From Candidatus Eiseniibacteriota bacterium (GTDB lineage Bacteria > Eisenbacteria > RBG-16-71-46 > CAIMUX01 > WJJG01), in contig JAGMBO010000008.1 in assembly GCA_023129715.1 (NCBI GenBank), positions 58,340 to 122,339 on the forward strand: a stretch of DNA of 64,000 nucleotides. Reading direction: 5' to 3'. Below the pieces are notes generated by a model. That model ran no database searches, was not told where the DNA came from, and was given only the letters and a program-made list of their open reading frames with translations. The position numbers and the translations under genes are program-made. Positions 1 through 64,000 of this stretch are shown here, piece after piece (within the stretch, counting starts at the first letter, position 1; the number at the start of each line of letters is the position of its first letter).

Positions 1-384
1 ACCGAATACATGCAGCGGGGGCAGCGCATCGAGGGACTGGGCCATCGCGTCCACACTCAGGATCCCCGCCGGAATGTGTTATGGTCGATGGCGGAGCGCT
101 GGGGGGTCGCAGGGCCGTGCACGGCGGTTTCAAAGATTGTCGGGGACATTTTCGAGAAGGTCCGTGGGATGTCCCTACCCATCAACGTCGACGGTGTGAT
201 CGGTGCCATCGTGGCCGACATGGGCCTGCGGACCGACTTGGCCAAGGCGCTGTTCGTCTACGGCCGGGTCGCCGGCCTCTCGGCACACTACTTCGAGGAG
301 GTAGCTAGCCAACCGCAGATGCGTCGGATCAACTTCGCGGAGGCTGTCTACAAGGGAAAAGCGGCGCGGAGCTTCCCGGACTAG
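1..384 (+). CDS. citrate synthase family protein, C-terminal fragment (5' end lies outside window)
   Basis: ORF 10..384 stays in frame back to position 1. GHRVHTQDPR resembles the citrate synthase GHRVY..DPR signature. Stop TAG at 382-384. Confidence 0.5.
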   Translation, partial: TEYMQRGQRIEGLGHRVHTQDPRRNVLWSMAERWGVAGPCTAVSKIVGDIFEKVRGMSLPINVDGVIGAIVADMGLRTDLAKALFVYGRVAGLSAHYFEEVASQPQMRRINFAEAVYKGKAARSFPD

Positions 385-398
385 GAGGTTGTTGAGGT

Positions 399-3002
399 AT
401 GAGCCCACAAGGAGTCAAAGAGGATGTCTGGATTCCCACGTCGTGTGGGGGTTGCTACGCCCAGTGCGGAATCCTGGCCCATCGGGTCGACGGAGTGCTC
501 GTCGACCTGACGGGGAACCCGGAGACGCCGGCCGGCAGTGGGAGGATCTGTGGAAAGGGGGTTGCCCAATTGCACACCCTCTATGATCGGCACCGGATCA
601 ACTATCCGGTCAAGCGGACCAACCCGGAGAAGGGCGTGCATGCCGACCCGAAGTGGCAGCGCATCTCCTGGGACGAGGCGCTGGACACGATCGTCTCCAA
701 GTTCAAGAACATGAAGGACCGGCGGGGCTGCTACTTCCAGGCGACCACGGTGCAGACCAGTGAAATCCGCTTCGCCATCCCCGCCTTCATGCGCTCCTTC
801 GGGTTCAAGAACTACTGGGTCTCCGGCGGTGGCCTCTGGTGCGGCAATGGCGCCCACTTCATGAACGGCATCACGCATGCGGCCTGGTCGATCATCCCCG
901 ACTGGACCTACAACAACTACACCCTCTACTTCGGCTGCTCGAAGGGGCATGGTGCCGGCCACGCGGCCCTGCAGAGCTCGCAATGGGTGGCGGATGCCCG
1001 CGCGCGCGGCATGAAGGCGGTGGTCTTTGACCCCTTCCTCTCGACCCAAGCCTCCAAGGCCCACGAGTGGGTGCCGATCCGAGTGGGCACCGACGCGGCC
1101 GCAGCCCTCGGAATGCTCAACGTCATCCTGAACGAGATCGGACAGTGGGATGAGGAGTACCTGAAGCTCAAGACGAATGCCCCGTACCTGATCGGGCCCG
1201 ATGAGCACTATGTCCGCGACCGGGACACCGGCAAGCCGCTCGTCTGGGATGCAGGCGCCGGGAGGCCTAAGACGTTCGACGACGCGTCGATCCAAGACTA
1301 TGCCCTGCTCGGCGAGTTCGAGGCCCAGGGGGTCAAGTGCCAGCCCTCGTTCGCGCTCTTGCGGGAGCATGTGAAGAAGTATTCGCTGGAGAGGGTCGAG
1401 GAGATCACGAGCGTTCCCGCCTCGACGCTGCGGCGCGTGGCGCACGAGTTCGTCGAGCATGCCCAGATCGGCAGCAGCGTCAAGATCGACGGCCAGACGC
1501 TGCCGCTGCGCCCGTCGGCGGCGATCTTCTTCCGCGGCAGCCAGGGACATGTCAACTCGGGCTGGAACTGCCTGGCGATTGACTTGCTCAATCAGGTTGT
1601 CGGGGCCGCCGACGTCCCCGGCGGCGCGATGGGGCATGGCCCTCCAGTTTGCCACGGCCATCCGGACACCGGCAAGCCGGAGACGATCCCCTATACCTGT
1701 AAGGATGGGTTGATGATCGTGAAGGGGTGGGTCTACGACCACAAACCCTACCCCCTGCGCGAGCCGAAGCCCCCGACCCGGCTCGATTTGCAGGACATGT
1801 TCCCCTGCTCGGTCTACAACGCATTCACGATCATGTCGCCCGACTGGGAGAAGTACCTCGAGGACTTCAAGATCGACTACCGGCCAGAGATCATGATCAA
1901 CTTCGGCTCCAACTCCGTGATGACGATGGGCAACGCCGAGGATGTCACCGAGAACTTCCTGAAGAAGTTCGGTTTCGTCTTCTCGTTCAACATCTATCAG
2001 AATGAGTTCACCGAGGCGGTCGCGGACATCGTGCTGCCCGACTGCTCATTCCTCGAGCGCTATACACCCTGTGTTACCTTCCCCTCGACGTTCTGCCATC
2101 CTACGGGCATGGACCACTGGGTTTGGCAGATCCGGCAGCCCGTCGTCGATCCGCTCTTCGAGCGGCGCGACTTCAACGAGGTCATGCTCGAGCTGGCCAA
2201 GCGCCTTGGAATCCAGGAGAAGTACTACGCCGAGACCAACAAGTTGATCCCGGTCCGCTACGGCGGGGAGATGAGCCCCGAGTATGCGCTGGATCCGAAG
2301 GGGGACTACAGTTGGCAGGACATCTGCGACCGCGTGCTCAAGGATCGCCTGGGTCCGGACAAGGGACTCGAGGCGCTCAAGCAGACCGGCCTCGAGAAGT
2401 GGCCGACCAAGGTCGAGGAGATGTACTGGCGCTGGTTCGTTTCGGTTCGGATCCCGATCTACTTCGAGTTCTTCAAGGAGTCCGGTGAGAAAGCCAGGAA
2501 GTTGTGCGCTTCCTTCGGACGGGAGAACATCCAGGACTGGAGCTTCTATAGGCCGTTGGCGGAGTGGTTCCCCTGTCCCTCGCACGAAGAGACCGATCCC
2601 GACTTCGATCTCACCGCCTTCTCTTGGAGGCCGTCTTTCCATACGCAGTCCTCGACACAGAACAACCCGTGGCTGGATGAGATCTCGGTCAACGACCCCT
2701 ACGTCTATCTGATCCAGCTCAATGAGGACACCGGGAAGGCGAAGGGCCTGAAGGATGGTGATGACATCTGGGTCGAGAACAAGCTCGGTCGCCGGATCAA
2801 GGGGCCGGTGCGGCTGGTTCAGGGCATGCACCCCGATCAGCTGGGGATTGCCGGCTGCCACGGCCACTGGGCACGCGGAACCCCGATATCCCGGGACAAG
2901 GGGCAGTTCTTCGATGACCTGGTCATCGTCGATGAGAAGCACACCGACTCGCTCACGCAAGGCACCGATGCCTGTGTTCGGGTGAAGATCTACAAGGCCT
3001 AG
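399..3002 (+). CDS. molybdopterin oxidoreductase catalytic subunit (complex iron-sulfur molybdoenzyme, PsrA/PhsA/SoeA-like)
   Basis: 867 aa. N-terminal CGGCYAQCG...RICGKG 4Fe-4S cysteine cluster typical of bis-MGD enzymes. RBS ggaggt 8 nt upstream. No twin-arginine motif in the first 15 residues. Confidence 0.8.
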   Translation: MSPQGVKEDVWIPTSCGGCYAQCGILAHRVDGVLVDLTGNPETPAGSGRICGKGVAQLHTLYDRHRINYPVKRTNPEKGVHADPKWQRISWDEALDTIVSKFKNMKDRRGCYFQATTVQTSEIRFAIPAFMRSFGFKNYWVSGGGLWCGNGAHFMNGITHAAWSIIPDWTYNNYTLYFGCSKGHGAGHAALQSSQWVADARARGMKAVVFDPFLSTQASKAHEWVPIRVGTDAAAALGMLNVILNEIGQWDEEYLKLKTNAPYLIGPDEHYVRDRDTGKPLVWDAGAGRPKTFDDASIQDYALLGEFEAQGVKCQPSFALLREHVKKYSLERVEEITSVPASTLRRVAHEFVEHAQIGSSVKIDGQTLPLRPSAAIFFRGSQGHVNSGWNCLAIDLLNQVVGAADVPGGAMGHGPPVCHGHPDTGKPETIPYTCKDGLMIVKGWVYDHKPYPLREPKPPTRLDLQDMFPCSVYNAFTIMSPDWEKYLEDFKIDYRPEIMINFGSNSVMTMGNAEDVTENFLKKFGFVFSFNIYQNEFTEAVADIVLPDCSFLERYTPCVTFPSTFCHPTGMDHWVWQIRQPVVDPLFERRDFNEVMLELAKRLGIQEKYYAETNKLIPVRYGGEMSPEYALDPKGDYSWQDICDRVLKDRLGPDKGLEALKQTGLEKWPTKVEEMYWRWFVSVRIPIYFEFFKESGEKARKLCASFGRENIQDWSFYRPLAEWFPCPSHEETDPDFDLTAFSWRPSFHTQSSTQNNPWLDEISVNDPYVYLIQLNEDTGKAKGLKDGDDIWVENKLGRRIKGPVRLVQGMHPDQLGIAGCHGHWARGTPISRDKGQFFDDLVIVDEKHTDSLTQGTDACVRVKIYKA

Positions 3003-3009
3003 GGAGGAG

Positions 3010-3648
3010 GTGATCGAGGTGGCACGCTACGGATTCGTCATTGATCTGAAGAGATGCTACGGGTGCTACACCTGCCAGGTAGTCTGCAAGGCCGCCAATC
3101 ACACCCCGAAGGGCATCGACTGGGCACGGTGTGTGCAGGCGGAGACGGGGAGCTTCCCGTCCACCCTGCGGCAGATGCTGCCGATGGTCTGCATGCAATG
3201 CGCCGAGCCTGCCTGTCTGGAGGTCTGTCCGACCGGGGCGACCCAGCAAGATGAGAATGGGATCGTTACGGTGGACCAGGACCTCTGCATGGGCTGCAAG
3301 TACTGCATGATGGCCTGTCCCTACGGATCGCGGCAGGTGGTCGATGCGTGGGAGACCTACTTCCCGGATGCGGAGGGCGCGCTCGACCCGTACGAGGCCT
3401 ATGCACGCAAGAAGTGGGATGAGAAGTACGGCAGCGGTGTCGCCACGAAGTGCGACTACTGCATGGACCGGGTGAAGCAGGGGTTGCAGCCAGCCTGTGT
3501 CGAGGCCTGCCCGTCGAAGGCTCGCACCTTCGGCGACCTGGATGACCCGGAGAGCGAGATTTCGATCCTGATTAGGCGCGAGGGTGGATTCCAGCTCAAT
3601 CCGGAGTTTGGAACGGATCCCTCCTGTTACTACCTGCCGGTGAGGTGA
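3010..3648 (+). CDS. 4Fe-4S ferredoxin-type electron-transfer subunit (PsrB/DmsB/NrfC-like)
   Basis: 212 aa with four Cys clusters (CYGCYTCQVVC, CMQCAEPACLEVCP, CMGCKYCMMACP, CDYCMDRV..ACVEACP). Immediately follows the catalytic subunit. Confidence 0.8.
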   Translation: MIEVARYGFVIDLKRCYGCYTCQVVCKAANHTPKGIDWARCVQAETGSFPSTLRQMLPMVCMQCAEPACLEVCPTGATQQDENGIVTVDQDLCMGCKYCMMACPYGSRQVVDAWETYFPDAEGALDPYEAYARKKWDEKYGSGVATKCDYCMDRVKQGLQPACVEACPSKARTFGDLDDPESEISILIRREGGFQLNPEFGTDPSCYYLPVR

Positions 3649-3654
3649 GAGACC

Positions 3655-4566
3655 ATGTTGATTCTAAAGGCACAGACCAAGTGGCGTTGGATCATTGCGG
3701 GCTACCTCTTCCTCGCCGGTCTCGGGGCCGGCGCCTACATCACCGGCGTCGTGGCCGGCTTCCTCGGGGACGAGTGGGCCCAACTGTCGAAGATCGGCGT
3801 GGCGCTCGGGTTTCCCTGTGTAGCGGTGGGGTGCGGCCTATTGATCTTCGACCTGGGGAGGCCGCTCAACTTCTGGCGGGCGGCAATGCGCCCGAACACG
3901 TCCTGGATGGCGCGAGGAACGATCATCATCTCGACGTTCATGGTGCTCGGCGCGATTCACATCGCGTTCTGGATCTGGCCCTTCGGGGGGCTTTCCGCCG
4001 GGGCACGCGCGGTGATCGGGATGCTGGGGATCGTTTTCGCCTTCAGCACGATGGTCTACACCGGCATCCTGCTGGGCGCCGCCAGACCGATCGCATTCTG
4101 GAGCACGGCCCTGCTGCCGGTGCTTTTCTTCATCTCCGCGGCGTCGACCGGTGTGATGGCCGTCATTCTGACGGCTTCCCTGATGGGCGTGCCGCATAGC
4201 GGGGCGATTACCACCTTGGCGCGCGCCGACATTATTCTGCTCATCCTCGAGGTGTTCGCCGTCGCGATGTACTTCCAGGCGACCCACCGCGTGCCGGAAG
4301 GCCGGGAATCGGCACGCCTGGTTCTCCGGGGACAGGTGGCACCGCTGTTCTGGCTGGGGTTCGCGCTGCTCGGGCTGGTGATCCCGCTCGCGCTCGAAGT
4401 CGTCGGCGTCTTCGCGCTCCACGACGGAGGGGCAGCCACGGCGGCGATCGTCGCATCGATCAGCGGGATCATCGGCGGCCTGATCCTGCGGCAGGTCGTC
4501 CTGTCCGGTGGGATCCACGCACCACTCAGGGCCGGGCGATTCGAGTTCGGTCTGCCGATTATCTAG
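3655..4566 (+). CDS. NrfD/PsrC-type polytopic membrane anchor subunit
   Basis: 303 aa, hydrophobic throughout (~8 predicted TM segments). Third gene of a CISM operon, with 4-8 nt intergenic gaps. Confidence 0.7.
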   Translation: MLILKAQTKWRWIIAGYLFLAGLGAGAYITGVVAGFLGDEWAQLSKIGVALGFPCVAVGCGLLIFDLGRPLNFWRAAMRPNTSWMARGTIIISTFMVLGAIHIAFWIWPFGGLSAGARAVIGMLGIVFAFSTMVYTGILLGAARPIAFWSTALLPVLFFISAASTGVMAVILTASLMGVPHSGAITTLARADIILLILEVFAVAMYFQATHRVPEGRESARLVLRGQVAPLFWLGFALLGLVIPLALEVVGVFALHDGGAATAAIVASISGIIGGLILRQVVLSGGIHAPLRAGRFEFGLPII

Positions 4567-4705
4567 GTTCACCCGGATCGCAGACTGGAGGCCGCCGGCG
4601 ATCGTCGGCTTCCCCGCCGCCCCGGCGGCGCCCCGCGCCGGTGGGAGCTGCGTGCCCGCAGGGGTTGCAGCACGAGATCGGTCATGTACGCCGTGCAGCC
4701 CGGAT

Positions 4706-6643
4706 TCAGTGGGAATGGCCTCGCCGCGGGGGGGGCGGATCAGCGGTTGTCTCGAAGGGAGCCGTCCTCCGGCGGCCGCGGGGTGTGCCGGGGACGGTGG
4801 CGCTCAGATCGAGGGTCACGTGGTGGCACCCATCTTCGAAGGTGGATTCCATCGGGACGCTCGCCCGGCGGAAGACCCGCAGCATCGCCTGGTTCTCCCG
4901 CAAGACCATAGCGAACACTCGCCGGATGCCCCGATCCTGCGCCATCGAGATCAGCGTCTTGAGAAGACAGGTCGCAATGCCCTGGCAGCGAAAGGAACTC
5001 GCCGTGGTAAACGCAACCTCGGCCTGGTCAGTCAGTGAGTCGTAGAGGTACTGTCCGATGGCCAGGACCTCCTCCTCCCCACCGCGGTCGCCAAGGCGGA
5101 TACCGAGAATCGTGACCGTGCCCTCGTAGTCCACGTTGACGAAGCTCTGCACGCGGTCGTGGTGCAGCGACTCCAGTTTGCCATGGAAGCGGTAGCGGAT
5201 GCTCGCCTCGTCCATTCCGTAGAGGAACGACTGGACCTTCCGCTCGTCTGTCGGGCGGGCGGGGCGCACGAGGATCGGAGTTCCGTCGGCCGTCGTAGAC
5301 CGAGACTCCACGTAGTCGGGATAGGCGATGTGTTCCTGGAGCATCTGGTCGGCATGGACGTAGTTCCTCGCTCGGGCGGCATACATCAGCTCGTCCCGGA
5401 ACTTCGGGTGGGCGACATGAATCAGTGCCAGTGCCCGTTCCCGGATCGTCCTCCCGACCAACTCCGCAATGCCATATTCCGTAATCACGTAGTGGATATC
5501 GTCCCGATTCGTCGCCATCGCGATCCCGTACTTCTGATCGAAATCCATGACGATATTCGACTCGGCCTCATCAGGCGTAGCCGAGGGCAGGGTGACGATC
5601 GAGCGGCCCTCGCGGGCGTGACTGGCCCCGATCATGAAACTGCTGCCGAATCGGGGACCCACGTAGCGCATGCAAACGGATCCGGTCAGGTCCACCTGGC
5701 CCACCTCGTTGATCGCGACCATCCGGTCGTGCCGCGCCACGATGAAGGGGTCATTCACATACTCGGCGGGATGGAACTCGATCTCACAGTTGTCGGCTAC
5801 GTATTCGTAGGTCTCCCGGGACCCAAAACACAAGCTCGTGATGATCTTCCCGGCATTGATGGTCTTGCAGGCATTCGTGATCACTCCCTGCTTCGCAAGC
5901 TCGATCAGCGGAGGCGTGAGGATATCCGTATGGACTCCCAGGTCGTTGCGCCGACGCAGGTACTTGGATAGGGCATATGTCACGGGCGTATAGCCCACAT
6001 GAATCGTCGCGCCATCACCGATCAGGCGACTGCAGTGGCGCGCAATCTCATCGGAGACACGGTCGACCTCACGGGCGGGGGCCTCGAGCAAAAGATTCGT
6101 CGAGAGAACGAAGGCATCGATCTGCTCGACATGCAGCCGCGTATCCCCGCACGTCCGCGGCATGTTCGGATTGACTTCAGCAATGACACAGTCGGCGCAT
6201 TCGGCAGCTGTCTTGCTGATCCCCACCGTGATCCCCATGCTCACGTAGCCCCCATCGTCGGGCGGAGATACTTGGATCAGGGACACGTCGAGCAGCAGGC
6301 GTCGGTCTCTTAGGAGGCGGCAGATCTGGTACTTGTTCGTCGGTGTGAAGTCCGCCCGGCCTTCACGGACGGCTCCGGCAACATCGGAGCCGACGAAGAA
6401 CGCATTGTGACGGAATCGATTCTCGTACTTCGAGCTAGTATAGGGCGCCAGCCCGATCGTCATCAGGTGGATGAGCTCGATGTCGGCGATCTTGCTGCCG
6501 AGGTGGACGAGTTCGTCGATGAGGAGCTGGGGCCGGCCGCACCCCCCAGCCATGAAGACTCGCGAGCCGGAGCGGATCGCGCTCAGCGCCTGGCGCGAAT
6601 CCATTGTGCGGGCTTCGTAGAGGGATCGCCAGTCGTCGGGCAT
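4706..6643 (-). CDS. acetyl-CoA hydrolase/transferase family protein fused to a C-terminal GNAT acetyltransferase domain
   Basis: 645 aa. The N-terminal ~480 aa match the 4-hydroxybutyrate/acetyl-CoA hydrolase-transferase fold (SGSRVFMAGGCGRPQ...). The C-terminal ~150 aa have a GNAT-like core (RCQGIATCLLKTLISMAQDRGIRRVF). Confidence 0.65.
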   Translation of the reverse strand: MPDDWRSLYEARTMDSRQALSAIRSGSRVFMAGGCGRPQLLIDELVHLGSKIADIELIHLMTIGLAPYTSSKYENRFRHNAFFVGSDVAGAVREGRADFTPTNKYQICRLLRDRRLLLDVSLIQVSPPDDGGYVSMGITVGISKTAAECADCVIAEVNPNMPRTCGDTRLHVEQIDAFVLSTNLLLEAPAREVDRVSDEIARHCSRLIGDGATIHVGYTPVTYALSKYLRRRNDLGVHTDILTPPLIELAKQGVITNACKTINAGKIITSLCFGSRETYEYVADNCEIEFHPAEYVNDPFIVARHDRMVAINEVGQVDLTGSVCMRYVGPRFGSSFMIGASHAREGRSIVTLPSATPDEAESNIVMDFDQKYGIAMATNRDDIHYVITEYGIAELVGRTIRERALALIHVAHPKFRDELMYAARARNYVHADQMLQEHIAYPDYVESRSTTADGTPILVRPARPTDERKVQSFLYGMDEASIRYRFHGKLESLHHDRVQSFVNVDYEGTVTILGIRLGDRGGEEEVLAIGQYLYDSLTDQAEVAFTTASSFRCQGIATCLLKTLISMAQDRGIRRVFAMVLRENQAMLRVFRRASVPMESTFEDGCHHVTLDLSATVPGTPRGRRRTAPFETTADPPPPRRGHSH

Positions 6644-6676
6644 CCCGTCGCGCCTCCTGGAGGGCCCGCCCTCCTA

Positions 6677-6692
6677 CCCCCCCCCGGGGGGG
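6677..6692. repeat. C9G7 homopolymer palindrome
   Basis: cccccccccggggggg in the 3' region between the GATase-like gene and the CoA-transferase promoter. Confidence 0.5.
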
Positions 6693-6796
6693 TCGCAGAG
6701 CGGACGGTTGCGCATGGTTCCCTCGCGCTGCGGCAAGGTGCAACAGAATTAGATCAACTAATACTGATTATCGCCCATCAGCATCATGCTGCGCAA

Positions 6797-6858
6797 GGGT
6801 CGACCGCCCCGGGTCGACTGCCCCGCCTGTTGCTGCCCGCCTATGGTCGACTGGCCCG
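6797..6858. promoter_or_regulatory. three direct repeats containing palindromic GTCGAC in the upstream region of the CoA-transferase/GNAT gene
   Basis: gggtcgaccgcccc / gggtcgactgcccc / tggtcgactggccc, located 150-215 nt upstream of the minus-strand start at 6643. Confidence 0.35.
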
Positions 6859-6910
6859 CACCCCCGCGCCCAGGCACCGAGTGCCCTGTGGGCCTCTTGC
6901 TCGTTGCTCA

Positions 6911-9823
6911 TCAGTCGACGATGAGCATCCGCCGTGTCCAGACCCGGCTGCCAAGACGGAGGCGGCAGACGTAGAGACCTGCGGCAAGGCCTAGGCCCGC
7001 GTCGTCCGCGGACCAGCGCACTGCGCCGTCTTCAACGCCGCGCGCACCGCGCCAGACGAGCCTGCCCGAGATGTCGGAGATCTCCAGCTCGAGCTGGGTG
7101 ATGCCTCCCGAAATGTGCACCGGGATCCGAAACTCACCGAGGCAGGGATTCGGGCGGACGACCCCGATGGCGGTCCCACCCTCCTCATCGGGTGCATCCT
7201 CATCGGCGCCTTCCAGCGTCACATCCCCAAGCCCCCAATCGGGGTGGGTGACGGCCGTCGCCACCACGACCGGCTCCGGGCTTCCCGGAGTATGGAGCTC
7301 GACGCGCAGCTCCCAGCTCGATGGCGGCAGGCTGTCGGGCCAGGCGGTATGCCCCGAGCAGGCCTGCAGGCAGAGGGTGTCGGGCGCTGCGCCGCTGATC
7401 GTCCGATAGCGGGTGCTGCCGACATCGGTCCACGTCTCGCCATCCGGGCTCAGGAAGAGCGCCAGCGAGACCTGGGTCGTGCCACCGACGCAATCGGGGT
7501 CGCCGCAAACCTCGAGGGCGGTGAAGAAACCATCCCCATCCTCGTCTCCCGTCAAGGTGACCCACACCGCGGCCAGCGAGAGCTCTGGTTCGTCGAGTGC
7601 GAGAAACTGGGGCACCTCCCCCGGAATGAAGACCGCCAGGGTCTGCTCGGGAATCGGCGCCCAGCCGCCCTGCCCCGAGCCGAGCGACTCGGAAGCGACC
7701 ACCCAGAAGGGCGAGGCCTCCCCGTTGCGCCCGGCGGGCGCCGGGTAGTAGTGCTCGAAGTTGTATCCCGGTCCATAGTGCTGCAGCGCGTAGAGCGTGT
7801 CCCCCCGGGTGAGGACGAAATTGAGCATCTGTTCGTAGTCGTCGTGCAAGCCGGCATCCGCAACGATCGTACGCACAGCCGAGAGCAGGGCCGTCGTGAA
7901 ATCATCCTCTGGACGCTCGTCGATCAACTTGAACAGATAAAGCAGATAGAGCTCGGAGTCGATGTATCCGGTCCCGGGCGCACCGGGCGAATGATCGGGG
8001 GGATTGCAGAAGAGAAAGCTCGATCCCAGGCGGTCCTCCAATGCATCGGCATCGAGCCCCCCGTTGTGGGCGAAGAGGATCCCGCGGTGTTGGAAGGGAT
8101 GGGGATTGGGAATGCCACAGTGCCCCGAGCTGCCCCGCCGCACATGGGCAATCACCGCCGGCGGGAGGATCGCGGCGATCTCTTCGACCGCAAGTCTATA
8201 CTCCGGTTCGTGGGTGTCGCGGGCGGGAGGACCGCCCCGGCGGATCAGTGGCCGCCGCAGGGGAAGCTCGAGGTCGGCGGGGAGAAAACAGCCGATGCCC
8301 CACCCGTCGTCGTTGGTCTGCCCGAGTTCTCTCAAGTTCTGCCGTGATCCGTTCCAGAGGTGGTCGGTCACCATCTCGGAGGTGTAGTCCTGGCCGATCA
8401 GGCTCCAGAACCTGCAATTGTGCGCCACCGCGGGGACCGCCCGCTGTGGGCTCGTGGGCGGGCGCTCCTCGGGAAGGATCCCGCTCTGCGCGCGGTGGAC
8501 TGCGTGCGCCCCTGCCGCCGCGTCCGTCCCCGCGCCGGACGCCGCCCGATCTCCGCCGGCCGCATCGACGGACAGGAAGGTGGGCTCTTCACCGGGCACG
8601 AAGACGGCCAAGGTGCGCGGGGGGATCTGCGCCCAGGCGAGCGCATCCGAGCCGAGCGGTTCGGAGGCGACGGCCCAATAGGGCGAATCCTGCTTGCCCC
8701 CCGCGCCAGAGGAGCCCGCGCCCCGGCGCCCGCCCGGCGTATAGACCAGCGCATTGCTCGAACCGCTGCCATAGTAGTGCAACGCATAGAGGGTGTCGGC
8801 ACGGGTCAGCACGAAATTGAGCGCGGGCGACCCGCCCACGATTCGCGGATCGGCGGCGAAGGCGGCAACGGCCGCAACGAGTGCCTCGGTGAACTCGAGC
8901 GCGGGATGCTCACCGGCGTATTTCAGCAGACCGAGAAAGAGCAGCTCCGAGTCGATGTGTCCGGTCCCGCTGAAACCTTCCTTGTAGTCGGGGGGATGGC
9001 CGGTCAGATACTTGTCGAGATAGGCTTCGAGGCCCGCCTCGCGCACCCCGCCGTTGTGGGCGAAGAGCATCCCTTGATGGCGGAAGGGGTGGGGGTTGGG
9101 AATGCCCCAGTGGCCGGAGGTGCCGAAACGGACGTGGGCGATCGCCGCCTTGGGGCTGAGATCGGCCATCTCGGCCACCGTGAGACCATACTCGGGCTCG
9201 TGGGGATGCCCGGCGTAGGGACCGCCACGCCGGATGACCGCCATCTGCAGGGGGACGCGAGCGGAGTCGGACGGGAAGTAGCCGATGCCCCAGCCATCCG
9301 GGTTCTCCTGCCCCAAGCGCATCAGGTTCTCGTGACTGCCGTCGCGCAGGTGATCGGTGATCAGGTGGGCCGGACAGCCGCTTCCGATCAGGCCCCAGAG
9401 CCGGCAATTGTGGGGCACGGCGCCCAGGTTGCCGCCGTGGGGCCCGGCACCCACGCTGCCGCTGTGGGACTCGGCGCCCTCGCTGCCGCCGTGGGACTCG
9501 GCGCCGACGTTGCCGCTGTAGGACTCGGCGCCGACGTTGCCGCCGTGGGACTCGGCGCCGACGTTGCCGCTGTAGGACTCGGCGCCGACGTTGCCGCCGC
9601 CCGGAGATCCCGGGGGCACCACGGGCACCGAGAGTTCGCTTGGTCCTGCGAGCACCAAGAGCCCGGCCAGGGCGACCGGCCACAGCGCCGGCCCAAGGGC
9701 CCGGGCCCGGCGCCGGCCCGAATCGGCAGGCGCCGCCCCGCGCGGGACGGCTTTCTCCCGGATTGCGACTACGGCCTTCCAGGCGTAGAGTAACCCCTTC
9801 GGACTCATGGATTTCATCCGCAT
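6911..9823 (-). CDS. secreted protein with two tandem class-II glutamine amidotransferase-like (Ntn-hydrolase, YafJ/EgtC-type) domains, N-terminal 10-aa repeats and a T9SS C-terminal sorting domain
   Basis: 970 aa. Two homologous domains each begin HNCR(L/F)W(G/S)LIG and contain ...AHVR.G.SGH.GIPNPHPF.H.G.LFAHNGG. A GNVGAESxxG repeat region precedes them. The C-terminal ...GLYVCRLRLGSRVWTRRMLIVD resembles the Por/T9SS CTD. The N-terminus is hydrophobic and signal-like. Confidence 0.6.
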   Translation of the reverse strand: MRMKSMSPKGLLYAWKAVVAIREKAVPRGAAPADSGRRRARALGPALWPVALAGLLVLAGPSELSVPVVPPGSPGGGNVGAESYSGNVGAESHGGNVGAESYSGNVGAESHGGSEGAESHSGSVGAGPHGGNLGAVPHNCRLWGLIGSGCPAHLITDHLRDGSHENLMRLGQENPDGWGIGYFPSDSARVPLQMAVIRRGGPYAGHPHEPEYGLTVAEMADLSPKAAIAHVRFGTSGHWGIPNPHPFRHQGMLFAHNGGVREAGLEAYLDKYLTGHPPDYKEGFSGTGHIDSELLFLGLLKYAGEHPALEFTEALVAAVAAFAADPRIVGGSPALNFVLTRADTLYALHYYGSGSSNALVYTPGGRRGAGSSGAGGKQDSPYWAVASEPLGSDALAWAQIPPRTLAVFVPGEEPTFLSVDAAGGDRAASGAGTDAAAGAHAVHRAQSGILPEERPPTSPQRAVPAVAHNCRFWSLIGQDYTSEMVTDHLWNGSRQNLRELGQTNDDGWGIGCFLPADLELPLRRPLIRRGGPPARDTHEPEYRLAVEEIAAILPPAVIAHVRRGSSGHCGIPNPHPFQHRGILFAHNGGLDADALEDRLGSSFLFCNPPDHSPGAPGTGYIDSELYLLYLFKLIDERPEDDFTTALLSAVRTIVADAGLHDDYEQMLNFVLTRGDTLYALQHYGPGYNFEHYYPAPAGRNGEASPFWVVASESLGSGQGGWAPIPEQTLAVFIPGEVPQFLALDEPELSLAAVWVTLTGDEDGDGFFTALEVCGDPDCVGGTTQVSLALFLSPDGETWTDVGSTRYRTISGAAPDTLCLQACSGHTAWPDSLPPSSWELRVELHTPGSPEPVVVATAVTHPDWGLGDVTLEGADEDAPDEEGGTAIGVVRPNPCLGEFRIPVHISGGITQLELEISDISGRLVWRGARGVEDGAVRWSADDAGLGLAAGLYVCRLRLGSRVWTRRMLIVD
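9420..9605. repeat. ~30-bp tandem repeat array (~5-6 copies) inside the secreted GATase-II-like gene
   Basis: ggactcggcgccgacgttgccgc(c/t)gt(g/a)g repeated head-to-tail. Encodes GNVGAESxxG peptide repeats on the minus strand. Confidence 0.7.
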
Positions 9824-9850
9824 CGCCCTCTGGCCGGAGGTTTCCCCACG

Positions 9851-10924
9851 ATGTCCTCACGAGTCTACCTGCAGCGCATCGAGGATTGGAAGGATTTCGC
9901 CGGTGTGGCGGTCTCCTTCCGCAACTTACTGGAAGAGAGCAAGATCCTGGACATGGTCCGCGCCGACCGTCCCGCAGCGATCAAGCTGACCTTCGGTGAG
10001 GCAGGCAATCAGGGACACCCCCCGGTCCCGCTGGTGCGGGAACTGGTCGTCGCGCTGCGCGCCCGGGGCGGCCACCCCTTCCTGACCGAGACCAACACGC
10101 TCTACAACGGCCGGCGCAAGAACGCGCTCGATCACCTCGAGCTCGCCCGCGAACATGGCTTCGCCTTCGAGAACGTCGGCGCCCCGATCCTCTTTGGCGA
10201 CGGTCTGCTCGGACGGGAAACCTTCGATGTCACCTTGCCCTCGGACGACGTTCCGGTGGCGCATCTTGTACCCACAGTGAGAGATACGGATTCGCTGGTC
10301 GGTCTCGCCCACGCCACCGGCCATCTTCTGACCGGGTTCGGCGGCGCGATCAAGAACATCGGCATGGGGCTCGCCAGTCGCGTGGGCAAGCTCGAGATGC
10401 ACTCGGTCGTCAGTCCCCTCGTCCGCGAGGAGCAGTGCATCCTCTGTCTCGCCTGCATCGGCGCCTGTGCCCACGAGGCGATCCGCCGGGGAGAGACAGC
10501 CGTGGCGATCGACGGACAGCGCTGCACCGGGTGTGCGGAATGCCTCGCGGTCTGTCCCACCGGCGCAATCGGAATCGACTGGAGCAAGGACTCACGGCGC
10601 ATTCAGGAGCGGATGGCCGAATACGCGCTGGCGGTCTGCCGCGTGCTGGAGCCGCGGATCGCCTTCGTCAATCTCCTCAACCACATCTCGGATCACTGTG
10701 ACTGCATCGGACCGACCCCGAATCTGATCGCGCCCGACATCGGCATCGCCCTCTCCCGGGACCCGGTGGCCCTCGACCAGGCCACCCTCGACCTGGTCCG
10801 CGAGGCGGCCGGGGGCGACCCCTTCCGGGCGGCCTGGCCCGAGGCCGATGCGGAGGCCCAGCTTGCCCACGCCGAGGCGATCGCCTTGGGCAGCCGCCAC
10901 TACGAGTTGGTCGAGACCGGCTAA
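9851..10924 (+). CDS. DUF362 domain protein with inserted 2x[4Fe-4S] ferredoxin domain
   Basis: 357 aa. CILCLACIGACAHEA and CTGCAECLAVCPTGA ferredoxin motifs sit inside a DUF362-like scaffold. Confidence 0.55.
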   Translation: MSSRVYLQRIEDWKDFAGVAVSFRNLLEESKILDMVRADRPAAIKLTFGEAGNQGHPPVPLVRELVVALRARGGHPFLTETNTLYNGRRKNALDHLELAREHGFAFENVGAPILFGDGLLGRETFDVTLPSDDVPVAHLVPTVRDTDSLVGLAHATGHLLTGFGGAIKNIGMGLASRVGKLEMHSVVSPLVREEQCILCLACIGACAHEAIRRGETAVAIDGQRCTGCAECLAVCPTGAIGIDWSKDSRRIQERMAEYALAVCRVLEPRIAFVNLLNHISDHCDCIGPTPNLIAPDIGIALSRDPVALDQATLDLVREAAGGDPFRAAWPEADAEAQLAHAEAIALGSRHYELVETG

Positions 10925-10927
10925 CAA

Positions 10928-10968
10928 CCCGTGGCGGAGATGCTCCGTGGTCTGACTTCTGCCACGGG
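10928..10968 (+). terminator. candidate intrinsic terminator hairpin downstream of the DUF362 gene
   Basis: cccgtggc ...23 nt... gccacggg. 8-bp stem starting 4 nt after stop codon 10922-10924. No clear U-tract. Confidence 0.3.
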
Positions 10969-11084
10969 CTGCGGGGCCCGGAATTGGCCGAGATCCGCTA
11001 GAGGGGCGGGAAAGGGGATTGCTCTGGAACCACCGCAGCCGATAGCTTTATAGGATACAGAAACGGCTCCATCGAGGAGGAGAC

Positions 11085-12092
11085 ATGACCCGACACCACT
11101 CTGCCCTGCTCGCGCTGCTCGCGGCCCTGGTCTTGACGGTCGGCGGCTGCAGCTTCGGCTTCCTCGGCTCGAAGAGCGACTCGGGGTTGCGCCCGACCAA
11201 TGTCGAGGTGCGCATCATCTCCCAGAGTTGCTTTCAAGGAGAGATCGAGCCCTGTGGGTGACACGGCAAGAAGGGTGGGCTGGCCCGGCGGGCCGCCTTC
11301 ATCGATTCACTACGCACGGTCAGCGACCGGCTTCTGCTGATGGATGTGGGAGACTTCATGGGACGTCTCGCCGGCCGTGACCAACCGAAGTCGGTGCTGA
11401 TCTGGAAGGAATTCGAGCGCCTCGGCTACGATGCGGTGACCCTGGGCGAAATCGAACTACGCCACTGGGATCTGCTCCCCGAGTTGATGGAGCAGCACCC
11501 GATCCCTCTGGTCTGCACGAATCTTGAACAGCTTCAGGATGGGCATTGGGCGCCTCTGGGTGAAAAGTACCTGATTATCGATGCCGACGGCGTCAAGGTC
11601 GGAGTGCTCGGCGTGATCTCCGAGAGCCTCGTCAGTGCCCACATCGTCCGGGCGACCAACGAGGAGATCCGCGTGCTCCCGCCCATGGAGGAAATCGACC
11701 GGCTGGTCCCGATCCTCGCGGAGCAGACCGACGTGATCGTCGTGCTGGCCCATATGGAAGCCCAGGCCTTCGAGCAATTTGCCTCGCTGCTCAACGGTGT
11801 CGACGTCCTGTTGGGCGGGCATGTGACCCGCCGGGACGAGGCGCCACTGCAGATCGCCGATGTGATCGTCAATCGCTCCGGCACCCGCGGCCAGGCGTTG
11901 GCCTCAACCCGCATGATCATCTCACCCCATGGCGAGGTGATCGACTTCGGCGGCCGCAATGCCATCCTGCTGCCCGAGTACCCTGAAGACCCGGTGGTCC
12001 TCGAGGCAATTGCCCAGGCGAACCGCATCGCCATGGATCAGCGCAAGGACGAACACAAAGCGCGGCCCCGAGGGGCGACCACCGGCCAGTAG
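11085..12092 (+). pseudogene. 5'-nucleotidase/calcineurin-like metallophosphoesterase family lipoprotein interrupted by an in-frame TGA (codon 59)
   Basis: An ATG at 11085 opens a lipoprotein signal (LLALLAALVLTVGGCS). An in-frame TGA at 11259-11261 is followed, in the same frame, by HGKKGGLARRAAFIDSLR...LLLMDVGDF and the ORF 11340..12092. These segments show 5'-nucleotidase N-domain similarity. GNHE is replaced by GEIE, so catalytic motifs look degenerate. Confidence 0.5.
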
Positions 12093-12178
12093 CGCAAGGC
12101 GGCCGGGCACACCAACCATGACGTGCGACCGGCCCCGGCAGACGCACCCCCGACCCACGGGCGCCATCAGGAGGGCCG

Positions 12179-12763
12179 ATGGAAGAACATCCCCCCACCG
12201 CAAGCGGACGATCCCCGCTCCAGGATCCCGTGGCCGAGATCGTGCGCATCGTGATCCGGACGCTCTGGATCCTCTTCGCCGGCTTCTGCCTGGCCCCGGC
12301 CGCCTATCTTCTCGTATTGCTCGCGATCGCCCCCGGCGAGGGCGCCGGGATGCAGGGCCTCGCGGGCGAGGCGCCGGCGCAGTGGGATCAATGGCAGTTC
12401 CTCTTCGCCGCGACCGGGATCGTCTGCATCTACGCCTCCTTCCGGCTGCGGCGATACGTGCTGAATCCGACCAGCCTTCGCGACCGGGCGCTGCAGAGCG
12501 TCGAGAAGGAGGCCGCGGCCCGGGGAGGGGGCGCGCTGCCCCAGATGATCCAGGGCCTGATTGGACGCCTGGCGCTTGGACATGTGCTTTTGTGGGCGTT
12601 GGTCGAGATCCCCGCGATCCTCGGGGTCGTCGACCGCTTTGTCAGCGGCGAGACGCGCTTTTTCGTCGGGCTGGTCATCTTGACCGGCATCGGCCTCTAC
12701 GCCCAGCGCCCCTCGCGCAAGTGGATCGCCGGATTGCTCCACGACGTGCTCCGGGCGCGCTAA
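12179..12763 (+). CDS. hypothetical membrane protein
   Basis: 194 aa with several hydrophobic helices (RTLWILFAGFCLAPAAYLLVLLAIAP; LLWALVEIPAILGVV; FFVGLVILTGIGLYA). Confidence 0.4.
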   Translation: MEEHPPTASGRSPLQDPVAEIVRIVIRTLWILFAGFCLAPAAYLLVLLAIAPGEGAGMQGLAGEAPAQWDQWQFLFAATGIVCIYASFRLRRYVLNPTSLRDRALQSVEKEAAARGGGALPQMIQGLIGRLALGHVLLWALVEIPAILGVVDRFVSGETRFFVGLVILTGIGLYAQRPSRKWIAGLLHDVLRAR

Positions 12764-12822
12764 TCCTTCCCAACTCCGTGGCGCCTTTGATAGACTGGCT
12801 GGTCGCCTAATCCACAGGCCTG

Positions 12823-14082
12823 TTGTCGCCAAAGGGGGAGAGATCGAGCATGGAGTCCGCAACCGGAGAACGCATCGAGGCCAACCGCAGCCGCCGTCTG
12901 ATCGAACTCGCCGAACGGTTCGGTGCCCACAACTACCATCCTCTGGATGTCGTCATCGAACGCGGTGAGGGGATCTGGGTCTGGGATGCGGATGGGCGGA
13001 AGTACGTCGACTGTCTCTCCGCCTACTCGGCGCTCAATCAGGGACACTGCCATCCGGCGATCATCCAGGCCTTGGTCGAGCAGTCGCGGCACCTCACCTT
13101 GACCTCGCGGGCCTTTCACAATGCGGAGATGGGCCCGTTTCTCGAGGAGCTGTGCGACTACGTCGGCATGGAGATGGCATTGCCGATGAACACCGGCGCC
13201 GAGGCGGTCGAGACGGCGATCAAGACGGTGCGCAAGTGGGGCTACACGTACAAGGGGGTGCCCGACGATAAGGCCGAGATCATCGTCTGCGAGGGCAACT
13301 TCCATGGGCGCACGACGACGATCGTCGGGTTCTCATCGGATACTCAGTACCAGGAGGGCTTCGGCCCCTTCACCCCCGGATTCACGATCATCCCCTACGG
13401 TGATGCGGAGGCGCTACGCAAGGCGATCACTCCCCATACCGTCGGCTTCCTCGTCGAACCGATCCAGGGAGAAGGCGGGGTCATGGTGCCGCCGGCGGGA
13501 TACCTGCGCGAGACGAAGCAGATTTGCGAGACTCAGCGCGTCCTCTTTGTCGCCGATGAAATCCAGACCGCCTTCGGCCGCACCGGCCGGCGCCTCTGTT
13601 GCGACCACGAAGATGTCGCCCCCGACGTGATCATCCTCGGCAAGGCCCTCGGCGGGGGGGTCTATCCCGTCTCCGCCGTCTGCGCTTCGCGAGAGATCCT
13701 GGGCGTCTTCCGTCCCGGGGACCATGGATCGACCTTCGGCGGCAATCCCCTCGCGGCAGCGGTCGCCCGGGCGGCGCTGCGCGTGCTGCGCGAAGAACGG
13801 CTGGCCGAGCGGGCGGCGGAGTTGGGACCGTACTTCATGGAGCAGCTGCGCGCGATCGAATCCCCGGTGGTCGAGCAAGTGCGCGGCAAGGGGCTGCTGG
13901 TCGGCGTGGTGATCAAGGAAGAAGCCGGCCCGGCGCGTCCCTTCTGCGAAGCCCTGCGCGAAGAGGGCATCCTCGCCAAGGAGACCCACGGGCAGGTGAT
14001 CCGCTTCGCCCCGCCGCTGGTCATCGGGCGGGAAGAAATCGATTGGATCCTCGCCCGCGTACGCAAGGTGTTGCCGCAGTAG
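12823..14082 (+). CDS. rocD: ornithine aminotransferase (class III PLP-dependent aminotransferase)
   Basis: Strong match to the ornithine--oxo-acid transaminase pattern: HNYHPL.VVI.RGEG..VWD..GRKY.D.LSAYSA.NQGHCHP.I..AL..Q...LTLTSRAF.N, then [18 protein letters not shown] and CEGNFHGRT. An alternative start lies at 12850. Confidence 0.8.
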
Positions 14083-14134
14083 GCCGCGTCGGGCGATCAG
14101 AGGCGTTGCCCCAGTAGACCATCTCGCGGCAGAG

Positions 14135-14838
14135 CTATCCCTGCCACGGCCGCGCGGTTCCGCAGTAGGCTCTCAGCTTGCCCCGGACACGGAACAGGTC
14201 GCTGCGCACGAGGCTCAAGACCACCCAGTCGTACCGCCCACGGCGCCCGGGAATCGACTCCGCTTTGCGCAGCACTCCTTCGCGGACGAAACCGAGCTTG
14301 CGTACAACGCGCAGACTGGGCGCATTGCCGCTGGCCACCTCGACGGCGACGCGTTCGAGGCGCAGGCGGCTGAAAGCCCAGAGCAGCACGGCAGCGCACG
14401 CCTCGGTGCCGTGTCCCTGTCCCGTGCAAGGCGTGCGAATCCAGTAGCCGATCGTCCCGACCTTCTGATCGAGCGAGATCTGGTGCATGCCGAGGGTGCC
14501 GCAAAAGCGCCCCGCCGGACGCCGGCGAGGCCGCGCGCGCGGGCCGCGCGGAGAGCCTCCTGACTCGCCGCTCCCCGGCTGGCCGCTCCTCGCGGCGGCG
14601 AGCGCGTCACGCTCCCAAATCCCCCAGGCGATCGAGCTACGACTGCGCCCGGTGCTGCGAATGAAGGCCCGGGTCTTCTCGACGTCGAAATCGGTCGCGG
14701 CAAAAGGCAACCAGCGCCGCAGCACGCGGCGGCTCTCCTCGATCGCAGCAAAGACCTCGCCCGCGTCCCGAGGGTGCAACGGAGCGAGGATCAATCGCCG
14801 CGTCGCCAACCGAGGGCGTTCGAGCTTGCTGGGTGGCG
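14135..14838 (-). CDS. GNAT family N-acetyltransferase (RimJ/RimL-like)
   Basis: GNAT core (RLILAPLHPRDAGEVF...; VGTIGYWIRTPCTGQGHGTEA; ...VREGVLRKAE) with an Arg/Pro-rich insertion. The start is set at the internal ATG (MPAPPSKLERP) because the upstream ORF extension is low-complexity. Confidence 0.5.
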
Positions 14839-15391
14839 CCGGCATGCGTGACCTCCCCTGTTGCGCCTTCGCGGTGCTCTCCGTGACCATCGACTTCTCT
14901 TGTCCCATCTTGGGCCGAAGCGAGCCTGGTTTTCGCCTGCGGGCGCGCTCGGGAGGGAGCGTGGTCGTCAAACGAGGCCCGCGAGACTGGCCACGACCTG
15001 CGACGGCGACCCCTTGGACGGCACCGAGCTCGTCGTCAATTATCGGCAACTGCGCCAACAATCCCACTACCTGGGACATCGGCGCGAGTGTCGAGGAATG
15101 CGACGACTGGTGGTGGGGAAAGAAAGCTGATGAGGTAATCAACACGATCTTCGAGGAGCAGGACTAGCACTGCTCCTCGCGAGACGGAACCGCGCGAGTC
15201 ATGGCGAGCCTGTCGCCGGGCTCGGCGGCAAAGGAACCACGCGTTGGGAGTTGGGCGACTCTCGGATCCGGTCGGTGCGCCTTCATGCGTACCGACCGTT
15301 CCCTTCTGCTGGACAAACCGGTCAGCCCCGACCTACCCTCAGAATGGGGTGTCGATTCCCGCGACACCGCTCACCTCAAGGATGGAACGCG

Positions 15392-16315
15392 ATGCACGAG
15401 CCCGCCTATCTGGCCCTTCATCAGCAGGGCGAGCTTGCCCGGCGCGCCGCCGCCGCGCAGGCGCGTCTCGCCGCCTGCGATCTCTGCCCCCGGCGATGCG
15501 GGGTCGAGCGGACCACCGGGGAGTTCGGCTTCTGCGCGACCGGCCGGCATGCGCTGCTCTCGAGTGCGGAAGCCCATTTCGGTGAGGAGGCCCCGCTCAC
15601 CGGCCGGCGGGGATCGGGTACGATCTTTGTCAGCGGGTGCAACCTGGGATGCGATTTCTGCCAGAACGCCGAGATCAGCCATGCCAGGATCGGTCGCGAG
15701 GTGACCGCCGATGAATGGGCCGAGGCGATGCTCGCCCTGCAGCGGCAGGGCTGCCACAACGTCAACATCGTGACGCCCACCCACGTCGTTCCCGCATTGC
15801 TCGAAGCGCTCGAGATCGCCGCCGCCCACGACCTCCACCTGCCCCTTGTCTACAACAGCGGCGGCTACGACGCCCCCGACGCACTGGCGCTTCTGGAGGG
15901 GGTGGTCGACATCTACATGCCCGACTTCAAGTTCTGGGATCCCGACGTGGCCGGTCGTTACGCCCAGGCTCCCGACTACCCCGAGTGGGCGCGCCGCGCG
16001 ATCCGGGAGATGCACCGGCAGGTCGGGGACCTCCAGCTCGACCCCGCGGGTATTGCCGAGCGAGGGTTGCTCGTGCGCCATCTCGTGCTGCCCGACGGTC
16101 TCGCTGGAACCAAGAGCGTGTGCCGCTTTCTGGCTGCGGAGATCTCGCCGGAGACCTACGTGAATATCATGGAGCAGTATCATCCCGCGGGGCGAATCAG
16201 CGGTGATGATCCGCTCGCCCGGCGCACGTCACAGGAAGAACACGAAGAAGCCCTGCGGGAAGCCCGCTCCGCGGGGTTGCGGAGGCTCGATGAACGATCG
16301 GCACGAGTTCTCTAG
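15392..16315 (+). CDS. radical SAM protein, PflX-like (pyruvate formate-lyase activating enzyme homolog, COG1313)
   Basis: CNLGCDFCQN CxxxCxxC motif follows GFCATGRHALLSS...GSGTIFVSG. The N-terminus MHEPAYLALHQQGELARRA...CDLCPRRCGVERT is typical of PflX. The start is set at the internal ATG. Confidence 0.65.
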   Translation: MHEPAYLALHQQGELARRAAAAQARLAACDLCPRRCGVERTTGEFGFCATGRHALLSSAEAHFGEEAPLTGRRGSGTIFVSGCNLGCDFCQNAEISHARIGREVTADEWAEAMLALQRQGCHNVNIVTPTHVVPALLEALEIAAAHDLHLPLVYNSGGYDAPDALALLEGVVDIYMPDFKFWDPDVAGRYAQAPDYPEWARRAIREMHRQVGDLQLDPAGIAERGLLVRHLVLPDGLAGTKSVCRFLAAEISPETYVNIMEQYHPAGRISGDDPLARRTSQEEHEEALREARSAGLRRLDERSARVL

Positions 16316-17252
16316 GCTGCGTCTCCCGGGGAGTGCGCGGAGGATCTACTCCTCGCTCCTCTGGAGCGTGGTCTGCTTCAGTCTGGCGGCCGGCCTGTCG
16401 ACGGGCTGCGGCTATACGGTGATGCAGAAATCGGGGGCAGACGACGCCCCGCCGCATGGCGCGCACGCCGCGCGGCCCGGCCCGGGGAGCGAAACGCAAC
16501 GGCCGGAAGCGATGCCGGGCAATGATCTGCTGCTTCCACCCGATCATCCCCGAATCCTCGCTCCCGAGGAGTGGGTCGGCCGCAGTTTCCTCGATGATCT
16601 GCTCGGCGAGGACGACCCCCTGCGCTTCGAGAACCTGCGACGCCATCCCCATGCCGGCGCACCGACCCACCACGCCATCGTAACCTTTCGGATCACCGTC
16701 GGCGGGCCCGCCGTCGCCGATGTATGGCAGGTGCGCATGGATGAGTTCGGCTGGGTCACGGTGACCTACTGGATGCAGGGGGCCGCGGGGCCGGTGCTCG
16801 ATGAATCGCTCGCCACGCGCCGGGCGGAGTTCCGCCTTGCGCGCGAGAGTGAGGCGGCGCTGCGCGCGATGATCATCGAGCTGCTCCCGCAGTCGCTCGA
16901 CGCCCCCCGGTTGGCGCGCCCGGAGGCCTTGCGGGATCTCCCGATCGAGTACTGGCCGCATGGGGATCCCGGCGTGCTCGAGATCGAGTATCGCATCGAG
17001 ACGCTCGGCCGCGCCGACCCCGAGGACTGGCCCGGTGGCCGCGTCAGCGCACCGCTCGACTTGATGCAGCTGCTCATCCGCACCTGGGAGAACGCGCCCC
17101 CGCTCTGGCTGCGCCGGGCCGTACGCGACCTGGCCGCTCACCGGCCGAGCCTGGTCAGCATGGCGATGGTCACCGAGGCGATCACGCTGGCCTGGGAAGT
17201 CGAGGGTTACAACGATGAGGCGGTGGAGCTGCCGCTGCAGGTCGGCCGCTAG
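16290..17252 (+). CDS. hypothetical lipoprotein
   Basis: Internal ATG gives MNDRHEF...LLWSVVCFSLAAGLSTGCG, a signal peptide plus lipobox. No recognisable domain. Overlaps the radical SAM gene's 3' end by 26 nt. Confidence 0.4.
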   Translation: MNDRHEFSRLRLPGSARRIYSSLLWSVVCFSLAAGLSTGCGYTVMQKSGADDAPPHGAHAARPGPGSETQRPEAMPGNDLLLPPDHPRILAPEEWVGRSFLDDLLGEDDPLRFENLRRHPHAGAPTHHAIVTFRITVGGPAVADVWQVRMDEFGWVTVTYWMQGAAGPVLDESLATRRAEFRLARESEAALRAMIIELLPQSLDAPRLARPEALRDLPIEYWPHGDPGVLEIEYRIETLGRADPEDWPGGRVSAPLDLMQLLIRTWENAPPLWLRRAVRDLAAHRPSLVSMAMVTEAITLAWEVEGYNDEAVELPLQVGR

Positions 17253-17309
17253 TGTGGTGACACAGAAGTGCATTCACACGCATTCATGCGACCCGGTACA
17301 CACACACTC

Positions 17310-19358
17310 CTACTCGACGATTGCTTTCGCGAAAGCGTCCACGGAGTCTGAGTAGAAATCGATCGTGATCTTGGTCGCCAGGTCATCGGGCAGATCGAAG
17401 AGCTGCCGGCGCGAGGAGATCGGCATGAGCAATTGCAGCGCGCCCTTCTCGACAGCCAGCTCAGCAATGGCGACCGGATTGGGAATCATCTCCACGGATC
17501 CGCCGAGGTTCAAAGCCCCGACGACGATCAAGCCGCCCTTGATGCTCCTCTCGATGAGTCCGCCGCACAGGGCGAGGAGAACCGGCAGGCCGAGCCCGGC
17601 CCCGGAGCGTTCAACGTCCATCGCGCGCATCTGGATGGAGAACTCATGGCCTCGTGGGTCCCGGTCTCCAACCAGCTCCCTGGCGCGCGTATAGAGGTTC
17701 TGCTCCCCGTAGCGCACGCTCTCGCTGAAGGCGGGTGGCTTGGGGGCATTGAGGATCTTGACCCCACTACCACGTCCCACGCTGACCTCGATCCGATAGA
17801 GGGAGACTGCCCCCTCCTGACCACCCGGGCTGATCGCCCAGATCTGTCCGGGCGGCAACGGATCGGTTTCGATCGCGTCGTCGCTATGCAGCTCAGGAGT
17901 GGCAACAAACTGCTCGACCCCATCGACACCCATGAAGAAGCTGAAGTGGGTGTTGCGGAACTCCGCCTTGAGGCAGCGCTTCTGCTGCTCCTTCACCCGG
18001 CGCCGCGCTTCCAGAGCCCAGCGCACGATCGTCTCCAGTTCCTCATCTGGAACAGGCGTGGCGGGATCCGGGAAGATGAGTTTCAGCAAGCCGCTGGTGG
18101 TCTTGTGCACCGCTTCGATGTCGCGTCCGCTCAGGGCACCCCCCCAGTTTACCCGCCCCTGCAATGCGGGAACCCGACTACCGGTGCGTAGTTTATTCCA
18201 GCATTCGGAGAGGAAGTCGCTGACCAATCCAAAATGGTCGGTCAGATGCTCGCTGGCATTCAGTTTCGGGAAATCCCAGCCGGGAGCGTAGGCGTGCAGA
18301 CGGTCCATGAAGGCCGTGTCCCTACGCATCTCAGGTGGCAGGGGATCGAGCAGGTGACTGATGCGCTGCTGTTGTTCGACATCCAGGTCGAGGTTGCCCA
18401 CCATCACGATGGCACCGGAGGCCCGAATGCTCTCCTTCCCGCGAGAAAACTCACCCGAGGCCATGTAGCCCTTCATGATGTTGACGCCATCCTTCTTGTC
18501 GAAGGCGATCCCGGCCACCTCGTCGAAGCAGACGACATCGTAGAGGCAGACCAGCCCCCGCTGGCCATTGGCCATGTTGACGAACATCTTGGCGACGGTC
18601 GCCTTGCCGCCGGAGATCAGGTGGGCGTAGGGAGAGATCTGTTGGTAAAGATGACTCTTGCCAGTACCGCGGGGACCGAGTTCGACGAAATTGTAGTTAC
18701 TCTCGACGAAGGGAACCATGCGCAGCAGGGTCACCATCTTGGCGCGCTCCGACAGGGCTTCGGGCTCAAGGCCGATCGAGCGGATCAGCAGGTTCTTCCA
18801 TTCCTCGGTGGTGAACTGCGTGCGCGCCTTCTGGAGCACGGCCAGGACATCTGGCTTTGACAACTGGATGGCACGCAGGCTCTCGATGGCAAAGGGACGA
18901 CCGTTACGTTCCTCGGCAATCGTCGCACTGTAAGTGAGTTTGACCTCGGCGTAGAAGCCGTCGGTCAGCATCCGCTCGTGCTCATGAACCAGGTCATCAC
19001 CGATACGGACATCCCGGAGACCCACACTGGTCAGCTCCACCAGGAAACAATCGTTGCGGGAATCGAGGCGCGCCTTGACCAGATCGATCAGTTTGACCGA
19101 TCCCTTCTCGCGTGCGCGGGCCTTGAAAAGCTCCTGCTCCCCGGTCCGAACAGTCCGATCCTGAAGCTGGCGCTCCACCACTTGGAGACCTTCCTCGATC
19201 TCGGTCTCGTCGACCGTCGCACAATAGCGTCCCAGGAGGAATTCCACGACATAGGTCGGCACCGGATACTGTCGGCTGTACTTACGGACCAGGTCCTTGC
19301 GAACCAGGTATCCATCCAGAGCCGCTGCCGCGAGTTTGTCGAGGTGATCAAGTTCCAT
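17310..19358 (-). CDS. brxL: BREX system Lon protease-like protein BrxL
   Basis: 682 aa. Central P-loop region (ELGPRGTGKSHLYQQISPY), C-terminal Lon-protease-like domain and size match BrxL. Terminal gene of a brxABC-pglXZ-brxL cluster. Confidence 0.85.
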   Translation of the reverse strand: MELDHLDKLAAAALDGYLVRKDLVRKYSRQYPVPTYVVEFLLGRYCATVDETEIEEGLQVVERQLQDRTVRTGEQELFKARAREKGSVKLIDLVKARLDSRNDCFLVELTSVGLRDVRIGDDLVHEHERMLTDGFYAEVKLTYSATIAEERNGRPFAIESLRAIQLSKPDVLAVLQKARTQFTTEEWKNLLIRSIGLEPEALSERAKMVTLLRMVPFVESNYNFVELGPRGTGKSHLYQQISPYAHLISGGKATVAKMFVNMANGQRGLVCLYDVVCFDEVAGIAFDKKDGVNIMKGYMASGEFSRGKESIRASGAIVMVGNLDLDVEQQQRISHLLDPLPPEMRRDTAFMDRLHAYAPGWDFPKLNASEHLTDHFGLVSDFLSECWNKLRTGSRVPALQGRVNWGGALSGRDIEAVHKTTSGLLKLIFPDPATPVPDEELETIVRWALEARRRVKEQQKRCLKAEFRNTHFSFFMGVDGVEQFVATPELHSDDAIETDPLPPGQIWAISPGGQEGAVSLYRIEVSVGRGSGVKILNAPKPPAFSESVRYGEQNLYTRARELVGDRDPRGHEFSIQMRAMDVERSGAGLGLPVLLALCGGLIERSIKGGLIVVGALNLGGSVEMIPNPVAIAELAVEKGALQLLMPISSRRQLFDLPDDLATKITIDFYSDSVDAFAKAIVE

Positions 19359-19360
19359 GA

Positions 19361-21820
19361 CTACTCCTCACCACCGATTGTGGTGGCCGTCTTGCCCAGC
19401 ACGCGTCCGGACGGATCCAGAATGACCAGGCTAACGATCGTGCCTTCCAGAGAATCATCTTCCACGAGGAGTCCCGCCCGGCCGTCCGGGTCGAGCGATT
19501 TGGGTTGCGTGACACTTGAAGTGGGATCATTCGGCTTGGTGCGCAGGTCCGCCGTGAGCTGCGCGGTTGCAGCTTCCACCGCCATAGGCGCGCCCGAGGC
19601 TTCCACGGTGACCCGGCAGCGAAGCCCTCGCCACTGGATGTCGGTGATGGTTGCTTCCCGCGGTGCCACCTGGCTGCCGGCGGCAAGGCGCAGATCGGGG
19701 ATCAGGCACTCCTGCAGGCTGACGCCACCATGGGCGTACTCATTCCCACTCAGGAAGCAATGCACACCAGGACCATAGGCAAATCGCTCGTGCTCGTTCC
19801 AGTGCCATGCGGCAGTCGGAACATCCAAGTGGGAGCTATCCTTGATTGACGCACAGCGGCTCCAGCGGCTCTCGGTCAAGTACTTGGGCAACTTGACCGT
19901 CGGCAACCCGCCGGGAACCAGCAACCAGCCGTGATCGGTCACAACGCGCACCCGCTGCCATCCACTCTCGAGCAGACCCGTGATGCGCTCCAGGAGAAGA
20001 TCCAGTTGCTCATCGATTCGGGCTGCTAGCTTCGCTTTCAGACTGTGGCCGAGCTTGTCGAACTCCCCATACTCAGTCCAGCCGCGAGCGTTCGGCGCGT
20101 GGGGATCTCCCTTCTCGTCCGGCTCGAGGATCTGATGGCCGGAAGCAGACAGCAGCTTGCGAAAGCGAGCGGTGTTGATCGGCTGATGGCCGTCGATCGT
20201 CTCGGGCTGAAACCCCGACTCGGGCCGATGACCTGTCAGTTCCTCAGCAACAGGCGAAACAGCCGGCTTGGCGGTGGCGGTCACGGTGGGCAAGGCTGCC
20301 CAGCGCCAGCCGGCCACAACCTGAAGCCCGGCTTCCACGGCCGAGTCGACCAACCGCTGGGCAATGTCGAATCGAAGGCCATCGACAAAGAGAATGCACT
20401 CGCCCGTCTCAGCGCTAACGCGTACGGACCCGGGAAGACTTGAAGAACCAGGGAAACCAGAAGACCCGGAGGAAGCAGGACGCCCGGCAACCTCACTAAC
20501 CTGCCCGTGAGTTGACCGTTGGAGCCCGGCAGTCTCGACCTGGGACTGCAACCGCCGCGCAGAATCCTCCAGCCATGAGAGATAGAGACAGCGCACGGCA
20601 GCCTGGATGGCCTGGCAATCCTCGTCACTCTTGACCTCCGCGACGGCCCTTAGCGCCGCATCATCGGCGCGATAGGCTCCCTCCACATACAACTGCGCCA
20701 TGAAATCGGGAGAGTCGCCGCCGATCGCCTTCGCCGTTCGCTCGCTCAGGATCGTCAGGTGCCGAAGCGCTTGAGCCAGGGGACACATATCCAGCTTGGC
20801 CCAGACCCAGTCGCGGCGTGCGCCATGCTCTTCCTCCAATGCGGTGATCTTCTCCCGTCCTGCCGATGCGGGGATATCCCGCAACGCGAGCAGCTCAAGC
20901 CGGAGGGCGTCTTCGGCCGCATCGTTCTCATCCGGCCAGGAGTGCTTGTCGAAGATGATCTCTCCCGCGGGCTTGGCGCGTCGCAGGAGATCAGGGATCC
21001 CTGGGTAGAGGGCTGGCGACTCGGCGTAGCGCTGCCAGACCCCCTGCCAGGCATCGCGGCCGAGTCCGAGCTTCTCACCACCGACGATCTCACCGTCGTC
21101 CTCGGGATCGAAGGCGTAATCCTCCCGGCAGCGGGACCGAAATGCCGACCAGGCGGCTTCATCCCACTCCGCTCGCGTGCCGGCCGGATCTCCCAGCCAG
21201 AGGAGCAAGTCGCGGGGGATGTCCCCGATCATCAGCTCATCGAAATCCTTGGCCGTGAGCCGCCGACCGCGCAGCCGCGAGAGCGAGGTGGTGGTTATTA
21301 CGGAAAGTGCACCAAGCATCGCCTGACGAGTATGTGTGTCACGGACCATATCCAGACCCAGACCGCCGTCTTCCGATACCAGGAAGGCCTCGACAGTCCA
21401 GTCCTTGCCATTCTTCTGCGCCCAGGTTGTGCCGCGAAACTGCAGCTCGACCAAAGGCTTCATCGCATCGGGACACTCTTCTGCCGCGCGCAGCAGTTGG
21501 CGGCCAACTTCCGGCAGGTAGATAATCGGGGTCGCAGCTTCGGGCAGCGTGACTTCCGGCAAGCTGCGCTCGATCACACATCGCAGCCAGATGGCCGGTC
21601 CAGTTCGGGCGTTGGGGTTGTACTCCCCCAGGGTCAGTAGTTCCGGGAGCAACGACCGCAGCTGCTTGACGACCGGCCGCCACTGGCCATCCGGATCGGT
21701 CCACAGTATGGCGGCCGGTGCAACCACATCGGCAGGGTTGAATCGCCCGGCCTCCATGACAGAGGTCTTGACCGCCTCGAGCAGGGTGGCGTGCTGTTGA
21801 GTTGAGTGTTGCATCGTCAC
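19361..21820 (-). CDS. pglZ: BREX alkaline-phosphatase-superfamily protein PglZ
   Basis: 819 aa. VVTDHGWLLVPGG motif of the PglZ domain. Overlaps pglX by 4 nt and sits 3 nt upstream of brxL. Confidence 0.85.
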   Translation of the reverse strand: MTMQHSTQQHATLLEAVKTSVMEAGRFNPADVVAPAAILWTDPDGQWRPVVKQLRSLLPELLTLGEYNPNARTGPAIWLRCVIERSLPEVTLPEAATPIIYLPEVGRQLLRAAEECPDAMKPLVELQFRGTTWAQKNGKDWTVEAFLVSEDGGLGLDMVRDTHTRQAMLGALSVITTTSLSRLRGRRLTAKDFDELMIGDIPRDLLLWLGDPAGTRAEWDEAAWSAFRSRCREDYAFDPEDDGEIVGGEKLGLGRDAWQGVWQRYAESPALYPGIPDLLRRAKPAGEIIFDKHSWPDENDAAEDALRLELLALRDIPASAGREKITALEEEHGARRDWVWAKLDMCPLAQALRHLTILSERTAKAIGGDSPDFMAQLYVEGAYRADDAALRAVAEVKSDEDCQAIQAAVRCLYLSWLEDSARRLQSQVETAGLQRSTHGQVSEVAGRPASSGSSGFPGSSSLPGSVRVSAETGECILFVDGLRFDIAQRLVDSAVEAGLQVVAGWRWAALPTVTATAKPAVSPVAEELTGHRPESGFQPETIDGHQPINTARFRKLLSASGHQILEPDEKGDPHAPNARGWTEYGEFDKLGHSLKAKLAARIDEQLDLLLERITGLLESGWQRVRVVTDHGWLLVPGGLPTVKLPKYLTESRWSRCASIKDSSHLDVPTAAWHWNEHERFAYGPGVHCFLSGNEYAHGGVSLQECLIPDLRLAAGSQVAPREATITDIQWRGLRCRVTVEASGAPMAVEAATAQLTADLRTKPNDPTSSVTQPKSLDPDGRAGLLVEDDSLEGTIVSLVILDPSGRVLGKTATTIGGEE

Positions 21821-24800
21821 CTGCTGACCTCTTTCTCTGTGTCATTCTTCGCCCGAGCCTTGCGCTTGACAGCGATGGTGTAGTGACAGGCGTTGTATCG
21901 ATTGCCGTCGAACCTGCTGCCGCCCATCCAATCGGTTGTGCGCTCGTCCCAGCCCCAGAACCATGGATGCTCCTCGCGCTCCCTGCTGGGCTCCTTCCCG
22001 CGATCCTTGCCCCACTTGATGTTGGGCTTCCAGCGCAGGATCCCGGCACCCCTGCGCCCATTCGGCAAGTCACTGGCCAGGAACGGGCGGATGTTCAAGC
22101 GCACGCCATCGTTGATGTCGGGCTCCCAGCCGATGGGCTGTTCGGCGAGGGGTTTCCAGCGCACGAAGATGTCGAAGGGTGGCTCACCTGCGAGGATCGC
22201 CTCCAGGCGTTGCTTGAGTTCCATCGCCGCGGTTAAACGTTCTTCCGCACCGCCGGCACCTCGCTTGACACCATCCTTCTGACAGGTGATCCAGTCACCC
22301 AAATAGCTGTAGGTCAGGTTCTCAAGGAGCATGCGGGCTTGGGCCTTTCCCTCGGCCAGCCGGTGGTAGTTGACCAGCGCGTGGAACCCATCGCGCTTGC
22401 GCCCATCCCAGATGTGCCAGATGAAGGGGCGATGGTGTAACAGCTTGCAGTGTTGCTGGAAGAAGTCGCTGCGGAGCCAGTCGTCGAGGTCCTTGGCGGG
22501 CGATCCGCTCTCGGAAATGAGCGCCGCTTCCCTGTCTGGTGACCAGTCGGTGCCGTAGGCAGTGGCCAGGAGTGCGCGCAAGCGTTCGGCGGCAGGATCT
22601 TCACCGCGAACGGATGCGATGCAGACGATGCCGTCGCGGTCCGAATACCTCTCGAGTTCGCCACAGCGACCGATCAGTTCCCGGGCCTCGGTGGAGAGGC
22701 GCATCTCCTTGTCGGTCTCCGCCGGCCAGCGGTAGCCGAGGAGGCGACCGACGGCCACCTGCAGCGGAGCCGTCGAGACTTCGGGGCGACCGTGGAAGAG
22801 CCATTGGGTTGGGTCGTCGGAGTAGGGTTCGGGAAGACCGTGGGGGTATTTCTCGTCGGCAACCTTCTGCCAGTGTTCGAGATCGAAGGGGACTTTCGTA
22901 ATCGTGGCTGCTGTGACATTCAACTTCTGGTCGATCAATCGAACGCCTCTATGAAAGCCAGAAGATGAGACGTACGCCCACAGTGCGGGGATTATGGATG
23001 GATCATCCGGACATATCGGGCACACATTGTCATCAAAGACCTCGCCCAAGTACAAGAACGGCTCCAAGTCCCGCATCTTATTGACCGCGACGCCTAGACG
23101 TTCCCATACATCTTGACCACGGAGCCAGCATCCGAACTGGGAGACAAGATCTGGATGATCAAGGGGGCACACGCAGAATCGCTCGCGTCCCGACCAAGGA
23201 TCACCCGATTGAGGGGAATTCAACCAGAGGACGGCATCAGTAGAAATGCGAGCCACAGTCCAGAAATGCCGAAGGAACCGTGGGGCGTCTCCAGTGGTGC
23301 TGCCCTTGCCATAACGCGCGCATTCGCTCAGCCACGGGCCAGCCTCCGTCCCCTGACCAATAATCCTGGAATCCGGATTCTCCAACTGCCCTGCCTGGCC
23401 GACCATCCGTACCGCGCCCCAAGGCACATCGGAAGATGCCGCAACCCTGGACACGCCCGGCGAGCCTCCCCCTCCGTCACTGACGGCGCCCTCCTCCGGC
23501 GGCGCCCAACGCACCTCACCCCCCTCCCCTCGCAACATCGCCGCCTTTACCTTGGGATCCCGCGGCTCGGAGGCATCGAGACCGGCAAACCGATGCTCTG
23601 CTGCCGGGCGCGATCGCGTCAGGGAGAGGAGCGCTGTGAATGCCCCCGCTGCTTGTGAGCTCTGAAACCCGTTCTCCCCCAACCTCGCCACCACATCCCA
23701 CTGAACCTCCACCAAAAGCTCCTGGCGCAGCTTCTTGTACGATCCCAGAAAGAGCCAGTTCTGCGGCGTGACCAGTGCGGCCGTGCCGCCAGAAGCACAG
23801 AAAGCCCGGGCGCGCGCGACAAAGGCCGTGGCGAGATCATGCTTGGCCTTGTTGTGGCGCAGTTCAATGAATTCCTTGAGGATCGGAGCCTGCTTACCAC
23901 GAGCGAGGTAGGGTACATTGGTAATCACCAAGTGATAGATACTCCCAAGAAGGCCCACCGCATCAGCCACGCCGCGGGTCGAGACAGCCAACTCGTGGCG
24001 ATCGTAGTCACGCCCTCCGGGACTAGCCTGAGCTGCCTCTTCCAGCACCGAGCGCAGTTCATCGAACCCCGCCTCCAGCAGATCATCATGTGTCGCGCGA
24101 GCGGGGTCGATGAGGCTCCCCAGCGTGGGCGCCTCCTGAAAGAGTTTGTGCAAGCGCTCAATGCCCTTCTGCGTACGAAGATCATCACCGGCCAGGGCGC
24201 ACCAGTCGGCCTGACTTGCTTGCGGTGCGATGCCTGAGCAGGCGATGCGGATCTCGGGAAGCTTCCGATGCCCTCCCGCGTCCGGATAGGTCCATGCGCA
24301 CAGGGCGATCGCGAAAGCGGCGATTTGCGTGCAGCGCTCATCGATCTCGAGACCAGACAGATTCTCGCGCAGGACTGCATCCACAGCATCCCGAGCTGTG
24401 AAACCCTCCTCGGCCATGCGGATTGGCACGAGATGACGGATCAAACTCACCAAGAAGTGGCCGGAACCGCAACAGGGATCAAGCACCCGCAAGTCGGCCG
24501 CCGCTCGTGGCCAGCCCGGGAAGATACCCGCCGCCGGCTGCCAGGGCCTGTCACCATCGTCACCGCGTACGAAGCGCAGGTAGTCCCAGGTCACGCCAGG
24601 AAGAGACAGCGCCCGGCGGAGCTGTTCCTCACTCTCGGCGGAGGTTGCCAGAGATGGATCCTTCGATAGCTTTCTGCCGGCCCACCAGGCCCCCAGCGTG
24701 TTGTGGATCAAGAAGCTCACCATGTAAGGCTCGGTGAAGAGCTGGGTCACCGCCGGCAGCTCATCGGCGCCGATCTTCTCCCCGGATGCGTTGACCTCGG

Positions 24801-25377
24801 CCTTGCGCTTGCTTTGCCAGTACTGATAGACCCAGCCGAGGGCATCGGCCGCCGTGAAAGTTGCCGGGTGCAGTCCATTCAGGAGACGTTCCAGCTTGAG
24901 CTGATGCTCGCGTGCCAAGCCAACTCTGAGTAGGGGATCATCAGGGCGAAAGATCTGCGGCAACATGCGCTCGGCACACCGGCTGGCATAGCCCCATCGG
25001 TCAACGCCGCTCGCTTTACCCAGCTCCTCGGCCTCATCGAGACTGATCGGCATCTGGCTCTCGGGCTCGATGAGCAGAGCATTTTCAGCAAGGAAACGCG
25101 CAAAGAGCATCCGGTGCCAATGCTCGTAGGCACATTCCTGCACAAGGCGGAGAAGCTGCAGACGCCCGGACCGGTCCTGAGCATCCCCGAGTTGGCGTGC
25201 CCGGGCGCGCAAGTGATTGCGCAGGTGCCGGGCGTTGGAATCCATGTGCGTGTAGGGCTCGTGGTGGTGAACGGCAAGGGATTCGAGGGCGGTTCGGGCG
25301 CCTTCCTCGGCAGCTTCACGCGCCTCGATGATGGCTCGCTCGAGCTTACTGCGCAATTCGGATGCAAGTGCAGTCAT
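21817..25377 (-). CDS. pglX: BREX adenine-specific DNA methyltransferase PglX
   Basis: 1186 aa. AdoMet motif I VLDPCCGSGHFLV. Motif IV region reads VITNVPYLARGKQ (NVPY instead of the canonical NPPY). Size and position match PglX. Confidence 0.85.
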   Translation of the reverse strand: MTALASELRSKLERAIIEAREAAEEGARTALESLAVHHHEPYTHMDSNARHLRNHLRARARQLGDAQDRSGRLQLLRLVQECAYEHWHRMLFARFLAENALLIEPESQMPISLDEAEELGKASGVDRWGYASRCAERMLPQIFRPDDPLLRVGLAREHQLKLERLLNGLHPATFTAADALGWVYQYWQSKRKAEVNASGEKIGADELPAVTQLFTEPYMVSFLIHNTLGAWWAGRKLSKDPSLATSAESEEQLRRALSLPGVTWDYLRFVRGDDGDRPWQPAAGIFPGWPRAAADLRVLDPCCGSGHFLVSLIRHLVPIRMAEEGFTARDAVDAVLRENLSGLEIDERCTQIAAFAIALCAWTYPDAGGHRKLPEIRIACSGIAPQASQADWCALAGDDLRTQKGIERLHKLFQEAPTLGSLIDPARATHDDLLEAGFDELRSVLEEAAQASPGGRDYDRHELAVSTRGVADAVGLLGSIYHLVITNVPYLARGKQAPILKEFIELRHNKAKHDLATAFVARARAFCASGGTAALVTPQNWLFLGSYKKLRQELLVEVQWDVVARLGENGFQSSQAAGAFTALLSLTRSRPAAEHRFAGLDASEPRDPKVKAAMLRGEGGEVRWAPPEEGAVSDGGGGSPGVSRVAASSDVPWGAVRMVGQAGQLENPDSRIIGQGTEAGPWLSECARYGKGSTTGDAPRFLRHFWTVARISTDAVLWLNSPQSGDPWSGRERFCVCPLDHPDLVSQFGCWLRGQDVWERLGVAVNKMRDLEPFLYLGEVFDDNVCPICPDDPSIIPALWAYVSSSGFHRGVRLIDQKLNVTAATITKVPFDLEHWQKVADEKYPHGLPEPYSDDPTQWLFHGRPEVSTAPLQVAVGRLLGYRWPAETDKEMRLSTEARELIGRCGELERYSDRDGIVCIASVRGEDPAAERLRALLATAYGTDWSPDREAALISESGSPAKDLDDWLRSDFFQQHCKLLHHRPFIWHIWDGRKRDGFHALVNYHRLAEGKAQARMLLENLTYSYLGDWITCQKDGVKRGAGGAEERLTAAMELKQRLEAILAGEPPFDIFVRWKPLAEQPIGWEPDINDGVRLNIRPFLASDLPNGRRGAGILRWKPNIKWGKDRGKEPSREREEHPWFWGWDERTTDWMGGSRFDGNRYNACHYTIAVKRKARAKNDTEKEVSR

Positions 25378-25608
25378 TTCAGGGCCTTCTCATTACTGGC
25401 GCTCTATAACAAAGCTCCATTCTCGATCTGCATGAGTCATATCGCCTGCACATTTCCAGGCTCGAAGAACGTCTGGCCAGATTTGGCCTCATCCCAGCAC
25501 ATCCGCGTTCGGAACCGCGTAACATCCACAACCATAATGGATTGCAGAACACTCAGGACATGCTGGCCGCGACCGACAAGACCCCAAACGGCCATCTCCG
25601 CTGACAAG

Positions 25609-25633
25609 GCCGGATTTGGCCGGATTTGGCCGA
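25609..25633. repeat. tandem 10-nt repeat (cggatttggc x2.5) in the non-coding block between the DUF4062 gene and pglX
   Basis: cggatttggc cggatttggc cgaat. A related ccagatttggcc lies ~130 nt upstream. Confidence 0.5.
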
Positions 25634-25974
25634 ATAGCAATCACGGGGCAGTTCCTGTGCGGCCTTGCCCCAAGGGCGGCCAGATGGAGGCGCTTCGCTC
25701 CGCGCACATGGGCGCACATGAGCAACCCCTTCCCTCAAAGCACGTTACGCCGATCCACAGCTCGAAAAATCCGCGCCCGTCACATGGCGCCACATATCCT
25801 CCTACGCCCAGAATGGCAGATAACGCGTATCCTTTCGTGACCCTCCGCCCTCCTTCTTAACCAGCTGTTGCCGGTGGAGAAGAATCGCGCATAGTTGGTG
25901 AAGGAGTGTTGAGTCCCGACTCTCGTCGCGCCCTGGATCTGCAGGGCGGTGCATCGGTGAGCCGATTGACCCAT

Positions 25975-27462
25975 TTATGAGCCATTTCCGGAACCATCGC
26001 CCGCTGATGAGCCGCTTGAGTCGTTTATGGGCCGTTTCCGTGGCACCTCGTAGTGGGCGCCGCGCCCAGCACCCGCCAGGACCAACAGGCCTTTGCTCAC
26101 CAGGTCGTCCAAGTCGCGTTTGGCGGTCGCCCGGCTGATGCCGGCAAGCTCCTGATACCGCCGGTTCGTAATCCGTCCCTCCCGTCGGGCAACGACCACG
26201 CTCTTTCTCTGCCGCTCGTTGAGTTCCATACCGGCCAGCACCTCCGTCGTCAGCCAATCCCGCCACAGTGCCTGGACGAACTGGCCTCCTTCCTGCCTGA
26301 ACTCAGGCTCGGGTAAGCCCGCCCCCCGGCACAGGGCGATCATGTCCAGCGTGCCGGTGCCGGCGCGTTCGATATAGTGGGCGAGAAAGAGCGCTTCGCT
26401 CAGAAGCGGGTTGCGGGGAATGGACGCGTGCGGGACGCGCAGCTGCGCCAGGGTCAGCTCCGGCGGCAGCTCCCCAGGGTTCCAAACCTCCAGCCGGTCG
26501 GCAAAGAGCATCACCTGGACGCTGGCGTTGCTAGCGTAGTCGCGGTGCGCCACGGCGTTGACGATGGCCTCAGCCACGGCTTCGCGCGGGAACTCGTACG
26601 CGACGGGCGCCTGCGGACCCCGGGCGCGTGTGCCCACGGAGCGGGTGACCTTGGACATCACAAAGTCGACCGCCTGATCCACCAGCTCGAACGCCGTGCC
26701 CTTGTAGACCTGGTAGGACGGGATGGGCTTGCGCACCTCGGTGCCGTGGAAGTGCAGGCACTTGACTTCGGAGGCGAGCAGGAAGCGTTGCGGCTGGTTG
26801 GCGAACAGAAGGATGGCGGCGTGGCTGGGCCGCCCGGCGTCGAGCAGGTTGAGATGGGCTAGCACTTCGGCTGGTGGCGTTTCCTCGCCGAGCGGGTACT
26901 GTCGCTCGCGGCGGGCGCTGCCGAGGAACCACCGCACCTTCTCCGCCGAGATGTCCTCGACTGAGGCTTCCGGACAGGCCGCCGCATCGAAAGGCCGCGT
27001 GCGGAGCTTGCCGGTTCGCTCGAGGTGCTCGACCAGGCTGGCGTACAGGGCGCCGGTCAGCTCGGGAATGCCCGCGAACCGACGGCGAATCACCTGCCCA
27101 CCCGCCTGGCGGATTAGCGCCCGCATCTTCGGGTGTCGTCCTTTGTTGGTCGAACCCTTCACGAAGATGAGCCGGACCTTGTTTTGGGCCGTGGCCTTAT
27201 CGAACTCTTGCTCGGTGGGTGAGATCCCCTCGGCATCCTCACTGCCGTACTCGTTGCCCAAGAGCCCCAGGTAGAGGGCGCAGCGGCCCACCTCGTCGAG
27301 GTAGACGTCATCAGCCCGGCGATCGGAGGCGGGCAGACCTTCGAAGAGGAAAACATCGAAGAAGCGCCGCAGCAGGGCATCGCCGCGGACGAAGGCCCGA
27401 ACGGCGGCCCGTTCGTCTTGGAGTTCCTTCTGGACGCTGCTGACGAAGATGCGCTCGATCAT
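25975..27462 (-). CDS. DUF4062-domain / HATPase_c_4 (RecG-C-terminal-like) / winged-HTH protein (COG2865-like without AlbA_2 head), embedded in the BREX operon
   Basis: Start at MIERIFVSS. The N-terminal ~140 aa match the DUF4062 pattern (IFVSS..EL..ER.AV...V....L...F..F.FE.LPA.D..ADDVYLDEV..C.LYLGLLGNEYGS). The middle region has LTNAGLLLFG-like LLFANQPQRFLLASEVKCLHF. The HATPase_c_4 signature is AEAIVNAVAHRDY...DRLEVWNPGELP. The C-terminal wHTH is ITNRRYQELAGISRATAKRDLDDLVSKGLL. Confidence 0.6.
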   Translation of the reverse strand: MIERIFVSSVQKELQDERAAVRAFVRGDALLRRFFDVFLFEGLPASDRRADDVYLDEVGRCALYLGLLGNEYGSEDAEGISPTEQEFDKATAQNKVRLIFVKGSTNKGRHPKMRALIRQAGGQVIRRRFAGIPELTGALYASLVEHLERTGKLRTRPFDAAACPEASVEDISAEKVRWFLGSARRERQYPLGEETPPAEVLAHLNLLDAGRPSHAAILLFANQPQRFLLASEVKCLHFHGTEVRKPIPSYQVYKGTAFELVDQAVDFVMSKVTRSVGTRARGPQAPVAYEFPREAVAEAIVNAVAHRDYASNASVQVMLFADRLEVWNPGELPPELTLAQLRVPHASIPRNPLLSEALFLAHYIERAGTGTLDMIALCRGAGLPEPEFRQEGGQFVQALWRDWLTTEVLAGMELNERQRKSVVVARREGRITNRRYQELAGISRATAKRDLDDLVSKGLLVLAGAGRGAHYEVPRKRPINDSSGSSAGDGSGNGS

Positions 27463-28065
27463 CGGGACCCCTCCGCGAAGCCGAGGGTCGGCTCTCCGAT
27501 GTTCTTGATGCGGCGTCTGGCCATGAGTCCATCCATGGGTTTGCATAGGTGGGCGGTTGATTTTCCGTTCGCGCCGGGCGTGAAGACCCCTCGGAAGCGG
27601 GCCCCTTGGTCTTGCCTGCGCCTTCCCGTTCTACCGAGGCAACCGACCCAGGCCCGACATCCTATCGCTCTCCGTGGGCGGTTGCATCCCCGCGGAGTGC
27701 TGTTGGCAGTGGAGAAAACCGCGCTTGGCCTGCGCTCTCCGGCGGGCGCGTGGAACCGCTGTACCAACCCCCGGTCGATGGCATCTCGGATGACGCGAGA
27801 AGCCATCGAGTAGTTCTTCTTGTCTATTCGCAGGCGTTCTCGCAGCGTGCTGTTGCTCATCTGTCTTCCAGATACATGGCAGAGACATGCATGCTGGTAG
27901 CAGGCACGAACCGCAGATCGGCGTTGCTCTCCTTGAACTCGACCCATTCAGTCTCTTTGGGAAGAGCGCACAGAGAATGCACTCGCTGTGCCAACTCCTC
28001 CGCGCTCATCAGGCCATGCGCACGCTCTGCCACATACCCCTGGTTCATCAGGCTCTGTCCCTCCA

Positions 28066-31000
28066 TCACGTGATCACGATCGGGCCATCCTTGAGCTTGC
28101 TCACGAGCTCGCTCTCGGTTTGAGCAAGCCAGCGCTTCACATCCGCTTCCGTCTTGAGTGTTGCGCTAACCAGACGAACAGACTGCACCTTCGGCTCCAG
28201 CAGCCTGGCGGCCGCCACCGCTGCCTTGGCGAATTGCTGCGGAAGCGCATCCGTTTTCGTTTGCCAGGTGGGCAGCGGGGTTTCTTCAAGAGAGCGGAGC
28301 AACTCGGCTTCGTCGCCGATCGAAAGCGGGAGCACCGCGACGATGCCCTCGGAGGCCAATAGATCTTTCCGCTGCTCGGCCGAAAGGCTCTTCCAGATCT
28401 CGCTTGCCGTTAGCGCGGCCATTTGGGCGTCGAAGGTCTTGGTGAACCTGGCATGCTCTTCTTTGACAGCGCGGCGCAACGCATTCACCGCCTGTTTGCG
28501 GATCTCCGGTAGAAGATCGGTGGCCTCCAGCAACCGTCTCTCAGCTTTGACCGACTCGGCCTGACTTCTCAGGTCGTCAGCCTCGGGTAGGGTGACGGCA
28601 TGGTCGATCAATCGCACCAGCTGCTCCCAGGCGGGCATGCGCTTGGCCGCTAGATCGGCCAGCTTCGTCCAACTCGCGACTTGCTCGCTCAAAACATCAT
28701 GTTGGCTGAGCATCTCGCCGAGCTGTTCGTTGCCGGCCAGAGCGCGCAGGGTATCGAGATGCTCCGTCTTTGGCCTCTCAGGCAAGGGCATCTCTCCACC
28801 CGCCCGGTCGGCCAGATCAGCCAAGCGCGCCAGAAACTCGCCGGCCTTGAGAGACTCCTCGTTGGGGTTACAGGTCACGTCCAAGCCACGGAACAGCTTG
28901 CGAAGCTTGATCCGCTCGGGAGTACTGACGATGACTGACTCGATCCGGAAATCGGTGACCGAGATCTTGGCCTGGTCGAGCTGCCCGGCCTTCAGTGCTG
29001 CGCCTTTGTGGGTCGCCAGCAGCTGCCCCGCAGTGAAGAGAGTCAGGAGAGCTGCGTCCACCGCGTCACGTGGCCAGCCGTAGGGACTCGTCTCGAGCGT
29101 ATCCCGGATCTCCTTGCCCCGCCTTCCCGAACCCACCTCGTTGCGAACGACCGCACAGACCGAATGGTTCGCCGCCGGCTGGTCCCAATCGACAGCCTGC
29201 AAGGCACTCTCATCGCCATTTCGTGCCCGGCGAATCACCGCCGGCCAGCGTTCGTCATCGGCATCCTTGAAGTCAGGGAAAAGCCGATCGAGAGAAGCCT
29301 TCGCCGCAGCACGGATCTTCTCGACCAGTTTTAGCTCGAAACGCTCATTGCCCCCGCCCTGGACAACCTTCCCCCGATCGATCACCTCAGCAATGATCTG
29401 GTCGCGGGCAGCCAGGGCAGCGCCCATTCGCGTCGTCATCGCATCGCGTGCTTCGAGCCCCTCGGGGGAGGTGGGCGTTCCCTTGAAACCGAGTGTGGCC
29501 CGGGCGGCTTCGTATTCGAGGATCGCCTTCTTGAGATCCTCGGCACTGGACTTCGGAATGTGAACGTAGATGATCGGACTGTCGTGCCCGGCGGCTCGCG
29601 CATCTCCCAAAACGGTGGCCTCGCTTTCTCCCCAACCATCCCGAATCCAGACCGGGATCTCCCTCCCGGCACTGGCGGGCGGCTCGGGGCCGAAGTGGGG
29701 CGTCAGCTTGCGGGGCTCCTTGCAGGCGCCCTGGAGCATCTTGATGCTCTTGAGCACGCCCGCGCAGCCGTCGGTGATCAGGGCGGCGTGTTTACTGGCG
29801 AGCGTGGTCAAATCACTGCCGAGCCGCGTTCGGCGATTACGGAACTCACGATCCCACTCGCTGCTCTCGCGGGTCTGTAGGCTGTACTCGTCATCGAGCT
29901 TGATCAGGATGCCCTTTTCAACGAGTTGGTCCAGTACCGGCGGGAGCTCCTTACGCAACCGTGTGCCATCGCTGGCCAGATCACTGACCAGAAGATCCGC
30001 CAGCGTGGCCGGGGTGGCCCGCACGCCGATATCTGCCACTTCCTCGCGGGGGAGTTTCCGGATCAGAAAGACCAGACCGCACACCCGCTTGGCGAAGCGG
30101 CCCTCGGGGGTACTGTTGTCAAGGTTGCGGATCGTCTCATCGATCTCCCGCAAGAGCACGCCGCTGCGCAGCAAGCCGGGCTGGAGCTGATCAAAGATGA
30201 AATCACCCGGCACCACGTTGCCCAGCTCTTCATCGGCCAGCTCGCGGACCGAGTCGTAGACAATGCGCAGTTGGGTGCGGAGCTGGCTGCTGGTGCCGGG
30301 CACATCGACGGCCCGCAGCGTGTGTTCCCAGAACCTGCGGCGCACCGGAAGGAGCGGATAGTCGTCAACCATCACGGCACGGTCAGCACTGCGAGCAGCG
30401 ATGCGGGTGCCCGAGAGCTGGCGGTCGATCTCGCCGGCGTGGGATGTCAGCATTTCCTCGATCGCCTTGCGTCGATCGGCCTTCTTGGCTAGCACCACGC
30501 GCCGGGTGACGGTCTCAACATCGGTGTCCGACAACTCGATCGGAATCGTGAAGCGCCCTATCATCCGCTGCAGAAGAGGATCGCTTCCCGCCAGGGCGAT
30601 CTGCCCGGCCCCAACCAGCAGCACGCGACTGTCGAGCTGCTTACAGAGTGCCTCGGCCACCTCCTGGACATCAGTCGACCGAGTTGCGCTGCCCCCAATG
30701 AAGAGCTGGATCTCATCCAGGACAACCACTGTACTAGGAATCTGGCCATCGCGCGTCAGGACGTCGCGGATGATCCGGATGAAGTCGCTGGTGGGCAGAT
30801 CTTCCAGAACCGGGAACTGTGCCCGCAGAGCCATGCGTGCCTGTTTCAGATCGGGCGCGAATGTTGGATCGGCCGTGAGAACCGCCTCGGCCAACAGGGG
30901 GCTGACATAGAGATCATGCAGCTCCTCTCTGAAATCCCGGCGGGCAGCCGTCACCGCATCCCTGACATGGTCAAGGATCCCGTTCTTCTGCAGCCACAGG

Positions 31001-31512
31001 CAGAATTGCGCCTGCGGCAACGACTCCGGGAGACCGGCCGATCGCAGGATGATGCCGAGTACCGCCAGCCGGACACTCTCCCCACCACCGGATGGCAATG
31101 TCCCGGAGGCCGCGTGGAGACCACCGCAGCGCTTTCCGAAGGTATCCAGCTCCTTGAGGAGATCCCGCACATCCTGCGGCAGCCGGGCCAGGCCGCGGGC
31201 GCTAGCCCCGTCGGACTCGAAGCAGGTGTCTACCCACAGGTGACGAAACATCTTGAGCAAGTGGGACTTGCCGCTCCCGTAGAAGCCGCTCACCCAGGCC
31301 GCCGGCTGGGTCGCTGAATCGACGCTGCCAAGGTAGGATTCCAGGATGCGCGTCAGACCATCCTCGTATTGCCCCTCGCAGACGAAGTGCTCCAGCTCGG
31401 AGCGCAGGGTTTCGATTTCCTTCGGGGTAGTAGCCTCACCTACCGCCGCCACACCATCGTTGACCAGCCGTGCGACGGCAGGGTCACGCTGAAAGATCTC
31501 TCGGTTCTTCAT
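28066..31512 (-). CDS. brxC: BREX P-loop ATPase BrxC
   Basis: 1148 aa with Walker A GFYGSGKSHLLKM near the N-terminus. Large alpha-helical remainder. Positioned after brxB. Confidence 0.85.
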   Translation of the reverse strand: MKNREIFQRDPAVARLVNDGVAAVGEATTPKEIETLRSELEHFVCEGQYEDGLTRILESYLGSVDSATQPAAWVSGFYGSGKSHLLKMFRHLWVDTCFESDGASARGLARLPQDVRDLLKELDTFGKRCGGLHAASGTLPSGGGESVRLAVLGIILRSAGLPESLPQAQFCLWLQKNGILDHVRDAVTAARRDFREELHDLYVSPLLAEAVLTADPTFAPDLKQARMALRAQFPVLEDLPTSDFIRIIRDVLTRDGQIPSTVVVLDEIQLFIGGSATRSTDVQEVAEALCKQLDSRVLLVGAGQIALAGSDPLLQRMIGRFTIPIELSDTDVETVTRRVVLAKKADRRKAIEEMLTSHAGEIDRQLSGTRIAARSADRAVMVDDYPLLPVRRRFWEHTLRAVDVPGTSSQLRTQLRIVYDSVRELADEELGNVVPGDFIFDQLQPGLLRSGVLLREIDETIRNLDNSTPEGRFAKRVCGLVFLIRKLPREEVADIGVRATPATLADLLVSDLASDGTRLRKELPPVLDQLVEKGILIKLDDEYSLQTRESSEWDREFRNRRTRLGSDLTTLASKHAALITDGCAGVLKSIKMLQGACKEPRKLTPHFGPEPPASAGREIPVWIRDGWGESEATVLGDARAAGHDSPIIYVHIPKSSAEDLKKAILEYEAARATLGFKGTPTSPEGLEARDAMTTRMGAALAARDQIIAEVIDRGKVVQGGGNERFELKLVEKIRAAAKASLDRLFPDFKDADDERWPAVIRRARNGDESALQAVDWDQPAANHSVCAVVRNEVGSGRRGKEIRDTLETSPYGWPRDAVDAALLTLFTAGQLLATHKGAALKAGQLDQAKISVTDFRIESVIVSTPERIKLRKLFRGLDVTCNPNEESLKAGEFLARLADLADRAGGEMPLPERPKTEHLDTLRALAGNEQLGEMLSQHDVLSEQVASWTKLADLAAKRMPAWEQLVRLIDHAVTLPEADDLRSQAESVKAERRLLEATDLLPEIRKQAVNALRRAVKEEHARFTKTFDAQMAALTASEIWKSLSAEQRKDLLASEGIVAVLPLSIGDEAELLRSLEETPLPTWQTKTDALPQQFAKAAVAAARLLEPKVQSVRLVSATLKTEADVKRWLAQTESELVSKLKDGPIVIT

Positions 31513-32072
31513 CCGTCAAATGCTCCATTGTGTAACGTGATCGGGACAGCCAGGTAGTTCCAGCCGTCGCGGGCATCCAACAAGCGGTAGTTGTTGTCGT
31601 CGAACTCGCCTGGAAAGAAAAGCACCAAGCGTCCGCGGATGTCCCTGGCGATCTCTTTCAGGATCAAGGAGACCTTGGCGAAACCGAACAAACTGGCAAC
31701 GCCGTGAACCGCGACCACGGTCTCCTCATCTACCTCATCGTCGGTCAGGGACGCACGCAGGCGCTCGGCCGCGAACTTCACGAAGTCACTGCGCAGTTTC
31801 ATGCCGATCGACTCCGGCTCCTCGAAGTAGACCTGGCGATATTCAGTGCCGGCCATCCAGCGAGCAAACACCCCCGTGAAGTCGAAGCCCTTCCACTTGT
31901 GCCCCGCCCCGGTCGTCGCCATTTCGAAGAGCTCGATGCGGGCACGCAACCTCCGCTCATCCGTCTTTGGGTAGACGACGAAGATCGTTTTCTGGTCCCC
32001 GGCGAGGTTTCGTAGCCAGGGAGCGGAGATGTGATTCCTGTAGCGCCCGGCGAGATCTTCAATGCGTCCCAT
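31509..32072 (-). CDS. brxB: BREX protein BrxB (DUF1788)
   Basis: 187 aa with a DUF1788-like sequence (IFVVYPKTDERRLRARIELFE...). 4-nt overlap with brxC. Confidence 0.8.
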   Translation of the reverse strand: MGRIEDLAGRYRNHISAPWLRNLAGDQKTIFVVYPKTDERRLRARIELFEMATTGAGHKWKGFDFTGVFARWMAGTEYRQVYFEEPESIGMKLRSDFVKFAAERLRASLTDDEVDEETVVAVHGVASLFGFAKVSLILKEIARDIRGRLVLFFPGEFDDNNYRLLDARDGWNYLAVPITLHNGAFDG

Positions 32073-32880
32073 TGAGCAGCTGCCTTTCCTTCGGCGTCAG
32101 GAGCCGAGCAAAGGAGACCTCCACAACGCCTCCAGACTGGGTCACATCGAGGAGTCCGAGACGTCTGGCATCGATCGCCTGCTGAACCAAGCTCTCCGGT
32201 GGACTATCGAGGATCTGGGCCCAGAAGGAATGAAAGAACCCCATTCCACGTGTCCCGGTAGCGTGGGCAAGCAGCAGCGCGAAAGCGGTCACGGCAGGTG
32301 TCGGCTGCACCTGTTGGCGGACCTTTCGTCCCCGTCCCCTCAAGTGTCCAGACTGGGTCCATGATGCAGCGGCGTTTCGCACAACCTTGTCTACGGTGCT
32401 ACTGCTGAGCCGCCCGTGGACACTGCCGGCAATGGCATCGGTGAGTTGTTGGCGGGCAAGCTCCTCGCCCTCTTGCATGCGGCTGATGACCTCGGCGGTG
32501 CTTCGCAGAAGAGGATCGCGCGCCAGTGCGGTCAGTAGGGCGAGCAATGGACGACCGCTGCGCTCTGCTTGCCAGAGAAGACGCAGGAGTCGGAAGAGAG
32601 GTATCGCGGGATCCAGGCCGTAGAGCTCACGAAGCCGCTGGAGGGACAGCTTCCGCGTCGCAGCCGTACGCTTGCCCAGGCAATTGCGCGCAAGGATGGC
32701 TTCGGCATACCTCTCCCTAGCGGCCTGGATGGGGCATTCCTCAAGCGCGCGCGCCAGCTCGGGCAGCATGATGGTCCGACTGGTGTGCGTCCCTTTGTCT
32801 CCAAGGCGGATGCCGAACTCTCTCAGATGGTCATGCGTGATGGACTTGGGCAACCGCGCTTCAATTGGGTCATGTTGCAC
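32059..32880 (-). CDS. brxA: BREX protein BrxA (DUF1819)
   Basis: 273 aa. First gene of the cluster. Helical protein with a DUF1819-like profile. 14-nt overlap with brxB. Confidence 0.7.
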   Translation of the reverse strand: MQHDPIEARLPKSITHDHLREFGIRLGDKGTHTSRTIMLPELARALEECPIQAARERYAEAILARNCLGKRTAATRKLSLQRLRELYGLDPAIPLFRLLRLLWQAERSGRPLLALLTALARDPLLRSTAEVISRMQEGEELARQQLTDAIAGSVHGRLSSSTVDKVVRNAAASWTQSGHLRGRGRKVRQQVQPTPAVTAFALLLAHATGTRGMGFFHSFWAQILDSPPESLVQQAIDARRLGLLDVTQSGGVVEVSFARLLTPKERQLLNGTH

Positions 32881-33175
32881 GCCAGAATCATAGCAGATCG
32901 CCGGCTAGTATGCCGGCGAAAAATCAACGATCTTGGGAGGTATTTCACACCTGTCGGAACGCGTCGCGGTCGGCGCCCTATCCTGCTATTCTGCAAACAG
33001 ATACGTGGCCGGCCCGGGCCTAGTGGACGCTGATAGGGGCAGCATTGCTCGGAGACAAACGCTGCCTGGAGTCGGTGCGCCGCCTGGAGCATGACGGAAG
33101 TGGATCTGAGCCTGCCGGCGACATCTCGCGTGGGATGGTAGCGCCCAGGAGGGGGCCATGCAGCAGACGAGTCGC

Positions 33176-34120
33176 TTAGCCCGCGTCGCGGGGCATCCAG
33201 ATCGGCAGATGCATTTCTCCAAGTTGCCGGGCGATCTGCTTGCGCAGGTGGCGAGCGACCGCCTTCAGCTCTGCGGGAGTCGGAAAAGCGACCTCATCAT
33301 CGCTCAAGTGCAAGGCGCCCGAACGGGGGCGCCCACTATCGTTGTACCCAAGTGCCATCCCATAGCGGGCCCCGTCATAGACGAAGATGGCGAGTCCGGC
33401 CATCTTCGTGTCATCGAGGGAACCGCCCATGATTGCATCGAGCCAACCATCGATATCGAGTTCGATGTAGCCTTCGACGATCGCCAGCAGGGTCACGTTG
33501 TGGATCTCGAGCGTATGCGGAGCTTCCTCGCCCGGGTTGGGAACGGACATGCGCGGCAGACGCCACGCCCGGACAGTGATCCGCTGCGAGCTGACCAGCC
33601 GCCCCGGATGGTAACCGAGGATGCTGTAGGGAATCGCCACGCGCAGGTTCTCGACGAACTCCGCCCGCGACCAGACCTCCAGCCCGCGGGCATCGCGCAT
33701 GCTCTGCACACTGGCGATCCGACAACAGGGGACCCGGCTCTTGCCCCCGCTGGAATCGAGCACCGCCTGAAGATGCTCACCGGTGACCAGACCGAAGGTA
33801 TCCCGATCGAGCAGACCGACTAGATAGGCGAAAATCGGGTCCTTGATGTCTTCGGGCATGTAGGGCTCAGCCGGTAGGTCCAGCGTATCGGCGCGCGCCA
33901 GGGCGGCATCGATGCGCGGCTCCCAGACCCGCAGGTAGTGCTCGCGCGAGGCAAGCGATTGAAAGGGGCTGACCATGACGGTCTCATCCGTCTTCGGCGA
34001 CGCATCCCGCGCCTCCTCCGCAACTCCCGGAGAGCTCAACCCAGTACAGAGGGCGAGCAGGAGAATCGTCACACCGCCGAGCGTCCCCGGGGGGCCTGCC
34101 CCGCCCGCGCAAGTTCTCAT
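33176..34120 (-). CDS. hypothetical secreted protein
   Basis: Internal start MRTCAGG..VTILLLALCTGLSSPGVAEEA looks like a signal peptide. No recognisable domain. The upstream ORF extension encodes the 24-bp tandem repeat. Confidence 0.4.
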   Translation of the reverse strand: MRTCAGGAGPPGTLGGVTILLLALCTGLSSPGVAEEARDASPKTDETVMVSPFQSLASREHYLRVWEPRIDAALARADTLDLPAEPYMPEDIKDPIFAYLVGLLDRDTFGLVTGEHLQAVLDSSGGKSRVPCCRIASVQSMRDARGLEVWSRAEFVENLRVAIPYSILGYHPGRLVSSQRITVRAWRLPRMSVPNPGEEAPHTLEIHNVTLLAIVEGYIELDIDGWLDAIMGGSLDDTKMAGLAIFVYDGARYGMALGYNDSGRPRSGALHLSDDEVAFPTPAELKAVARHLRKQIARQLGEMHLPIWMPRDAG

Positions 34121-34156
34121 CAATCCGCTCCCATCTCGACGCGCACGCCCGCGCAT

Positions 34157-34204
34157 TCCCACCATCCCGCCTTCGCGCACTCCCACCATCCCGCCTTCGC
34201 GCCA
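34157..34204. repeat. 24-bp perfect tandem duplication upstream of hypothetical gene 33176..34120
   Basis: tcccaccatcccgccttcgcgcac x2 (one mismatch). Confidence 0.6.
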
Positions 34205-34435
34205 TCCCCTGGGAAGAGCCGGTGTTCTCCCGCCGACCCACCCGCTGCTCCGGGCACAGGTTCCGGTAGTCTGCCGGGAGCGGCGGCCGGCTGCAAGTGC
34301 CCGGGCGGGTAACCCGGCTGCAGGCGCCCCCCCCCGTCGGGCATGGACAACGCGCCGCCGTGGCTGTAATCATGCCGTCAGTCGAGGCTCGGGGAAGAAG
34401 ACCCACGAAGACCGACGAACAAAGGAGCGGAACCG

Positions 34436-37400
34436 ATGTGCCCTAGACGACGCGACCGGACCAGGCCGATCCCCCCTCTCGCCAACCCACGCATCCGGCC
34501 AGCGTGCGTGTCAGGCGTGGCCCTTCTTCTCCTCGCTGCCGCAGTCTGCGGAACCCTGCCGGCGCACGCCGCGGACGAGTTCGCCGCGCTCGAAGAAGGC
34601 GCCTTGCTCGCGGGATTCCAGGCCGTCGCGCGCTACGAGGCCGAGGACGCCCGTCCCATCGGCGCCCGCTTCGTGCACCTGGCCACCGGCACGCCGGTCG
34701 ATCTGCTGCGTTTCGATACGGTGCCCCAAGCCTTCGTCTGGGTCCGCACGATCCCGGCCTCCGACGGCGGCGAACCCCACGCCGGCGAGCATCTCGTGCT
34801 CGGCAAGGGCACCAAGGGCCGTCACTACGCCCTGCTGACCGACATGTCGATCGGCAACCACTCCGCCTCGACCTGGCGGGACAAGACGATCTACCACTGC
34901 CACACTGCCGGCGGCACGGCAGCCTTCAGCGAGCTGCTCTACCGCATGCTCGACGCTCTCGTGCGCGCCGACTTCAGCGACGAGGAGATCCGCCGGGAAC
35001 TCTGCCACCATGGCGTTCTGGAAGACCAGGCGACCGGAACTCTCTCGCTCGAGGAGAAGGGCACCGTCTACGTCGAGATGGTCAGCGCCTACGAGAAGCC
35101 GGGAACGATCGTTTGGAACGAGATCCTGCGCCGCTGCTTCGGCCCCGGCCATCCCCTCGGCTGGGAATCGGGCGGGCGGCCCGACGCGATCCGCGAGGTG
35201 ACCCCTGCGGGCATCCGCCGCTTCTTCGCCGACTGTTACGATCTCGGGCCGGCCCTGGGCCTGATCCTTGCATTGCCCGGCTCCTTCGCCCTGCAAGCGA
35301 CCCTGGCCGATGTCGATCGCATTCTGACCGAGCTCTCCGGAACCGCGGGCGAGACGGGAGCACACGCGGCAGCGTCCGAACCCGGCAGGCGCCCGGATCC
35401 GCTCGCCCTGCTGCCGCCCCTCCCCGAAACACTAGATGCGCAGATCACGCTGCATCCCTTCCCCAGCGACAACCCCGCAACGCCGGGTCAGGCGGCCTTC
35501 GCCTGGCTGCCTCGCGCCGGGCTCGAGGCCTACGACACGATCGCGCTGGAAGCACTCTGGCACCTTCTGGCGGGCGATGAGGCCTCCTACCTCTACCGGG
35601 ATCTCGTCGACCAATCCCAGCGCATCGGGCCCGCGGGAATCACCAGCGTCAGCGGCTTTCTCGGCTCGATGGTTGGCCAGCCCCCGATGCTCTGGCTGAG
35701 CGGGCTCGACCCGGCGATCCTCGATGCCGCGTCCCTGGCCGATGTGCGACGCATCGTCACCGAGCGTCTCGCCCGGATCGCCGCGCTGGAACCGGGAACG
35801 CCCGAGTTCGCCGAGCTGCGCGAGCGGGCGGCAAACTATCTGATCGGTGAGCGCCGGGTCCTGCTCGAGAACATTGATGCGCCCCCGCGCTTCGGGTTCC
35901 GCGGCACAGGCGACTTCTGGTACCAGCACCTGCAACTCCTCGAGCGCGCGGGTGGATTCCACCGCGACCTCCTGCTGCAAGCGAGCCACCAACGCCTCGA
36001 GGAAGCGTTGGCCCAGGGGAATCCCTGGGCCGACTTGATCCCGCGGCTGGCACTCGCTGATGCCCCCGCGGTGGTGGCCGCCTTCCCCGACACGGCCATG
36101 CCGGCCCGCCTGGGAGCCGAGAAGCGGGACCGCCTCCGCCGGGCGACCGCGGAACTCACCCGGCGCTACGGCGTCGACGATGAGCAGGAGGCGCTGCGCC
36201 GCTACCGGGCGGAGTTCGATGCGACCACCGAGACGCTCCGCGAGATCGAGGCGCGCGTGCCCCAGCCCGACTTCCTCCCCGATCCCCCACTGACGCTTGA
36301 CGACTTGATCGATGCCCAGATCGTCGAGCTGCCGCTCGCATTCACCGGAACAACGCCGCTCTGCGTGACGCGCTTCCACCACACGGCCCAGATCGACTTC
36401 GGGCTCTACTTCGATGTCACCGCCACGCCCGGCGACGACCTGATCGTACTCGCGCTCTTGCCCGCGCTGATCACCGACATCGGCGCCTGGGACGGCGCTG
36501 ACTGGCTCCCCTACGACCAAGTCGCCGAACGACTGCGGCGCGATACCGGCGGGGTCGAGGCAACCTATGCCGCCCTCCCGCGCGAGTCGGGCTGCCGGGT
36601 CGAACTCGCCCTCTACGGCGGCGGGCTCACGCCGGATGAGGCCCGCGCGGCGGTCGCTTGGACTCGCCGGCTCCTAAAGAGCGCCACGCGCATCGAGCCG
36701 AGCGTGCTGCCCCGGCTGCGGGATGTGGTCGCCCGCGAGATCGCCTCGCTGCGCCAGACGATGATGGGATCGGAAGAAGACTGGGCCTGGAATCCTCCCC
36801 ACGCCTACCGCCACCAGCACGAGGGAGCCTATCTCTCCGCGCTCGCGATCTTCACCCGCCTGCATCACCTCAACCGGCTCGCCTGGATGCTGACCGATCC
36901 CCCCGCGCCGGAAGAGCTCGATGCCCTGCGGGCGAAGCTGGAACGCGTCGGATCCCGCCACGGAGCAACCCGTGAGGATCTGGCCACCTATCTCACCGGC
37001 TTGATCGAGGCGCAGGGCGCGGAGCCGGAGCCCGGGTCCCTCGGCACATCCGCCACACCGGATCCGACGCCCTCCACGCTGCGCATGACTTGTGAGTACC
37101 TGCTGGCGGAGTTGGGCACGTTGCCCGATGAGACCTTTCGTGACGACTGCGACCGGCTCGCCGGTCAAGTCTTGACCGACCTGCCGATCGCCCCCGCCGT
37201 GGTCCTGGCTCGATTGAGCGCCTGCGTCGAGCGACTCTGGGCGGCGGGCCCGGCCCGCGCGCACCTGACCGCCGCGCGCGAGACAGCCGAGGAGATCCAA
37301 CCCGAACTCGCCCGGCTGATCCGGGGGTTCGGCACGCACTGGGAACCGCACCATCCCCCCGCGGCTCCGATCACCGGCCACATCACCCGCAATCTGAGCG

Positions 37401-38146
37401 GGCGCTACCCCGAGGCTCGCGCGCGTCACTCCCCGGTGGCCCTCGTCCATGAATCCTCCCGCAACGGTCTCTTCGCCAACTCGGCACCGCTGATCACCTA
37501 CGCGCACGCCGACCGGGAAGCGCTGCTCGACTACCTGACCGCACGGGTCATCGGCGGCCAAGGCGGCCACAGCCTCTTCATGCAGACCTGGGCCGCGGGA
37601 CTGGCCTACTCCAACGGGGTCGGCTGCAGCCCGCGCCGGGGCTACCTGACCTACTACGCCGAACGATGCACCGATGCCGCCGCCACGCTTGCCTTCGTCA
37701 TCGACAAGCTCGCGCAGGCCGACGAGACGCTCACCGATCCGGCCCTGCTCGACTACGCTCTGGCCAACACCTTCTCCGACTACCGCGGCGCGGACACCTA
37801 TGTCGCGCGCGGTCGCGCGATCGCGGCGGATCTGACCGACGGCATCACCCCCGATCGCGTGCGCCGGTTCAAGGAAGCGCTCATGGAGCTGCGCGCCGCA
37901 TGGCAGGACCCGGAGGAGGCGCGGACCCTCCTGGCCGATCTGCGCCGCCGCCTGCCAGCGCTGGCTGGGCGGGTGGTGCCCGGGTATGGACAGGCGCCCG
38001 CGGAGCCCCAGGGGGCGATCACCTTCCTGATCGGGCCCGAGACGCAGATCACGAAGGTCGAGGCGTTGCTGGCCCAGCGGGGCCGTCCGCAGCGCTTCTT
38101 GCGCCTGCGCCCACGCGACTATTGGATCGACGCCGGCGGCGACTGA
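34436..38146 (+). CDS. M16 family (pitrilysin/insulinase-like) zinc metallopeptidase, secreted
   Basis: 1236 aa. Inverted zincin motif HAGEHLVLGKGTKG (HxxEH). N-terminal hydrophobic signal (VALLLLAAAVCGTLPAHA). The large size suggests two M16 lobes. Confidence 0.7.
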   Translation: MCPRRRDRTRPIPPLANPRIRPACVSGVALLLLAAAVCGTLPAHAADEFAALEEGALLAGFQAVARYEAEDARPIGARFVHLATGTPVDLLRFDTVPQAFVWVRTIPASDGGEPHAGEHLVLGKGTKGRHYALLTDMSIGNHSASTWRDKTIYHCHTAGGTAAFSELLYRMLDALVRADFSDEEIRRELCHHGVLEDQATGTLSLEEKGTVYVEMVSAYEKPGTIVWNEILRRCFGPGHPLGWESGGRPDAIREVTPAGIRRFFADCYDLGPALGLILALPGSFALQATLADVDRILTELSGTAGETGAHAAASEPGRRPDPLALLPPLPETLDAQITLHPFPSDNPATPGQAAFAWLPRAGLEAYDTIALEALWHLLAGDEASYLYRDLVDQSQRIGPAGITSVSGFLGSMVGQPPMLWLSGLDPAILDAASLADVRRIVTERLARIAALEPGTPEFAELRERAANYLIGERRVLLENIDAPPRFGFRGTGDFWYQHLQLLERAGGFHRDLLLQASHQRLEEALAQGNPWADLIPRLALADAPAVVAAFPDTAMPARLGAEKRDRLRRATAELTRRYGVDDEQEALRRYRAEFDATTETLREIEARVPQPDFLPDPPLTLDDLIDAQIVELPLAFTGTTPLCVTRFHHTAQIDFGLYFDVTATPGDDLIVLALLPALITDIGAWDGADWLPYDQVAERLRRDTGGVEATYAALPRESGCRVELALYGGGLTPDEARAAVAWTRRLLKSATRIEPSVLPRLRDVVAREIASLRQTMMGSEEDWAWNPPHAYRHQHEGAYLSALAIFTRLHHLNRLAWMLTDPPAPEELDALRAKLERVGSRHGATREDLATYLTGLIEAQGAEPEPGSLGTSATPDPTPSTLRMTCEYLLAELGTLPDETFRDDCDRLAGQVLTDLPIAPAVVLARLSACVERLWAAGPARAHLTAARETAEEIQPELARLIRGFGTHWEPHHPPAAPITGHITRNLSGRYPEARARHSPVALVHESSRNGLFANSAPLITYAHADREALLDYLTARVIGGQGGHSLFMQTWAAGLAYSNGVGCSPRRGYLTYYAERCTDAAATLAFVIDKLAQADETLTDPALLDYALANTFSDYRGADTYVARGRAIAADLTDGITPDRVRRFKEALMELRAAWQDPEEARTLLADLRRRLPALAGRVVPGYGQAPAEPQGAITFLIGPETQITKVEALLAQRGRPQRFLRLRPRDYWIDAGGD

Positions 38147-38290
38147 ACGCGACTGAACGCCCGGAGTCGGCCTCGACGCCCTTGATGGCGTTCGGGGCCA
38201 CGGGCGGGCTGCAGGGTGGACAGATCCCACCGGCCCCGGTGCAGGACGGACAGATCCGACCGACCCCACCGCGCCCTGGCCCGGGTCACG

Positions 38291-38343
38291 GGCATCGCAG
38301 ACGCTTGCCAGAGCACGGACATCGCAGGCGCTTGCCAGAGCAT
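38291..38343. repeat. two tandem ~26-nt direct repeats upstream of the SHMT-like gene
   Basis: ggcatcgcagacgcttgccagagcac / ggacatcgcaggcgcttgccagagcat. Additional short tandem repeats at 38141-38160 and 38215-38270. Confidence 0.55.
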
Positions 38344-38421
38344 GCCTTTTCCGGAGCCGAGACCGTGTGCTAGGCTCCCTTCCTTGCGCTTGGCAGCTCA
38401 TAGACCTGGGAGGAGGAGGCG

Positions 38422-39852
38422 ATGAACCTGAGCGAACAGACCCGCAAGCTCGTCGACCGGGTGATCGAGAACAACGATTGGCGCCAGCAGCGATGCTTCA
38501 ATCTGATCCCCTCGGAGAACACCCCCAGCCTGCTGGTCAAGGCGATGGAGATCTCCGACCCATCCGGCCGCTACGCCGAACACCGGACGATGAAGGGCCG
38601 GGAGGTCTACTTCTATCAGGGCATCGATCTGATCCGCGACGTCGAGGAGGAGTGCCGGGAAGCGATCTGCACCTACTTCGGGTGCCCCCGGGCCGAGTTG
38701 CGGCCGGTCAGCGGCCAGATGGCCAACGAGGTGGTCTTCAAGGCGGTAACCGCCTTTGTCAACCGCGGCCGCGGCGAAGGCGAGCCCTGGCGGCGGATCA
38801 GCTGCGTGATGAACAACGAGTTGACTCTCGGGGGACATCTCTCCTCGCAACCGATGGGCGCCCTGTTCAACTACGTCGACTTCGACAGCGCGGGCAAGGA
38901 ACGCGTCGTCAGCTTCCCGATCCGCTCGGATAACCTCTACAAGATCGACACCGAGGCACTCGGCAACCTGCTGCCCGAGACCCGGCCCGAGCTGATCATC
39001 TTCGGCAAGAGCATGTTCCTCCATCCCGAACCGGTCTCGTTCGTTCGCGAGATCATCAAGGACTGGGATCCCCGCCCAGTCGTGATGTACGACATGGCCC
39101 ACGTGCTGGGTCTCTACGGCGCCTTCCAGGATCCGCTCGCCGAAGGCGCCGACATCGTCACCGGCAGCACCCACAAGACCTTCTTCGGTCCGCAGCGGGG
39201 AGTGATCGCCTCGACCCTCGAGAAGGGCCACCCTCTCTCGAAGCTTTGGCTCAACATCAAGGGCCGCGCCTTCCCTGGCTCGACCAGCAATCACCACCTC
39301 GGCACGCTGCTGGGGCTGCTGATGGCGACCTACGAGATGAACGCATACAAGCAGGAGTATCAGGATCAGGTGCGCCGCAATGCGAAGGCCTGGGCTAAGG
39401 CGCTCAAGGCAACGGGGCTCGACGTCCAGGGAGATCCGGCCGACGGCTACACCGAGACGCATCAAGTCGTGATCCGCGTCTCCGAGCATGGGCCGGCCGA
39501 CCAGATCGCCCGCCGGCTCGAGGACAACAACATCGTCTGCAACTACCAGGCGCTCCCCGACGACGAGACCTTCCTGCAGTCGAGCGGACTGCGCACCGGT
39601 GTCCCGGAGATGACGCGCTTCGGCATGCAGGAGGAGGACTTCGGGCCGCTGGCGCAGTTCTTTGCCGACTGCGTGATCCGAGACAAGCCGGTCGCCGATG
39701 AGGTCGCCGCCTACCGGCAGAAGTTCCTGACGATGCGCTATTGCCTGCCCGCCGCGGAAGCCGCCCCGCTTGCCGCCCGCGTGCTGCATGGGATCTTCCC
39801 GCGCTCGGACTACGCCAAGCAGTTCGCTGAGAACCTGCTCGCGCTCTGCTAA
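38422..39852 (+). CDS. serine hydroxymethyltransferase family protein (divergent, fold-type I PLP enzyme)
   Basis: LIPSENTPS.. (cf. LIASENF), VTGSTHKTFFGPQRG (cf. TTTTHKTLRGPRGG, PLP lysine retained) and MYDMAHV (cf. DMAHI). 476 aa, longer than canonical GlyA. Confidence 0.6.
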   Translation: MNLSEQTRKLVDRVIENNDWRQQRCFNLIPSENTPSLLVKAMEISDPSGRYAEHRTMKGREVYFYQGIDLIRDVEEECREAICTYFGCPRAELRPVSGQMANEVVFKAVTAFVNRGRGEGEPWRRISCVMNNELTLGGHLSSQPMGALFNYVDFDSAGKERVVSFPIRSDNLYKIDTEALGNLLPETRPELIIFGKSMFLHPEPVSFVREIIKDWDPRPVVMYDMAHVLGLYGAFQDPLAEGADIVTGSTHKTFFGPQRGVIASTLEKGHPLSKLWLNIKGRAFPGSTSNHHLGTLLGLLMATYEMNAYKQEYQDQVRRNAKAWAKALKATGLDVQGDPADGYTETHQVVIRVSEHGPADQIARRLEDNNIVCNYQALPDDETFLQSSGLRTGVPEMTRFGMQEEDFGPLAQFFADCVIRDKPVADEVAAYRQKFLTMRYCLPAAEAAPLAARVLHGIFPRSDYAKQFAENLLALC

Positions 39853-39907
39853 TCGGCGAGGGCTCTACGCAGTCCTCAGGTCACCGCAGAGAACCGTCCC
39901 CCGCGCA

Positions 39908-40330
39908 TCAGTCCTTGCGGCCGGATCCCCTGAACTGATCGTCGCGGTAGCGGAAGAAGATGTTGAAGGATGTCAGGGAGCCGTAGATGGTCGTGATGTA
40001 CTGCTGCATCTCGACCTTCTCCGCATCGCTCAGCTTGGGATTACTGTTGAGCTTCTGCTCGAGCACCCGCAGGCGATCGCGCACCATCACGATCTTGTGG
40101 AAGAAGGTGTCGAGCGGCATGGACTTCTCCTGCGTGCCCCCGACCCCGGGCTTCAGGATCAGCTCGCCGCCCTCCCACCGCAGAGCCATCTCGGCCTGCG
40201 GTTCGTCCTCGGCGCGCACCGACTGCGCAACCAACTGCCGGAACTCTTCTACAGTCAGCGAGAGCACCGGAGAGTGCTCCTGATAGCTCTGCGCGCCCTG
40301 GCAGGTATGTTCGGATGTCGACTCGATCAT
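39908..40330 (-). CDS. hypothetical protein
   Basis: 140-aa ORF with locally lower GC. No recognisable domain. Convergent with the SHMT-like gene. Confidence 0.35.
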   Translation of the reverse strand: MIESTSEHTCQGAQSYQEHSPVLSLTVEEFRQLVAQSVRAEDEPQAEMALRWEGGELILKPGVGGTQEKSMPLDTFFHKIVMVRDRLRVLEQKLNSNPKLSDAEKVEMQQYITTIYGSLTSFNIFFRYRDDQFRGSGRKD

Positions 40331-40421
40331 GCTGGCCTCCTCCGCAGCGGGTGCACGCGCGATTGGCTCACCCTCCGCCCTGTGCGCTCGGGTGCCCGCG
40401 TTGCGGCACCCCGCTCCGACC

Positions 40422-40793
40422 TCAGTCCTTCTCGAGCGACCGCACGTCGCTCGATGGCTGGATCGGAATCAGGCAAATGAACCGCAGGACTTCATCGCCG
40501 GGATTGCGGAACTGATGCGGTGTGCCCGGCCGGATGAAGACGACACTGCCCTGCTCGAGAGACAAGATGCGTCTGCCCTCCGTGACCTCGCCCCGGCCCT
40601 CGAGGATGAAGATCTCATGTTCGTAGTCATGCTGGTGCAGCGGCGTGTGTCCGCCCGGCGCGACATCGAAAACCCGCATGGCGAAGTTGGGGGCCCCATC
40701 CCGGGCGGTGATCAGGTTGCGGATGAGCACGTCTTCCGCCCCCTCCATCGCCACCGGGAGTGCCGCCACCTCGGTATAGTGTCTGACGATCAT
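40422..40793 (-). CDS. cupin domain protein
   Basis: Start at MIVRHY. Cupin motifs GGHTPLHQHDYEHEIFILEG and FIRPGTPHQFRN. Confidence 0.55.
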   Translation of the reverse strand: MIVRHYTEVAALPVAMEGAEDVLIRNLITARDGAPNFAMRVFDVAPGGHTPLHQHDYEHEIFILEGRGEVTEGRRILSLEQGSVVFIRPGTPHQFRNPGDEVLRFICLIPIQPSSDVRSLEKD

Positions 40794-40924
40794 GGCACCC
40801 TCCTCGCCGCGCGCCGAAATGCCCAACGGCCGAGAATCCCCCCATGCCGCCCGCACGGAGGGATTCCCACGTTGGCGCAACGGCCTCACTGCAGCCAAGG
40901 CCGTCTCTACTCAGCAGTGGACTA

Positions 40925-41644
40925 CTACTGGCCCACGGGGAATTTCAACCCACCCTGGATATAGAGGTAGTCGAAACCGCCGTTGGAGTTGAAGCCGGCC
41001 CGGAAGGTCGGCATCATGCCTTCTCCCGATCCGATGTCGGCTCCGGCGCCGAAATTGAAGCCAATCTCGAGATCCGAGTGCGAATAACCCTCGTCAACCC
41101 ACTCCACCCCGCAGCCGCTGCAATCGACATCTGCATCCGCCTTCCAGAAGTGGAACCCGAGGCCCCCGAAGAGGAATGGCGCGAAGCTGCCCTCAGTCTG
41201 GATGTCGTAGCGTACGTTTCCGATGAAGGCGATCGTCGACCATGAGTAATCCCACGTGCAATTGCAGCCACCGTATCCATCGCTTCCCTCATCCAAGCCC
41301 TTGGTCCAGAAGTCGATCCCGGCTTCCAGACCTAGATCGGGGGAGAGCTGGCCGAGATCGGCACCAGCGCTGATCATGAAGGTGCTGCCTCCAGGAGCTT
41401 CCAGGTCGACGAAGCCGATGCGCCCCTCGATCGCCTGAAGACCGATTTCACCCGCCGCCGGAAGCGTACCCAGACTCATCACCAGACCTGCACCACCATC
41501 ATCGCCCACAACACTCTTGACCTGTTCACGAAACCCTCCTCCTCCGTGACCATTCGGAGATGCCTGTCCCATGCGTGACTGATTCGATCTCGAGGCGGGC
41601 CATCCCGCCGGGAGAAACCTAACCCAAATCGGGAATCCTGTCAC
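40925..41644 (-). CDS. Gly/Asp-rich hypothetical protein with beta-strand-like periodicity (possible beta-barrel)
   Basis: 239 aa. Alternating hydrophobic pattern and C-terminal ...FDYLYIQGGLKFPVGQ. ATGA start/stop overlap with the upstream SagB-type gene. No signal peptide at the predicted start. Confidence 0.35.
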   Translation of the reverse strand: MTGFPIWVRFLPAGWPASRSNQSRMGQASPNGHGGGGFREQVKSVVGDDGGAGLVMSLGTLPAAGEIGLQAIEGRIGFVDLEAPGGSTFMISAGADLGQLSPDLGLEAGIDFWTKGLDEGSDGYGGCNCTWDYSWSTIAFIGNVRYDIQTEGSFAPFLFGGLGFHFWKADADVDCSGCGVEWVDEGYSHSDLEIGFNFGAGADIGSGEGMMPTFRAGFNSNGGFDYLYIQGGLKFPVGQ

Positions 41645-42381
41645 CTAGCAGCTGGAGCGGGGTGACCAACCGGCACCAGCAGCAGGGGAATCTCCCCGGT
41701 AGGTAGGCCGACGACATTGCGGACGTGATCGTCGTCGAAGGCTCCGACGGCAACCGCCCCTAGGCCGCGGGCCACAGCCTCAAGCAGGAGATTCTGGCAG
41801 GCAAAACCTGCCTCCATTGTGGCATAGCGCTCACCGCGGATGCCGTACTTGACCGTCGTGCGCGACGGATCGGCCGCGATCACGACGATCAGCGGAACAT
41901 CCTTGAAGCAGCGCTGCCCGTAGGCCGCCCCACTCAGACCCGCGCGCCGGTCGATCTCCTGGTGCCACTCGATTGAATGATCGACAACGCTGTAGCGCCC
42001 CACCCCCGATGAGGCGACGACATAGATCTCCAACGGATAGAGGGCACCGGCGGAGGGAACCGTCCGGTGCGTGAAACGCTCGCCGGCGTGCGTCTGTCCC
42101 CCCGCGGCCCAGAGCAACTGACCGACTTCCGCCGCGGTCAGCGTATCGGAGGCGAACGCGCGCACGGAGACGCGCTCCTGCAGCAGCGTCTCGAGCGGGC
42201 GGGATCCGGTCCGGTCGGGGGCGGGCAAGGCGTCGGTGCGCAATACCGAGAGCGCCGCCGCTGAGGCCGCCTCGCTCTCGGCGGCCCGGGCGTCTAAGGC
42301 GTGCGGACCGCCGCAAAGGGTCAGGAGCAGGACACTGCCCACCATGAGGAATTGACGACCCGATCGCATCGGCGTGTACAT
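41641..42381 (-). CDS. SagB-type dehydrogenase / nitroreductase-family domain protein with N-terminal signal peptide
   Basis: PSAGALYPLEIYVV signature of the SagB-type dehydrogenase domain. N-terminal RSGRQFLMVGSVLLLTLCGGPHALDARA resembles a signal peptide. Confidence 0.6.
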   Translation of the reverse strand: MYTPMRSGRQFLMVGSVLLLTLCGGPHALDARAAESEAASAAALSVLRTDALPAPDRTGSRPLETLLQERVSVRAFASDTLTAAEVGQLLWAAGGQTHAGERFTHRTVPSAGALYPLEIYVVASSGVGRYSVVDHSIEWHQEIDRRAGLSGAAYGQRCFKDVPLIVVIAADPSRTTVKYGIRGERYATMEAGFACQNLLLEAVARGLGAVAVGAFDDDHVRNVVGLPTGEIPLLLVPVGHPAPAAR

Positions 42382-42447
42382 GTGCGCCTCCTTCTCGACT
42401 TGGGCCCCACGCGCGAACCGGGATCGAGGCCCCGCCGGGATGTCGGG

Positions 42448-44853
42448 CTAGCTGCCGAGCCCCATGAACCGCAGCATGCCCGCGGACGCCTGGCGGCCGG
42501 CGCCCATGGCGAGAATGACCGTCGCACCGCCGGTGACGATGTCTCCGCCGGCGAAGACCCCGGGGATCGAGGTCATCTGGGTCTCCTCATCAACGGATAT
42601 ATAGCCCCACTTGTTCGTCTCGAGACCCGGCGTCGTCTGCGGGATCATCGGATTCGCCTGGTTGCCCAGGGCGTTGACCACCGTGTCGCATGGAATCACG
42701 AAGTTGGTCCCTTCCTTGGGAAGCGGACGCCGGCGCCCGGACGCATCCGGCTCGCCGAGCTTCATCTCGATGCACTCCATCCCGGTCGCCCAGCCACGCT
42801 CATCGCCAATGATCTTCACCGGCGCGGTCAACCAGTGGAACTTGATCCCTTCCTCGATGGCATGCTCGAGCTCCTCGATCCTGGCCGGCGCCTCGGCCCG
42901 GGAACGGCGATAGACGACGATGACCTCATCGGCCCCCATGCGCAGCGAGACGCGCGCGGAATCCATGGCCGTATTGCCCGCACCAATCACTGCAACCCGC
43001 TTGCCCGCCCCGACGGGCGTGTCGTACTGGGGATGGAGGTACCCCTTCATCAGGTTGCAACGGGTCAAGTACTCGTTGGCCGAGAAGACGCCGTTGAGCG
43101 CCTCGCCGGGAATCCGCAGGAAGCTCGGCGCTCCAGCACCGACCCCGATGAACACCGTATCGTAGCCCATCTCCTCCATGAGCTGCGGAATCGTGAAGGT
43201 CGTCCCGATGACAGCATTCGTGCGGATCTCGACCCCTAGCTTGCGCAGGCCGCTGATCTCGTAGTCGATGATGTCGGTCGGCAGACGGAAGTCGGGGATC
43301 CCGTAGCGCAGAACCCCGCCGGCATCGTGGAGGGCCTCGAAGATCGTCACCGCCACGCCCGCCTTGGCCAGATCGGCCGCACAGGTCAGCCCCGCCGGTC
43401 CCGAGCCGATGATTGCCACCTTCTTCCCCGTCGGCGTGATCTCGCGGATCTCGTCCCAATCCCGCCCCATGGCGGCATCAGCCACGAATCGCTCGAGCCG
43501 GCCGATGGCGACCGGCTGCATCTTCTTGCCGAGAACGCACTCGGCCTCGCACTGGACTTCCTGTGGGCAAACGCGTCCGCAGACCGCCGGCAGAGCGTTG
43601 GCGTCCTTCAGAATGCGATAGGACTCCCGCAGATTGCGGTTGGTCAGCGCCTTGATGAACGCCGGGATGTCGATCGACACCGGACAGCCGGCGACACAGC
43701 GCGGTTTGGGGCATTGGATGCAACGGGAGGCTTCGATGAGGGCGGCGTCGACATCGTAGCCGAGGGCGACCTCCTTGAAGCTGCGGGCGCGTTCGTGCGG
43801 ATCCCGCTCGGGCATCGGGGCCTTCTCGCAGGGGATCTCACTGATCTTCTTGCGCCCGGCGGCCTCGGTCTCTCGGGAGGCATCTTCCTGCAGCAGAGCC
43901 ATCAACTTGCGCGCCGCCGGACTCTGCGGTTGTGCGTCGAGCGCTTTCGCCGGCCGCGCCGCGGCTCCCGCCTCGCGCGACTGGAGCGACTGGCGCACGG
44001 CCAGGGTCGGATCCTCTCCCTGCGCCACCGCAAGGTTGTAGAGCTCAAGCGACTCGCTTTCCTCGCGCCGGTAGCGCACCTGGCGATGCATCAACTCCTC
44101 AAAGTCCACCTCGTGTCCGTCGAAATCGGGGCCGTCGACACAGGCAAACCTCATCTTGCCGCCGACGGTCACCCGGCAGGATCCGCACATCCCAGTGCCG
44201 TCGACCATGATCGAGTTGAGGCTGACGATCGTCGGGATCTCGAAAGGGCGCGTGACATCACAGCAGGCCTTCATCATCACCATCGGCCCGACGGCAATGC
44301 AGCGTTCGGGACGCGGATCGCTCTTTTCGAGGACCTCCTGTAGCAGGGCGGTGACAAAGCCCTTCGTGCCGTAGGAACCGTCATCGGTGGCCACATGGAG
44401 TTCATCGCTGAACTCGCGAAACCTCTCCTCCCAGAAGACGAGATCCTTGTTGCGGAAGCCGATGATCGAGATCGTGCGGTTGCCGGCCTGCTTGATCGCC
44501 CGCAGCTGGGGGTAGACGGGCGCCACGCCGAGCCCGCCGCCCACGAGCACGACCGTGCCGAAGCGCTCGACTTCGCTGGGCAGCCCCAACGGGCCGGCGA
44601 AGTCGAGGCAAGCGGAACCCTCCTCGATCTCCATCATCTGCTTGGTCGTCTTGCCGACGACCTGGACCACCAGGGTGATCGTGCCCCGCTCGCGATCGAA
44701 GTCGGCAATCGTCAGCGGGATGCGTTCGCCCTGCTCGTGCAGGCGCAAGATGATGAACTGCCCCGGCTGCGCCGCGCGGGCGACATCGGGGGCCTCGACC
44801 TCCCACAAGAACGACTGCGGCGAGACAACCTCGCGCCTCACGATGCGGTACAT
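42448..44853 (-). CDS. fused NfnA/NfnB-like oxidoreductase (PyrK-like FAD/NAD/2Fe-2S domain + GltD-like glutamate-synthase small-chain domain; sulfide dehydrogenase/NADH-dependent ferredoxin:NADP oxidoreductase family)
   Basis: Start at MYRIVRRE. N-terminal PyrK-like (GPLG, VGGGLGVAPV, C-terminal CGSCRV...C). Then CIQCPKPRCVAGCP / CGRVCPQEVQCEAEC Fe-S motifs. The GltD-like part has VAIIGSGPAGL...VAVIGAGNTAMD dinucleotide folds. Confidence 0.75.
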   Translation of the reverse strand: MYRIVRREVVSPQSFLWEVEAPDVARAAQPGQFIILRLHEQGERIPLTIADFDRERGTITLVVQVVGKTTKQMMEIEEGSACLDFAGPLGLPSEVERFGTVVLVGGGLGVAPVYPQLRAIKQAGNRTISIIGFRNKDLVFWEERFREFSDELHVATDDGSYGTKGFVTALLQEVLEKSDPRPERCIAVGPMVMMKACCDVTRPFEIPTIVSLNSIMVDGTGMCGSCRVTVGGKMRFACVDGPDFDGHEVDFEELMHRQVRYRREESESLELYNLAVAQGEDPTLAVRQSLQSREAGAAARPAKALDAQPQSPAARKLMALLQEDASRETEAAGRKKISEIPCEKAPMPERDPHERARSFKEVALGYDVDAALIEASRCIQCPKPRCVAGCPVSIDIPAFIKALTNRNLRESYRILKDANALPAVCGRVCPQEVQCEAECVLGKKMQPVAIGRLERFVADAAMGRDWDEIREITPTGKKVAIIGSGPAGLTCAADLAKAGVAVTIFEALHDAGGVLRYGIPDFRLPTDIIDYEISGLRKLGVEIRTNAVIGTTFTIPQLMEEMGYDTVFIGVGAGAPSFLRIPGEALNGVFSANEYLTRCNLMKGYLHPQYDTPVGAGKRVAVIGAGNTAMDSARVSLRMGADEVIVVYRRSRAEAPARIEELEHAIEEGIKFHWLTAPVKIIGDERGWATGMECIEMKLGEPDASGRRRPLPKEGTNFVIPCDTVVNALGNQANPMIPQTTPGLETNKWGYISVDEETQMTSIPGVFAGGDIVTGGATVILAMGAGRQASAGMLRFMGLGS

Positions 44854-44992
44854 CCCTGATCCCCTCCTCGGTAACAGCAAGCAGATCGGCGGATTATACC
44901 CGTCCGACCCCCGCGCGCAAAGCCGCTTGATGGCCTGATCCGGGACCGCCTGGTGGCGTAGGAGAGAGGTCGGCGAGACCTCGGCTGGGATC

Positions 44993-45021
44993 TTGAAAGC
45001 GATCGGATGCTGAGGTAGAAT
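44993..45021 (+). promoter_or_regulatory. candidate sigma70-type promoter (TTGAAA-17nt-TAGAAT) for the GreA-fusion gene
   Basis: TTGAAA at 44993-44998 and TAGAAT at 45016-45021 with a 17-nt spacer, ~65 nt upstream of ATG 45084. A GGGCCCCGGGCCC palindrome lies in the leader. Confidence 0.35.
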
Positions 45022-45083
45022 CGTTGGGTTATTGTCGCGGATTTTGACCTCGGGCCCCGGGCCCACCCTGCAATGGGGGACAC

Positions 45084-47813
45084 ATGGCGGACTGGAAGCA
45101 GCTACTGGAGGAAGTTCTGGGACCCGCGGACGCCTCGGCGTCCGTTCTGGATGCCGAGGCGCGCCAAGCCGCTGAGCGCATCCTGGCCGAGGCCTCCGCT
45201 TCGAACGAAACGGAGGCCTTACTGCATGAGCTGGACACCCACTACCCGGCCCGCGGCAACGGCGGGACCTTGATTCCCTCGCGAGCCTATCTGCGGGGGC
45301 GGTCCCTCCTCGAGCTCAACCGCGATGCGGAGGCGCTCGAGAGCCTGTTGCCCTCCTGTGAGAAGCTCGAGCAGCAGGGGAATTGGCCCGATCTGGCCGC
45401 AACGGCCGATGAGATCCTCCAGCAGACTGCCAGTGTCGAGGCCGCCCGCTACCTCGCTAAGGCCGCCGAGCAGGGGGGGGCGGAGGTGATCCCGGAAGGC
45501 AGCCTGACGCGCGCCCTCGAGCTCTTCCCCGACGAACACCGGCTCTGCTGGCTCGTGGCCGAGCAGCTCGAACGTGAAGGCGACTCGGAACGGGCCTTGG
45601 GCCTCTACACCGGTTGCCTGCCGGCGTTGATCGAAGGCAAGCGCCTCGACCGGGCCGAGGAGATCTTCGTGCGCCTCGAGGAGCACGAAGATACCGAGAC
45701 CGTCGAGATCATGCTCCACGCCTGCGTCAAGCTCACCAATCAGAAACAATGGAACTTGGCCGACACTTACCTCGAACCGCTGCTGCCCAAGATCAAGAAG
45801 GCGGGTCTGGCCCGAGAGGCCTGGGACTTCTTCCTGAAGCTCCTCCCGAAGGCGCCGCCCGAATCGAACCTGCGGCGTTTCATGATGGACATTGCCCCCG
45901 ACGCCTTGCCCGATGTCGATGGGGTTCTCGACTTGTTGGCCCGCAGCGGCATCCTCGACCCCAAGATCAAGGTCGAGACCGCCCGGAAGGCGCTCGACGA
46001 GCTGTTCGAGTTCGCCCCCGGGTACCGCGTCCTCCATCAGAGCTGGCTGGCCGGGCGTGTGCGCACCAACGAGGGCGACGCCCTGATCATCGACTTCGCC
46101 GGCCGCCCCGGACACCGCATGACGATCTCGCTGGCCCGCAGGGCACTGAAGGTGATCCCCGCCGACGATCTCCGGGTCCAGATGCTCGAGCATCCGGAGG
46201 AGGTCAAGGCGATGGTGCGCGAAAAGCCGGCCGAGGTGGCCTTCCTCGCGATTCGCGAGCTGGGCGGACGGGTCACGACCCAGGAGCTGCGCCGCCGGTT
46301 GACCGGCGACGTCATGCCGACCTCGCGCTGGAACACCTGGTGGAAGGATGCCCGCCGGGCGATGGAGGAGGACGAACGCTTCGATCTCTCCGGAAGCTTT
46401 CGCCAGACCTACGCGATCCGCGTGCGCAGTACCAAAGACGACGAGGACATGATCCTGCCGCGTCTCGACCGGCGCCGGGGCATCCGCGCCAATCTCAATC
46501 TCCTGCGTCGCTTCCTCGGTCAGCATCCGACCCACCATCAGCGCGCATTGCGTATGTACACGCCGGTGCTGACGCGCTGGCTGCGTGACGAGAAGACCAA
46601 CCCCGAGGCCGCCATGGCGATCTGCCTTCTGTTGCGCCGCTGGCAGCGCCTCGACGAGGAGGATCTGCGGCGCGGTCTCCGCGCGATCCTCACCGACGGC
46701 ATCGAGATCTCCGTGTTCGCCGACGAGAGCGACCAGCGCTTCATGGTCGAGCAGGCGCTGGAGATCGCCAAGCTCGGGCGCCCCGCGATCCTCTTCGCCC
46801 TCGGTTCGCGCTACGAGGCAATCCGCACCTTGGCCCTCGATCGCATCGCCGCCGATCCGGCCCGCTTCGAAGGCCTGCTCACCGAGATGCTCAATCACCC
46901 GGAGGAGCGGCCTCACACGGCGATGACGGTGATCGGGATGACGATCAGCGAAGAGCGGGAGAAACCCGCCTACCTGCCGTCTCCCTGGGTGGCGGCGGTG
47001 GCGCTCTGCCGGCTCGTCGAACGCACGGGGCGCGATATCCTCCGCAACCAGGCGATGCGCCTCTTCAAACCGACGTCTGCGTTGGCGCGGGCCCTGCAGA
47101 CCCATCCGGTCTCCGATGAGGCACGTGGCTCCCTCGAAGATGAGCTCAAGCGCTGGCGCGAATCGGAGCGCTTCCTCTTCCCGATTCTGAACTTCTTCCA
47201 CGAAATGGGACTCACCGAGATCACCGCCATGGTCCGCGAGGAACGCTCAGCGGCAACGAATCGCTTCCTGCGTACGTCGGATGGTCAAGGGGACAAGTAC
47301 ACCGGAATTTTCGTGACCCGCGCGACACGCGACCGCCTCGAGGAGGAGCGCGACCGTCTAGCCTGGGAACTGAAAAACACGATCGCCGACGCCATCCGCC
47401 ACGCGCGTGAACATGGCGATCTCTCCGAAAACGCCGAGTACGATGCAGCCAAGGACAAGCAGGCCAAGCACGCCCAGCGCATCGGCGCCATCAACGAGAT
47501 GCTGAGCAAGGCGACGATGATCGAGCACGTCACCGTCCCGCCCGGCGAGGTCGGCCCCGGCTCGCTGGTCACCGTGCGCTGGCAGGCGAGCGACGCCGAT
47601 GCCCAGGAAACGACCCAGAGCTTCTGGCTCCTCGGTGACGGCGACAGCCGATTCGGCCGTGATGTCGTCTCCTGCTCCGCCCCGATCGGTCAGGCGCTGT
47701 TGGGGCGCAAGGTGGGCGACCCGGTGGTCGTCGAGCTGCCGGATGGCACGCGGCGCGGCGAGATCGTCGCCACCGAGCAGCGACTCCCCTCCGCGGGAAC
47801 GACCGCTGGGTAG
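45084..47813 (+). CDS. large protein (909 aa) with C-terminal full-length GreA/GreB-type transcript-cleavage-factor domain and ~740-aa N-terminal helical extension of unknown function
   Basis: C-terminal ...REHGDLSENAEYDAAKDKQAKHAQRIGAI (Gre coiled-coil with acidic tip) followed by the FKBP-like SAPIGQALLGRKVGDPVVVELPDG. The N-terminal region is helical and TPR-like, with a possible wHTH (ELGGRVTTQELRRRL). Confidence 0.6.
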   Translation: MADWKQLLEEVLGPADASASVLDAEARQAAERILAEASASNETEALLHELDTHYPARGNGGTLIPSRAYLRGRSLLELNRDAEALESLLPSCEKLEQQGNWPDLAATADEILQQTASVEAARYLAKAAEQGGAEVIPEGSLTRALELFPDEHRLCWLVAEQLEREGDSERALGLYTGCLPALIEGKRLDRAEEIFVRLEEHEDTETVEIMLHACVKLTNQKQWNLADTYLEPLLPKIKKAGLAREAWDFFLKLLPKAPPESNLRRFMMDIAPDALPDVDGVLDLLARSGILDPKIKVETARKALDELFEFAPGYRVLHQSWLAGRVRTNEGDALIIDFAGRPGHRMTISLARRALKVIPADDLRVQMLEHPEEVKAMVREKPAEVAFLAIRELGGRVTTQELRRRLTGDVMPTSRWNTWWKDARRAMEEDERFDLSGSFRQTYAIRVRSTKDDEDMILPRLDRRRGIRANLNLLRRFLGQHPTHHQRALRMYTPVLTRWLRDEKTNPEAAMAICLLLRRWQRLDEEDLRRGLRAILTDGIEISVFADESDQRFMVEQALEIAKLGRPAILFALGSRYEAIRTLALDRIAADPARFEGLLTEMLNHPEERPHTAMTVIGMTISEEREKPAYLPSPWVAAVALCRLVERTGRDILRNQAMRLFKPTSALARALQTHPVSDEARGSLEDELKRWRESERFLFPILNFFHEMGLTEITAMVREERSAATNRFLRTSDGQGDKYTGIFVTRATRDRLEEERDRLAWELKNTIADAIRHAREHGDLSENAEYDAAKDKQAKHAQRIGAINEMLSKATMIEHVTVPPGEVGPGSLVTVRWQASDADAQETTQSFWLLGDGDSRFGRDVVSCSAPIGQALLGRKVGDPVVVELPDGTRRGEIVATEQRLPSAGTTAG

Positions 47814-47945
47814 CGGGATGGAATCATGCCCGGCAGGAAGTGATCATGCCCGGCGCGGGGCAGAGATGGCCGCCACGGGGCAAAGACGACCAGCGGAGTG
47901 CTGCCATGACCGGCGGGGTGCAGCCGTGACCGGCGCGGGGCAGAG

Positions 47946-48686
47946 ATGACCGGCGGGGTGCTCTTCGATTTCGATGGAACGCTGGTCGATACGTTTGACG
48001 ATATCGTCGAGGGCGTGCAACGCATGCGGGAGCAGTCGGGCGGCCCACGCTTGAGTACGGCTGCGATTCGCCGGCACGTCGGCTGGGGTGCGGGCAACCT
48101 GGTCGGCCAATGCCACCCCCGCCTCGACGACTTGCGCCCCGACCGGCTACCGCCTGATGGCGAGCCGCTGCCGCTCGACGCCGCCGAGATCGAATCCGCG
48201 TTGCAGTCCTTCCGCCAGTTCTATGACCAGATCTTCCTGGAGCACTCTCGCCCCTATGACGGGATCCCGGAGCTGCTGGGCGCCCTGGCGCGGGATGGGT
48301 TCGACCTGGCGGTCGTCAGTAACAAGCCCGAGCGTTTTGTGCGCCAGATGCTGGCGGGGCTCGGGTTGATCGATCCGCTGCGGGTCGTCTTGGGCGGCGA
48401 TTCCTTGCCGGTATGCAAGCCCGATCCCGAACCCCTGCGTGCCGCCGCCGCGCAGATGGGGTTGCCGGCCGAACGCTGTCTGATGGTCGGCGATGGGCCG
48501 CTCGACATCGCCGCCGCACAGGCCGCCGGCATCCCGGGCTGCGCCGTCAGCTGGGGACTGCTGCCCGAAGCGGAGCTGATCGCCTTGGGCCCCGCCTGTC
48601 TGGTCCACTCGGTCGCCGAGCTGGAAGCCTGGATCCGCAAGACCCTGCGCGCGATCGCCTACTCGCCGGCGCCCGCCGGGAAGTGA
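47946..48686 (+). CDS. HAD-superfamily hydrolase (phosphoglycolate phosphatase Gph-like)
   Basis: N-terminal LFDFDGTLVDT (DxDGT motif I), C-terminal MVGDGPLDIAAAQAAG (motif IV). 246 aa. Confidence 0.7.
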   Translation: MTGGVLFDFDGTLVDTFDDIVEGVQRMREQSGGPRLSTAAIRRHVGWGAGNLVGQCHPRLDDLRPDRLPPDGEPLPLDAAEIESALQSFRQFYDQIFLEHSRPYDGIPELLGALARDGFDLAVVSNKPERFVRQMLAGLGLIDPLRVVLGGDSLPVCKPDPEPLRAAAAQMGLPAERCLMVGDGPLDIAAAQAAGIPGCAVSWGLLPEAELIALGPACLVHSVAELEAWIRKTLRAIAYSPAPAGK

Positions 48687-50407
48687 TTCTCACCGCGCCG
48701 ACGGCCCCCAAGCGACCCGATCTCGAAACTGTAGGCCTCCTCGGCGTGGCCTTCCCCGAGAACGCGAAAGAGGGTGACCTTGGCGTTGACCTGGGCTCTG
48801 GCTTTGGGTCCAGCCCGGGCTTTGGCCTGGGCTCTGGTCTGGATTCTGGCCTGGGATTCAGTGTTGGCGTCGGCTTCGATTCTCCCCCCCTGCCCCAGCC
48901 CCGTACTCCGCCGCGCGGTTCGGACCTCGAGCACGGAGTAGAAAGTGTGATCGGATTCACTGGCGAAGAAAAGCGAGGGGTGACCATGGGGCTCAGGCGC
49001 AACCCGTCCGTCGGGCAGGAAGCACGCGGGTGGGAAGCCGGCTCCCATGTGACTCGATTCGAAGTAGTGTACGCCGCGGATGTGGTGATGATTGACGGCA
49101 TGGTTGTGCCCACCGATCACAAGATCGGCCCACTGCTCGAACAACGGCACGAGATGCGTCACCAAGTGATCGCCGGCATAGTCGATCGGATCCCCAAAGG
49201 GCGGGCGCGCGTTGTACCCTTGGGCGAAGGGCGGGTGATGCGCGAGGACGATCCGCAGCGGGCGGGCGCGCTCCGTGATCCATCGCCGGTCCGGCTCGCC
49301 GACTGATTCGGCCTCGATCTGCCCGCGCAACCACTCGTACTGCGGCGCCCCCGGCTGCACCGACGCGAAGGTGAAGCGGCCCGGAGGCTCGTAACAGGGG
49401 CCCGTGCGAGTATCGTGATCTCCCCTGACCCAGCGCCGGGCAGCAAAGAGCGAGATGACATCCACCGGCCCGATGCGTGTCCGGTACCAGCCGCGGACGC
49501 GCCCCGCCCTCTCCGGAGTCTCTGTCTTCTCTGGCGGACCCGTCTTCCCTGTCGAACCTGGCTTGTCTGTCGAACCCGGCCTGTCCATCGGACCCGTCTT
49601 CCCTGGCGCACGCGCCTCCGCCGGCGTGTTCCTCCTCCACGAAGCTCCCGAATCGTCCGGCAGGAACAACGCCGCAAAGGTCGCGATGGTCCAGTTCCCC
49701 GGCGTCACGCCGCGGAAGCGTTCCTCCGCCGTGACCGGAACGGACCCCCCAGCGGGACCGCTCGAAACCTCATGGTTCCCGGGGCAGGCGACGCAGGGCA
49801 GCGTCGAGATCAGGGGCCAGCCCGTCGGCGCCCGTGCCTCGCACGTCTTGGATTCGGGGAGGAAGAGATGCGCGACGGGGGCCCCCAGACTGTCGAAGAA
49901 GCCGCGACCCTGCGCGTCTCCCGCCCAGCTCTCCAGGCGATCGGGAATATGGGTCAGATCGCCGGCGAAGAGCAGCCCATTGAAGGCCCCGCCGGCGGCC
50001 TGACGGCGGATGGCCGTGAGGGTTCGGAGCACTCCGGGTTGGAGCTGGTGATCGGAGAGGAGCAGGAAGCGCCAGGTGCCAGGGTCCTCTTGCGGGCGCT
50101 GTAGCAGAATCCAGGGCGTACCGAGTTCTCCGCAGCGCACGCGATAGCGCAGCCGGCTACCGCCCTGCGCCCCCGGTCCGGCGGTGAGCGACATCGATGC
50201 GCTCGCCCGCCTGATTGCCGGCCCCAGGGGCGTCGAGCTCAACCTCATCGAGCAGCATCCGGCCCGTTCGGCAGATCCTTCGTCTTGCCAGAGGAGCACG
50301 GGTGCCTCCGGCGCAACGGCGGTCGAGCAGGAGACGAGCAAGCGGATCTCGCACTCCTCTGCGTGTGGCTGGATCACCCAAGGAACCGTGAGCGGCTCGA
50401 GCGCCAT
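48659..50407 (-). CDS. calcineurin-like metallophosphoesterase with internal tandem peptide repeats and low-complexity C-terminal tail
   Basis: GDLTH, GNHE and GHNHAVNHHH motifs. Internal DRPGSTDKPGSTGKTGP repeats are encoded by 18-nt tandem DNA repeats. The Ala/Lys/Gln-rich C-terminus overlaps a GS-repeat DNA segment. Confidence 0.55.
   Translation of the reverse strand: MALEPLTVPWVIQPHAEECEIRLLVSCSTAVAPEAPVLLWQDEGSAERAGCCSMRLSSTPLGPAIRRASASMSLTAGPGAQGGSRLRYRVRCGELGTPWILLQRPQEDPGTWRFLLLSDHQLQPGVLRTLTAIRRQAAGGAFNGLLFAGDLTHIPDRLESWAGDAQGRGFFDSLGAPVAHLFLPESKTCEARAPTGWPLISTLPCVACPGNHEVSSGPAGGSVPVTAEERFRGVTPGNWTIATFAALFLPDDSGASWRRNTPAEARAPGKTGPMDRPGSTDKPGSTGKTGPPEKTETPERAGRVRGWYRTRIGPVDVISLFAARRWVRGDHDTRTGPCYEPPGRFTFASVQPGAPQYEWLRGQIEAESVGEPDRRWITERARPLRIVLAHHPPFAQGYNARPPFGDPIDYAGDHLVTHLVPLFEQWADLVIGGHNHAVNHHHIRGVHYFESSHMGAGFPPACFLPDGRVAPEPHGHPSLFFASESDHTFYSVLEVRTARRSTGLGQGGRIEADANTESQARIQTRAQAKARAGPKARAQVNAKVTLFRVLGEGHAEEAYSFEIGSLGGRRRGENHFPAGAGE
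49535..49606. repeat. 18-nt tandem repeats (x4) inside the metallophosphoesterase gene
   Basis: ggacccgtcttccctgtc / gaacctggcttgtctgtc / gaacccggcctgtccatc / ggacccgtcttccctggc. Confidence 0.6.
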
Positions 50408-50608
50408 GGGTCCTCCCCTCCTTCACAACGGTACCCGTATCGTACGGGACACCATCGTGCAGACGAAAGCCCCTCGGCCGGACGCCCCTCGGCCGGACGG
50501 AACCCCGGCCGGACGGAGCGAACCGGGCCCGGGCCCGTCGGGAGCGACCACGGGCTCGCCCCGGCGTTGGCGCTTGCTGCCCGCCTGCCGGCGCGCTATA
50601 GCAGGATC

Positions 50609-51634
50609 ATGTTCTCTCGTGCTCTGATTCTCGGTGCGACCGGCATGATCGGCGCTCACGCCCTGCGCGCCTGTCTGCGCCGGGGCATCGCCGTGCGGGC
50701 GCTGATCCGCCCGCAGAGCGACCGCCGGCTCCTTGAAGGTCGTGATGTCGAGATTGCGCTCGGCGACCTGTTCGACCGGGGATCGCTGGAGCGCGCGCTG
50801 GCCGGATGCGACCTCGCCATCCACTGCGCCGCCGCCTACCCGACGCGCTACTTCGGCAAGCGGGCCTTCCTGACCCATGCCCGCACTGGCATGGCCAACG
50901 TGCTCGCGGCCGCTGCCGCGGCCACCGGCAACGCCGGCCCCGGTGACAGCGGGCTCCGCCGGCTGGTCTATGTCAGCAGCGCAACCACCATCGGCCGGCC
51001 TCCCGGCACCGAATCATCAGCCGCGCGGCCGGCGCGGGAGGACGATCTCCTGCGCGTACCCGATCAGTCCCCCTACTTCGCGGCGAAATCTCTGATGGAG
51101 GACCTGGCACGCGATGCCGCTGCCGAAGGGGTTCCGCTGGTCATCGTCAATCCGACCTTCTGCGTCGACGAGTATGACGATCATCGCACGACGGCCCAGC
51201 TGATGATCCCGCTCGCCAAGGGTCAGATCCCCGCCTACTTGCCGGGGACGCTCAACGCAGTTCCCACGCGCGACGTCGGAGAGGGGATCGTGCGGGCGGC
51301 AGAACGGGGACGGATCGGAGAGCGCTACATCCTGGGTGGGGAGAACCTAACCAGCCGCGAGTTCCTGGCACGCTGTGCGGAGACGGTGGGCGTCTCTCCC
51401 CCTCGGGTCGCGATGCCGATTCCGCTCGCCGAGGCGCTGAGCTGGATCACCGAGGCGTTCGCCCATCTGGGCGGCGGACGGCCCCTGTTCCCCATGGCGG
51501 GTATCCGTATGATGAAGTGGAGTCAGCCCTACGCCACCGATCGCGCCAGAGAAGAGCTCGGCTACACTCCGAGCTCGGTCACCGCGGCGATCGAGCGCGC
51601 CTATGCCTACTACCGGGCGCGGGGCTGGCTGTGA
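50609..51634 (+). CDS. NAD-dependent epimerase/dehydratase family (extended SDR) protein
   Basis: Start at MFSRALILGATGMIGAH (Rossmann GxxGxxG). The typical SDR-e layout continues (..CAAAYPTRY.. region). The upstream ORF extension is discounted. Confidence 0.65.
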   Translation: MFSRALILGATGMIGAHALRACLRRGIAVRALIRPQSDRRLLEGRDVEIALGDLFDRGSLERALAGCDLAIHCAAAYPTRYFGKRAFLTHARTGMANVLAAAAAATGNAGPGDSGLRRLVYVSSATTIGRPPGTESSAARPAREDDLLRVPDQSPYFAAKSLMEDLARDAAAEGVPLVIVNPTFCVDEYDDHRTTAQLMIPLAKGQIPAYLPGTLNAVPTRDVGEGIVRAAERGRIGERYILGGENLTSREFLARCAETVGVSPPRVAMPIPLAEALSWITEAFAHLGGGRPLFPMAGIRMMKWSQPYATDRAREELGYTPSSVTAAIERAYAYYRARGWL

Positions 51635-51727
51635 CGGCTGGTCATTCCGGCGGCGGGAGCGACGCCGCGGTCCGGCAGGATGCGCCAGCACCCCGCCGGA
51701 CCGCGGCCCACACGCCACAATGGGCTA

Positions 51728-52675
51728 TTACTCGCCGCCGCCGCAGATGACCAGCATGAAGGGCGCGTCGCTCACATCGGATGCGCCGCTCTCCAGGTCG
51801 GTCACCTGGATCGAGTATCCCGTGCTATCCAGACTGCAGCCAAAGATGTTCTCCCAGTCATACTCACCCCAATTGGGGGCGCCGGGAGTGATCTCTTGGC
51901 ATACCGTCCCGTACTGAAGCAGCTCGATCATCACCGTCGCACCAATCCCACCACAGGCGTCGCCGGCCCACTCCCAGGTAATGACATCCGAGCCACCGAG
52001 GCAGATCCTCTCGCCGCCGTTGGGATAGGTCACCGTGACTGCGCAGATGGGCGGCGTGAGCGTACATTCCTGTATGGTGTAGTGGAGGTAGGTGGCCCAG
52101 CTACTGCCGGGAAATCCGGGCCCTTCCGCCCAGGCGGTTTCCTCTTGGACGACGCCACTTCCCTCTTCCATGCGCTCGACGGCAGCGTGCACCGCGAGAA
52201 CGAGTGTGTCGCCCAGCAGATAGCCATAGTCAGCGATGCTGATCTCGTACGTGAAGGAGGTGACCGGGGGATCATGCTCGGTCGCCAAGTCGAAGTGCCC
52301 GACCTTGGGATTGCCTGAGCCTGTCTGGGGAAGGGTCTCAAGCGTCCGGGCCACAGCAGCGTGGGATTCCGTCAAGTACCACCCATTCGCCGTCACGATC
52401 TCGATGGATAGGTAGTCGGCGTCATTGGAGATCGTGACACTCCCCGCATCGATGTACTGCCCGGCCCACAGTGTCACCACCTTCGTGTCACCGCATGGAT
52501 TGAGCATTGAGATCGGCACAGCATCAGCCGGGGCCATGCTCCTGTCGGGAGCTACTGTTTCGGAGCAGCCGAGCACGCCTGCAATGACCGTGATCAGTGC
52601 AATGACGAGGGTTCTCGAGTTGTTCAACGTAATCCTCCTTCCGCTGTGAGGCAATCCGGACACACTGACCCGCAC
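51728..52675 (-). CDS. hypothetical secreted lipoprotein
   Basis: N-terminal ...LVIALITVIAGVLGCSETVAP (signal peptide plus lipobox). Cys-rich, no recognised domain. Confidence 0.4.
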   Translation of the reverse strand: MRVSVSGLPHSGRRITLNNSRTLVIALITVIAGVLGCSETVAPDRSMAPADAVPISMLNPCGDTKVVTLWAGQYIDAGSVTISNDADYLSIEIVTANGWYLTESHAAVARTLETLPQTGSGNPKVGHFDLATEHDPPVTSFTYEISIADYGYLLGDTLVLAVHAAVERMEEGSGVVQEETAWAEGPGFPGSSWATYLHYTIQECTLTPPICAVTVTYPNGGERICLGGSDVITWEWAGDACGGIGATVMIELLQYGTVCQEITPGAPNWGEYDWENIFGCSLDSTGYSIQVTDLESGASDVSDAPFMLVICGGGE

Positions 52676-52992
52676 CGGCGCTCTCAGACGCCATGTGGCG
52701 CGGGATGCAAAGCTCGGGGATCACTCTTTGCAATGCTACCCAACATACTGGGTATCGGCAGGTATCCGGAAGAGAGCGGCGAGAAGATGCTTCATGGATC
52801 CTAGGAACTTCGGCTCGCCCGAGCAAAGTGGCTGGAATCGTCCACCTGGAGCTCGGTGGCAGCGCGTCCGGGAAGCACCGGTTCTTGATCGTTTCGGACC
52901 CGTAGATCCTGCGGATCAAAGCCAGGACGCCAGCCCCGAACGCGTGCGGGGGCGCTGCACGCAGCCGGGGCTCCCAGCGCGAGGGTTTTCAA

Positions 52993-55677
52993 CTATCGCA
53001 CGAGCAGCAAACGCGCAGTTCGTGTCTCGCCGGCAGCCCGGAGTCGCAGCACATAGGCCCCAGTCGGAACCTGGCGGCCGCGCTGATCGCGGCCATCCCA
53101 GATGACGCGATGGTCTCCCGCGGGACGCCGCTCAGAGACCAGTGCCCGCACTTGTCGGCCGATCAGATCGAAGACGGCCAAGTTCACATCGCTCCGGGCC
53201 GGCAACGCAAAACCGATCGAACTGCTCCCGACGGCCGGGTTGGGCCACGGGCATTGCAGCGTCAGCGCCCGCGGCACACCACGAGCTCCCGGCCCATTGT
53301 CGACCGCCGCCTGCCCGCCGACCACCTCGAGGGCCACCAGCGCGGCCGCGCTGCGCGACTCACCCACCATGACGACAATCTCGGCCTCGTGGGATCCCGC
53401 GGCCAGGTCTGCGGCCGAGGCGTCCAGCTCGATAAGCGCCACCGCACCCGCCGCAATCGTGCCGGCGGTGGGAGTGGCACGCAGCCACGACACGCTCTCA
53501 CCAGAATCGATGTTCAGTAGACGGATGCGGAAAGAGAGCGGCTCGACACCTTGAGCGGCAAGCACGATACGAAGCTCCCCAGTGCGCGACCCACCAACCT
53601 CGAGCACCCAGGAAAGCCCCGCGGGGTTGAGATCCACGACCGGCGGCACTTTCTCCTCGACATCGATCAAAGCCACATGGGGAATGTGATTGAAGCCGGT
53701 CACCGTCAGGGTGATCGCCTCGTGCCGGGGCAGCGGGGCCAACCCCTCGATACGCGCATCACCGGATTCGTCGGTCAGTGCCGATCCCAGTGTGGTTCCC
53801 TGGAAACTGAGGGCGCAGAGCGCACCGGCCACGCCCGGCACGGAGAGCGTGAAGCTTTCCGCCTCGGGATCGATGCGCCGCGCGTGATCGACCGCAAGCG
53901 GTTCGGGGGTGTCACAGCGCACGACCATCGAGGGATCGCCGAAGATGTGCCAGTGCAGGAACTCGCTGCGGCCGCCCGGGTCGTACTCGTCCATCATCAG
54001 GAGGCTGCCCCGGTAGCAGAGCGCCCCAAAGACGGTCTCGCTCTCGGCGACCAGGAGATCGACCGTCTCGTCTTGAGCGGCCATCGGCGGCGCCCAGGCC
54101 ATGTCGGCGGAGGAGGCATACATGCCGACCGCACCTGTCGGCATACCGTTGTGGCTGGCCCGTAACCAGGCCTCGGCGAAACAGGTGCCCGAGGCGAAGC
54201 GCCCGTTCTTGCAGGCTACCGAGAAGACCCACGGCAGCTGGTTGTGATTCTCCAACGCACCGACCTGCTCATTGCTGAAGCCGGTCGTCGTCCAGCGCAT
54301 CGAGGAGCCGTGGCCGCAGTAGTTGATGATGCTGCGGCCCGCATTGACGGCATCGGTGACCATCTGCGCGGTCGCCTGGTAGGGAATCGCCGCGTAGATC
54401 GTGTCGACTTGCGTATAGGTGAAGTTGAGCAGATCGGTGCGGATGTAGTCGATGTGAATGAAGTCCGCCTCGTCGTCGTCTCCGTACTCATCCCCCTGTC
54501 CCGAACCGATGCCGACACCCTTGTGGTACCAGCTTCCACCGACCTCGGGACTCTGCTCGTAGTCGACGAACTTGCGGACCTGCAGGATCACTCCCTCGAC
54601 CGTCTCGGCCGAGAGGCGACCAACGATGAGATCCGGGTAGTAGTCGTCGCCCTCGACCAGCGAGTAGGAAGGGTCGGAGTATCCGAACGGAACGTAGGGC
54701 GACGGGACTTGCGCCGCATCCCCGACGAGCAGCACGTAGGCCAGATTGTGAATCCGATAGAGGCTCTGGATGTAGGCCAGCAGCAAATCGGGATCCGTCG
54801 CCCCGGCACCCGTATGCGAGAGCGGGACCAGCATGGTCGGCAGGCCGCGCTGGTTCTTCCAGGTGACGAAGGGCTCCATGTAGGGCACGAACTCATCGTG
54901 GGCAATGATCAGCATCTTGCCCGGCGCCAACTGATCGTTCGAATTGGGAGGCACGAAGTTGAGGAAGTGCTCGGCGTAGAGACCGGCAAAGACGGGCGCC
55001 ATCTTCTCCGGGGTCCTGGAGCGAGTCAGCAGGTTGTGCTCGGCGGCGCCGACGGGCACGACCTCCACCTCCACACGGTCATAGACCCGCAGCCGGCGCT
55101 GCCCGGGATTGTACTGCACCGGATGAAGCTCGACCACCAAGCCCCGGTAGTCGCGCAGGACATAGGGCTCGCGCCGAGCGAGGAGATCCTCTGGGTACCA
55201 GCGATCCTCCCCGTAGACAGCCCCGAACTCATAAGGAATAGTGGCCGGATCTACCGTGCGCAGCAGCGGACCCTTCGACGGAATGACATCCAGGTCGGAA
55301 TACTCACGAAAGCTGGACGCAACCACCCGCACATCCATGCGGGCGTCATCGGGGATGATGATACTGCGGCAGACATACGGGAGCGCCGGCGCGCCCCTTT
55401 CTCGCAGCTGCGGCTCTCCATCGATCCGCACATCGACATGGCGACGCCCGTCGATCTCGACCGGAACTATCCGGAAGCCTTCCAGATCGAAGACCAGACG
55501 GGTGCCCCCGGCGGCGAGTTCATCGGTCGCGACGCTGACCCATTCCGTTGAACTCAAGGTGGAGGCGGCCCCATCCAGGGGCACCAGCGTGCCCGAGTCC
55601 GCGGCCGGCGCCGGCGTTGAGACGCCCGCAGCCCAGATGAGCCCGATGATGATCGATGAGTAGTAACAGCCCCTCAT
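52993..55677 (-). CDS. peptidase C25 (gingipain-like) family protein with T9SS C-terminal sorting domain
   Basis: Start at MRGCYYSSIIIGLIWAAGVSTPAPAA (signal). Catalytic-domain motifs NYCGHGS (His) and VFSVACKNG (Cys). The C-terminal ...WPNPAVGSSSIGFALP...GAYVLRLRAAGETRTARLLLVR matches the Por_Secre_tail pattern. Confidence 0.65.
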   Translation of the reverse strand: MRGCYYSSIIIGLIWAAGVSTPAPAADSGTLVPLDGAASTLSSTEWVSVATDELAAGGTRLVFDLEGFRIVPVEIDGRRHVDVRIDGEPQLRERGAPALPYVCRSIIIPDDARMDVRVVASSFREYSDLDVIPSKGPLLRTVDPATIPYEFGAVYGEDRWYPEDLLARREPYVLRDYRGLVVELHPVQYNPGQRRLRVYDRVEVEVVPVGAAEHNLLTRSRTPEKMAPVFAGLYAEHFLNFVPPNSNDQLAPGKMLIIAHDEFVPYMEPFVTWKNQRGLPTMLVPLSHTGAGATDPDLLLAYIQSLYRIHNLAYVLLVGDAAQVPSPYVPFGYSDPSYSLVEGDDYYPDLIVGRLSAETVEGVILQVRKFVDYEQSPEVGGSWYHKGVGIGSGQGDEYGDDDEADFIHIDYIRTDLLNFTYTQVDTIYAAIPYQATAQMVTDAVNAGRSIINYCGHGSSMRWTTTGFSNEQVGALENHNQLPWVFSVACKNGRFASGTCFAEAWLRASHNGMPTGAVGMYASSADMAWAPPMAAQDETVDLLVAESETVFGALCYRGSLLMMDEYDPGGRSEFLHWHIFGDPSMVVRCDTPEPLAVDHARRIDPEAESFTLSVPGVAGALCALSFQGTTLGSALTDESGDARIEGLAPLPRHEAITLTVTGFNHIPHVALIDVEEKVPPVVDLNPAGLSWVLEVGGSRTGELRIVLAAQGVEPLSFRIRLLNIDSGESVSWLRATPTAGTIAAGAVALIELDASAADLAAGSHEAEIVVMVGESRSAAALVALEVVGGQAAVDNGPGARGVPRALTLQCPWPNPAVGSSSIGFALPARSDVNLAVFDLIGRQVRALVSERRPAGDHRVIWDGRDQRGRQVPTGAYVLRLRAAGETRTARLLLVR

Positions 55678-55867
55678 GCAGTCGTCCCCTCCATGCAGCG
55701 GTCTCTTCCGTCCGCTCGTGACCAGGGACCACCTGCTGCCGCCGACGCAACGACCCACCGGGCAGAGGGCAGACGGCCTGCCTCGGACAGTCCCTCATCT
55801 GTTCGAAGTAGAACAAGTATAGCAAAGTACGGCAGATGGGTTCTCGCCGGAGGCAGGATTTCTCCAT

Positions 55868-55911
55868 TTGGCCCCTGCTTGGCCCCTGTTTGGCCCCTGT
55901 TTGGCCGCTGC
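55868..55911. promoter_or_regulatory. four tandem 11-nt repeats (TTGGCCCCTGT-like) in divergent promoter region
   Basis: ttggcccctgc / ttggcccctgt / ttggcccctgt / ttggccgctgc. Period 11 nt (about one helical turn). Lies between the divergently transcribed C25 peptidase and aminotransferase genes. Confidence 0.4.
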
Positions 55912-56060
55912 CCCCAACCCAGGAGCGGTTGTGGGTGCCCCGTACCGCCCCATTTCCCTTGGGCATAGGCAATTCGACTGATACACTCCATGCTTGAGAA
56001 GCAGTCTCGGCCTCAGGCTGCCCCACCCAGGCCGCACGATCACCAGCCAAGGAGATCGGC

Positions 56061-57524
56061 ATGAAGCAGCGTAATCCCCCCGGCCGCAATTGCCCTGGTC
56101 TCTCCCGGCGCGCCTTCCTCGGCGCCACTCTCGGCGGTGCGGCCCTTGGGTTGATCCCCCCGGCACCGGCTGCGGCCCGGCCGTCCGGCGCGAGTGGGCA
56201 CCTCGCGACCGCGGGGGAGCTCTTCCGCGACTACACCGGCCGGTTGTGCTACAACGAAAACCCTCTCGGTCCGTCTCCGCTGGCGATGACCGCGATGGCC
56301 GACAGCATCCCGATGGGACACCGCTACACCGATTGGTATGCCGAGTCCCTACGGAGCGATCTCGCCACCCTGCACAGCGTCGGCAGCAACCAGATCATCG
56401 CGGGATGTGGAGCGACCGAGATCCTGCGCCTCTGTGCGCTCGCCTTCGCCGACCCCGCGGGCAATGTGGTCAGTCCCTATCCTTCCTACTCGCAGTTCCC
56501 GAGCGATGCCGGGTTCCTGGGGGCGAGTGTGCGCTACGCCGACCTCGATGCGAACTACGCTGTCGATCTCTCGGCAATGGCGGCGCAAGTCGACGCGAAT
56601 ACGACCGTGCTCATTCTGACTAACCCGAACAACCCGACCGGCCCCGTTCTGGGCGCGAGCGAGATCAGCGCCTTCATCGACGCCCTTCCCGCACACGTGG
56701 CGGTGATCATCGATGAGGCCTATCACGAGTACATCCAGGATGCCGGGTACGCCTCGGCGATGGAGGATGTACGCCAGGGGCGCAAGGTCGTCGTCATCCG
56801 GACCTTCTCGAAGGTCTTCGGCCTGGCCGGCGTACGGATCGGATATGCGGTCGGCCATCAAGATCTGATCTCGGCGGTGCGCAGCTGGCAGACCTACGGT
56901 ACCGTCTCGCGTCCCGCCATGGATGCGGCCCGCGCGGCCCTGGGCGACAGCCAGCACATCACCGACACCGTCACCCTGTGCAATCAGGCCAAGCAGTACT
57001 GCTTCGATGAACTCGACCTGATGGGCCTCGACTACATCCCCTCGGAGACGAACTTCTTCATGGTCGATGTCGACAATGGCGCCTGGGTGCGCTCAGAGCT
57101 GGCCAACGCGGGAATCCTGGTACGGCAGGGTTGGGGCATGCCGCAACACATCCGCGTCTCGACCGGCACCATGCAGGAGATGGAGGACTTCATCACCGAG
57201 TTGCAGAACATCCTGGCGGCCATGGCCAGAGGTGAGCCGGGGCTGCCGCGAATCACGTCGCTCGACGGCAATCAGCCCAATCCATTCCGCGGAGCGACCT
57301 CGATCGGGTTCGGGCTGGCGCACTCCGGACGCGTGCGCCTGGAGGTATTCAGCATCGAGGGGCGGCGATTGCGCACCCTCATCGACGGGCCCGTGGAGGC
57401 AGGCCGGCACACGCTGCGCTGGGATGGCCGGGATACCCAGGGCCACCCGGTCGGCGCGGGCTCCTATTTCTATCGGCTGATCGCGGGCGATGTGCGAGAG
57501 ACGCGCCGGATGATCCGGCTCTGA
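56061..57524 (+). CDS. class I/II (HisC-like) PLP-dependent aminotransferase with Tat signal peptide and T9SS C-terminal sorting domain
   Basis: N-terminal SRRAFLGATLGGAALGL twin-arginine motif. Aminotransferase motifs LTNPNNPTG and TFSKVFGLAGVRIGYAVG (PLP lysine). The C-terminal ~85 aa (QPNPFRGATSIGFGLA...GSYFYRLIAGDVRETRRMIRL) match the Por_Secre_tail pattern. Confidence 0.7.
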   Translation: MKQRNPPGRNCPGLSRRAFLGATLGGAALGLIPPAPAAARPSGASGHLATAGELFRDYTGRLCYNENPLGPSPLAMTAMADSIPMGHRYTDWYAESLRSDLATLHSVGSNQIIAGCGATEILRLCALAFADPAGNVVSPYPSYSQFPSDAGFLGASVRYADLDANYAVDLSAMAAQVDANTTVLILTNPNNPTGPVLGASEISAFIDALPAHVAVIIDEAYHEYIQDAGYASAMEDVRQGRKVVVIRTFSKVFGLAGVRIGYAVGHQDLISAVRSWQTYGTVSRPAMDAARAALGDSQHITDTVTLCNQAKQYCFDELDLMGLDYIPSETNFFMVDVDNGAWVRSELANAGILVRQGWGMPQHIRVSTGTMQEMEDFITELQNILAAMARGEPGLPRITSLDGNQPNPFRGATSIGFGLAHSGRVRLEVFSIEGRRLRTLIDGPVEAGRHTLRWDGRDTQGHPVGAGSYFYRLIAGDVRETRRMIRL

Positions 57525-57606
57525 TTTGGTCCTGCCGGACCGCCCAACGCCCCGAACGAATTCTCGGTCTCGGAGCCCTGGTCTGGAATCCCCGGTGTCT
57601 GGTTCT

Positions 57607-57648
57607 CGGTCTCTGGCCTTCGGTCTCTGGCCTTCGGTCTCTGGGTCT
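57607..57648. repeat. 14-nt tandem repeats (x3) in convergent intergenic region
   Basis: cggtctctggcctt x2 then cggtctctgggtct. Embedded in a (GGTCTC)-rich low-complexity stretch, 57560-57660. Confidence 0.5.
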
Positions 57649-57667
57649 CGCTCTCAGTTCCCCGGCC

Positions 57668-59077
57668 CTAATGCGGATCTCGGAACATGCTCCGCAACCG
57701 GCCCCAGCTCGGGACTTCCACCGAAGTCTCGTCGCAGGCCGCGCCATAGCGACCCATCTGGCCTACGCACCCGCCGGGGACCTGGGATGAGGCGCAGGGC
57801 GAGTCGAAGGTGATCGTAAGATCCCCCAACGGCGCATCGCAGAACTTCGGATCCTGGAAGATGTTGCCGTTCGCCGGCGAGGGCGGGGAACAGACCTCGA
57901 CATCGCCCGCGAAGTTGTCCCAGAAGGCGTTGCAGGCCACGGCAGGCGTACCGCTACAGTAGATCGCCGCCGTGCCGTCGTGCCGGCAGAAGATGTTCTG
58001 AACGATGTTGGGGGATCCGAAGTAGACGTAGATTGCGGAGCCGAACGCACTGCCCTCATTGCCATAGAAGGTGCAGTATTCGATCACATCCGCGAAATCA
58101 TCCTGGTAGATCGCACCACCCTCCGCCGCGGTGTTCTCGACGAAGAGATTGCGCGTGATCGTTGCGTCGGCGACATCGCCGGCGGCATACAGGGCACCAC
58201 CACGGGAGTCGGCCGTGTTGAGGCGGAAGGTATTGTCGGCGATCTCATCGCCCGAGATGCTCGCGACATAGATGGCGCCACCCAGGTAGTCGCAATGGTT
58301 GTTCTCGAAGATGCAGTTGCGAATCTGGCTCTCATGGCAGATGAAGTAGATCGCGCCGCCATAGAGCGCGTCGCAGTGACGGAACTCACAGTTCTCGATG
58401 GTCAAGCCGGTGCAGCGGGCGTCGATTGCTCCGCCGTCCGCGAATGTCGTGCAATATTCGAAGGTGGAGTTGGCAATGCGGGAAGTGGTCCCGGACGGAT
58501 TGTAGGTGTAGATCGCGGCCCCCCCATAGAGCGTTCCCGTGGCCTCGAGATGTGAGAAGGTACACTCATTGACATCGATGGAGCAGGAGTCGACGTAGAT
58601 GCCGAGTCCCCCCCCGGTGGCGGTGAGATTCTCGAAAGTACAGTTCCAGATCTTACAGGGTTCCTGGGTGTAAATCTCGATCGCCGACCCGTTGCCGGTG
58701 AAACGAATGCCGTAGATCTCGAGCGTGGCGCCGCTGTCGACAAAGAGGGTGCGCCCGTTGTGCGGCTGCCAGTTGACCTGCCCAAACACCTCAGCGATGA
58801 AGACCAGGTCTTCGGTGAAGCTGACGAATTCGGTGTAGGTCCCAGAGGCGATCTGGATCGTGTCCCCGTTGCTCGCCGAAGAAACCGCGCCCCCAATCGT
58901 CGGCGAGTCGCCGCCGCCGCCAGGATCGACGATGTAGGTCGTTGCCTGCGCGGCGCCCGGGAAGACGAGCGTCAGGCCCAGAGCCAGAGCGAGCAGGCCC
59001 ACGACCATCGGATGAAAGCCCAGGTCGAGAAGGGGCCGGCGGGGCTCTCTGGTGGGAAGCGTCCGGGGGATCTTCAT
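57668..59077 (-). CDS. right-handed parallel beta-helix repeat protein, secreted
   Basis: Start at MKIPRTLP...MVVGLLALALGLTLVFPGAAQA (signal). Repeated GGAIY/GGALY-containing ~22-aa units are typical of pectate-lyase-fold beta-helices. Confidence 0.6.
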   Translation of the reverse strand: MKIPRTLPTREPRRPLLDLGFHPMVVGLLALALGLTLVFPGAAQATTYIVDPGGGGDSPTIGGAVSSASNGDTIQIASGTYTEFVSFTEDLVFIAEVFGQVNWQPHNGRTLFVDSGATLEIYGIRFTGNGSAIEIYTQEPCKIWNCTFENLTATGGGLGIYVDSCSIDVNECTFSHLEATGTLYGGAAIYTYNPSGTTSRIANSTFEYCTTFADGGAIDARCTGLTIENCEFRHCDALYGGAIYFICHESQIRNCIFENNHCDYLGGAIYVASISGDEIADNTFRLNTADSRGGALYAAGDVADATITRNLFVENTAAEGGAIYQDDFADVIEYCTFYGNEGSAFGSAIYVYFGSPNIVQNIFCRHDGTAAIYCSGTPAVACNAFWDNFAGDVEVCSPPSPANGNIFQDPKFCDAPLGDLTITFDSPCASSQVPGGCVGQMGRYGAACDETSVEVPSWGRLRSMFRDPH

Positions 59078-59576
59078 GGCATCCTCCTGGGAAACGGGGC
59101 ACCGTGTGCGCATCGCCCCGGATCTGTTTCGCGCTCGGCATCTCCGTGCCGGCGAGGGCCGGGAACGGTCACAGGTTCATCATTCGGCGCAAGCGCAGAT
59201 ATTCGTTAGTGATCCGGAGACGAACGTCGATCGCTGCAGATGGCCCCGCCCGGCGGATCGGCCGACGTGGCAGGGCATTGCCCACCAGACCCAGACATGG
59301 TCCCCGCCGGCCCGCCGGGTTCCCACTGGCACCGGCATTCGCAACCGAGGTATCCTGGAGCAGTTCCCGTGCCCCCGACGCTGGGGAAGGCGCCATGCGT
59401 GCCGTGAGTGAAGGCCTTGCTGGTAGGGGGACCGGGGATCGGGACCGTGGAGCAATGATTTCCGGAGACTCAGTAGGTGGCCGGGCCGCCCGCGAGTGCT
59501 CGGACGACAAGGGGGGTGGCTGAAACGACGTAGACGAAGGACGCCGGTCGGCGTTCCGTTGGCACGGAGGGGATCT

Positions 59577-60059
59577 ATGGGTGACACGCCAGACTTCGAC
59601 GTAGAAGCGGCACACAAGTACTTCTCAGTCGACTGCTTCAATCGGGTTTGGGGGCTCCTCGACAAACCAGAGCGTACGCCCCAAGAAGACCGGGACATCG
59701 TCCAGTTGTGCCTTGCCTCCGTGTGGCACTGGACGGGAAGAGAAGACTGCACCGATACGAACATGTCGATTGGCTACTGGCAGGCCTCTCGTGTGTTTGC
59801 CACGATTGGACTGCCAGACGAGGCAAGGAGATACGGGCAACTCTGCCTGGAGGCGAGCCAGGGGCCTGATATCCTTCCGTTCTATCTGGGGTATGCGTAC
59901 GAGGCATTGGCACGGGCGGAGGCCGTCGCCGGCAACGAGGACAAGGCGCGGGGACACCTGGCTGAGTCGCGTCGCATAGCCGAGGGCCTGCCGAATCCTG
60001 ACGCGAAGAAGCAGTTGCTCGCCGACCTCGATGCACTCGCCCCGCGGTTGACCGGCTGA
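59577..60059 (+). CDS. hypothetical protein
   Basis: Internal ATG (MGDTPDFDV) after an Arg-rich upstream extension. Locally lower GC. No recognised domain. Confidence 0.35.
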   Translation: MGDTPDFDVEAAHKYFSVDCFNRVWGLLDKPERTPQEDRDIVQLCLASVWHWTGREDCTDTNMSIGYWQASRVFATIGLPDEARRYGQLCLEASQGPDILPFYLGYAYEALARAEAVAGNEDKARGHLAESRRIAEGLPNPDAKKQLLADLDALAPRLTG

Positions 60060-60102
60060 TGATCCAGGCGGCCGGCCAACCAGCTCATGCAGCCCGAGTC
60101 GA

Positions 60103-61002
60103 TTGCCGCGATGTAGGAATATCGAAGGAAGTGTCCTGATGCGTGCAACCCTGGTCGCATGCCTAGTTGCGTCGCTGCCTCCCTTTGGGGCGTGTCCGAG
60201 CAGTGCAGTCGAGGAGAGCCCGAGAATGGACGTGCATCTTGAAGACCTGATCGTGACTGTCATCTATGACAACCGAGGGGGTGCCGAAGGGCTTGGGCCG
60301 GCCTGGGGATTCGCGTGTCTTGTCGAGGGGTTGGAAAAGACCATCCTCTTCGACACCGGCGGTGATAGCCCCACTCTGCTGGGGAACATGGCCAAACTCG
60401 GCGTTGAGCCCCAGGACATCGACGTGGTTGTGCTGTCCCACGCCCACCACGATCACACCGGCGGACTGGCTGGTTTCCTCGACGTGCACAACGACGTGAC
60501 GGTCTACCTTCTGGAGTCCTTTCCCAATGACATTGGAAGTGATGCGCGGAACCGAGGCGCCGAGGTGATCAAGGTCAGTCAGCCCACTGAGCTCTGCGGT
60601 GGAGCGACGCTGACAGGGGCGATGGTGGGCCGGGCGGGCATCCAGGAGCAGTCCCTGCTCCTCTCGACTGACTCAAGCGCGGCTGTCGTGACCGGCTGCG
60701 CTCACCCGGGCATCCTGAGCATCGTGGAGCGAGCGAAGGAAGTCACTGGCCGAGAGGTTCGCGTCATCATTGGAGGTTTTCACCTGTTCAGGGACAGCGA
60801 CGCCTCGATCCGGGGGACCGTATCGCGTCTGCAGGAGCTCGAGGTGCGCTGGGTCGTGCCCTGTCACTGCTCCGGCGATCTGGCGATCCAGAGATTCGCG
60901 GACGCCTATGATCATGCGTTCCTGCGCTGCTCTGTGGGTGCCGTGATTCCCGTAGGGGAGTTGCTTTGCACGGAGCATGGGGATGAGCAGCCACCTGATT
61001 AG
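60103..61002 (+). CDS. MBL-fold metallo-hydrolase
   Basis: VLSHAHHDHTGGLAGF (HxHxDH motif). N-terminal hydrophobic signal-like segment. Confidence 0.65.
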   Translation: MPRCRNIEGSVLMRATLVACLVASLPPFGACPSSAVEESPRMDVHLEDLIVTVIYDNRGGAEGLGPAWGFACLVEGLEKTILFDTGGDSPTLLGNMAKLGVEPQDIDVVVLSHAHHDHTGGLAGFLDVHNDVTVYLLESFPNDIGSDARNRGAEVIKVSQPTELCGGATLTGAMVGRAGIQEQSLLLSTDSSAAVVTGCAHPGILSIVERAKEVTGREVRVIIGGFHLFRDSDASIRGTVSRLQELEVRWVVPCHCSGDLAIQRFADAYDHAFLRCSVGAVIPVGELLCTEHGDEQPPD

Positions 61003-61116
61003 CGCTGCTGCTGACGGGCTTGACTGTCACAGCGGCTGCATGCCATGCGGCGCGCCAGCCTTGACGCTGGCGTCCGATGGGCGATCCGTTCGTTGTGCTC
61101 TGATGGAGACACGATG

Positions 61117-61602
61117 ATATCAATACGTGAATTGCGACCTGAAGATGACCTGGCTGCCGTCCTCACGCTGTGCAAAGACTTCTTGGCGGAGTATGAGGGT
61201 CATCACAGGGAGTTCTTCGACACCGGCAACCTGAGCGATGCTGATATCTCCGGCCGGTTTCTGCAGTCCATGGAATCAGACAGCAGCGCCACCATCATTG
61301 CCCTCGTTGATGACGCGATTGTCGGTTACGCCTCTCTCGCTGTGCGCGAGCAACCCCGTTTCTACAGAATCAAGAAGGTCGGCGTCATCTCCGGTCTCAT
61401 GGTAGCGAATGACCACCGGCGCAAGGGCATCGCTACGCGGCTGCTCGCGGCCGCGGAAGCCTACTTCCAGCGGAAGGCAATCGGATACTTCACGGCCTAC
61501 ACGGCAGTCGCCAATCACGCGGCAATCGAATTCTACGAGCACAATGGCATGGGAGCGCTCCACACAACATTCATCGGAGAAACGGGAAGCACAATCGGGT
61601 AG
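61117..61602 (+). CDS. GNAT family N-acetyltransferase
   Basis: Start at MISIRELRPED. Acetyl-CoA-binding motif ...MVANDHRRKGIATRLLAAAEAYF (R/Q-x-x-G-x-G/A). Confidence 0.6.
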   Translation: MSIRELRPEDDLAAVLTLCKDFLAEYEGHHREFFDTGNLSDADISGRFLQSMESDSSATIIALVDDAIVGYASLAVREQPRFYRIKKVGVISGLMVANDHRRKGIATRLLAAAEAYFQRKAIGYFTAYTAVANHAAIEFYEHNGMGALHTTFIGETGSTIG

Positions 61603-62160
61603 CCGGGGGCGTCTTGCCCTGATCCGACAAAAGCTCGGGGTATTCTCATCCCTCACCCCACCTCACCGCCGATCCAACACCCGGTAGGCCACCGCCTCGC
61701 CGACACGGGCTTCCTCGATCTCAGCGCACTCGGCTGGATCCGCGATCGTCCGCGCCAGACGCAGGATGCGGTGGCAGCCCGGCGGGGTTGTCCGTGGCTC
61801 TGCATATCCAGGACGTGCCGTCGCCATTCCGACAGGCTGCGCTCCCACTTGCCCGGAGCACTCCCAATGTCATGGTTCCCACCTCTCTCCGCCTAGCAGA
61901 GTACTGGCCGTCCGCGAGAAACGCGGCGGCCTCCGACTCACCCAGTTCTCCCTGGCGCAAGGAGACGCAACCGAGGTATCCTGCCTCCGTTGCGTCCCCA
62001 CAAAGGCCACGAGTTGGTTCGCTCCGTCAGCGTTGGTGGTCTCGACCGGATCGGGGGCGCGGGCCGCAGAGACCGTGGGATCACTGGAGTCAAGAGAACC
62101 AGTAGTTATGCCGCTCTGCATCGTTGGCACACCACAAACGGTATACGCAGAGTCAGAGTG

Positions 62161-63162
62161 ATGAGGGAAGCCTACGAGCATCGGGACGCACTCATGAACG
62201 CAGTTGTCATGGAACGCTACGGCACGCCCGACGTCCTGCAGCTGCGGGACGTGGCAAAGCCCACGCCCAAAGCCAATGAAGTCCTGGTTCGTGTGCACGC
62301 CGCCTCCGTCAACGATTGGGACTGGGGCCTCCTGCAGGGCACGCCGTTCGTGAATCGCATGATTAGCGGTCTTTTCACACCGAAGGTGCAGATCATTGGC
62401 GGTGATATCGCTGGGCGTGTTGAAGCCGTGGGCAAAGATGTCAAAGCGTTCGAGCCGGGTGATGAGGTCTACGGCGATTTGTGTATGAGCGGTTTCGGTG
62501 CGTTTGCAGAATACGCCTGTGCGCCGGAAGCGTGCCTCGCGCACAAACCGACCAGAATGACCTTTGAGCAAGCCGCCGCCATCCCGCAGGCGGGCATGCT
62601 GGCGGTGCAGGGCCTCATCGATGTGGGCCGGATTCAGTCCGGCCAAAAGCTGCTCCTGAACGGGGCAGGCGGGGGCGTTGGTACGTTTGCCTTGCAGGTG
62701 GCCAAACTCTACGAGACCGAGGTGACCGTGGTCGACAAGCCCGGCAAACTGGAAATGCTGCGTGCCATGGGCGCGGACTACCTCATTGATTGCCTCAAGG
62801 AGGACTTCACCAAGGGCGGCAAGTGCTATGATCTGATCCTCGATGTGAAGACCAACCGTTCGCCATTTGCCTACGCACGTGCACTGAATCCAAACGGCAC
62901 CTATGTCACCGTCGGCGGCAACACATTGCGCCTGATTCAGGCCCTGGTCCTGGGTCCGCCAATGTCGCGAATCTGCACCAAGCACGTGCGTATCGTCACC
63001 TTGAAACCCAACAAGGACCTCGCCTACATGAATGAGCTATTCGAAGCCGGCAAACTGGTACCGGTGATCGACGGGCCGTACAAGCTCGCCGATGTGCCTG
63101 AAGCGTTTCGGCTCTTTGGGACAGGCGATCATAAGGGCAAGATCATCGTCACCGTGGGGTGA
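62161..63162 (+). CDS. zinc-binding alcohol dehydrogenase / quinone oxidoreductase family (MDR superfamily) protein
   Basis: N-terminal GroES-like ...EVLVRVHAASVNDWDW, then Rossmann LLNGAGGGVGTFALQVAK. Start is uncertain (62161 or 62194). Lower GC and codon usage than the upstream genes. Confidence 0.7.
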   Translation: MREAYEHRDALMNAVVMERYGTPDVLQLRDVAKPTPKANEVLVRVHAASVNDWDWGLLQGTPFVNRMISGLFTPKVQIIGGDIAGRVEAVGKDVKAFEPGDEVYGDLCMSGFGAFAEYACAPEACLAHKPTRMTFEQAAAIPQAGMLAVQGLIDVGRIQSGQKLLLNGAGGGVGTFALQVAKLYETEVTVVDKPGKLEMLRAMGADYLIDCLKEDFTKGGKCYDLILDVKTNRSPFAYARALNPNGTYVTVGGNTLRLIQALVLGPPMSRICTKHVRIVTLKPNKDLAYMNELFEAGKLVPVIDGPYKLADVPEAFRLFGTGDHKGKIIVTVG

Positions 63163-63356
63163 ACGCCGAAACGCACGTACTGGGGCGCGGAACGCACGAC
63201 AGCGACGGGCGGTTCCAGTCTTCCACGGATTGGACGTGTCGCGTGAGTCCCCGGCATAGCAACCGGTTGCAGCGGACGGCGTTTGACGCCGCCGCTGAGC
63301 CGGAGCGTTAGGCTGCGGCTCGGGGCACGGAAACGGACAGGAATGGGGAAACCGGC

Positions 63357-63566
63357 ATGAAAGAACGGGCAGTGATTATCCCAGTGATCATCATAGTCAA
63401 TGCCTGCATATGGGGCTTCGCTATGATCATGTCGTCGCACACGCTGAGCGGCACCACTGCGTACCAGCAGATCCAGCACATCCTCGGTGGGTGCGCGGCG
63501 GCTTCGTTGCTGGTTGTGGGAGGCGGCATTGCCGGGATGTCAAGGAAGCCGAAGTCGGAGGAGTAG
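63357..63566 (+). CDS. small hypothetical membrane protein
   Basis: 69-aa ORF with two hydrophobic helices (VIIPVIIIVNACIWGFAMIM; AAASLLVVGGGIAGM). Confidence 0.25.
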   Translation: MKERAVIIPVIIIVNACIWGFAMIMSSHTLSGTTAYQQIQHILGGCAAASLLVVGGGIAGMSRKPKSEE

Positions 63567-63744
63567 GCACTGTCTGTCTGATTGTGTCGGCGTCTTCGGC
63601 GAGTGAGTTCCCTGCAGCCTAACTCGGATGCTGCCCCTGGGGCAGTGGGCGGCACTGGGGTCACGGAGATACCGTCCACGCATGCCCTCCGCGCCTGGAG
63701 CTCACGCGCGGTTGCCCGGGTCCGTGTCACAAGGGAGTATGCGG

Positions 63745-64000
63745 ATGAGAACGACCCTGATGATCCTCGGCGGCGCACTCCTCGTAGCTTCGATCATCCC
63801 AGCCATCTCGCTCGGTGAGGATGCGCCTGGGGACCGAGTTACCTACGACAACAAGACGTATCCGCTTTTTCCCGGCAGACTGGCCGAAGAACCTCGAGTA
63901 CCCTCTCCGTTGATCACAGAGGACGGCAGAGAGATCGTCACCTGCTTTACTCTGGATGGCAGGTACTTCCTGGTTCCTGTCACGGTTGAGAACGGTGAGC
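63745..64000 (+). CDS. hypothetical secreted protein, 5' partial (runs off window end)
   Basis: ATG followed by MRTTLMILGGALLVASIIPAISLGEDA (signal peptide). Open to the window end in this frame. Confidence 0.35.
   Translation, partial: MRTTLMILGGALLVASIIPAISLGEDAPGDRVTYDNKTYPLFPGRLAEEPRVPSPLITEDGREIVTCFTLDGRYFLVPVTVENGE

Follow-up and report, generated by a model that had tools for sequence, protein, structure and literature searches.

A 970-aa protein encoded in the window (the whole 64-kb stretch of DNA analyzed here) combines two tandem class-II glutamine amidotransferase (GATase) domains with a hydrophobic leader and a C-terminal sorting-type domain, and on balance we read it as an exported, self-activating zymogen of a glutamine or gamma-glutamyl amidohydrolase that would mature through export and sorting, self-cleavage, and catalysis. 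A GATase-II enzyme domain, normally intracellular, would here reside in an exported protein. The open reading frame (ORF) to which the initial annotation had assigned such a tandem protein is present as described and forms a complete coding sequence of 970 codons plus a stop, with a GC3 of 0.83. Except for the choice of start codon, its product is 100% identical to MCK4412350.1 in NCBI ('class II glutamine amidotransferase [Ca. Eisenbacteria]'). [quoted passage not shown]

Table 1. Features of the tandem GATase gene and its product, with positions counted in the window
Feature	Residues	Position	Strand	Basis
Tandem class-II GATase precursor		6911..9823	-	ORF list, NCBI identity, GC3
N-terminal leader, putative export signal	aa 1-60	9644..9823	-	Hydropathy, homologue leaders
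Seven 27-bp tandem units, most of predicted propeptide	aa 77-139	9407..9595	-	TRF, unit listing
Predicted processing site 1	His138-Asn139 / Cys140	9404..9412	-	Motif conservation, strand start at 140
GATase-II (Ntn) domain 1	aa 140-420	8564..9406	-	Pfam, PDB profile search, model, Foldseek, catalytic set
Low-complexity inter-domain linker	aa 421-467	8423..8563	-	pLDDT, poor conservation
Predicted processing site 2	His468-Asn469 / Cys470	8414..8422	-	Motif conservation, strand start at 470
GATase-II (Ntn) domain 2	aa 470-745	7589..8416	-	Second GATase_4 stretch, identity to domain 1, catalytic set
Beta-sandwich domain	aa 746-880	7184..7588	-	Sub-threshold NF038116, invariant Asp, model
C-terminal sorting-type domain (T9SS type-A-like / FlgD_ig-like)	aa 886-970	6914..7168	-	Sequence, relatives, model

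Both domains align to class-II GATase families. Pfam detected GATase_4 (PF13230) in two stretches with 72.8 bits against a cutoff of 23 and GATase_6 with 34.7 bits against a cutoff of 27, and the two domains are 52% identical to each other (E 3e-94). A profile search of the PDB with the domain retrieved 3MDN (7e-16), 1TE5, PurF, and EgtC (4ZFJ, E 7e-4). Furthermore, both domains were modeled by AlphaFold at high confidence as the class-II GATase Ntn fold, a four-layer alpha-beta-beta-alpha arrangement, and Foldseek matched the model to 3MDN (probability 1.00, TM 0.69-0.75), PurF (8W7D, 1AO0), and GFAT. As the initial annotation had proposed, each domain opens with an internal HNCR(L/F)W motif, HNCRLW at aa 138-143 and HNCRFW at aa 468-473, and the first strands of the modeled domains (140-147 and 470-477) begin exactly at Cys140 and Cys470. 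The linker between the domains has a pLDDT below 50 at aa 427-466 and is conserved among homologues in neither length nor sequence.

The complete catalytic set is found in both domains, comprising the Cys (C140 in domain 1), the adjacent Arg (R141), and the HVR, HNG, and DSE motifs. The HVR motif lines up with GHVRYATAG and the HNG motif with AHNGN in Bacillus subtilis PurF, and DSE lines up with the DSE of 3MDN; the PurF counterparts are the glutamine-binding Arg73, the oxyanion residues Asn101-Gly102, and Asp127. The nucleophile Cys is invariant in an alignment of 17 domain sequences, and the remaining residues are near-invariant across 195 domains of the family (Arg in 193, the Asn and Gly of HNG in 178 and 195, and Asp in 188). 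Neither outcome that the initial annotation had named as refuting it, a failure to align to Ntn-hydrolase GATase families or a missing nucleophile Cys, was observed. The earlier description of the domains as YafJ/EgtC-like is borne out by the GATase_4 match. The protein is not, however, an orthologue of EgtC: the EgtC model TIGR03442 scored 71.2 bits against a cutoff of 218.65, and the GATase gene has DUF362/Fer4 and acetyl-CoA hydrolase genes as its neighbors, with no egtB, egtD, or other ergothioneine gene nearby.

The family to which these domains belong includes at least 139 cluster representatives at E<1e-30, all from uncultured lineages: Eisenbacteria, WOR-3, TA06, Zixibacteria, Cloacimonadota, and some Bathyarchaeia. 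Relatives range from proteins of ~400 aa that consist of a leader, a GATase domain, and a sorting tail and nothing else to giant surface proteins in which the GATase domain lies among FG-GAP, Laminin_G_3, PKD, and fn3 modules, with the nucleophile as deep as Cys701 of 2822 aa or Cys1099 of 3754 aa. In one tandem subclade, domain 2 lacks the Cys and the HNG of domain 1 is changed to HSG.

Conservation of the residues preceding the nucleophile points to self-cleavage as the probable means by which each GATase domain is activated. All 21 aligned tandem homologues carry H-x-C-R-[FL]-W in domain 1, most keep HNCRFW in domain 2, and where the Cys of domain 2 has been lost, the His is lost as well in 11 of 12 homologues. 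A single sequence in the wider set of representatives (P0039) reads A-C without the His, and H-x-C-R-[FLM]-[WY] is present in 133 of the 168 Cys-containing domains of the family. Presence of the His at position -2 follows the distance between the leader and the nucleophile. In sequences with His(-2), a propeptide parts the leader from the Cys, and the median gap from the leader core to the Cys is 21 aa (n=101); in those without it, the Cys abuts the leader, with a median gap of 6 aa (n=28) and 25 of 28 gaps no longer than 9 aa, a distance that fits a signal-peptidase site. This coupling of His(-2) to a propeptide is strong when sequences are counted without correction for phylogeny (Fisher p = 6.5e-18), and it is equally compatible with the His acting as a base in place of the alpha-amine in a chain that is not cleaved. 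Position -1 is occupied by several different residues (N 77, E 25, A 20, Q 9, S 2), so that an intein-like cyclization of Asn cannot be the general mechanism.

An internal nucleophile with a conserved preceding motif, as seen here, is also a feature of self-cleaving Ntn zymogens of the gamma-glutamyltranspeptidase (GGT), glycosylasparaginase, and penicillin acylase type. We know of no precedent for an internal cut between two class-II GATase domains in tandem. Ntn hydrolases generally self-activate via an N-O or N-S acyl shift (PMC3256870, PMC9140057), and H-x-S/T is the canonical autoproteolysis motif of GAIN/GPS domains (PMC13062082).

The segment upstream of domain 1 has the makings of an export signal followed by a propeptide. 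The leader has an unusually long n-region (~40 aa) that is basic and includes RRRAR at aa 37-41, followed by the hydrophobic core ALGPALWPVALAGLLVLAG (aa 42-60), with a Kyte-Doolittle maximum of 2.09 at aa 46-60. Leaders at the equivalent position in homologues are ordinary, short, and signal-like, and the leader here is a putative export signal. Its long n-region and a start codon only 27 bp from the divergent DUF362 gene weigh against the main reading; the leader region is coding, since a strain variant has an in-frame 2-aa insertion there. Tandem Repeats Finder (TRF) then resolved 7.0 copies of a 27-bp unit (87% matches, score 261) that encode the nonapeptide G-[NS]-x-G-A-x-x-[HY]-x. At the DNA level, unit 1 is identical to unit 3 and unit 2 to unit 4. 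The last unit, GNLGAVPHN, contributes His138-Asn139 and ends directly before Cys140, and aa 58-137 are predicted to be disordered (pLDDT < 50 in the AlphaFold model). Peptide repeats encoded by tandem DNA repeats had been noted before; they are real, with a unit of 9 aa and 27 bp rather than the decapeptide and 30 bp originally given.

Outside a sister strain (L026, ~96% identical), the nonapeptide repeats were not found in any other homologue of the alignment. L026 has 3.0 repeat units within near-identical flanks, and the segment before the HNCR motif ranges from 43 to 79 aa between strains. Repeat copy number is therefore variable, and the length variation anticipated in the initial annotation is seen directly in this comparison. 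If the 27-bp repeats lie wholly within a discarded propeptide, the drift in copy number between strains would be explained.

The C-terminal region is consistent with delivery to the cell exterior. The beta-sandwich domain is all-beta in the AlphaFold model and matched NF038116 ('choice-of-anchor H') with 38.9 bits, under the cutoff of 53; the Asp residues of its D-x-D-x-D-G motif (D760, D762, and D764) are invariant among homologues, most of which have two copies of the domain. By its own sequence, the tail that follows scored below the cutoffs of the T9SS models (15.7 bits against 23 for TIGR04183 and 18.3 against 27 for PF18962) and matched FlgD_ig about as well. Related tails matched FlgD_ig in 14 of 19 cases and Por_Secre_tail in 8 of 19, and single-domain relatives exceeded the Por_Secre_tail threshold with up to 51.9 bits (P0061). 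Relatives from WOR-3 and TA06 are named 'T9SS type A sorting domain-containing protein' in their source records. The tail was modeled with a pLDDT of 96.4, and its top two matches among 350,542 PDB chains in Foldseek were T9SS C-terminal domains (CTDs), those of mirolase (8qb1_A, TM 0.74/0.71) and of T9SS-bound NucA (8glk_D, TM 0.66/0.74), with E only ~1.5e-3. The T9SS tail originally proposed gains support from its relatives and its modeled structure, its own sequence scores being sub-threshold. An extracellular location for the protein is supported by its hydrophobic leader, by its T9SS-like tail, and by its relatives, whose accompanying domains are purely extracellular.

Within the window, a tail of the same kind (~80 aa) ends three unrelated enzymes, the GATase protein, a C25 peptidase, and an aminotransferase, and one tail on three unrelated enzymes is the signature of a sorting tag. 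The C25 peptidase (52993-55758) is a gingipain-like cargo protein with a C25 propeptide and its own sorting-type tail; it scored 63 bits against the PorU model, whose cutoff is 420. The aminotransferase (56061-57524) has a Tat-type SRRAFLGA leader and appears to be exported. No T9SS genes were seen within the 64-kb window, and the searchable literature contains neither a link between Eisenbacteria and the T9SS nor a report of a class-II GATase as T9SS cargo. Both tail-bearing enzymes were noted in the initial annotation and do exist, yet the extracellular scavenging toolkit built on them has three tail-sharing proteins in 64 kb as its sole basis. Linkage lends the toolkit no support: the two genes lie 43-47 kb from the GATase gene, past a BREX-like island, and no synteny with it was seen in other genomes.

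These findings are compatible with the following route of maturation. The leader would carry the protein over the inner membrane, and the C-terminal domain, as a T9SS-type sorting signal, would then route it to the surface of the cell or into the medium. The thiol of Cys140, and likewise that of Cys470, would attack the carbonyl of the preceding Asn in an N-to-S acyl shift assisted by His(-2), and hydrolysis of the resulting thioester would remove a propeptide of aa ~61-139 that contains the repeats. A cut at Asn469/Cys470 would yield a domain-1 fragment and a second fragment that runs from domain 2 through the beta-sandwich domain to the tail. Both fragments would begin with a Cys whose free alpha-amine could serve as the general base. 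If this cut preceded export, domain 1 would be parted from the sorting tail unless the two fragments remained associated. As the protein lacks an acceptor or synthase domain, the mature domains would work as plain amidohydrolases, with glutamate plus ammonia, an amine, or a peptide as the expected products. The Arg of HVR and the Asp of DSE are the residues with which PurF and GlmS hold glutamine by its alpha-carboxylate and alpha-amino group. Since the glutamine-binding Arg and Asp and the Asn-Gly oxyanion hole are kept, a glutamine-type substrate is most likely, either free L-glutamine or an N-terminal gamma-glutamyl compound such as glutathione or gamma-glutamyl peptides or amides.

On present evidence, we think it unlikely that the enzyme is exported and active while never being cleaved, with His(-2) as the general base of a Cys-His dyad and the leader, linker, and repeats retained as spacers. 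Such an enzyme would predict the coupling of His(-2) to the propeptide just as well, the His being needed only if signal peptidase leaves the Cys amine unfreed, and its domain 1 would stay joined to the sorting tail. The model also gives His138-Asn139 and His468-Asn469 more order than the segments that precede them. However, those segments are unconserved, disordered, and variable in length between strains, as discarded propeptides typically are. The Ntn fold, moreover, buries its N-terminal residue at the end of a central strand, and for this reason an upstream chain would normally block the substrate pocket. Every characterized class-II GATase or Ntn hydrolase uses a free N-terminal amine (PMC9140057). 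Self-cleavage could instead be the entire function, with the GATase-like domains serving as maturation or release modules comparable to GAIN/GPS or SEA domains and lacking a small-molecule substrate. The position of related domains deep in giant surface proteins, with adhesin-type modules on both sides, fits such a role, and the tandem subclade without the domain-2 Cys and with HSG in place of HNG suggests relaxed catalytic constraint. Yet the near-universal Arg and Asp are unneeded for self-cleavage, and the ~400-aa relatives have nothing to release; we regard this role as quite doubtful.

The sub-threshold T9SS scores of the tail, its comparable match to FlgD_ig, the modest Foldseek E values, and the lack of T9SS genes in the window and of Eisenbacteria in the T9SS literature would all be expected if the tail were only an Ig-like (FlgD_ig-type) structural domain without a T9SS signal and the enzyme were periplasmic, as GGT is, or otherwise anchored. 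We judge this improbable in view of the two top structural matches, both bona fide T9SS CTDs, the tail common to three unrelated enzymes in the window, and the Por_Secre_tail scores of the WOR-3 and TA06 relatives, which reach 51.9 bits. A Cys that follows a hydrophobic leader, together with EgtC as the best named NCBIfam match, could also suggest that Cys140 is a lipoprotein acylation site or that an intracellular biosynthetic amidohydrolase of the EgtC type has been misread as secreted. Cys140 lies 79 residues past the hydrophobic core, however, and the preceding P-H-N is no lipobox; the second such motif, at residue 470, could not be lipidated; and the ORF offers no shorter start codon that would be accompanied by a lipobox. 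With the EgtC score and the gene neighbors described above, these points effectively refute both versions, to which we assign a negligible probability.

We hold a broader proposal more tentatively, at somewhat less than an even chance. The family may be an undescribed extracellular branch of class-II GATases activated by a dedicated His-x-Cys autoproteolytic switch, which in the tandem form would fire twice and give two surface Ntn enzymes from one gene product, and the hypervariable repeat propeptide might adjust when activation occurs.

In its overall layout, the protein resembles T9SS type-A cargo such as gingipains, mirolase, and NucA, with which it shares a leader, an enzyme, one or more Ig-like domains, and a C-terminal beta-sandwich of ~80 aa; it differs in that its tail is sub-threshold by sequence and its host is an Eisenbacteria metagenome-assembled genome without a T9SS documented in the literature. 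For zymogen activation, glycosylasparaginase cleaves at H-D/T and also has a His at -2. It and GGT provide a working analogy as extracytoplasmic zymogens in which the nucleophile itself makes the internal cut via an acyl shift (PMC3256870, PMC9140057), and GGT is also alike in acting on gamma-glutamyl compounds. Both belong to other Ntn families with a Thr nucleophile and another topology; they show no sequence similarity to the protein and were absent from the PDB profile and Foldseek matches.

Closer at the level of the domain are PurF and GltB of B. subtilis, whose precursors lose an N-terminal propeptide to expose Cys1 (MEROPS C44). PurF resembles the domains studied here in its HVR and HNG alignment and its structure, whereas PurF and GltB are cytoplasmic amidotransferases with acceptor domains and short propeptides (11 aa in PurF), in which we know of no conserved His at -2. 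EgtC, a gamma-glutamyl-hercynylcysteine sulfoxide hydrolase, and fungal DUG3, which acts in glutathione degradation, belong to the GATase_4-type group and are gamma-glutamyl amidohydrolases rather than amidotransferases. DUG3 has been described as a class II GATase (PMC12653102). EgtC (4ZFJ) begins with C-R as the present domains do, but it and DUG3 are intracellular enzymes that lack a propeptide. The nearest match is the YafJ-type stand-alone GATase_4 (PF13230; MEROPS C44; 1TE5 and 3MDN, the latter SPO2029 of Ruegeria pomeroyi), which is alike in family, fold, the Cys/Arg/Asn-Gly/Asp set, and the lack of a fused synthase. Known members of this type are cytoplasmic, single-domain proteins of ~250 aa whose Cys, at position 2, becomes exposed when the Met is removed, whereas the protein described here has tandem domains, a leader, a propeptide and linker with His-x-Cys, a beta-sandwich domain, and a sorting tail.

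The 970-aa product of the tandem glutamine amidotransferase (GATase) gene matches NCBI MCK4412350.1, recorded as [quoted passage not shown] and differs from it only in the start selected among three close ATGs. Assembly GCA_030629055.1 also carries the gene, on a contig of 175 kb. Scanning 6500-10300 for sigma-70 promoters and intrinsic terminators found none, a scan that is uninformative for this phylum.

Features of the tandem GATase protein and of genes elsewhere in the window (aa, residues of the 970-aa protein; other positions in nucleotides)
Feature	Position	Strand	Details
Tandem GATase gene	6911..9823	minus	ORF encoding 970 aa
Leader	hydrophobic core, aa 42-60		basic stretch up to RRRAR precedes the core
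Pro/Gly segment	between hydrophobic core and repeats		short
Nonapeptide repeats	aa 77-139		7 units
GATase domain 1	HNC140RLW to ~aa 420
Low-complexity linker	between GATase domains 1 and 2		47 aa
GATase domain 2	HNC470RFW to ~aa 745
Beta-sandwich domain	aa 746-880
C-terminal domain			85 aa
BrxL	17310-19358		BrxL_N + BrxL_ATPase; BREX-like island
Eco57I/N6_Mtase-type methylase	21817-25377		1186 aa; BREX-like island
DUF4062/HATPase_c_4 protein	25975-27546		BREX-like island
C25 peptidase	52993-55758	minus	Propeptide_C25, Peptidase_C25, C25 Ig-like domain, tail (FlgD_ig 35.2 bits)
Class I/II (HisC/PtaA-like) PLP aminotransferase	56061-57524	plus	twin-arginine leader SRRAFLGA (SRRAFLGATLGGAALG)

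Confirming the two GATase-family domains proposed in the initial annotation, Pfam GATase_4 matched twice (72.8 bits; cutoff 23), GATase_6 matched as well, and domains 1 and 2 were 52% identical to each other (E 3e-94). When a profile built from 17 domain sequences was searched against PDB sequences, 3MDN ranked first (7e-16), followed by 1TE5, B. subtilis and E. coli PurF, and EgtC (4ZFJ). This search aligned PurF GHVRYATAG with the family HVR motif, PurF AHNGN with HNG, and 3MDN DSE with the family DSE. From PurF and GlmS, we take the HVR Arg to bind the glutamine alpha-carboxylate, the HNG Asn-Gly to form the oxyanion hole, and the DSE Asp to bind the alpha-amino group. Both window domains carry the full Arg/Asn-Gly/Asp set, at positions close to invariant over 195 related domains, and the Cys proposed as the nucleophile is likewise conserved and lacking from neither. 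The full-length AlphaFold model (mean pLDDT 76, pTM 0.66) was confident for both GATase domains and disordered at residues 58-137 and 427-466. Strands 140-147 and 470-477 of the model are predicted to start with Cys140 and Cys470, and Foldseek against PDB returned 3MDN at the top (TM 0.69-0.75), with PurF and GFAT next. Because a single-sequence PDB search gave an alignment limited to the central motifs and the profile search also left the N-terminal Cys unaligned, the equivalence of this Cys rests on the structure model. The window protein is clearly a member of the class-II GATase superfamily, as automated annotation already states. EgtC was the best named NCBIfam match, yet orthology was rejected, the score being 71 bits where 218.65 is required and gene context also speaking against it.

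Each GATase domain opens at an internal His-x-Cys site (His138-Asn139|Cys140 and His468-Asn469|Cys470). The motif H-x-C-R-[FL]-W opened domain 1 in 21 of 21 aligned tandem homologues, which are 40-64% identical and come mostly from Eisenbacteria MAGs and metagenomes. Searching 1.84 billion cluster representatives with a profile gave 2952 relatives at E<1e-3, of which 800 fell below 1e-10 and 139 below 1e-30. In nearly all of the best 150 of these 2952, the predicted nucleophile was not residue 2 and lay at about residue 20-75 behind a hydrophobic leader or deep within a very large protein, such as Cys701 of 2822 aa, Cys1099 of 3754 aa, or Cys2080 of 3709 aa. We observed His two residues before the predicted nucleophile, termed His(-2), in 133 of 168 Cys-containing domains. 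For N-terminal domains with His(-2) (n=101), the median gap from hydrophobic core to Cys was 21 residues, versus 6 residues for those without it (n=28; 9 residues or fewer in 25). The association of His(-2) with a 9-residue gap split gave p = 6.5e-18 by Fisher's exact test, uncorrected for shared ancestry. Small residues often precede the Cys of domains lacking His(-2), as in S-A-S-A|C and S-T-L-A|C, and spacing and pattern there are those of a signal-peptidase site. Domain 2 had lost its Cys (to G, V, T, L, or A) in 12 tandem proteins, 11 of which had also lost the His. Taken together, the family offers strong circumstantial evidence for exposure of the Cys by self-cleavage: His(-2) is retained exactly where removal of a propeptide would be needed, as expected of a cis-autoproteolysis motif.

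Propeptide removal is known for B. subtilis PurF and GltB (MEROPS C44). Ntn hydrolases self-activate via an acyl shift (PMC3256870, PMC9140057), and H-x-S/T is the canonical motif for autoproteolysis in GAIN/GPS domains (PMC13062082). We consider a mechanism that combines export, double self-cleavage, and gamma-glutamyl or glutamine hydrolysis somewhat better supported than doubted. An uncleaved enzyme in which His(-2) stands in for the alpha-amine as general base would give the same correlation of His(-2) with a propeptide, and we regard this explanation as rather improbable. Since both window sites read H-N|C, intein-like Asn cyclization is tempting, but 56 of the 133 H-x-C sites carry E, A, Q, or S at -1, making it unlikely as a general mechanism. 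We also rejected Cys140 as a lipoprotein Cys because P-H-N precedes it, which is no lipobox, and the hydrophobic core is 79 aa away. Under double self-cleavage, a cut at Asn469|Cys470 before transport would part domain 1 from the tail. The fragments may stay together, as happens with the subunits of other Ntn hydrolases; alternatively, cleavage may follow export, or domain 1 may be left behind.

The repeats preceding domain 1 had been described as decapeptides encoded by ~30-bp units. The tandem array is real, but its unit is a nonapeptide of 27 bp: Tandem Repeats Finder (TRF) reported 27 bp x 7.0 copies at 9410-9599 (87% matches, score 261). Units 1 and 3 are identical in DNA, as are units 2 and 4, and the last unit, GNLGAVPHN, stops exactly at Asn139. 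The suggested length variation was observed at both the protein and DNA levels. P0031, a 934-aa JGI metagenome variant from the same 90%-identity cluster, has three units versus seven in the window, and TRF reported 27 bp x 3.0 on its contig, whose flanks align almost perfectly with the window. The nonapeptide repeats were missing from every other homologue. Since the unit is a multiple of three, this variation alters length and leaves the frame intact. Disorder is predicted for the array, whose end coincides with the predicted scissile bond. If cleavage occurs, the array would be thrown away with the propeptide and would be tolerated for that reason. As a strain-variable repeat within a segment predicted to be lost, it offers a clean illustration of tandem-repeat drift being tolerated in a propeptide.

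A hydrophobic core behind a basic stretch, along with the short, ordinary leaders of homologues, fits a predicted signal peptide, with an n-region that is unusually long in the window protein. A strain variant has a two-residue insertion in the leader region that is in-frame, which argues that this region is translated. At the other end, the T9SS tail of the initial annotation was sub-threshold on its own sequence (15.7 against 23 for TIGR04183 and 18.3 against 27 for PF18962) but found support in relatives and structure. FlgD_ig matched 14 of 19 related tails and Por_Secre_tail matched 8 of 19. Single-domain relatives of ~400 aa from WOR-3/TA06 MAGs, consisting of a leader, an H-x-C GATase domain, and a tail, reached Por_Secre_tail scores of up to 51.9 bits, and in some sources they bear the name "T9SS type A sorting domain-containing protein." The best two matches of the window-tail model (pLDDT 96.4) among 350,542 PDB chains were the C-terminal domain (CTD) of mirolase, a T9SS cargo (8qb1_A, TM 0.74), and the CTD of NucA, bound as a substrate in the T9SS translocon (8glk_D), at modest E-values (~1.5e-3), as expected of an 85-residue query. 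The same kind of tail ends two unrelated window enzymes, the C25 peptidase and the aminotransferase. These relatives' tails, model matches, and other tailed enzymes support a sorting role for the tail.

In the window and at homologue loci L027, L028, and L029 alike, the tandem GATase gene and a DUF362/4Fe-4S gene are divergently oriented, with start codons just 27 bp apart in the window (9824-9850). The divergent block upstream, shared by four Eisenbacteria genomes with protein identities of 41-100%, consists of the DUF362/4Fe-4S gene, a small ORF (~58 aa), and two further ORFs of 244-285 and 185-332 aa. This synteny (9824-14082 in the window) is shared across Eisenbacteria at 41-50% GATase identity. 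Aminotran_3 and GNAT genes are next in the window, L027, and L028 and not in L029, and the downstream neighbors of the GATase gene vary between genomes. Gene context was uninformative on GATase function. At 11085-12092 (plus strand), the 58-aa and 244-aa ORFs share one frame and are split only by a TGA at 11259-11261 (E-P-C-G-TGA-H). The downstream part scored 61 bits for NCBIfam "UshA-like (seleno)protein PCGU," below the cutoff of 275, and a lipobox-like LVLTVGGC is present at the N terminus. This sequence is probably one selenocysteine-containing lipoprotein gene divided by ORF callers; a hairpin after the TGA showed no folding advantage over shuffled sequence (z -0.8).

The C25 peptidase and aminotransferase had been proposed to form a scavenging toolkit with the GATase protein. 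What the three share amounts to a common kind of sorting tail within one window, and neither an operon nor a toolkit link was supported: the two genes lie 43-47 kb away, beyond a BREX-like defense island (~16200-33000), and downstream neighbors vary. The C25 protein reached just 63 of the 420 bits required by the PorU sortase model, so this gingipain-type protein looks like cargo and not a T9SS sortase. Its gene is divergent from that of the aminotransferase, whose C-terminal FlgD_ig/T9SS-like domain exceeded its cutoff (33.2 against 27 bits); export of an aminotransferase is itself unusual. The large 819-aa and 1148-aa ORFs of the BREX-like island had no Pfam match. A 1236-aa ORF at 34436-38146 (plus strand) with a signal-like N terminus (GVALLLLAAAVCGTLPAHA) was without any match in Pfam and NCBIfam searches.

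Variants within the wider family were also observed. A tandem subclade (P0014, P0019-P0022, and P0036-P0039) has degenerated in complementary ways. The Cys is retained in domain 1, with HSG replacing the oxyanion HNG and His(-2) present in all but P0039, and domain 2 keeps HNG, with T, V, G, A, or L replacing the Cys and His(-2) also replaced; neither domain has the full canonical set. Seven giant proteins of 1,100-3,750 aa (P0095, P0116, P0117, P0132, P0138, P0173, and P0174) contain one internal GATase_4 domain among FG-GAP, Laminin_G_3, DUF2341, InlB B-repeat, PKD, fn3, and Peptidase_M14 modules. L-H-L-x-E-x-H-E-C precedes GATase_4 in five of the seven, with P0116 and P0174 lacking His(-2), and the internal domain could be a self-cleavage module of these giant surface proteins. 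Bathyarchaeia MAG contigs L023 and L025 encode H-x-C GATase relatives at 29-33% identity. Such archaeal members would be unexpected, as the family is otherwise associated with FCB-group bacteria and T9SS-type tails.

In textbooks, class-II glutamine amidotransferases are enzymes of the cytoplasm, handing ammonia to a fused synthase. Because the window protein has no acceptor domain, and because the GATase neighbors in giant relatives are domains of extracellular company (FG-GAP, Laminin_G_3, PKD, fn3, and Peptidase_M14), amidotransfer is implausible and the GATase domains should be hydrolases. Retention of the Arg and Asp for the glutamine alpha-carboxylate and alpha-amine points to L-glutamine or N-terminal gamma-glutamyl compounds as predicted substrate kinds; naming any specific substrate would be a guess. 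Literature searches combining class II GATase with signal peptide and Ntn returned nothing relevant, and those pairing Eisenbacteria with type IX secretion or T9SS with glutamine amidotransferase found no papers. As far as searched, the combination of an exported branch, His-x-Cys/propeptide coupling, a tandem that would need a second, internal cut, and a T9SS-type tail is undescribed.

The His-x-Cys site offers a simple, testable rule for embedding a Cys-Ntn domain inside a larger protein, and the domain is a possible new self-cleaving module, as related domains sit midway in surface proteins of 2,000-3,700 aa. All family members come from uncultured lineages, and an exported branch would be relevant to how abundant but uncultured phyla of soil and sediment scavenge nitrogen and glutathione. 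EgtC, a characterized stand-alone relative, is a gamma-glutamyl hydrolase. The same holds for DUG3 (PMC12653102), and the activity of both agrees with the substrate kinds proposed for the window protein. The acceptor-less exported branch would be a second kind of extracytoplasmic gamma-glutamyl/glutamine hydrolase beside GGT, with the window protein as a functional analogue of periplasmic GGT.

What the first reader, a model, noticed from the sequence alone, without database searches (positions are those of the whole stretch)
17310..32880. Complete type 1 BREX locus (brxA-brxB-brxC-[insert]-pglX-pglZ-brxL) on a compositionally distinct segment
All six canonical type 1 BREX genes are present in canonical order on the minus strand with short overlaps. 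The hallmark motifs are present: BrxC Walker A GFYGSGKSHLLKM, PglX motif I DPCCGSGHFLV, PglZ TDHGW, a BrxL Lon-like domain, BrxA DUF1819-like and BrxB DUF1788-like. Codon usage in the block is visibly less GC3-biased than the flanks. One example is aat gta ccc tac ctc gct cgt in pglX. The flanks are ~68% GC housekeeping-like genes. This fits horizontal acquisition of a defence island. The canonical brxC-pglX adjacency is interrupted by a ~2.7-kb insert, described in a separate finding.
Basis: partly seen in the sequence, partly recalled or inferred. Interest (0 to 1): 0.6.

Follow-up and report, generated by a model that had tools for sequence, protein, structure and literature searches.

The report
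Complete type 1 BREX defence locus
This stretch of an uncultured Eisenbacteria genome carries a complete, apparently intact six-gene BREX anti-phage system of a known but experimentally unstudied branch; it is an ordinary find, apart from a layered accessory-gene insert and a conserved palindrome in front of the first gene.

Summary
Window 17310-32880 (minus strand) encodes brxA-brxB-brxC-[2.7 kb insert]-pglX-pglZ-brxL. PADLOC assigns all six proteins (E from 4.5e-79 to 0). NCBIfam assigns BrxL, BrxC and 'BREX-1 PglZ type B'. The three quoted motifs are present exactly, and every catalytic or nucleotide-binding motif sits in a column that is invariant across 59-81 relatives. The block is compositionally distinct, but only modestly: GC 62.5% against 65.5%, GC3 0.74 against 0.80 (p=0.0014). 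Horizontal acquisition is consistent with the data but not demonstrated. There are no mobility genes, no tRNA, no boundary repeats, and no empty site could be found. The closest relatives (PglX up to 60% identical) are scattered over many phyla. The locus belongs to a branch far from the studied E. coli, Salmonella and Acinetobacter systems, and PglX carries NVPY instead of NPPY. The insert is nested: a DUF4062 (TIR-like NADase)-HATPase_c_4-wHTH gene sits inside the relic of a Schlafen-type accessory gene. A 22-bp palindrome lies 19 nt upstream of brxA and is conserved in 37 related loci. Verdict: a new member of a known kind, of low to moderate interest.

The parts
17310..19358 (-). brxL, 682 aa: AAA+ ATPase with a Lon-protease-like C-terminal domain
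   Evidence: PADLOC BrxL 1.1e-287. TIGR02653 scores 631.8 bits against a cutoff of 628.25. Pfam finds BrxL_N and BrxL_ATPase. The protein aligns over its full length with Acinetobacter BrxL, PDB 8EMC, E 2.7e-147. Walker A (GPRGTGKS) and Walker B (D279, E280) are invariant in 59 relatives.
19361..21820 (-). pglZ, 819 aa from the GTG start (the NCBI call starts at ATG 21814, 817 aa): alkaline-phosphatase-fold phosphodiesterase/nuclease, 'type B'
   Evidence: NCBIfam BREX_PglZ_1_B scores 887 bits against a cutoff of 400. PADLOC PglZ 6e-300. D480, T514, D629-H630 and H697 are invariant in 71 relatives. In a profile comparison these residues align with the corresponding motifs of Acinetobacter type-A PglZ. 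A Ser/Gly-rich insertion at about aa 443-468, just before the catalytic domain, falls in insert states of the 13-sequence subfamily profile.
21817..25377 (-). pglX, 1186 aa: gamma-class N6-adenine DNA methyltransferase and specificity subunit
   Evidence: PADLOC PglX E=0, 1540 bits. Pfam finds N6_Mtase, Eco57I and MmeI_Mtase. PDB 8C45 (Salmonella PglX) matches at E 2.3e-34, with NVPY 487-490 aligned to its NPPY. Motif I (DPCCGSGHF) and N-V-P-Y are invariant or nearly so in 81 relatives. The protein scores below the NCBIfam BREX_1_MTaseX cutoff (304 against 500).
25378..25801 (-). non-coding stretch upstream of pglX; holds one copy of the motif ATGTGGCGCCATGTGA (25780-25795) and three GGCCAAATC(C/T)GGCC repeats
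   Evidence: Sequence read; repeat family D2. The motif ATG[TA]nnCGCCATGT[GA]A is found only in the three loci with the same accessory gene (L013, L016, L058) and in the window.
25802..25855 (-). last codons and stop of the relic Schlafen-type accessory gene (...GGGSRKDTRYLPFWA*)
   Evidence: tblastx matches the C-terminus of the intact 488-aa genes of L058 and L016. DNA alignment.
25975..27462 (-). accessory gene, 495 aa: DUF4062 (TIR-like NADase domain), a middle domain, HATPase_c_4 and a winged HTH; carried on an inserted segment of about 1.9 kb (about 25856-27755)
   Evidence: Pfam DUF4062 1e-20, HATPase_c_4 4.5e-20, DIP2311-like_C 2e-6. GC3 is 0.82, host-like. All 120 listed homologues with the same architecture are 66-100% identical, and those that carry organism names come from several phyla. 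Residues 291-474 align with the HATPase_c_4/wHTH part of the L058 Schlafen protein (27% identity, E 1e-9). An 18-nt direct repeat (16/18) lies at both junctions, 25864-25881 and 27699-27716.
27756..27923 (-). relic accessory gene, C-terminal wHTH piece (ACYQHACL...MSNSTLRERLRIDKKNYSMASRVIRDAIDRGLVQ), out of frame with the N-terminal piece
   Evidence: tblastx gives 57-59% identity to L058 9660-9827 and L016 8940-9107. Intact 488-aa genes are listed.
27857..28066 (-). 69-aa ORF: N-terminal stub of the relic Schlafen/AlbA_2 gene (...LPKETEWVEFKESN...), start overlapping the brxC stop; about 1.16 kb of the gene is deleted after it
   Evidence: tblastx matches 27917-28009 to the N-termini of the L058 and L016 genes. 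The L058 gene is SLFN_AlbA_2 plus HATPase_c_4. NCBI calls a 69-aa gene here.
28066..31512 (-). brxC, 1148 aa: P-loop ATPase
   Evidence: PADLOC BrxC E=0, covering 1-1147 of 1148 residues. NCBIfam BREX_BrxC scores 750 bits against a cutoff of 400. Walker A (GFYGSGKS) and Walker B (LDExQ) are conserved in 66 relatives. There is a weak match to the solved BrxC 9ZDX, E 6.6e-10.
31509..32072 (-). brxB, 187 aa
   Evidence: PADLOC BrxB 4.5e-79. Pfam BrxB scores 27.2 bits against a cutoff of 26.8. hhalign against the Acinetobacter DUF1788 protein gives probability 69%, E 4.3e-5.
32059..32880 (-). brxA, 273 aa from the GTG start
   Evidence: PADLOC BrxA 6e-99, plus two further BrxA models. There is no Pfam, NCBIfam or PDB hit. 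hhalign against the Acinetobacter DUF1819 protein gives probability 72%, E 3.5e-5 over 89 columns. The N-terminus is conserved from residue 1 in the closest relatives.
32898..32919 (.). conserved palindrome TCGCCGGCATACTAGCCGGCGA (brxA sense), 19 nt upstream of the brxA start; candidate operator or 5' hairpin
   Evidence: It is the only exact GCCGGC-N6-GCCGGC in the window. Of 32 exact copies in 1.67 Mb of related loci, 29 lie within 120 nt upstream of brxA. The palindrome (at most one arm mismatch) is present in 37 related loci, with compensatory arm changes. Covariation count: 76.9% of cells paired against 30-54% when slid, and 0 of 500 shuffles reach the observed score.

Best explanation
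Window 17310-32880 is a complete and probably functional type 1 BREX (bacteriophage exclusion) system in the chromosome of an uncultured Candidatus Eisenbacteria bacterium.

Expected mechanism, by analogy with studied type 1 systems (inferred, not shown here):
- PglX, helped by BrxA, BrxB, BrxC and PglZ, methylates the adenine at position 5 of a 6-bp non-palindromic motif on the host genome.
- Incoming phage DNA that lacks the mark is kept from replicating.
- This exclusion needs the BrxC ATPase and the metal-dependent nuclease/phosphodiesterase PglZ. Depending on the system, it also needs the DNA-loading AAA+ ring BrxL.

The locus belongs to the 'PglZ type B' branch. In this branch PglX carries NVPY instead of NPPY, and there is no BrxR regulator.

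The block was most likely acquired horizontally at some time in the past and is now partly ameliorated.

The brxC|pglX slot first held a Schlafen-HATPase_c_4-wHTH accessory gene. That gene decayed through an internal deletion and a frameshift. It was then split by the insertion of a DUF4062 (TIR-like NADase)-HATPase_c_4-wHTH gene. That gene plausibly acts as a separate, abortive-infection-type back-up.

A conserved palindrome upstream of brxA probably controls expression of the operon.
For: Shown here:
- All six families are assigned, with full-length matches, in the canonical order on one strand.
- The same gene order holds in 80 related loci.
- The ORFs are intact, and relatives align end to end.
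- All catalytic and NTP-binding residues lie in invariant columns.
- BrxL is close to the solved Acinetobacter BrxL. The PglX motifs align to Salmonella PglX.
- Type-B profiles of BrxA, BrxB and PglZ connect to Acinetobacter type-A proteins, with catalytic motifs in register.
- The block differs in GC, GC3 and tetranucleotide content.
- The nearest relatives are spread over Bacillota, Armatimonadota, Planctomycetota, Methylomirabilota and others. Another Eisenbacteria locus (L022) is less similar than these.
- The relic accessory gene and the nested insertion were reconstructed against the intact genes of L058 and L016.
- DUF4062-HATPase_c_4 homologues occur alone, in defence islands and inside a DUF499/DUF1156 BREX-related system.
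- The palindrome is conserved and covaries.

From the literature:
- Roles of PglX, PglZ, BrxL and BrxC, and the gene requirements for methylation and defence (PMC11341690, PMC12205998, PMC10164562).
- Schlafen-HK-wHTH genes are linked to BREX in at least 1017 taxa (PMC12839542).
- DUF4062 is a TIR-like NADase used in single-gene defence (preprints 10.64898/2026.05.01.722283 and 10.64898/2026.06.25.731849).
Against: - No functional data exist for this locus, and I found none for any member of the type-B branch. A text search for 'PglZ type B' found nothing.
- BrxA, BrxB and PglZ have no sequence-detectable match to any solved structure. Their profile links to type-A proteins are only 69-77% probability.
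- PglX scores below NCBI's BREX-1 PglX cutoff.
- The sequence comes from a metagenome-assembled genome, so expression and even strain-level integrity are unknown.
- The horizontal-transfer step lacks direct evidence. There is no empty site, mobility gene, tRNA or boundary repeat.
- In relatives, the BREX core GC departs from the flanks in both directions. Gene-intrinsic composition could explain this as well as transfer does.
- Promoter-like and terminator-like sites are at chance level.
Confidence: 0.88

Rival explanations
1. The locus is a decaying or silent remnant. The genes look intact, but the system no longer protects or methylates.
For: One gene inside the locus is demonstrably a relic, with an internal deletion, a frameshift and a split. 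No promoter could be recognised. PglZ carries a low-complexity insertion that lies in insert states of the subfamily profile. The sequence comes from a MAG.
Against: All six core ORFs are full length against relatives. Every catalytic or NTP-binding residue that is invariant in 59-81 relatives is retained. The upstream palindrome is intact. Gene junctions are tight or overlapping, as in an operon.
Confidence: 0.08
2. The lower GC and GC3 of the block reflect constraints of the BREX genes themselves (amino-acid composition, expression level), not foreign origin. On this view the locus is ancestral to the lineage.
For: Across 53 related loci the BREX core differs from its flanks in both directions. 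It is higher in low-GC hosts and lower in high-GC hosts, with a mean of +2.1 points. There are no mobility genes, tRNA or boundary repeats. The nearest relative is only about 60-70% identical, so any transfer was not recent.
Against: The same pattern is what incomplete amelioration after repeated transfer would give. Similarity does not follow taxonomy: the other Eisenbacteria locus (L022) has PglX 54% and BrxL 77%, whereas Neomoorella and planctomycete loci have 60% and 82%. Tetranucleotide signature also departs from the flanks, not only GC3. Type-B systems occur on large plasmids.
Confidence: 0.2
3. The system is not type 1 but another BREX type (5 or 6) or a BREX-related DUF499 system.
For: PglZ and PglX give weak secondary hits to BREX-5 and BREX-6 models. 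PglX is below the BREX-1 cutoff.
Against: PglZ passes the BREX-1 type B equivalog at 887 bits, while the BREX-5 and BREX-6 hits are about 30-35 bits against cutoffs of 250 and 400. BrxL is present. No helicase (BrxHI/HII), BrxE, PglW, BrxD, BrxP or BrxF was found among the ORFs of the block or its flanks. The gene order is that of type 1.
Confidence: 0.02

Closest known systems
BREX type 1, 'PglZ type B' branch (NCBIfam NF033450), for example the compact loci of Neomoorella sulfitireducens SLA38 (L003) and an Armatimonadota MAG (L005)
   Same: The six genes and their order are the same, as are the NVPY motif in PglX, the absence of BrxR and the GCCGGC-N6-GCCGGC palindrome upstream of brxA. Identities are BrxL 81-82%, BrxC 67-68%, BrxB 71-72%, PglX 60%, PglZ 60% and BrxA 57-59%.
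   Different: Those loci are compact. The window has a 2.7-kb nested insert between brxC and pglX, and a low-complexity insertion in PglZ.
Experimentally studied type 1 BREX with PglZ type A: Acinetobacter (NEB394; p3ABAYE locus L090), E. coli HS, Salmonella and E. fergusonii pEFER
   Same: The six-gene set and order are the same. BrxL is homologous over its full length (about 39% tblastn identity to Acinetobacter plasmid loci; E 2.7e-147 to PDB 8EMC). PglX motif I and motif IV positions align. PglZ catalytic motifs align in a profile comparison.
   Different: PglZ, BrxA and BrxB are too divergent for phmmer or tblastn detection. PglX has NVPY rather than NPPY. There is no WYL regulator BrxR and the upstream cis element is different. 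In p3ABAYE the accessory gene lies in the pglX|pglZ slot; in the window it lies in the brxC|pglX slot.
Schlafen(AlbA_2)-HATPase_c_4-wHTH accessory genes linked to BREX (Rakesh & Krishnan 2026, PMC12839542)
   Same: L058 and L016 carry an intact gene of this type in the same slot. Homologues of the shared sensor part lie next to pglZ in 20 other loci. The window keeps recognisable N-terminal, C-terminal and tail pieces.
   Different: In the window the gene is a pseudogene. The live gene next to it has a DUF4062 head in place of the Schlafen nuclease lobe.
Single-gene DUF4062 defence systems (Swarozyc, Evangelion; 2026 preprints)
   Same: There is an N-terminal DUF4062 domain with an SPTEQEF stretch. 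This resembles the 'acidic-SYT' region that is said to hold the catalytic glutamate. A variable C-terminal auxiliary region follows. The gene occurs alone or in defence contexts.
   Different: Here the auxiliary region is a HATPase_c_4 plus wHTH module shared with bacterial Schlafens. In the two DUF4062 preprints I could open, word searches for HATPase, Schlafen and BREX found nothing. NADase activity is untested.

Membership tests
BREX type 1 | PglZ (alkaline-phosphatase-fold) protein | tested here: met
   NF033450 scores 887 bits against a cutoff of 400. PADLOC gives 6e-300. The metal and nucleophile motifs D480, T514, DH629-630 and H697 are invariant.
BREX type 1 | BrxC/PglY P-loop ATPase with Walker A and B | tested here: met
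   NF033441 scores 750 bits. PADLOC gives E=0 over the full length. The motifs are conserved.
BREX type 1 | PglX N6-adenine methyltransferase with motif I (GxG) and motif IV ((D/N)PPY-like) | tested here: met
   DPCCGSGHF is present. Motif IV is NVPY, a clade-wide variant aligned to the NPPY of PDB 8C45. The protein is below the NCBIfam BREX_1_MTaseX cutoff (304 against 500) but scores 1540 bits on PADLOC PglX.
BREX type 1 | BrxL Lon-like AAA+ protein | tested here: met
   TIGR02653 scores 631.8 bits against 628.25. Pfam finds BrxL_N and BrxL_ATPase. PDB 8EMC matches at 2.7e-147.
BREX type 1 | BrxA (DUF1819) and BrxB (DUF1788) small proteins upstream of brxC | tested here: met
   PADLOC gives BrxA 6e-99 and BrxB 4.5e-79. 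The Pfam BrxB hit is marginal and there is no Pfam DUF1819 hit. hhalign against Acinetobacter DUF1819 and DUF1788 proteins gives probabilities of 72% and 69%.
BREX type 1 | Order brxA-brxB-brxC-pglX-pglZ-brxL on one strand, without the marker genes of types 2-6 | tested here: met
   No helicase, PglW, BrxD, BrxE, BrxF or BrxP was found among the ORFs of the block or the flanks.
BREX type 1 | Strand-asymmetric N6mA at a 6-bp motif, and exclusion of unmethylated phage without DNA degradation | not testable with these tools
   This needs methylome sequencing and phage assays.
DUF4062 TIR-like NADase defence proteins (insert gene) | DUF4062 domain with conserved catalytic glutamate | tested here: inconclusive
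   Pfam DUF4062 scores 74 bits against a cutoff of 24.7, residues 32-118 of the 523-aa ORF. The sequence shows SPTEQEF. Assigning this to the catalytic Glu rests on the preprint's verbal description, not on an alignment to its proteins.
DUF4062 TIR-like NADase defence proteins (insert gene) | NAD+ hydrolysis and abortive infection | not testable with these tools
   No tool here can test this.
Bacterial Schlafen-HATPase_c_4-wHTH accessory gene (relic) | Intact SLFN_AlbA_2 nuclease domain followed by HATPase_c_4 and wHTH in one frame | tested here: not met
   Only about 31 N-terminal residues, about 56 C-terminal residues and a 15-codon tail remain. They are in different frames and are separated by the 1.9-kb insertion. 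The 50-aa stub gives no Pfam hit.

The most novel reading that the evidence does not exclude
The 22-bp palindrome in front of brxA (core GCCGGC-N6-GCCGGC) may be the operator of a self-contained regulatory circuit of BrxR-less BREX systems. On this reading it is bound by one of the six core proteins, most plausibly the DNA-binding BrxA. The support:
- It is kept in 37 related loci from many phyla.
- It occurs in either orientation.
- It shows compensatory changes in both arms.
- In hosts with recognisable promoters it sits at the expected transcription start.
This would be a mode of BREX autoregulation that I did not find described. The alternative, a 5'-terminal mRNA hairpin, is not excluded.
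Probability: 0.3. Interest if true: 0.5.

Novelty: new member of a known kind. Interest (0 to 1): 0.33.

Why it matters
On its own, the locus is one more BREX-1 system among thousands (3464 taxa in PMC12839542). Three things give it modest value.

First, it belongs to a widespread branch that is far from every studied model. The scan found at least 583 relatives among species-representative genomes. PglZ, BrxA and BrxB are barely alignable to the studied proteins, and PglX carries NVPY. Conclusions drawn from the E. coli, Salmonella and Acinetobacter systems therefore need testing in this branch.

Second, the brxC|pglX slot records a readable history of accessory-gene turnover. A Schlafen-headed gene decayed and a NADase-headed gene with the same sensor module was inserted into it. 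This illustrates effector swapping inside BREX.

Third, the conserved palindrome gives a concrete, testable handle on how BrxR-less BREX operons are controlled.

Tried and rejected
- Empty-site test for horizontal transfer. Exact-protein look-ups of BrxL and the left-flank 320-aa protein returned only the same context on 4 contigs; one search failed because of a wrong start codon. A metagenome scan with the right-flank 1236-aa protein gave only distant (31-51%) or truncated relatives and no synteny across the junction. The test is inconclusive.
- Boundary repeats. There are no direct or inverted repeats of 10 nt or more between the two ends of the block.
- Mobility markers. There is no tRNA or tmRNA. 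Pfam scans of 30 flanking ORFs found no integrase or transposase.
- Other defence genes. PADLOC finds nothing in 10 flanking proteins, so 'defence island' in the multi-system sense is rejected. The upstream 337-aa ORF (33176-34189, GC3 0.76) has no homologue in any related BREX locus and no family hit, so it is not part of the system.
- Known RNAs. Rfam finds nothing in the window.
- Promoter and terminator scan. The counts equal chance.
- Direct sequence links of PglZ, BrxA and BrxB to solved structures failed. I replaced them with profile comparisons.
- Literature. Searches for the assembly accession and for 'PglZ type B' found nothing. The third DUF4062 preprint could not be opened.
- I did not predict structures. 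The family assignments did not depend on them.

Full report
**What is there**

- brxA 32059-32880
- brxB 31509-32072
- brxC 28066-31512
- pglX 21817-25377
- pglZ 19361-21820
- brxL 17310-19358

PADLOC profiles assign each to its BREX family with near end-to-end matches: BrxA 6e-99, BrxB 4.5e-79, BrxC 0, PglX 0, PglZ 6e-300 and BrxL 1e-287. [quoted passage not shown]

Pfam is much less informative. It finds BrxL_N and BrxL_ATPase, methyltransferase domains in PglX, and a marginal BrxB hit (27.2 bits against 26.8). It finds nothing for BrxA, PglZ or BrxC, even at E<=10.

The three quoted motifs are present letter for letter. Junctions are tight:
- brxA/brxB overlap by 14 nt.
- brxB/brxC overlap by 4 nt.
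- pglX/pglZ overlap by 4 nt with the GTG start, or are adjacent with the ATG that NCBI uses.
- pglZ/brxL are 2 nt apart.

**Source**

The sequence is contig DAOVPT010000005.1 (175 kb) of assembly GCA_030629055.1. NCBI labels its proteins Candidatus Eisenbacteria. The flanks encode ordinary metabolic and secreted proteins:
- a molybdopterin oxidoreductase with Fe-S and NrfD subunits
- acetyl-CoA hydrolase
- an aminotransferase
- a radical SAM protein
- a serine hydroxymethyltransferase (SHMT)-like protein
- a gingipain-like peptidase with an FlgD-Ig tail

**Is the system intact?**

I scanned one genome per species with PglX. This gave at least 583 relatives, of which I kept 80 loci. tblastn with the window's proteins shows the same A-B-C-X-Z-L order throughout. 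Alignments run over the whole length of each window protein, so no core gene is truncated.

In alignments of 59-81 relatives, every functional motif of the window's proteins falls in an invariant or nearly invariant column:
- BrxL Walker A and B
- BrxC Walker A and B
- PglX motif I, DPCCGSGHF
- PglX motif IV, which in this whole clade is N-V-P-Y rather than NPPY
- PglZ D480, T514, D629-H630 and H697

The PglZ residues correspond to the metal and nucleophile positions mutated in E. fergusonii PglZ (T538, H741; PMC12205998). In a profile comparison they line up with the matching motifs of Acinetobacter PglZ.

**Relation to studied systems**

BrxL aligns over its full length with the solved Acinetobacter BrxL (8EMC, E 2.7e-147). 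PglX matches Salmonella PglX and E. coli BrxX at E about 1e-34, and NVPY aligns to NPPY. BrxC matches only weakly. PglZ, BrxA and BrxB have no phmmer match in the PDB.

tblastn of PglZ against 72,556 plasmids finds only 8 full-length relatives (33-41% identity), mostly on large replicons, and none in Escherichia, Salmonella or Acinetobacter. BrxL finds 335 plasmids, with a clear split between 63-73% (type B) and about 40% (type A) identity.

Profiles of the type-B proteins do connect to the type-A proteins of A. baumannii p3ABAYE:
- BrxA to the DUF1819 protein: probability 72%, E 3.5e-5
- BrxB to the DUF1788 protein: probability 69%
- PglZ: probability 77% over 561 columns

The locus is therefore a genuine type 1 BREX system, on a branch remote from every experimentally characterised one. 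I found no paper on a type-B member, but this is not an exhaustive check.

**Composition and origin**

The block has GC 0.625, against 0.655 for the rest of the window and 0.67-0.70 for the adjacent 3-4 kb. Mean GC3 of the six core genes is 0.736, against 0.804 for 30 other genes (p=0.0014). The lowest-GC 15.6-kb block of the window is this one. Tetranucleotide distance is raised across it.

The difference is real but modest, and several things leave horizontal transfer unproven:
- There is no tRNA, integrase, transposase or boundary repeat.
- No empty site could be found, because close relatives of this genome are not in the collections.
- In 53 related loci the BREX core departs from its flanks in both directions. 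This fits repeated transfer with partial amelioration, but also gene-intrinsic composition.

The best argument for transfer is that similarity ignores taxonomy. The most similar loci are in Neomoorella, Peptococcaceae, Armatimonadota, Planctomycetota, Methylomirabilota and Geobacter. Another Eisenbacteria MAG (L022) is less similar than these. I rate past horizontal acquisition as likely (about 0.7) but not shown. No other defence gene lies in the flanks.

**The insert**

Interruptions are the rule in this clade. Of 74 loci, 30 have more than 1 kb between brxC and pglX. Of 71 loci, 55 have more than 1 kb between pglX and pglZ. Only 12 of 68 are compact at both junctions.

In L058 (Syntrophus) and L016 (Geobacter) the brxC|pglX slot holds an intact 488-aa SLFN_AlbA_2-HATPase_c_4-wHTH gene. 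This is the class reported next to BREX in at least 1017 taxa (PMC12839542). The window keeps only fragments of that gene:
- a 69-aa stub starting on the brxC stop codon (28066-27857, '...LPKETEWVEFKESN')
- after a deletion of about 1.16 kb and a frameshift, the wHTH end (27923-27756)
- the last 15 codons with the stop at 25849-25802, 1.9 kb further on, followed by the same downstream motif (ATGTGGCGCCATGTGA) as in L058 and L016

The intervening 1.9 kb carries a 495-aa gene with DUF4062, HATPase_c_4 and a wHTH. Its GC3 (0.82) is host-like. It shares only the HATPase_c_4/wHTH part with the Schlafen gene. All 120 listed homologues of the same architecture are 66-100% identical, and those that carry organism names come from several phyla.

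Four homologues were inspected in their genomic context:
- one lies inside a DUF499/DUF1156/SNF2 BREX-related system
- one lies in a defence island
- one lies next to an IS200-type transposase
- one lies among metabolic genes

DUF4062 has recently been described as a TIR-like NADase used by single-gene defences. An 18-nt direct repeat (16/18) sits at both junctions of the inserted segment. A match of that quality is expected about once by chance in this region, so only its placement is suggestive.

**A conserved cis element**

Nineteen nucleotides upstream of the brxA start lies TCGCCGGCATACTAGCCGGCGA (32898-32919). This is the only exact GCCGGC-N6-GCCGGC in the window. In 1.67 Mb of related loci the exact pattern occurs 32 times, and 29 of those lie within 120 nt upstream of brxA.

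Allowing at most one arm mismatch, 37 related loci carry the palindrome, nearly all those whose BrxA is at least about 47% identical. The more distant sub-clade and the type-A Acinetobacter locus lack it. Further properties:
- Arms change in a compensatory way: GCCTGC/GCAGGC in four loci, ACCGGC/GCCGGT in three and GACGGC/GCCGTC in one.
- Outer arms extend to 8-14 bp with varying sequence.
- The spacer consensus AAACTW appears as its reverse complement in about ten loci.
- 76.9% of cells pair, against 30-54% in slid controls, and 0 of 500 shuffles reach the observed covariation.
- In low-GC hosts with clear sigma-70 boxes, the element begins 4-8 nt after the -10 hexamer.

The element could be an operator or a 5' mRNA hairpin. 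Its occurrence in both orientations favours a DNA site. Its presence in compact loci from many phyla suggests that the binding factor is one of the core proteins. That last step is inference only. I found no description of this element in the literature available here.

**Verdict**

The locus is a new member of a known kind. The nested accessory-gene history and the palindrome are the only parts that go beyond routine annotation.

Noticed in passing
window 32898-32919: A palindrome, TCGCCGGCATACTAGCCGGCGA, lies 19 nt upstream of brxA. It is conserved in 37 related BREX loci from many phyla, with compensatory arm changes, and occurs in both orientations. It is absent from the distant sub-clade and from type-A Acinetobacter. 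It may be an operator or a 5' hairpin.
   Followed up: partly
window 25780-25795; L058 9881 and 9968; L016 9161 and 9248; L013 3409-4046: The motif ATG[TA]nnCGCCATGT[GA]A is repeated 1-6 times between the Schlafen-type accessory gene and pglX. It is found only in loci that carry that accessory gene or its relic.
   Followed up: partly
window 25864-25881 and 27699-27716: An 18-nt direct repeat (16/18 identical) lies at the two junctions of the 1.9-kb DUF4062 gene insertion. A match of this quality is expected about once by chance in the region, so only its position is suggestive of a recombination or duplication scar.
   Followed up: partly
window 25474-25631: Three copies of GGCCAAATC(C/T)GGCC, two of them in tandem, lie in the 424-nt non-coding stretch upstream of pglX. 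This stretch is about 300 nt longer than the equivalent spacer in L058 and L016.
   Followed up: no
window 58000-64000: This is a second compositionally atypical stretch: GC about 0.61, GC3 0.70-0.72, and the highest tetranucleotide distance in the window (0.267). It encodes a metallo-beta-lactamase-fold protein, a GNAT acetyltransferase and a zinc alcohol dehydrogenase.
   Followed up: no
window 33176-34189 (minus strand): A 337-aa ORF with a signal-peptide-like N-terminus lies directly upstream of the BREX block. Its GC3 is intermediate (0.76). It has no family hit and no homologue in any related BREX locus, so it is unclear whether it arrived with the block.
   Followed up: partly
window 20417-20494 (PglZ aa 443-468): A Ser/Gly-rich low-complexity insertion (EVAGRPASSGSSGFPGSSSLPGSVRV) lies just before the PglZ catalytic domain. 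It falls in insert states of the 13-sequence subfamily profile.
   Followed up: no
L036, L047, L049, L053, L067 (related loci): A second PglX-like match lies within 8 kb of pglX. This is consistent with the programmed inversions already described for BREX-1 pglX (PMC9881135).
   Followed up: no
53 related loci (L003-L082): The GC of the BREX core genes departs from the local flanks in both directions. It is higher in low-GC hosts and lower in high-GC hosts, as if the family were pulled towards 55-65% GC.
   Followed up: partly
window 52993-57524: A gingipain-like C25 peptidase and an aminotransferase both end in an FlgD-Ig-like domain. This may be a lineage-specific secretion or sorting tag.
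   Followed up: no

Follow-up and report, generated by a model that had tools for sequence, protein, structure and literature searches.

The closest described relatives of the gene considered here are COG2865-type proteins of the pSlfn-HisKinase-HTH architecture, with DIP2311 (PDB 3LMM) as the solved example (PMC12839542; 10.1101/2025.07.24.666596). These proteins, in which a Schlafen RNase is joined to a minimal histidine kinase, or GHKL ATPase, and a winged helix-turn-helix (wHTH) domain, occur in at least 1017 taxa in linkage with BREX and BREX-related loci, and they have been proposed to act as a 'backup suicidal effector' of BREX (PMC12839542). Also relevant is DUF4062, which has been characterised as a TIR-like NADase defence domain (bioRxiv 10.64898/2026.05.01.722283, 10.64898/2026.06.25.731849). 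Its bacterial representatives KpSwz (Swarozyc) and Eva01 (Evangelion, Eva01-04) are single-gene, NAD-depleting abortive-infection systems that need both a catalytic glutamate and a C-terminal auxiliary region (10.64898/2026.05.01.722283; 10.64898/2026.06.25.731849). The glutamate is E97 in KpSwz, E87 in Eva01 and E1008 in TEP1; KpSwz and TEP1, both of the active DUF4062 enzymes tested, yield only ADP-ribose and nicotinamide. Human NWD1, NWD2 and NPHP3 are inactive in vitro, so that not every DUF4062 protein is an active NADase. The GHKL ATPase, finally, has a precedent in the SLFN-pAgo system RzAgo, a 'Schlatpase' with an Argonaute, where ATP binding by the PF13749 domain leads to tetramerisation and brings the effector heads together (10.64898/2026.05.29.728809); this is the only experimental evidence for a PF13749 ATPase driving effector oligomerisation. 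We found no papers on BREX together with DUF4062 and only incidental mentions of HATPase_c_4 alone, and the texts of 10.64898/2026.05.01.722283 and 10.64898/2026.06.25.731849 mention neither a GHKL/histidine-kinase fusion nor BREX.

The window, that is, the whole stretch of 64,000 nucleotides that was analysed, contains a complete type 1 BREX operon on the minus strand. BrxC (PADLOC PDLC02489, E = 0, residues 1-1147 of 1148) and PglX (PADLOC PDLC02528, E = 0; Pfam matches to N6_Mtase, Eco57I and MmeI_Mtase) were identified together with BrxA, BrxB, PglZ and BrxL, all encoded on the same strand. A sequence-only reading of this DNA had noted that an insert of about 2.7 kb, encoding a 495-aa protein, parts brxC from pglX, and both the coordinates and the PADLOC matches agree with it; the 495-aa gene is the sole intact gene in this interval. 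The features of the insert and its borders are as follows.

28066-31512, minus strand: brxC, the BREX type 1 ATPase gene, upstream border of the insert
27714-28012, minus strand: decayed Schlafen(AlbA_2)-GHKL-wHTH remnant, found by tblastn against plasmids
25975-27462, minus strand: intact 495-aa gene, DUF4062 head with GHKL ATPase and wHTH (Pfam)
27037-27462, minus strand: DUF4062 TIR-like head, residues 1-142, predicted NADase effector
27205-27207, minus strand: codon of Glu86, the predicted catalytic glutamate in the motif S81-P-T-E84-x-E86-F87 (KpSwz alignment and invariance)
26263-26895, minus strand: linker and GHKL ATPase (PF13749, HATPase_c_4), residues about 190-400
26038-26229, minus strand: C-terminal wHTH, residues about 412-475 (DIP2311-like_C, E 1.9e-6)
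25773-25790, minus strand: terminator-like GC hairpin followed by a T run (consensus scan, a pattern match only)
25475-25631, no strand assigned: GGCCRGATTTGGCC palindrome in three exact copies, at 25475-25488, 25608-25621 and 25618-25631 (repeat scan)
21817-25377, minus strand: pglX, the BREX methyltransferase gene, downstream border of the insert

The ATG of the 495-aa gene is preceded at a distance of 8 nt by a GGAGG Shine-Dalgarno sequence, and a longer ORF of 523 aa is not the likely product, because the family consensus begins at the same methionine. Public assemblies of a Candidatus Eisenbacteria MAG contain a protein of 100% identity. Pfam assigns residues 4-90 to DUF4062 (PF13271; E 9.6e-21, 74.2 bits against a gathering cut-off of 24.7, covering profile positions 1-82 of 82), residues 313-396 to HATPase_c_4 (PF13749; E 4.1e-20) and residues 438-472 to the DIP2311-like_C wHTH (PF22168; 28.5 bits against a cut-off of 27), so that the three domain calls made earlier from the letters alone were all right. 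SLFN_AlbA_2 (PF04326) is absent at E <= 0.1, Pfam finds no WYL domain either, and no NCBIfam model matches the protein. The AlphaFold2 model described below was built from an alignment of 85 sequences and reached a pLDDT of 81, while a single-sequence model (pLDDT 34) was set aside.

The head shares with KpSwz and Eva01-04 the N-terminal DUF4062 core, the catalytic glutamate and the aromatic and SxTE-E-F(Y) motifs. Our family profile matches the solved KpSwz structure (10wc_A) with an E-value of 2.8e-7 and places Glu86 on the alanine of the E97A mutant. This glutamate is invariant across the 85 homologues and is a Glu in 74 of 77 locus proteins; F6, S8, S81, E84, E86 and F87 are all invariant or nearly so among homologues. 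In the AlphaFold2 model the domain is predicted to form a parallel five-stranded sheet with beta-alpha repeats, a TIR-like fold of the kind that the earlier reading had suggested looking for. By analogy with these relatives, we predict that the head is a TIR-like NADase effector with Glu86 as its catalytic residue. The expectation of a typical fusion of DUF4062 to NTPases is borne out by eukaryotic NACHT proteins; the bacterial systems characterised so far, in contrast, each consist of one gene, whose auxiliary region varies. The organisation found here, one gene whose head is conserved while its C-terminal region varies, is that of KpSwz and Eva01-04, with which it also shares horizontal spread and an association with defence islands.

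Beyond the head, the resemblance to these systems fades. Sequence similarity to KpSwz ends at about residue 176-180, the part of KpSwz past its own residue 182 having no detectable counterpart, and the KpSwz AUX region is not matched here, although it likewise has an HTH/winged fold; the activation logic is therefore not simply transferable. For Eva01, which has an AUX region of its own, the text of the papers mentions no fusion to a PF13749 GHKL domain and a DIP2311-type wHTH. In the 495-aa protein, unlike KpSwz, a GHKL ATPase lies between head and wHTH, which implies that assembly is controlled by ATP; for KpSwz, by contrast, a stalk-pulling mechanism has been proposed.

This second part of the protein belongs instead with the Schlafen-headed family, sharing with it both the PF13749 GHKL domain with its Mg-ATP residues and the DIP2311-type wHTH. 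Residues 143-485 align with the SLFN_AlbA_2 + HATPase_c_4 + wHTH protein P0139 at 48% identity over 343 aa (E 9e-121), and the alignment begins only at residue 143, the heads being unrelated. The nuclease head with its E-x4-(E/D)-x-K motif is absent, and up to about residue 143 the DUF4062 head stands in its place, as had been suspected for the AlbA_2/Schlafen domain and is now shown directly; the predicted output is therefore NAD+ hydrolysis, not tRNA cleavage. Among 57 full-length top relatives of this chassis, the head is DUF4062 in 40 and Schlafen in at least 11. The protein is thus a clean effector swap on a conserved GHKL-wHTH chassis. The claim that such an architecture is undescribed as a BREX accessory needs qualifying: the combination of head and chassis is a new version of two kinds already described, the parent Schlafen form being known to be linked to BREX and DUF4062 having been characterised.

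Within the chassis, the PF13749 Mg-ATP residues are conserved, with E298 and N302 invariant in the homologue alignment. They correspond to E314 and N318 of RzAgo by the E-x3-N motif, not by sequence alignment, and PADLOC pAgo models match residues 208-377 (E 2e-12). The GHKL domain is thus of the RzAgo kind as far as its motif-matched E...N Mg-ATP residues go (10.64898/2026.05.29.728809), but the protein has neither the Argonaute sensor nor the Schlafen head, leaving at most the wHTH as sensor. The wHTH, modelled by AlphaFold2 as three helices and a hairpin at residues 416-472, matches that of the Fic protein 8cil (E 4e-5) and is the most variable part of the family, with a mean identity of 0.32 among the locus homologues, against 0.76 for the GHKL region.

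Homologues of 57-87% identity occur in Eisenbacteria, Acidobacteriota, Verrucomicrobiota, Planctomycetota, CPR and methanogens, and the family has spread by horizontal transfer into many contexts other than BREX. Like the Schlafen-GHKL-wHTH form, which is found within BREX, DUF1156/DUF499 and type I R-M operons, it adjoins modification-type systems at 27 of 74 loci (12 type I R-M, 12 SNF2/DUF1156/DUF499/Eco57I-methylase and 3 BREX). Other copies sit between housekeeping genes, as in the arrangement rlmH-X-gpmI, among them four homologues of 65-75% identity (L057, L060, L061, L073) that stand alone in such surroundings. No profiled defence family was detected at 41 of the 74 loci, in part because the profiles were few and many contigs short. 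The position between brxC and pglX is taken in only 3 of the 74 loci; counting the window, it is occupied in three independent BREX lineages (the window, L076/L077 and L053), and at L053 an intact Schlafen-GHKL-wHTH gene lies in tandem with the DUF4062 form.

To place the insertion among BREX loci, we surveyed the same junction in loci with a BrxC 50-83% identical to ours, about 27 of them informative. In 15, the gap from brxC to the start of pglX is 13-16 nt; in at least 10 more, the junction is filled with cargo of other kinds, among it genes for a TIR_2 protein, a Cap15-like protein, a DEAD helicase with DprA/SLOG, a radical SAM protein with DUF6375 and Schlafen-GHKL. A gene of the 495-aa type was found in none of the roughly 27, so that it is not a routine BREX component in this lineage. 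The brxC-pglX junction is a cargo hotspot of type 1 BREX, and it has been used before at this very locus: the 600 nt between brxC and the 495-aa gene (27463-28065) are not featureless, but contain a pseudogene of the Schlafen-GHKL type. An N-terminal piece (27917-28012) and a C-terminal piece (27714-27860), with about 1.2 kb deleted between them, independently match the N-terminus (E 5e-3) and the C-terminus (E 1e-5) of one 484-aa 'ATP-binding protein' of Roseobacter plasmids, itself SLFN_AlbA_2 + HATPase_c_4. There is no intact ORF at 27714-28012, and Pfam and PADLOC find nothing in the two ORF fragments upstream of the 495-aa gene.

Based on these observations, the 495-aa gene is probably an autonomous, horizontally mobile, single-gene abortive-infection module in the BREX cargo hotspot, with a TIR-like NADase head, a GHKL switch and a wHTH sensor. 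It would have landed at the brxC-pglX junction beside the remains of a previous occupant that was of the parent type. Upon infection, a phage-derived cue, protein or nucleic acid, would engage the wHTH/GHKL part, in which the C-terminal wHTH may serve as the specificity or sensor element and the PF13749 ATPase as an ATP-dependent oligomerisation switch; assembly driven by ATP would then arrange the TIR-like heads for activity, and the active heads would hydrolyse NAD+, such that the infected cell no longer supports phage growth. What is said here of NADase chemistry, of oligomerisation driven by ATP, of the kind of trigger and of an abortive outcome is proposed by analogy with the KpSwz, Eva01 and SLFN-pAgo relatives. 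The spread of the homologues and the domain evidence fit the earlier suggestion of an independent sensor or effector module riding inside BREX. A scan found no sigma-70-like promoter in the insert, the sigma-70 consensus being uninformative for an Eisenbacteria genome; given its co-orientation with BREX and the lack of a detected promoter of its own, the gene may be expressed as part of the operon, and it may also be functionally coupled to BREX.

Such coupling could go as far as a non-autonomous, second-line effector that monitors the neighbouring methylation system and fires, for example, when a DNA mimic of the Ocr/ArdA type titrates the wHTH or disables PglX or BrxC. The precedent would be PARIS (AriAB), which is embedded in Salmonella BREX (PMC11341690). 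Like the putative module described here, it is an abortive-infection module co-oriented within a type 1 BREX operon (PMC11341690), but it consists of two genes for unrelated proteins, an OLD-family ABC ATPase and a TOPRIM nuclease, and its trigger is known to be Ocr, a BREX inhibitor. In agreement with a guard of this kind, defence-linked copies usually adjoin a methyltransferase or specificity gene (between hsdM and hsdS, SNF2 and DUF1156, SNF2 and an Eco57I-like methylase, or brxC and pglX), the three BREX lineages included; at L076 the gene is tightly packed, with 6 nt between it and the preceding brxC and 46 nt between it and the following pglX; the wHTH is where the family evolves fast; and the parent form has been given just such a role in BREX (PMC12839542). 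However, the solitary copies among housekeeping genes and the many loci without a detectable partner speak against it, as does the single-gene operation of the characterised DUF4062 systems. Moreover, the partners come from no fewer than four unrelated types of system, and therefore no specific protein partner can be conserved. We consider this reading possible, but unlikely.

A broader form of the idea, in which the GHKL-wHTH chassis is a general guard of methylation-based systems (BREX, type I R-M, DUF1156/DUF499) with interchangeable suicide heads, seems to us quite doubtful. If it were true, the fast-evolving, DNA-binding wHTH would be a bait for anti-restriction DNA mimics or other anti-defence factors, the heads would be a Schlafen tRNase, a DUF4062 NADase or a TIR_2 domain, and the present locus would be one where an NADase guard took over from a tRNase guard, perhaps once phages had evolved tRNA-based or other countermeasures to the latter.

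It is very unlikely that the protein is instead a transcription regulator of BREX, binding the GGCCRGATTTGGCC repeats with its C-terminal wHTH to control pglX-pglZ-brxL in the role that BrxR has elsewhere; an alternative regulator in place of BrxR was also among the suggestions of the sequence-only reading. The three exact copies of this palindrome, the only ones in the window, lie 98-254 nt upstream of the pglX start codon and directly downstream of the 495-aa gene, whose stop codon is followed after about 185 nt by the terminator-like hairpin, suggesting that pglX needs a promoter of its own; in addition, no WYL-domain protein is encoded by the ORF just upstream of brxA. The repeats are a possible operator or promoter element of pglX-pglZ-brxL. 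Yet GGCCRGATTTGGCC is missing from all 82 homologue loci, including L001 with its 87%-identical protein, and the flanking non-coding DNA shares nothing with these loci. The family is kept at 57-87% identity across phyla in BREX-free contexts, its invariant catalytic glutamate and GHKL ATP-binding residues would be unexpected in a plain repressor, and related BREX loci function without a gene at this junction. With BrxR, the protein has in common a wHTH and a BREX locus; BrxR, however, is a wHTH-WYL-WCX protein encoded upstream of brxA, whereas the 495-aa protein has enzymatic domains, lacks WYL and WCX, is encoded inside the operon and is not conserved with BREX.

Equally improbable is a different chemistry of the head, as an N-glycosidase or deoxyribosyltransferase-like nucleotide depletor, or as the maker of a signalling ADP-ribose derivative for an unlinked effector. 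The predicted fold of the N-domain matches nucleoside deoxyribosyltransferases, which rank at the top in Foldseek, and the CMP hydrolase MilB as well as TIR domains, and another nucleotide substrate is therefore possible; DUF4062 as such has been placed between the TIR and NDT clans in sequence space. These likenesses are opposed by the membership in PF13271 at sequence level, the alignment with the catalytic glutamate of KpSwz and the product spectrum of KpSwz and TEP1; further, no conserved partner gene able to read a signal was found among the homologue loci. That the gene is an inert passenger, recently transferred and unexpressed or decaying, is extremely unlikely: the Schlafen-type neighbour at the same junction has decayed and a promoter went undetected, but the frame is full length, none of the conserved catalytic and ATP-binding residues is lost, the Shine-Dalgarno sequence is good and the gene is co-oriented within an otherwise intact operon.

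The 495-aa gene links two defence families described separately in 2025-2026 and offers a natural experiment in effector swapping, in which one sensor/switch chassis is combined with a Schlafen tRNase head in some proteins and a TIR-like NADase head in others. It follows as a prediction that PF13749-driven oligomerisation is a generic firing mode for different suicide effectors. The family is so large and so highly conserved that characterising one member biochemically would annotate thousands of proteins, currently labelled 'DUF4062 domain-containing', 'ATP-binding protein' or 'RecG-like helicase'. Several of the cargo genes at the brxC-pglX junction carry no annotation, and the junction could be mined for more defence genes.

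The remaining parts of the insert were searched for further elements. By blastn, the non-coding flanks show no real similarity to the 82 homologue loci or to the rest of the window, and they are for this reason not part of a conserved mobile cassette. The inverted repeats I4 and I10, which flank the gene, were rejected as cassette ends, because by our own estimate chance alone would yield about nine 12-nt pairs with a single mismatch in 2.85 kb. A tblastn search of the insert with 976 neighbour proteins gave E-values of about 1e-3 at best, which is chance level for this number of queries, and Rfam matches at 25000-28400 were all below threshold, the best, a fluoride riboswitch (19 bits against a gathering score of 34), falling inside the coding region and being dismissed as chance. 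At up to two mismatches, GGCCRGATTTGGCC has 8 matches in the window, compared with 1.9 expected by chance. The GC content of 25378-25974 is 0.58-0.60, against 0.62-0.68 in the surrounding genes, which, together with the three exact copies of the palindrome, agrees with the earlier description of this stretch as lower-GC, repeat-bearing, non-coding DNA.

The complete type 1 BREX operon of the window lies on the minus strand, and every one of its genes was matched by PADLOC models. Its brxC and pglX genes are separated by 2,688 bases, in agreement with the ~2.7 kb estimated in an earlier sequence-only reading, which described this insert correctly, including the 495-aa protein encoded there:

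32059-32880, minus strand: brxA (PADLOC, E 6e-99)
31509-32072, minus strand: brxB (PADLOC, E 4.5e-79)
28066-31512, minus strand: brxC (PADLOC, E 0)
25975-27462, minus strand: gene for the 495-aa protein, the sole intact gene of the insert
25790-25773, minus strand: terminator-like hairpin downstream of this gene (pattern match)
21817-25377, minus strand: pglX (PADLOC, E 0)
19361-21820, minus strand: pglZ (PADLOC, E 6e-300)
17310-19358, minus strand: brxL (PADLOC, E 1e-287)

GGAGG is found 8 nt ahead of the ATG of the 495-aa gene, and since the homologue consensus begins at this Met, a longer 523-aa ORF is unlikely to be the product. Despite its PADLOC score, the window PglZ has no Pfam match at E <= 1e-3; this lineage is apparently not covered by the present Pfam PglZ model.

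A Pfam search of the 495-aa protein returned all three domains that had been proposed from sequence, and no Schlafen/AlbA_2 domain, the conventional head of such proteins:

residues 4-90: DUF4062 (E 9.6e-21)
residues 313-396: the GHKL domain HATPase_c_4 (PF13749; E 4.1e-20)
residues 438-472: DIP2311-type winged HTH (wHTH; E 1.9e-6)

DUF4062 was shown to be a TIR-like NADase in two 2026 preprints (10.64898/2026.05.01.722283; 10.64898/2026.06.25.731849), which describe Swarozyc/KpSwz and Evangelion/Eva01 as single-gene abortive-infection systems in which the head is conserved and the auxiliary region varies; the KpSwz auxiliary region has an HTH/winged fold and binds the phage portal. For the 495-aa protein, AlphaFold2 gave a confident model with 85 homologues (pLDDT 81, pTM 0.63), in which residues 1-150 are predicted to form five beta-alpha units, consistent with the TIR/Rossmann-like fold suspected for the N-domain. 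The family profile reached the solved KpSwz structure (10wc_A, E 2.8e-7), and Glu86 (S-P-T-E-x-E86-F) aligns with the alanine of the deposited KpSwz E97A mutant, the position of the catalytic glutamate. This residue is invariant across the 85 homologues and a Glu in 74/77 locus proteins; F6, S8, S81 and E84 of the head and the GHKL signature (E298, N302, H306, N328, G330, G368, G370) are invariant or near-invariant among homologues. E298/N302 share the E-x3-N motif positions with E314/N318 of the Schlafen-Argonaute RzAgo, by motif match rather than sequence alignment. In RzAgo, ATP binding by PF13749 leads to tetramerisation, by which effector heads are gathered (10.64898/2026.05.29.728809), and because this domain is common to both proteins, residues 208-377 are matched by PADLOC pAgo and pAgo-associated models.

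In prokaryotes, Schlafens serve as tRNase effectors joined to sensors, and 53% of them are histidine-kinase-like fusions, with or without HTH. A 2026 NAR survey, which makes no mention of TIR, NADase or DUF4062, closely ties proteins composed of Schlafen, minimal histidine kinase and wHTH to loci of BREX and related systems, in at least 1017 taxa, naming them backup suicidal effectors (PMC12839542). With the GHKL-wHTH part of the window protein (residues 190-495, hereafter the chassis) as query, a search of 1.84 billion cluster representatives gave 13,555 relatives at E <= 1e-3, of which 618 reached E <= 1e-30. Of the 150 top-ranking relatives, 57 are full-length, and these include 40 with DUF4062 heads and at least 11 with Schlafen heads. 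One of the Schlafen-headed proteins, P0139 (SLFN_AlbA_2 + HATPase_c_4 + wHTH), aligns with the window protein along residues 143 to 485 (343 residues, 48% identity, E 9e-121) and carries an unrelated head, direct evidence that DUF4062 replaced a Schlafen head on a conserved chassis, as had been surmised. Among DUF4062-headed members, no other part varies nearly as much as the wHTH, whose mean identity is 0.32 versus 0.76 for the GHKL region. The 495-aa gene combines DUF4062 NADase defence with the BREX-linked Schlafen-GHKL-wHTH chassis, both of them kinds described recently, and does not found a new category. Our literature search found no paper joining BREX and DUF4062, and GHKL fusions go unmentioned in the available text of either DUF4062 preprint. 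Two further proteins from the chassis search have serial architectures: P0172 (897 aa) reads TIR_2 - HATPase_c_4 - DUF4062 - HATPase_c_4, placing two different NADase-type heads on two chassis copies and hinting at TIR_2 as a third head type, and P0121 (2918 aa) contains four chassis-like stretches behind a signal-peptide-like N-terminus.

Neither flank of the 495-aa gene resembles the surroundings of its homologues in the loci compared. Upstream (27463-28065), two short reading frames resemble the ends of a COG2865-type protein. In separate tblastn searches of plasmids, one of them matched the N-terminal end (E 5e-3) and the other the C-terminal end (E 1e-5) of a single 484-aa SLFN_AlbA_2 + HATPase_c_4 gene, found in about 45 plasmid records. 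A canonical Schlafen-GHKL-wHTH gene therefore formerly stood directly after brxC, and ~1.2 kb of its interior is gone. The N-terminal fragment contains a 39-nt tandem duplication (27977-28053, copies 74% identical), which suggests replication slippage during or after inactivation. The pseudogene-plus-gene layout has its living counterpart in L053, a Verrucomicrobia MAG locus with BrxC nearby, where an intact gene of the canonical type and one with a DUF4062 head stand in tandem, ordered as in the window. There (L053:7963-11419), a SLFN_AlbA_2-GHKL gene (556 aa) is followed after 340 nt by a DUF4062-GHKL gene (481 aa), the pair being preceded by BrxC, a 298-aa ORF and a DUF1016 protein. The downstream flank (25378-25974) is the ~600 nt of lower-GC, repeat-bearing non-coding DNA noted from sequence: its GC falls to 0.58-0.60, none of its ORFs has homology, and it holds three exact copies of the palindrome GGCCRGATTTGGCC (25475-25631) that occurs nowhere else in the window. 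All three sites, two of which overlap as a 10-nt tandem, lie upstream of pglX and are a candidate operator for a factor controlling pglX-pglZ-brxL, now parted from brxABC by the insert.

We surveyed 53 metagenomic loci with BrxC 50-83% identical to that of the window, about 27 of which show the sequence after brxC. In 15 of these, pglX begins 13-16 nt past brxC (three were scored at 112 nt only since the PglX alignment starts at residue 33 or 34). The others have various cargo at this very junction:

L086:6561-7610 and L089:12544-13587: TIR_2 protein, 349 aa
L114:9650-11221: unknown 307-aa protein and Cap15-like cyclic-dinucleotide receptor, possibly a minimal CBASS
L107:13456-16850, also L113: DEAD helicase and DprA/SLOG protein
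L087:5480-11147, also L088: radical-SAM protein, DUF6375 and a 1440-aa protein without Pfam match
L092 and L095: canonical Schlafen-GHKL genes
L110:13683-14393 and L128:13461-13745: small unknowns

Several of these genes are unannotated and perhaps encode defence functions not yet described. The DUF4062-headed form is absent from the junction of all about 27 informative loci, so that it does not belong to the regular gene set of this BREX lineage; the junction is permissive, and the 495-aa gene is one among many passengers that can occupy it.

The exact protein is recorded from a Candidatus Eisenbacteria MAG, and homologues at 57-87% identity occur in Acidobacteriota, Verrucomicrobiota, Planctomycetota, Desulfobacterota, Nitrospirota and CPR and, among archaea, in Methanothrix, Methanoculleus and Thermoplasmatota, a spread at such identity that indicates horizontal transfer. 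Identity to the bacterial protein is 61-68% for the archaeal homologues L036, L066, L074 and L080 (Methanothrix, Thermoplasmatota, Methanoculleus), which implies recent inter-domain transfer. Among the 74 homologue loci with a callable DUF4062-headed gene, 27 have a modification-based system within three genes: type I R-M in 12 (mostly hsdM-X-hsdS, X being the DUF4062-headed gene), SNF2 helicase with DUF1156/DUF499 or an Eco57I-like methylase in 12, and BREX in three. Two of the latter (L076, L077) show the order brxC-X-pglX of the window; their BREX lineage shares only 21-25% identity with that of the window. Other homologues adjoin a UvrD-PD(D/E)XK protein, TOTE primase, GmrSD, Cas1 or integrases, and some stand between housekeeping genes, as in rlmH-X-gpmI of four Desulfuromonadales loci (L057, L060, L061, L073), a solitary insertion between a SPOUT methyltransferase and a phosphoglycerate mutase gene in a neighbourhood conserved in four genomes.

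On balance, we consider the 495-aa gene to be probably an autonomous, mobile, single-gene abortive-infection module in a brxC/pglX hotspot, beside a defunct predecessor that was of the parent type; PARIS in Salmonella BREX offers a precedent for such a module within a BREX operon (PMC11341690). An independent sensor or effector riding in BREX had been one proposal of the sequence-only reading, and it is the best supported, the family being mobile and present in many non-BREX contexts. For chemistry, trigger and phenotype we infer from relatives: the TIR-like NADase head would be the effector, the GHKL ATPase an oligomerisation switch and the variable wHTH a sensor or specificity element. It is rather unlikely that the gene is functionally coupled to BREX as a guard, for which the main argument is the recurrent position beside methyltransferase genes. 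Within modification-based systems, the DUF4062-headed gene is usually directly beside a methyltransferase or specificity gene (L012, L025, L026, L047, L052, L065, L068-L071, L076-L078, L081), occupying hsdM/hsdS, SNF2/DUF1156, SNF2/Eco57I-like methylase and brxC/pglX junctions, which may reflect permissive sub-operon boundaries only, or function. The other earlier proposal, an alternative BREX regulator, could draw on the wHTH and the local GGCCRGATTTGGCC palindromes, but it is very improbable given that the family is mobile, that its enzymatic residues are conserved and that the palindrome does not occur elsewhere.

Upstream of brxA, ~8.5 kb (33176-41644) hold long overlapping ORFs on both strands (337 aa, then 362, 575 and 463 aa on minus; 1236 aa on plus) without a match in Pfam, PADLOC or NCBIfam. 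A SagB-like dehydrogenase follows at 41641-42381, and the stretch could represent either a RiPP-type cluster or island cargo of unknown nature.
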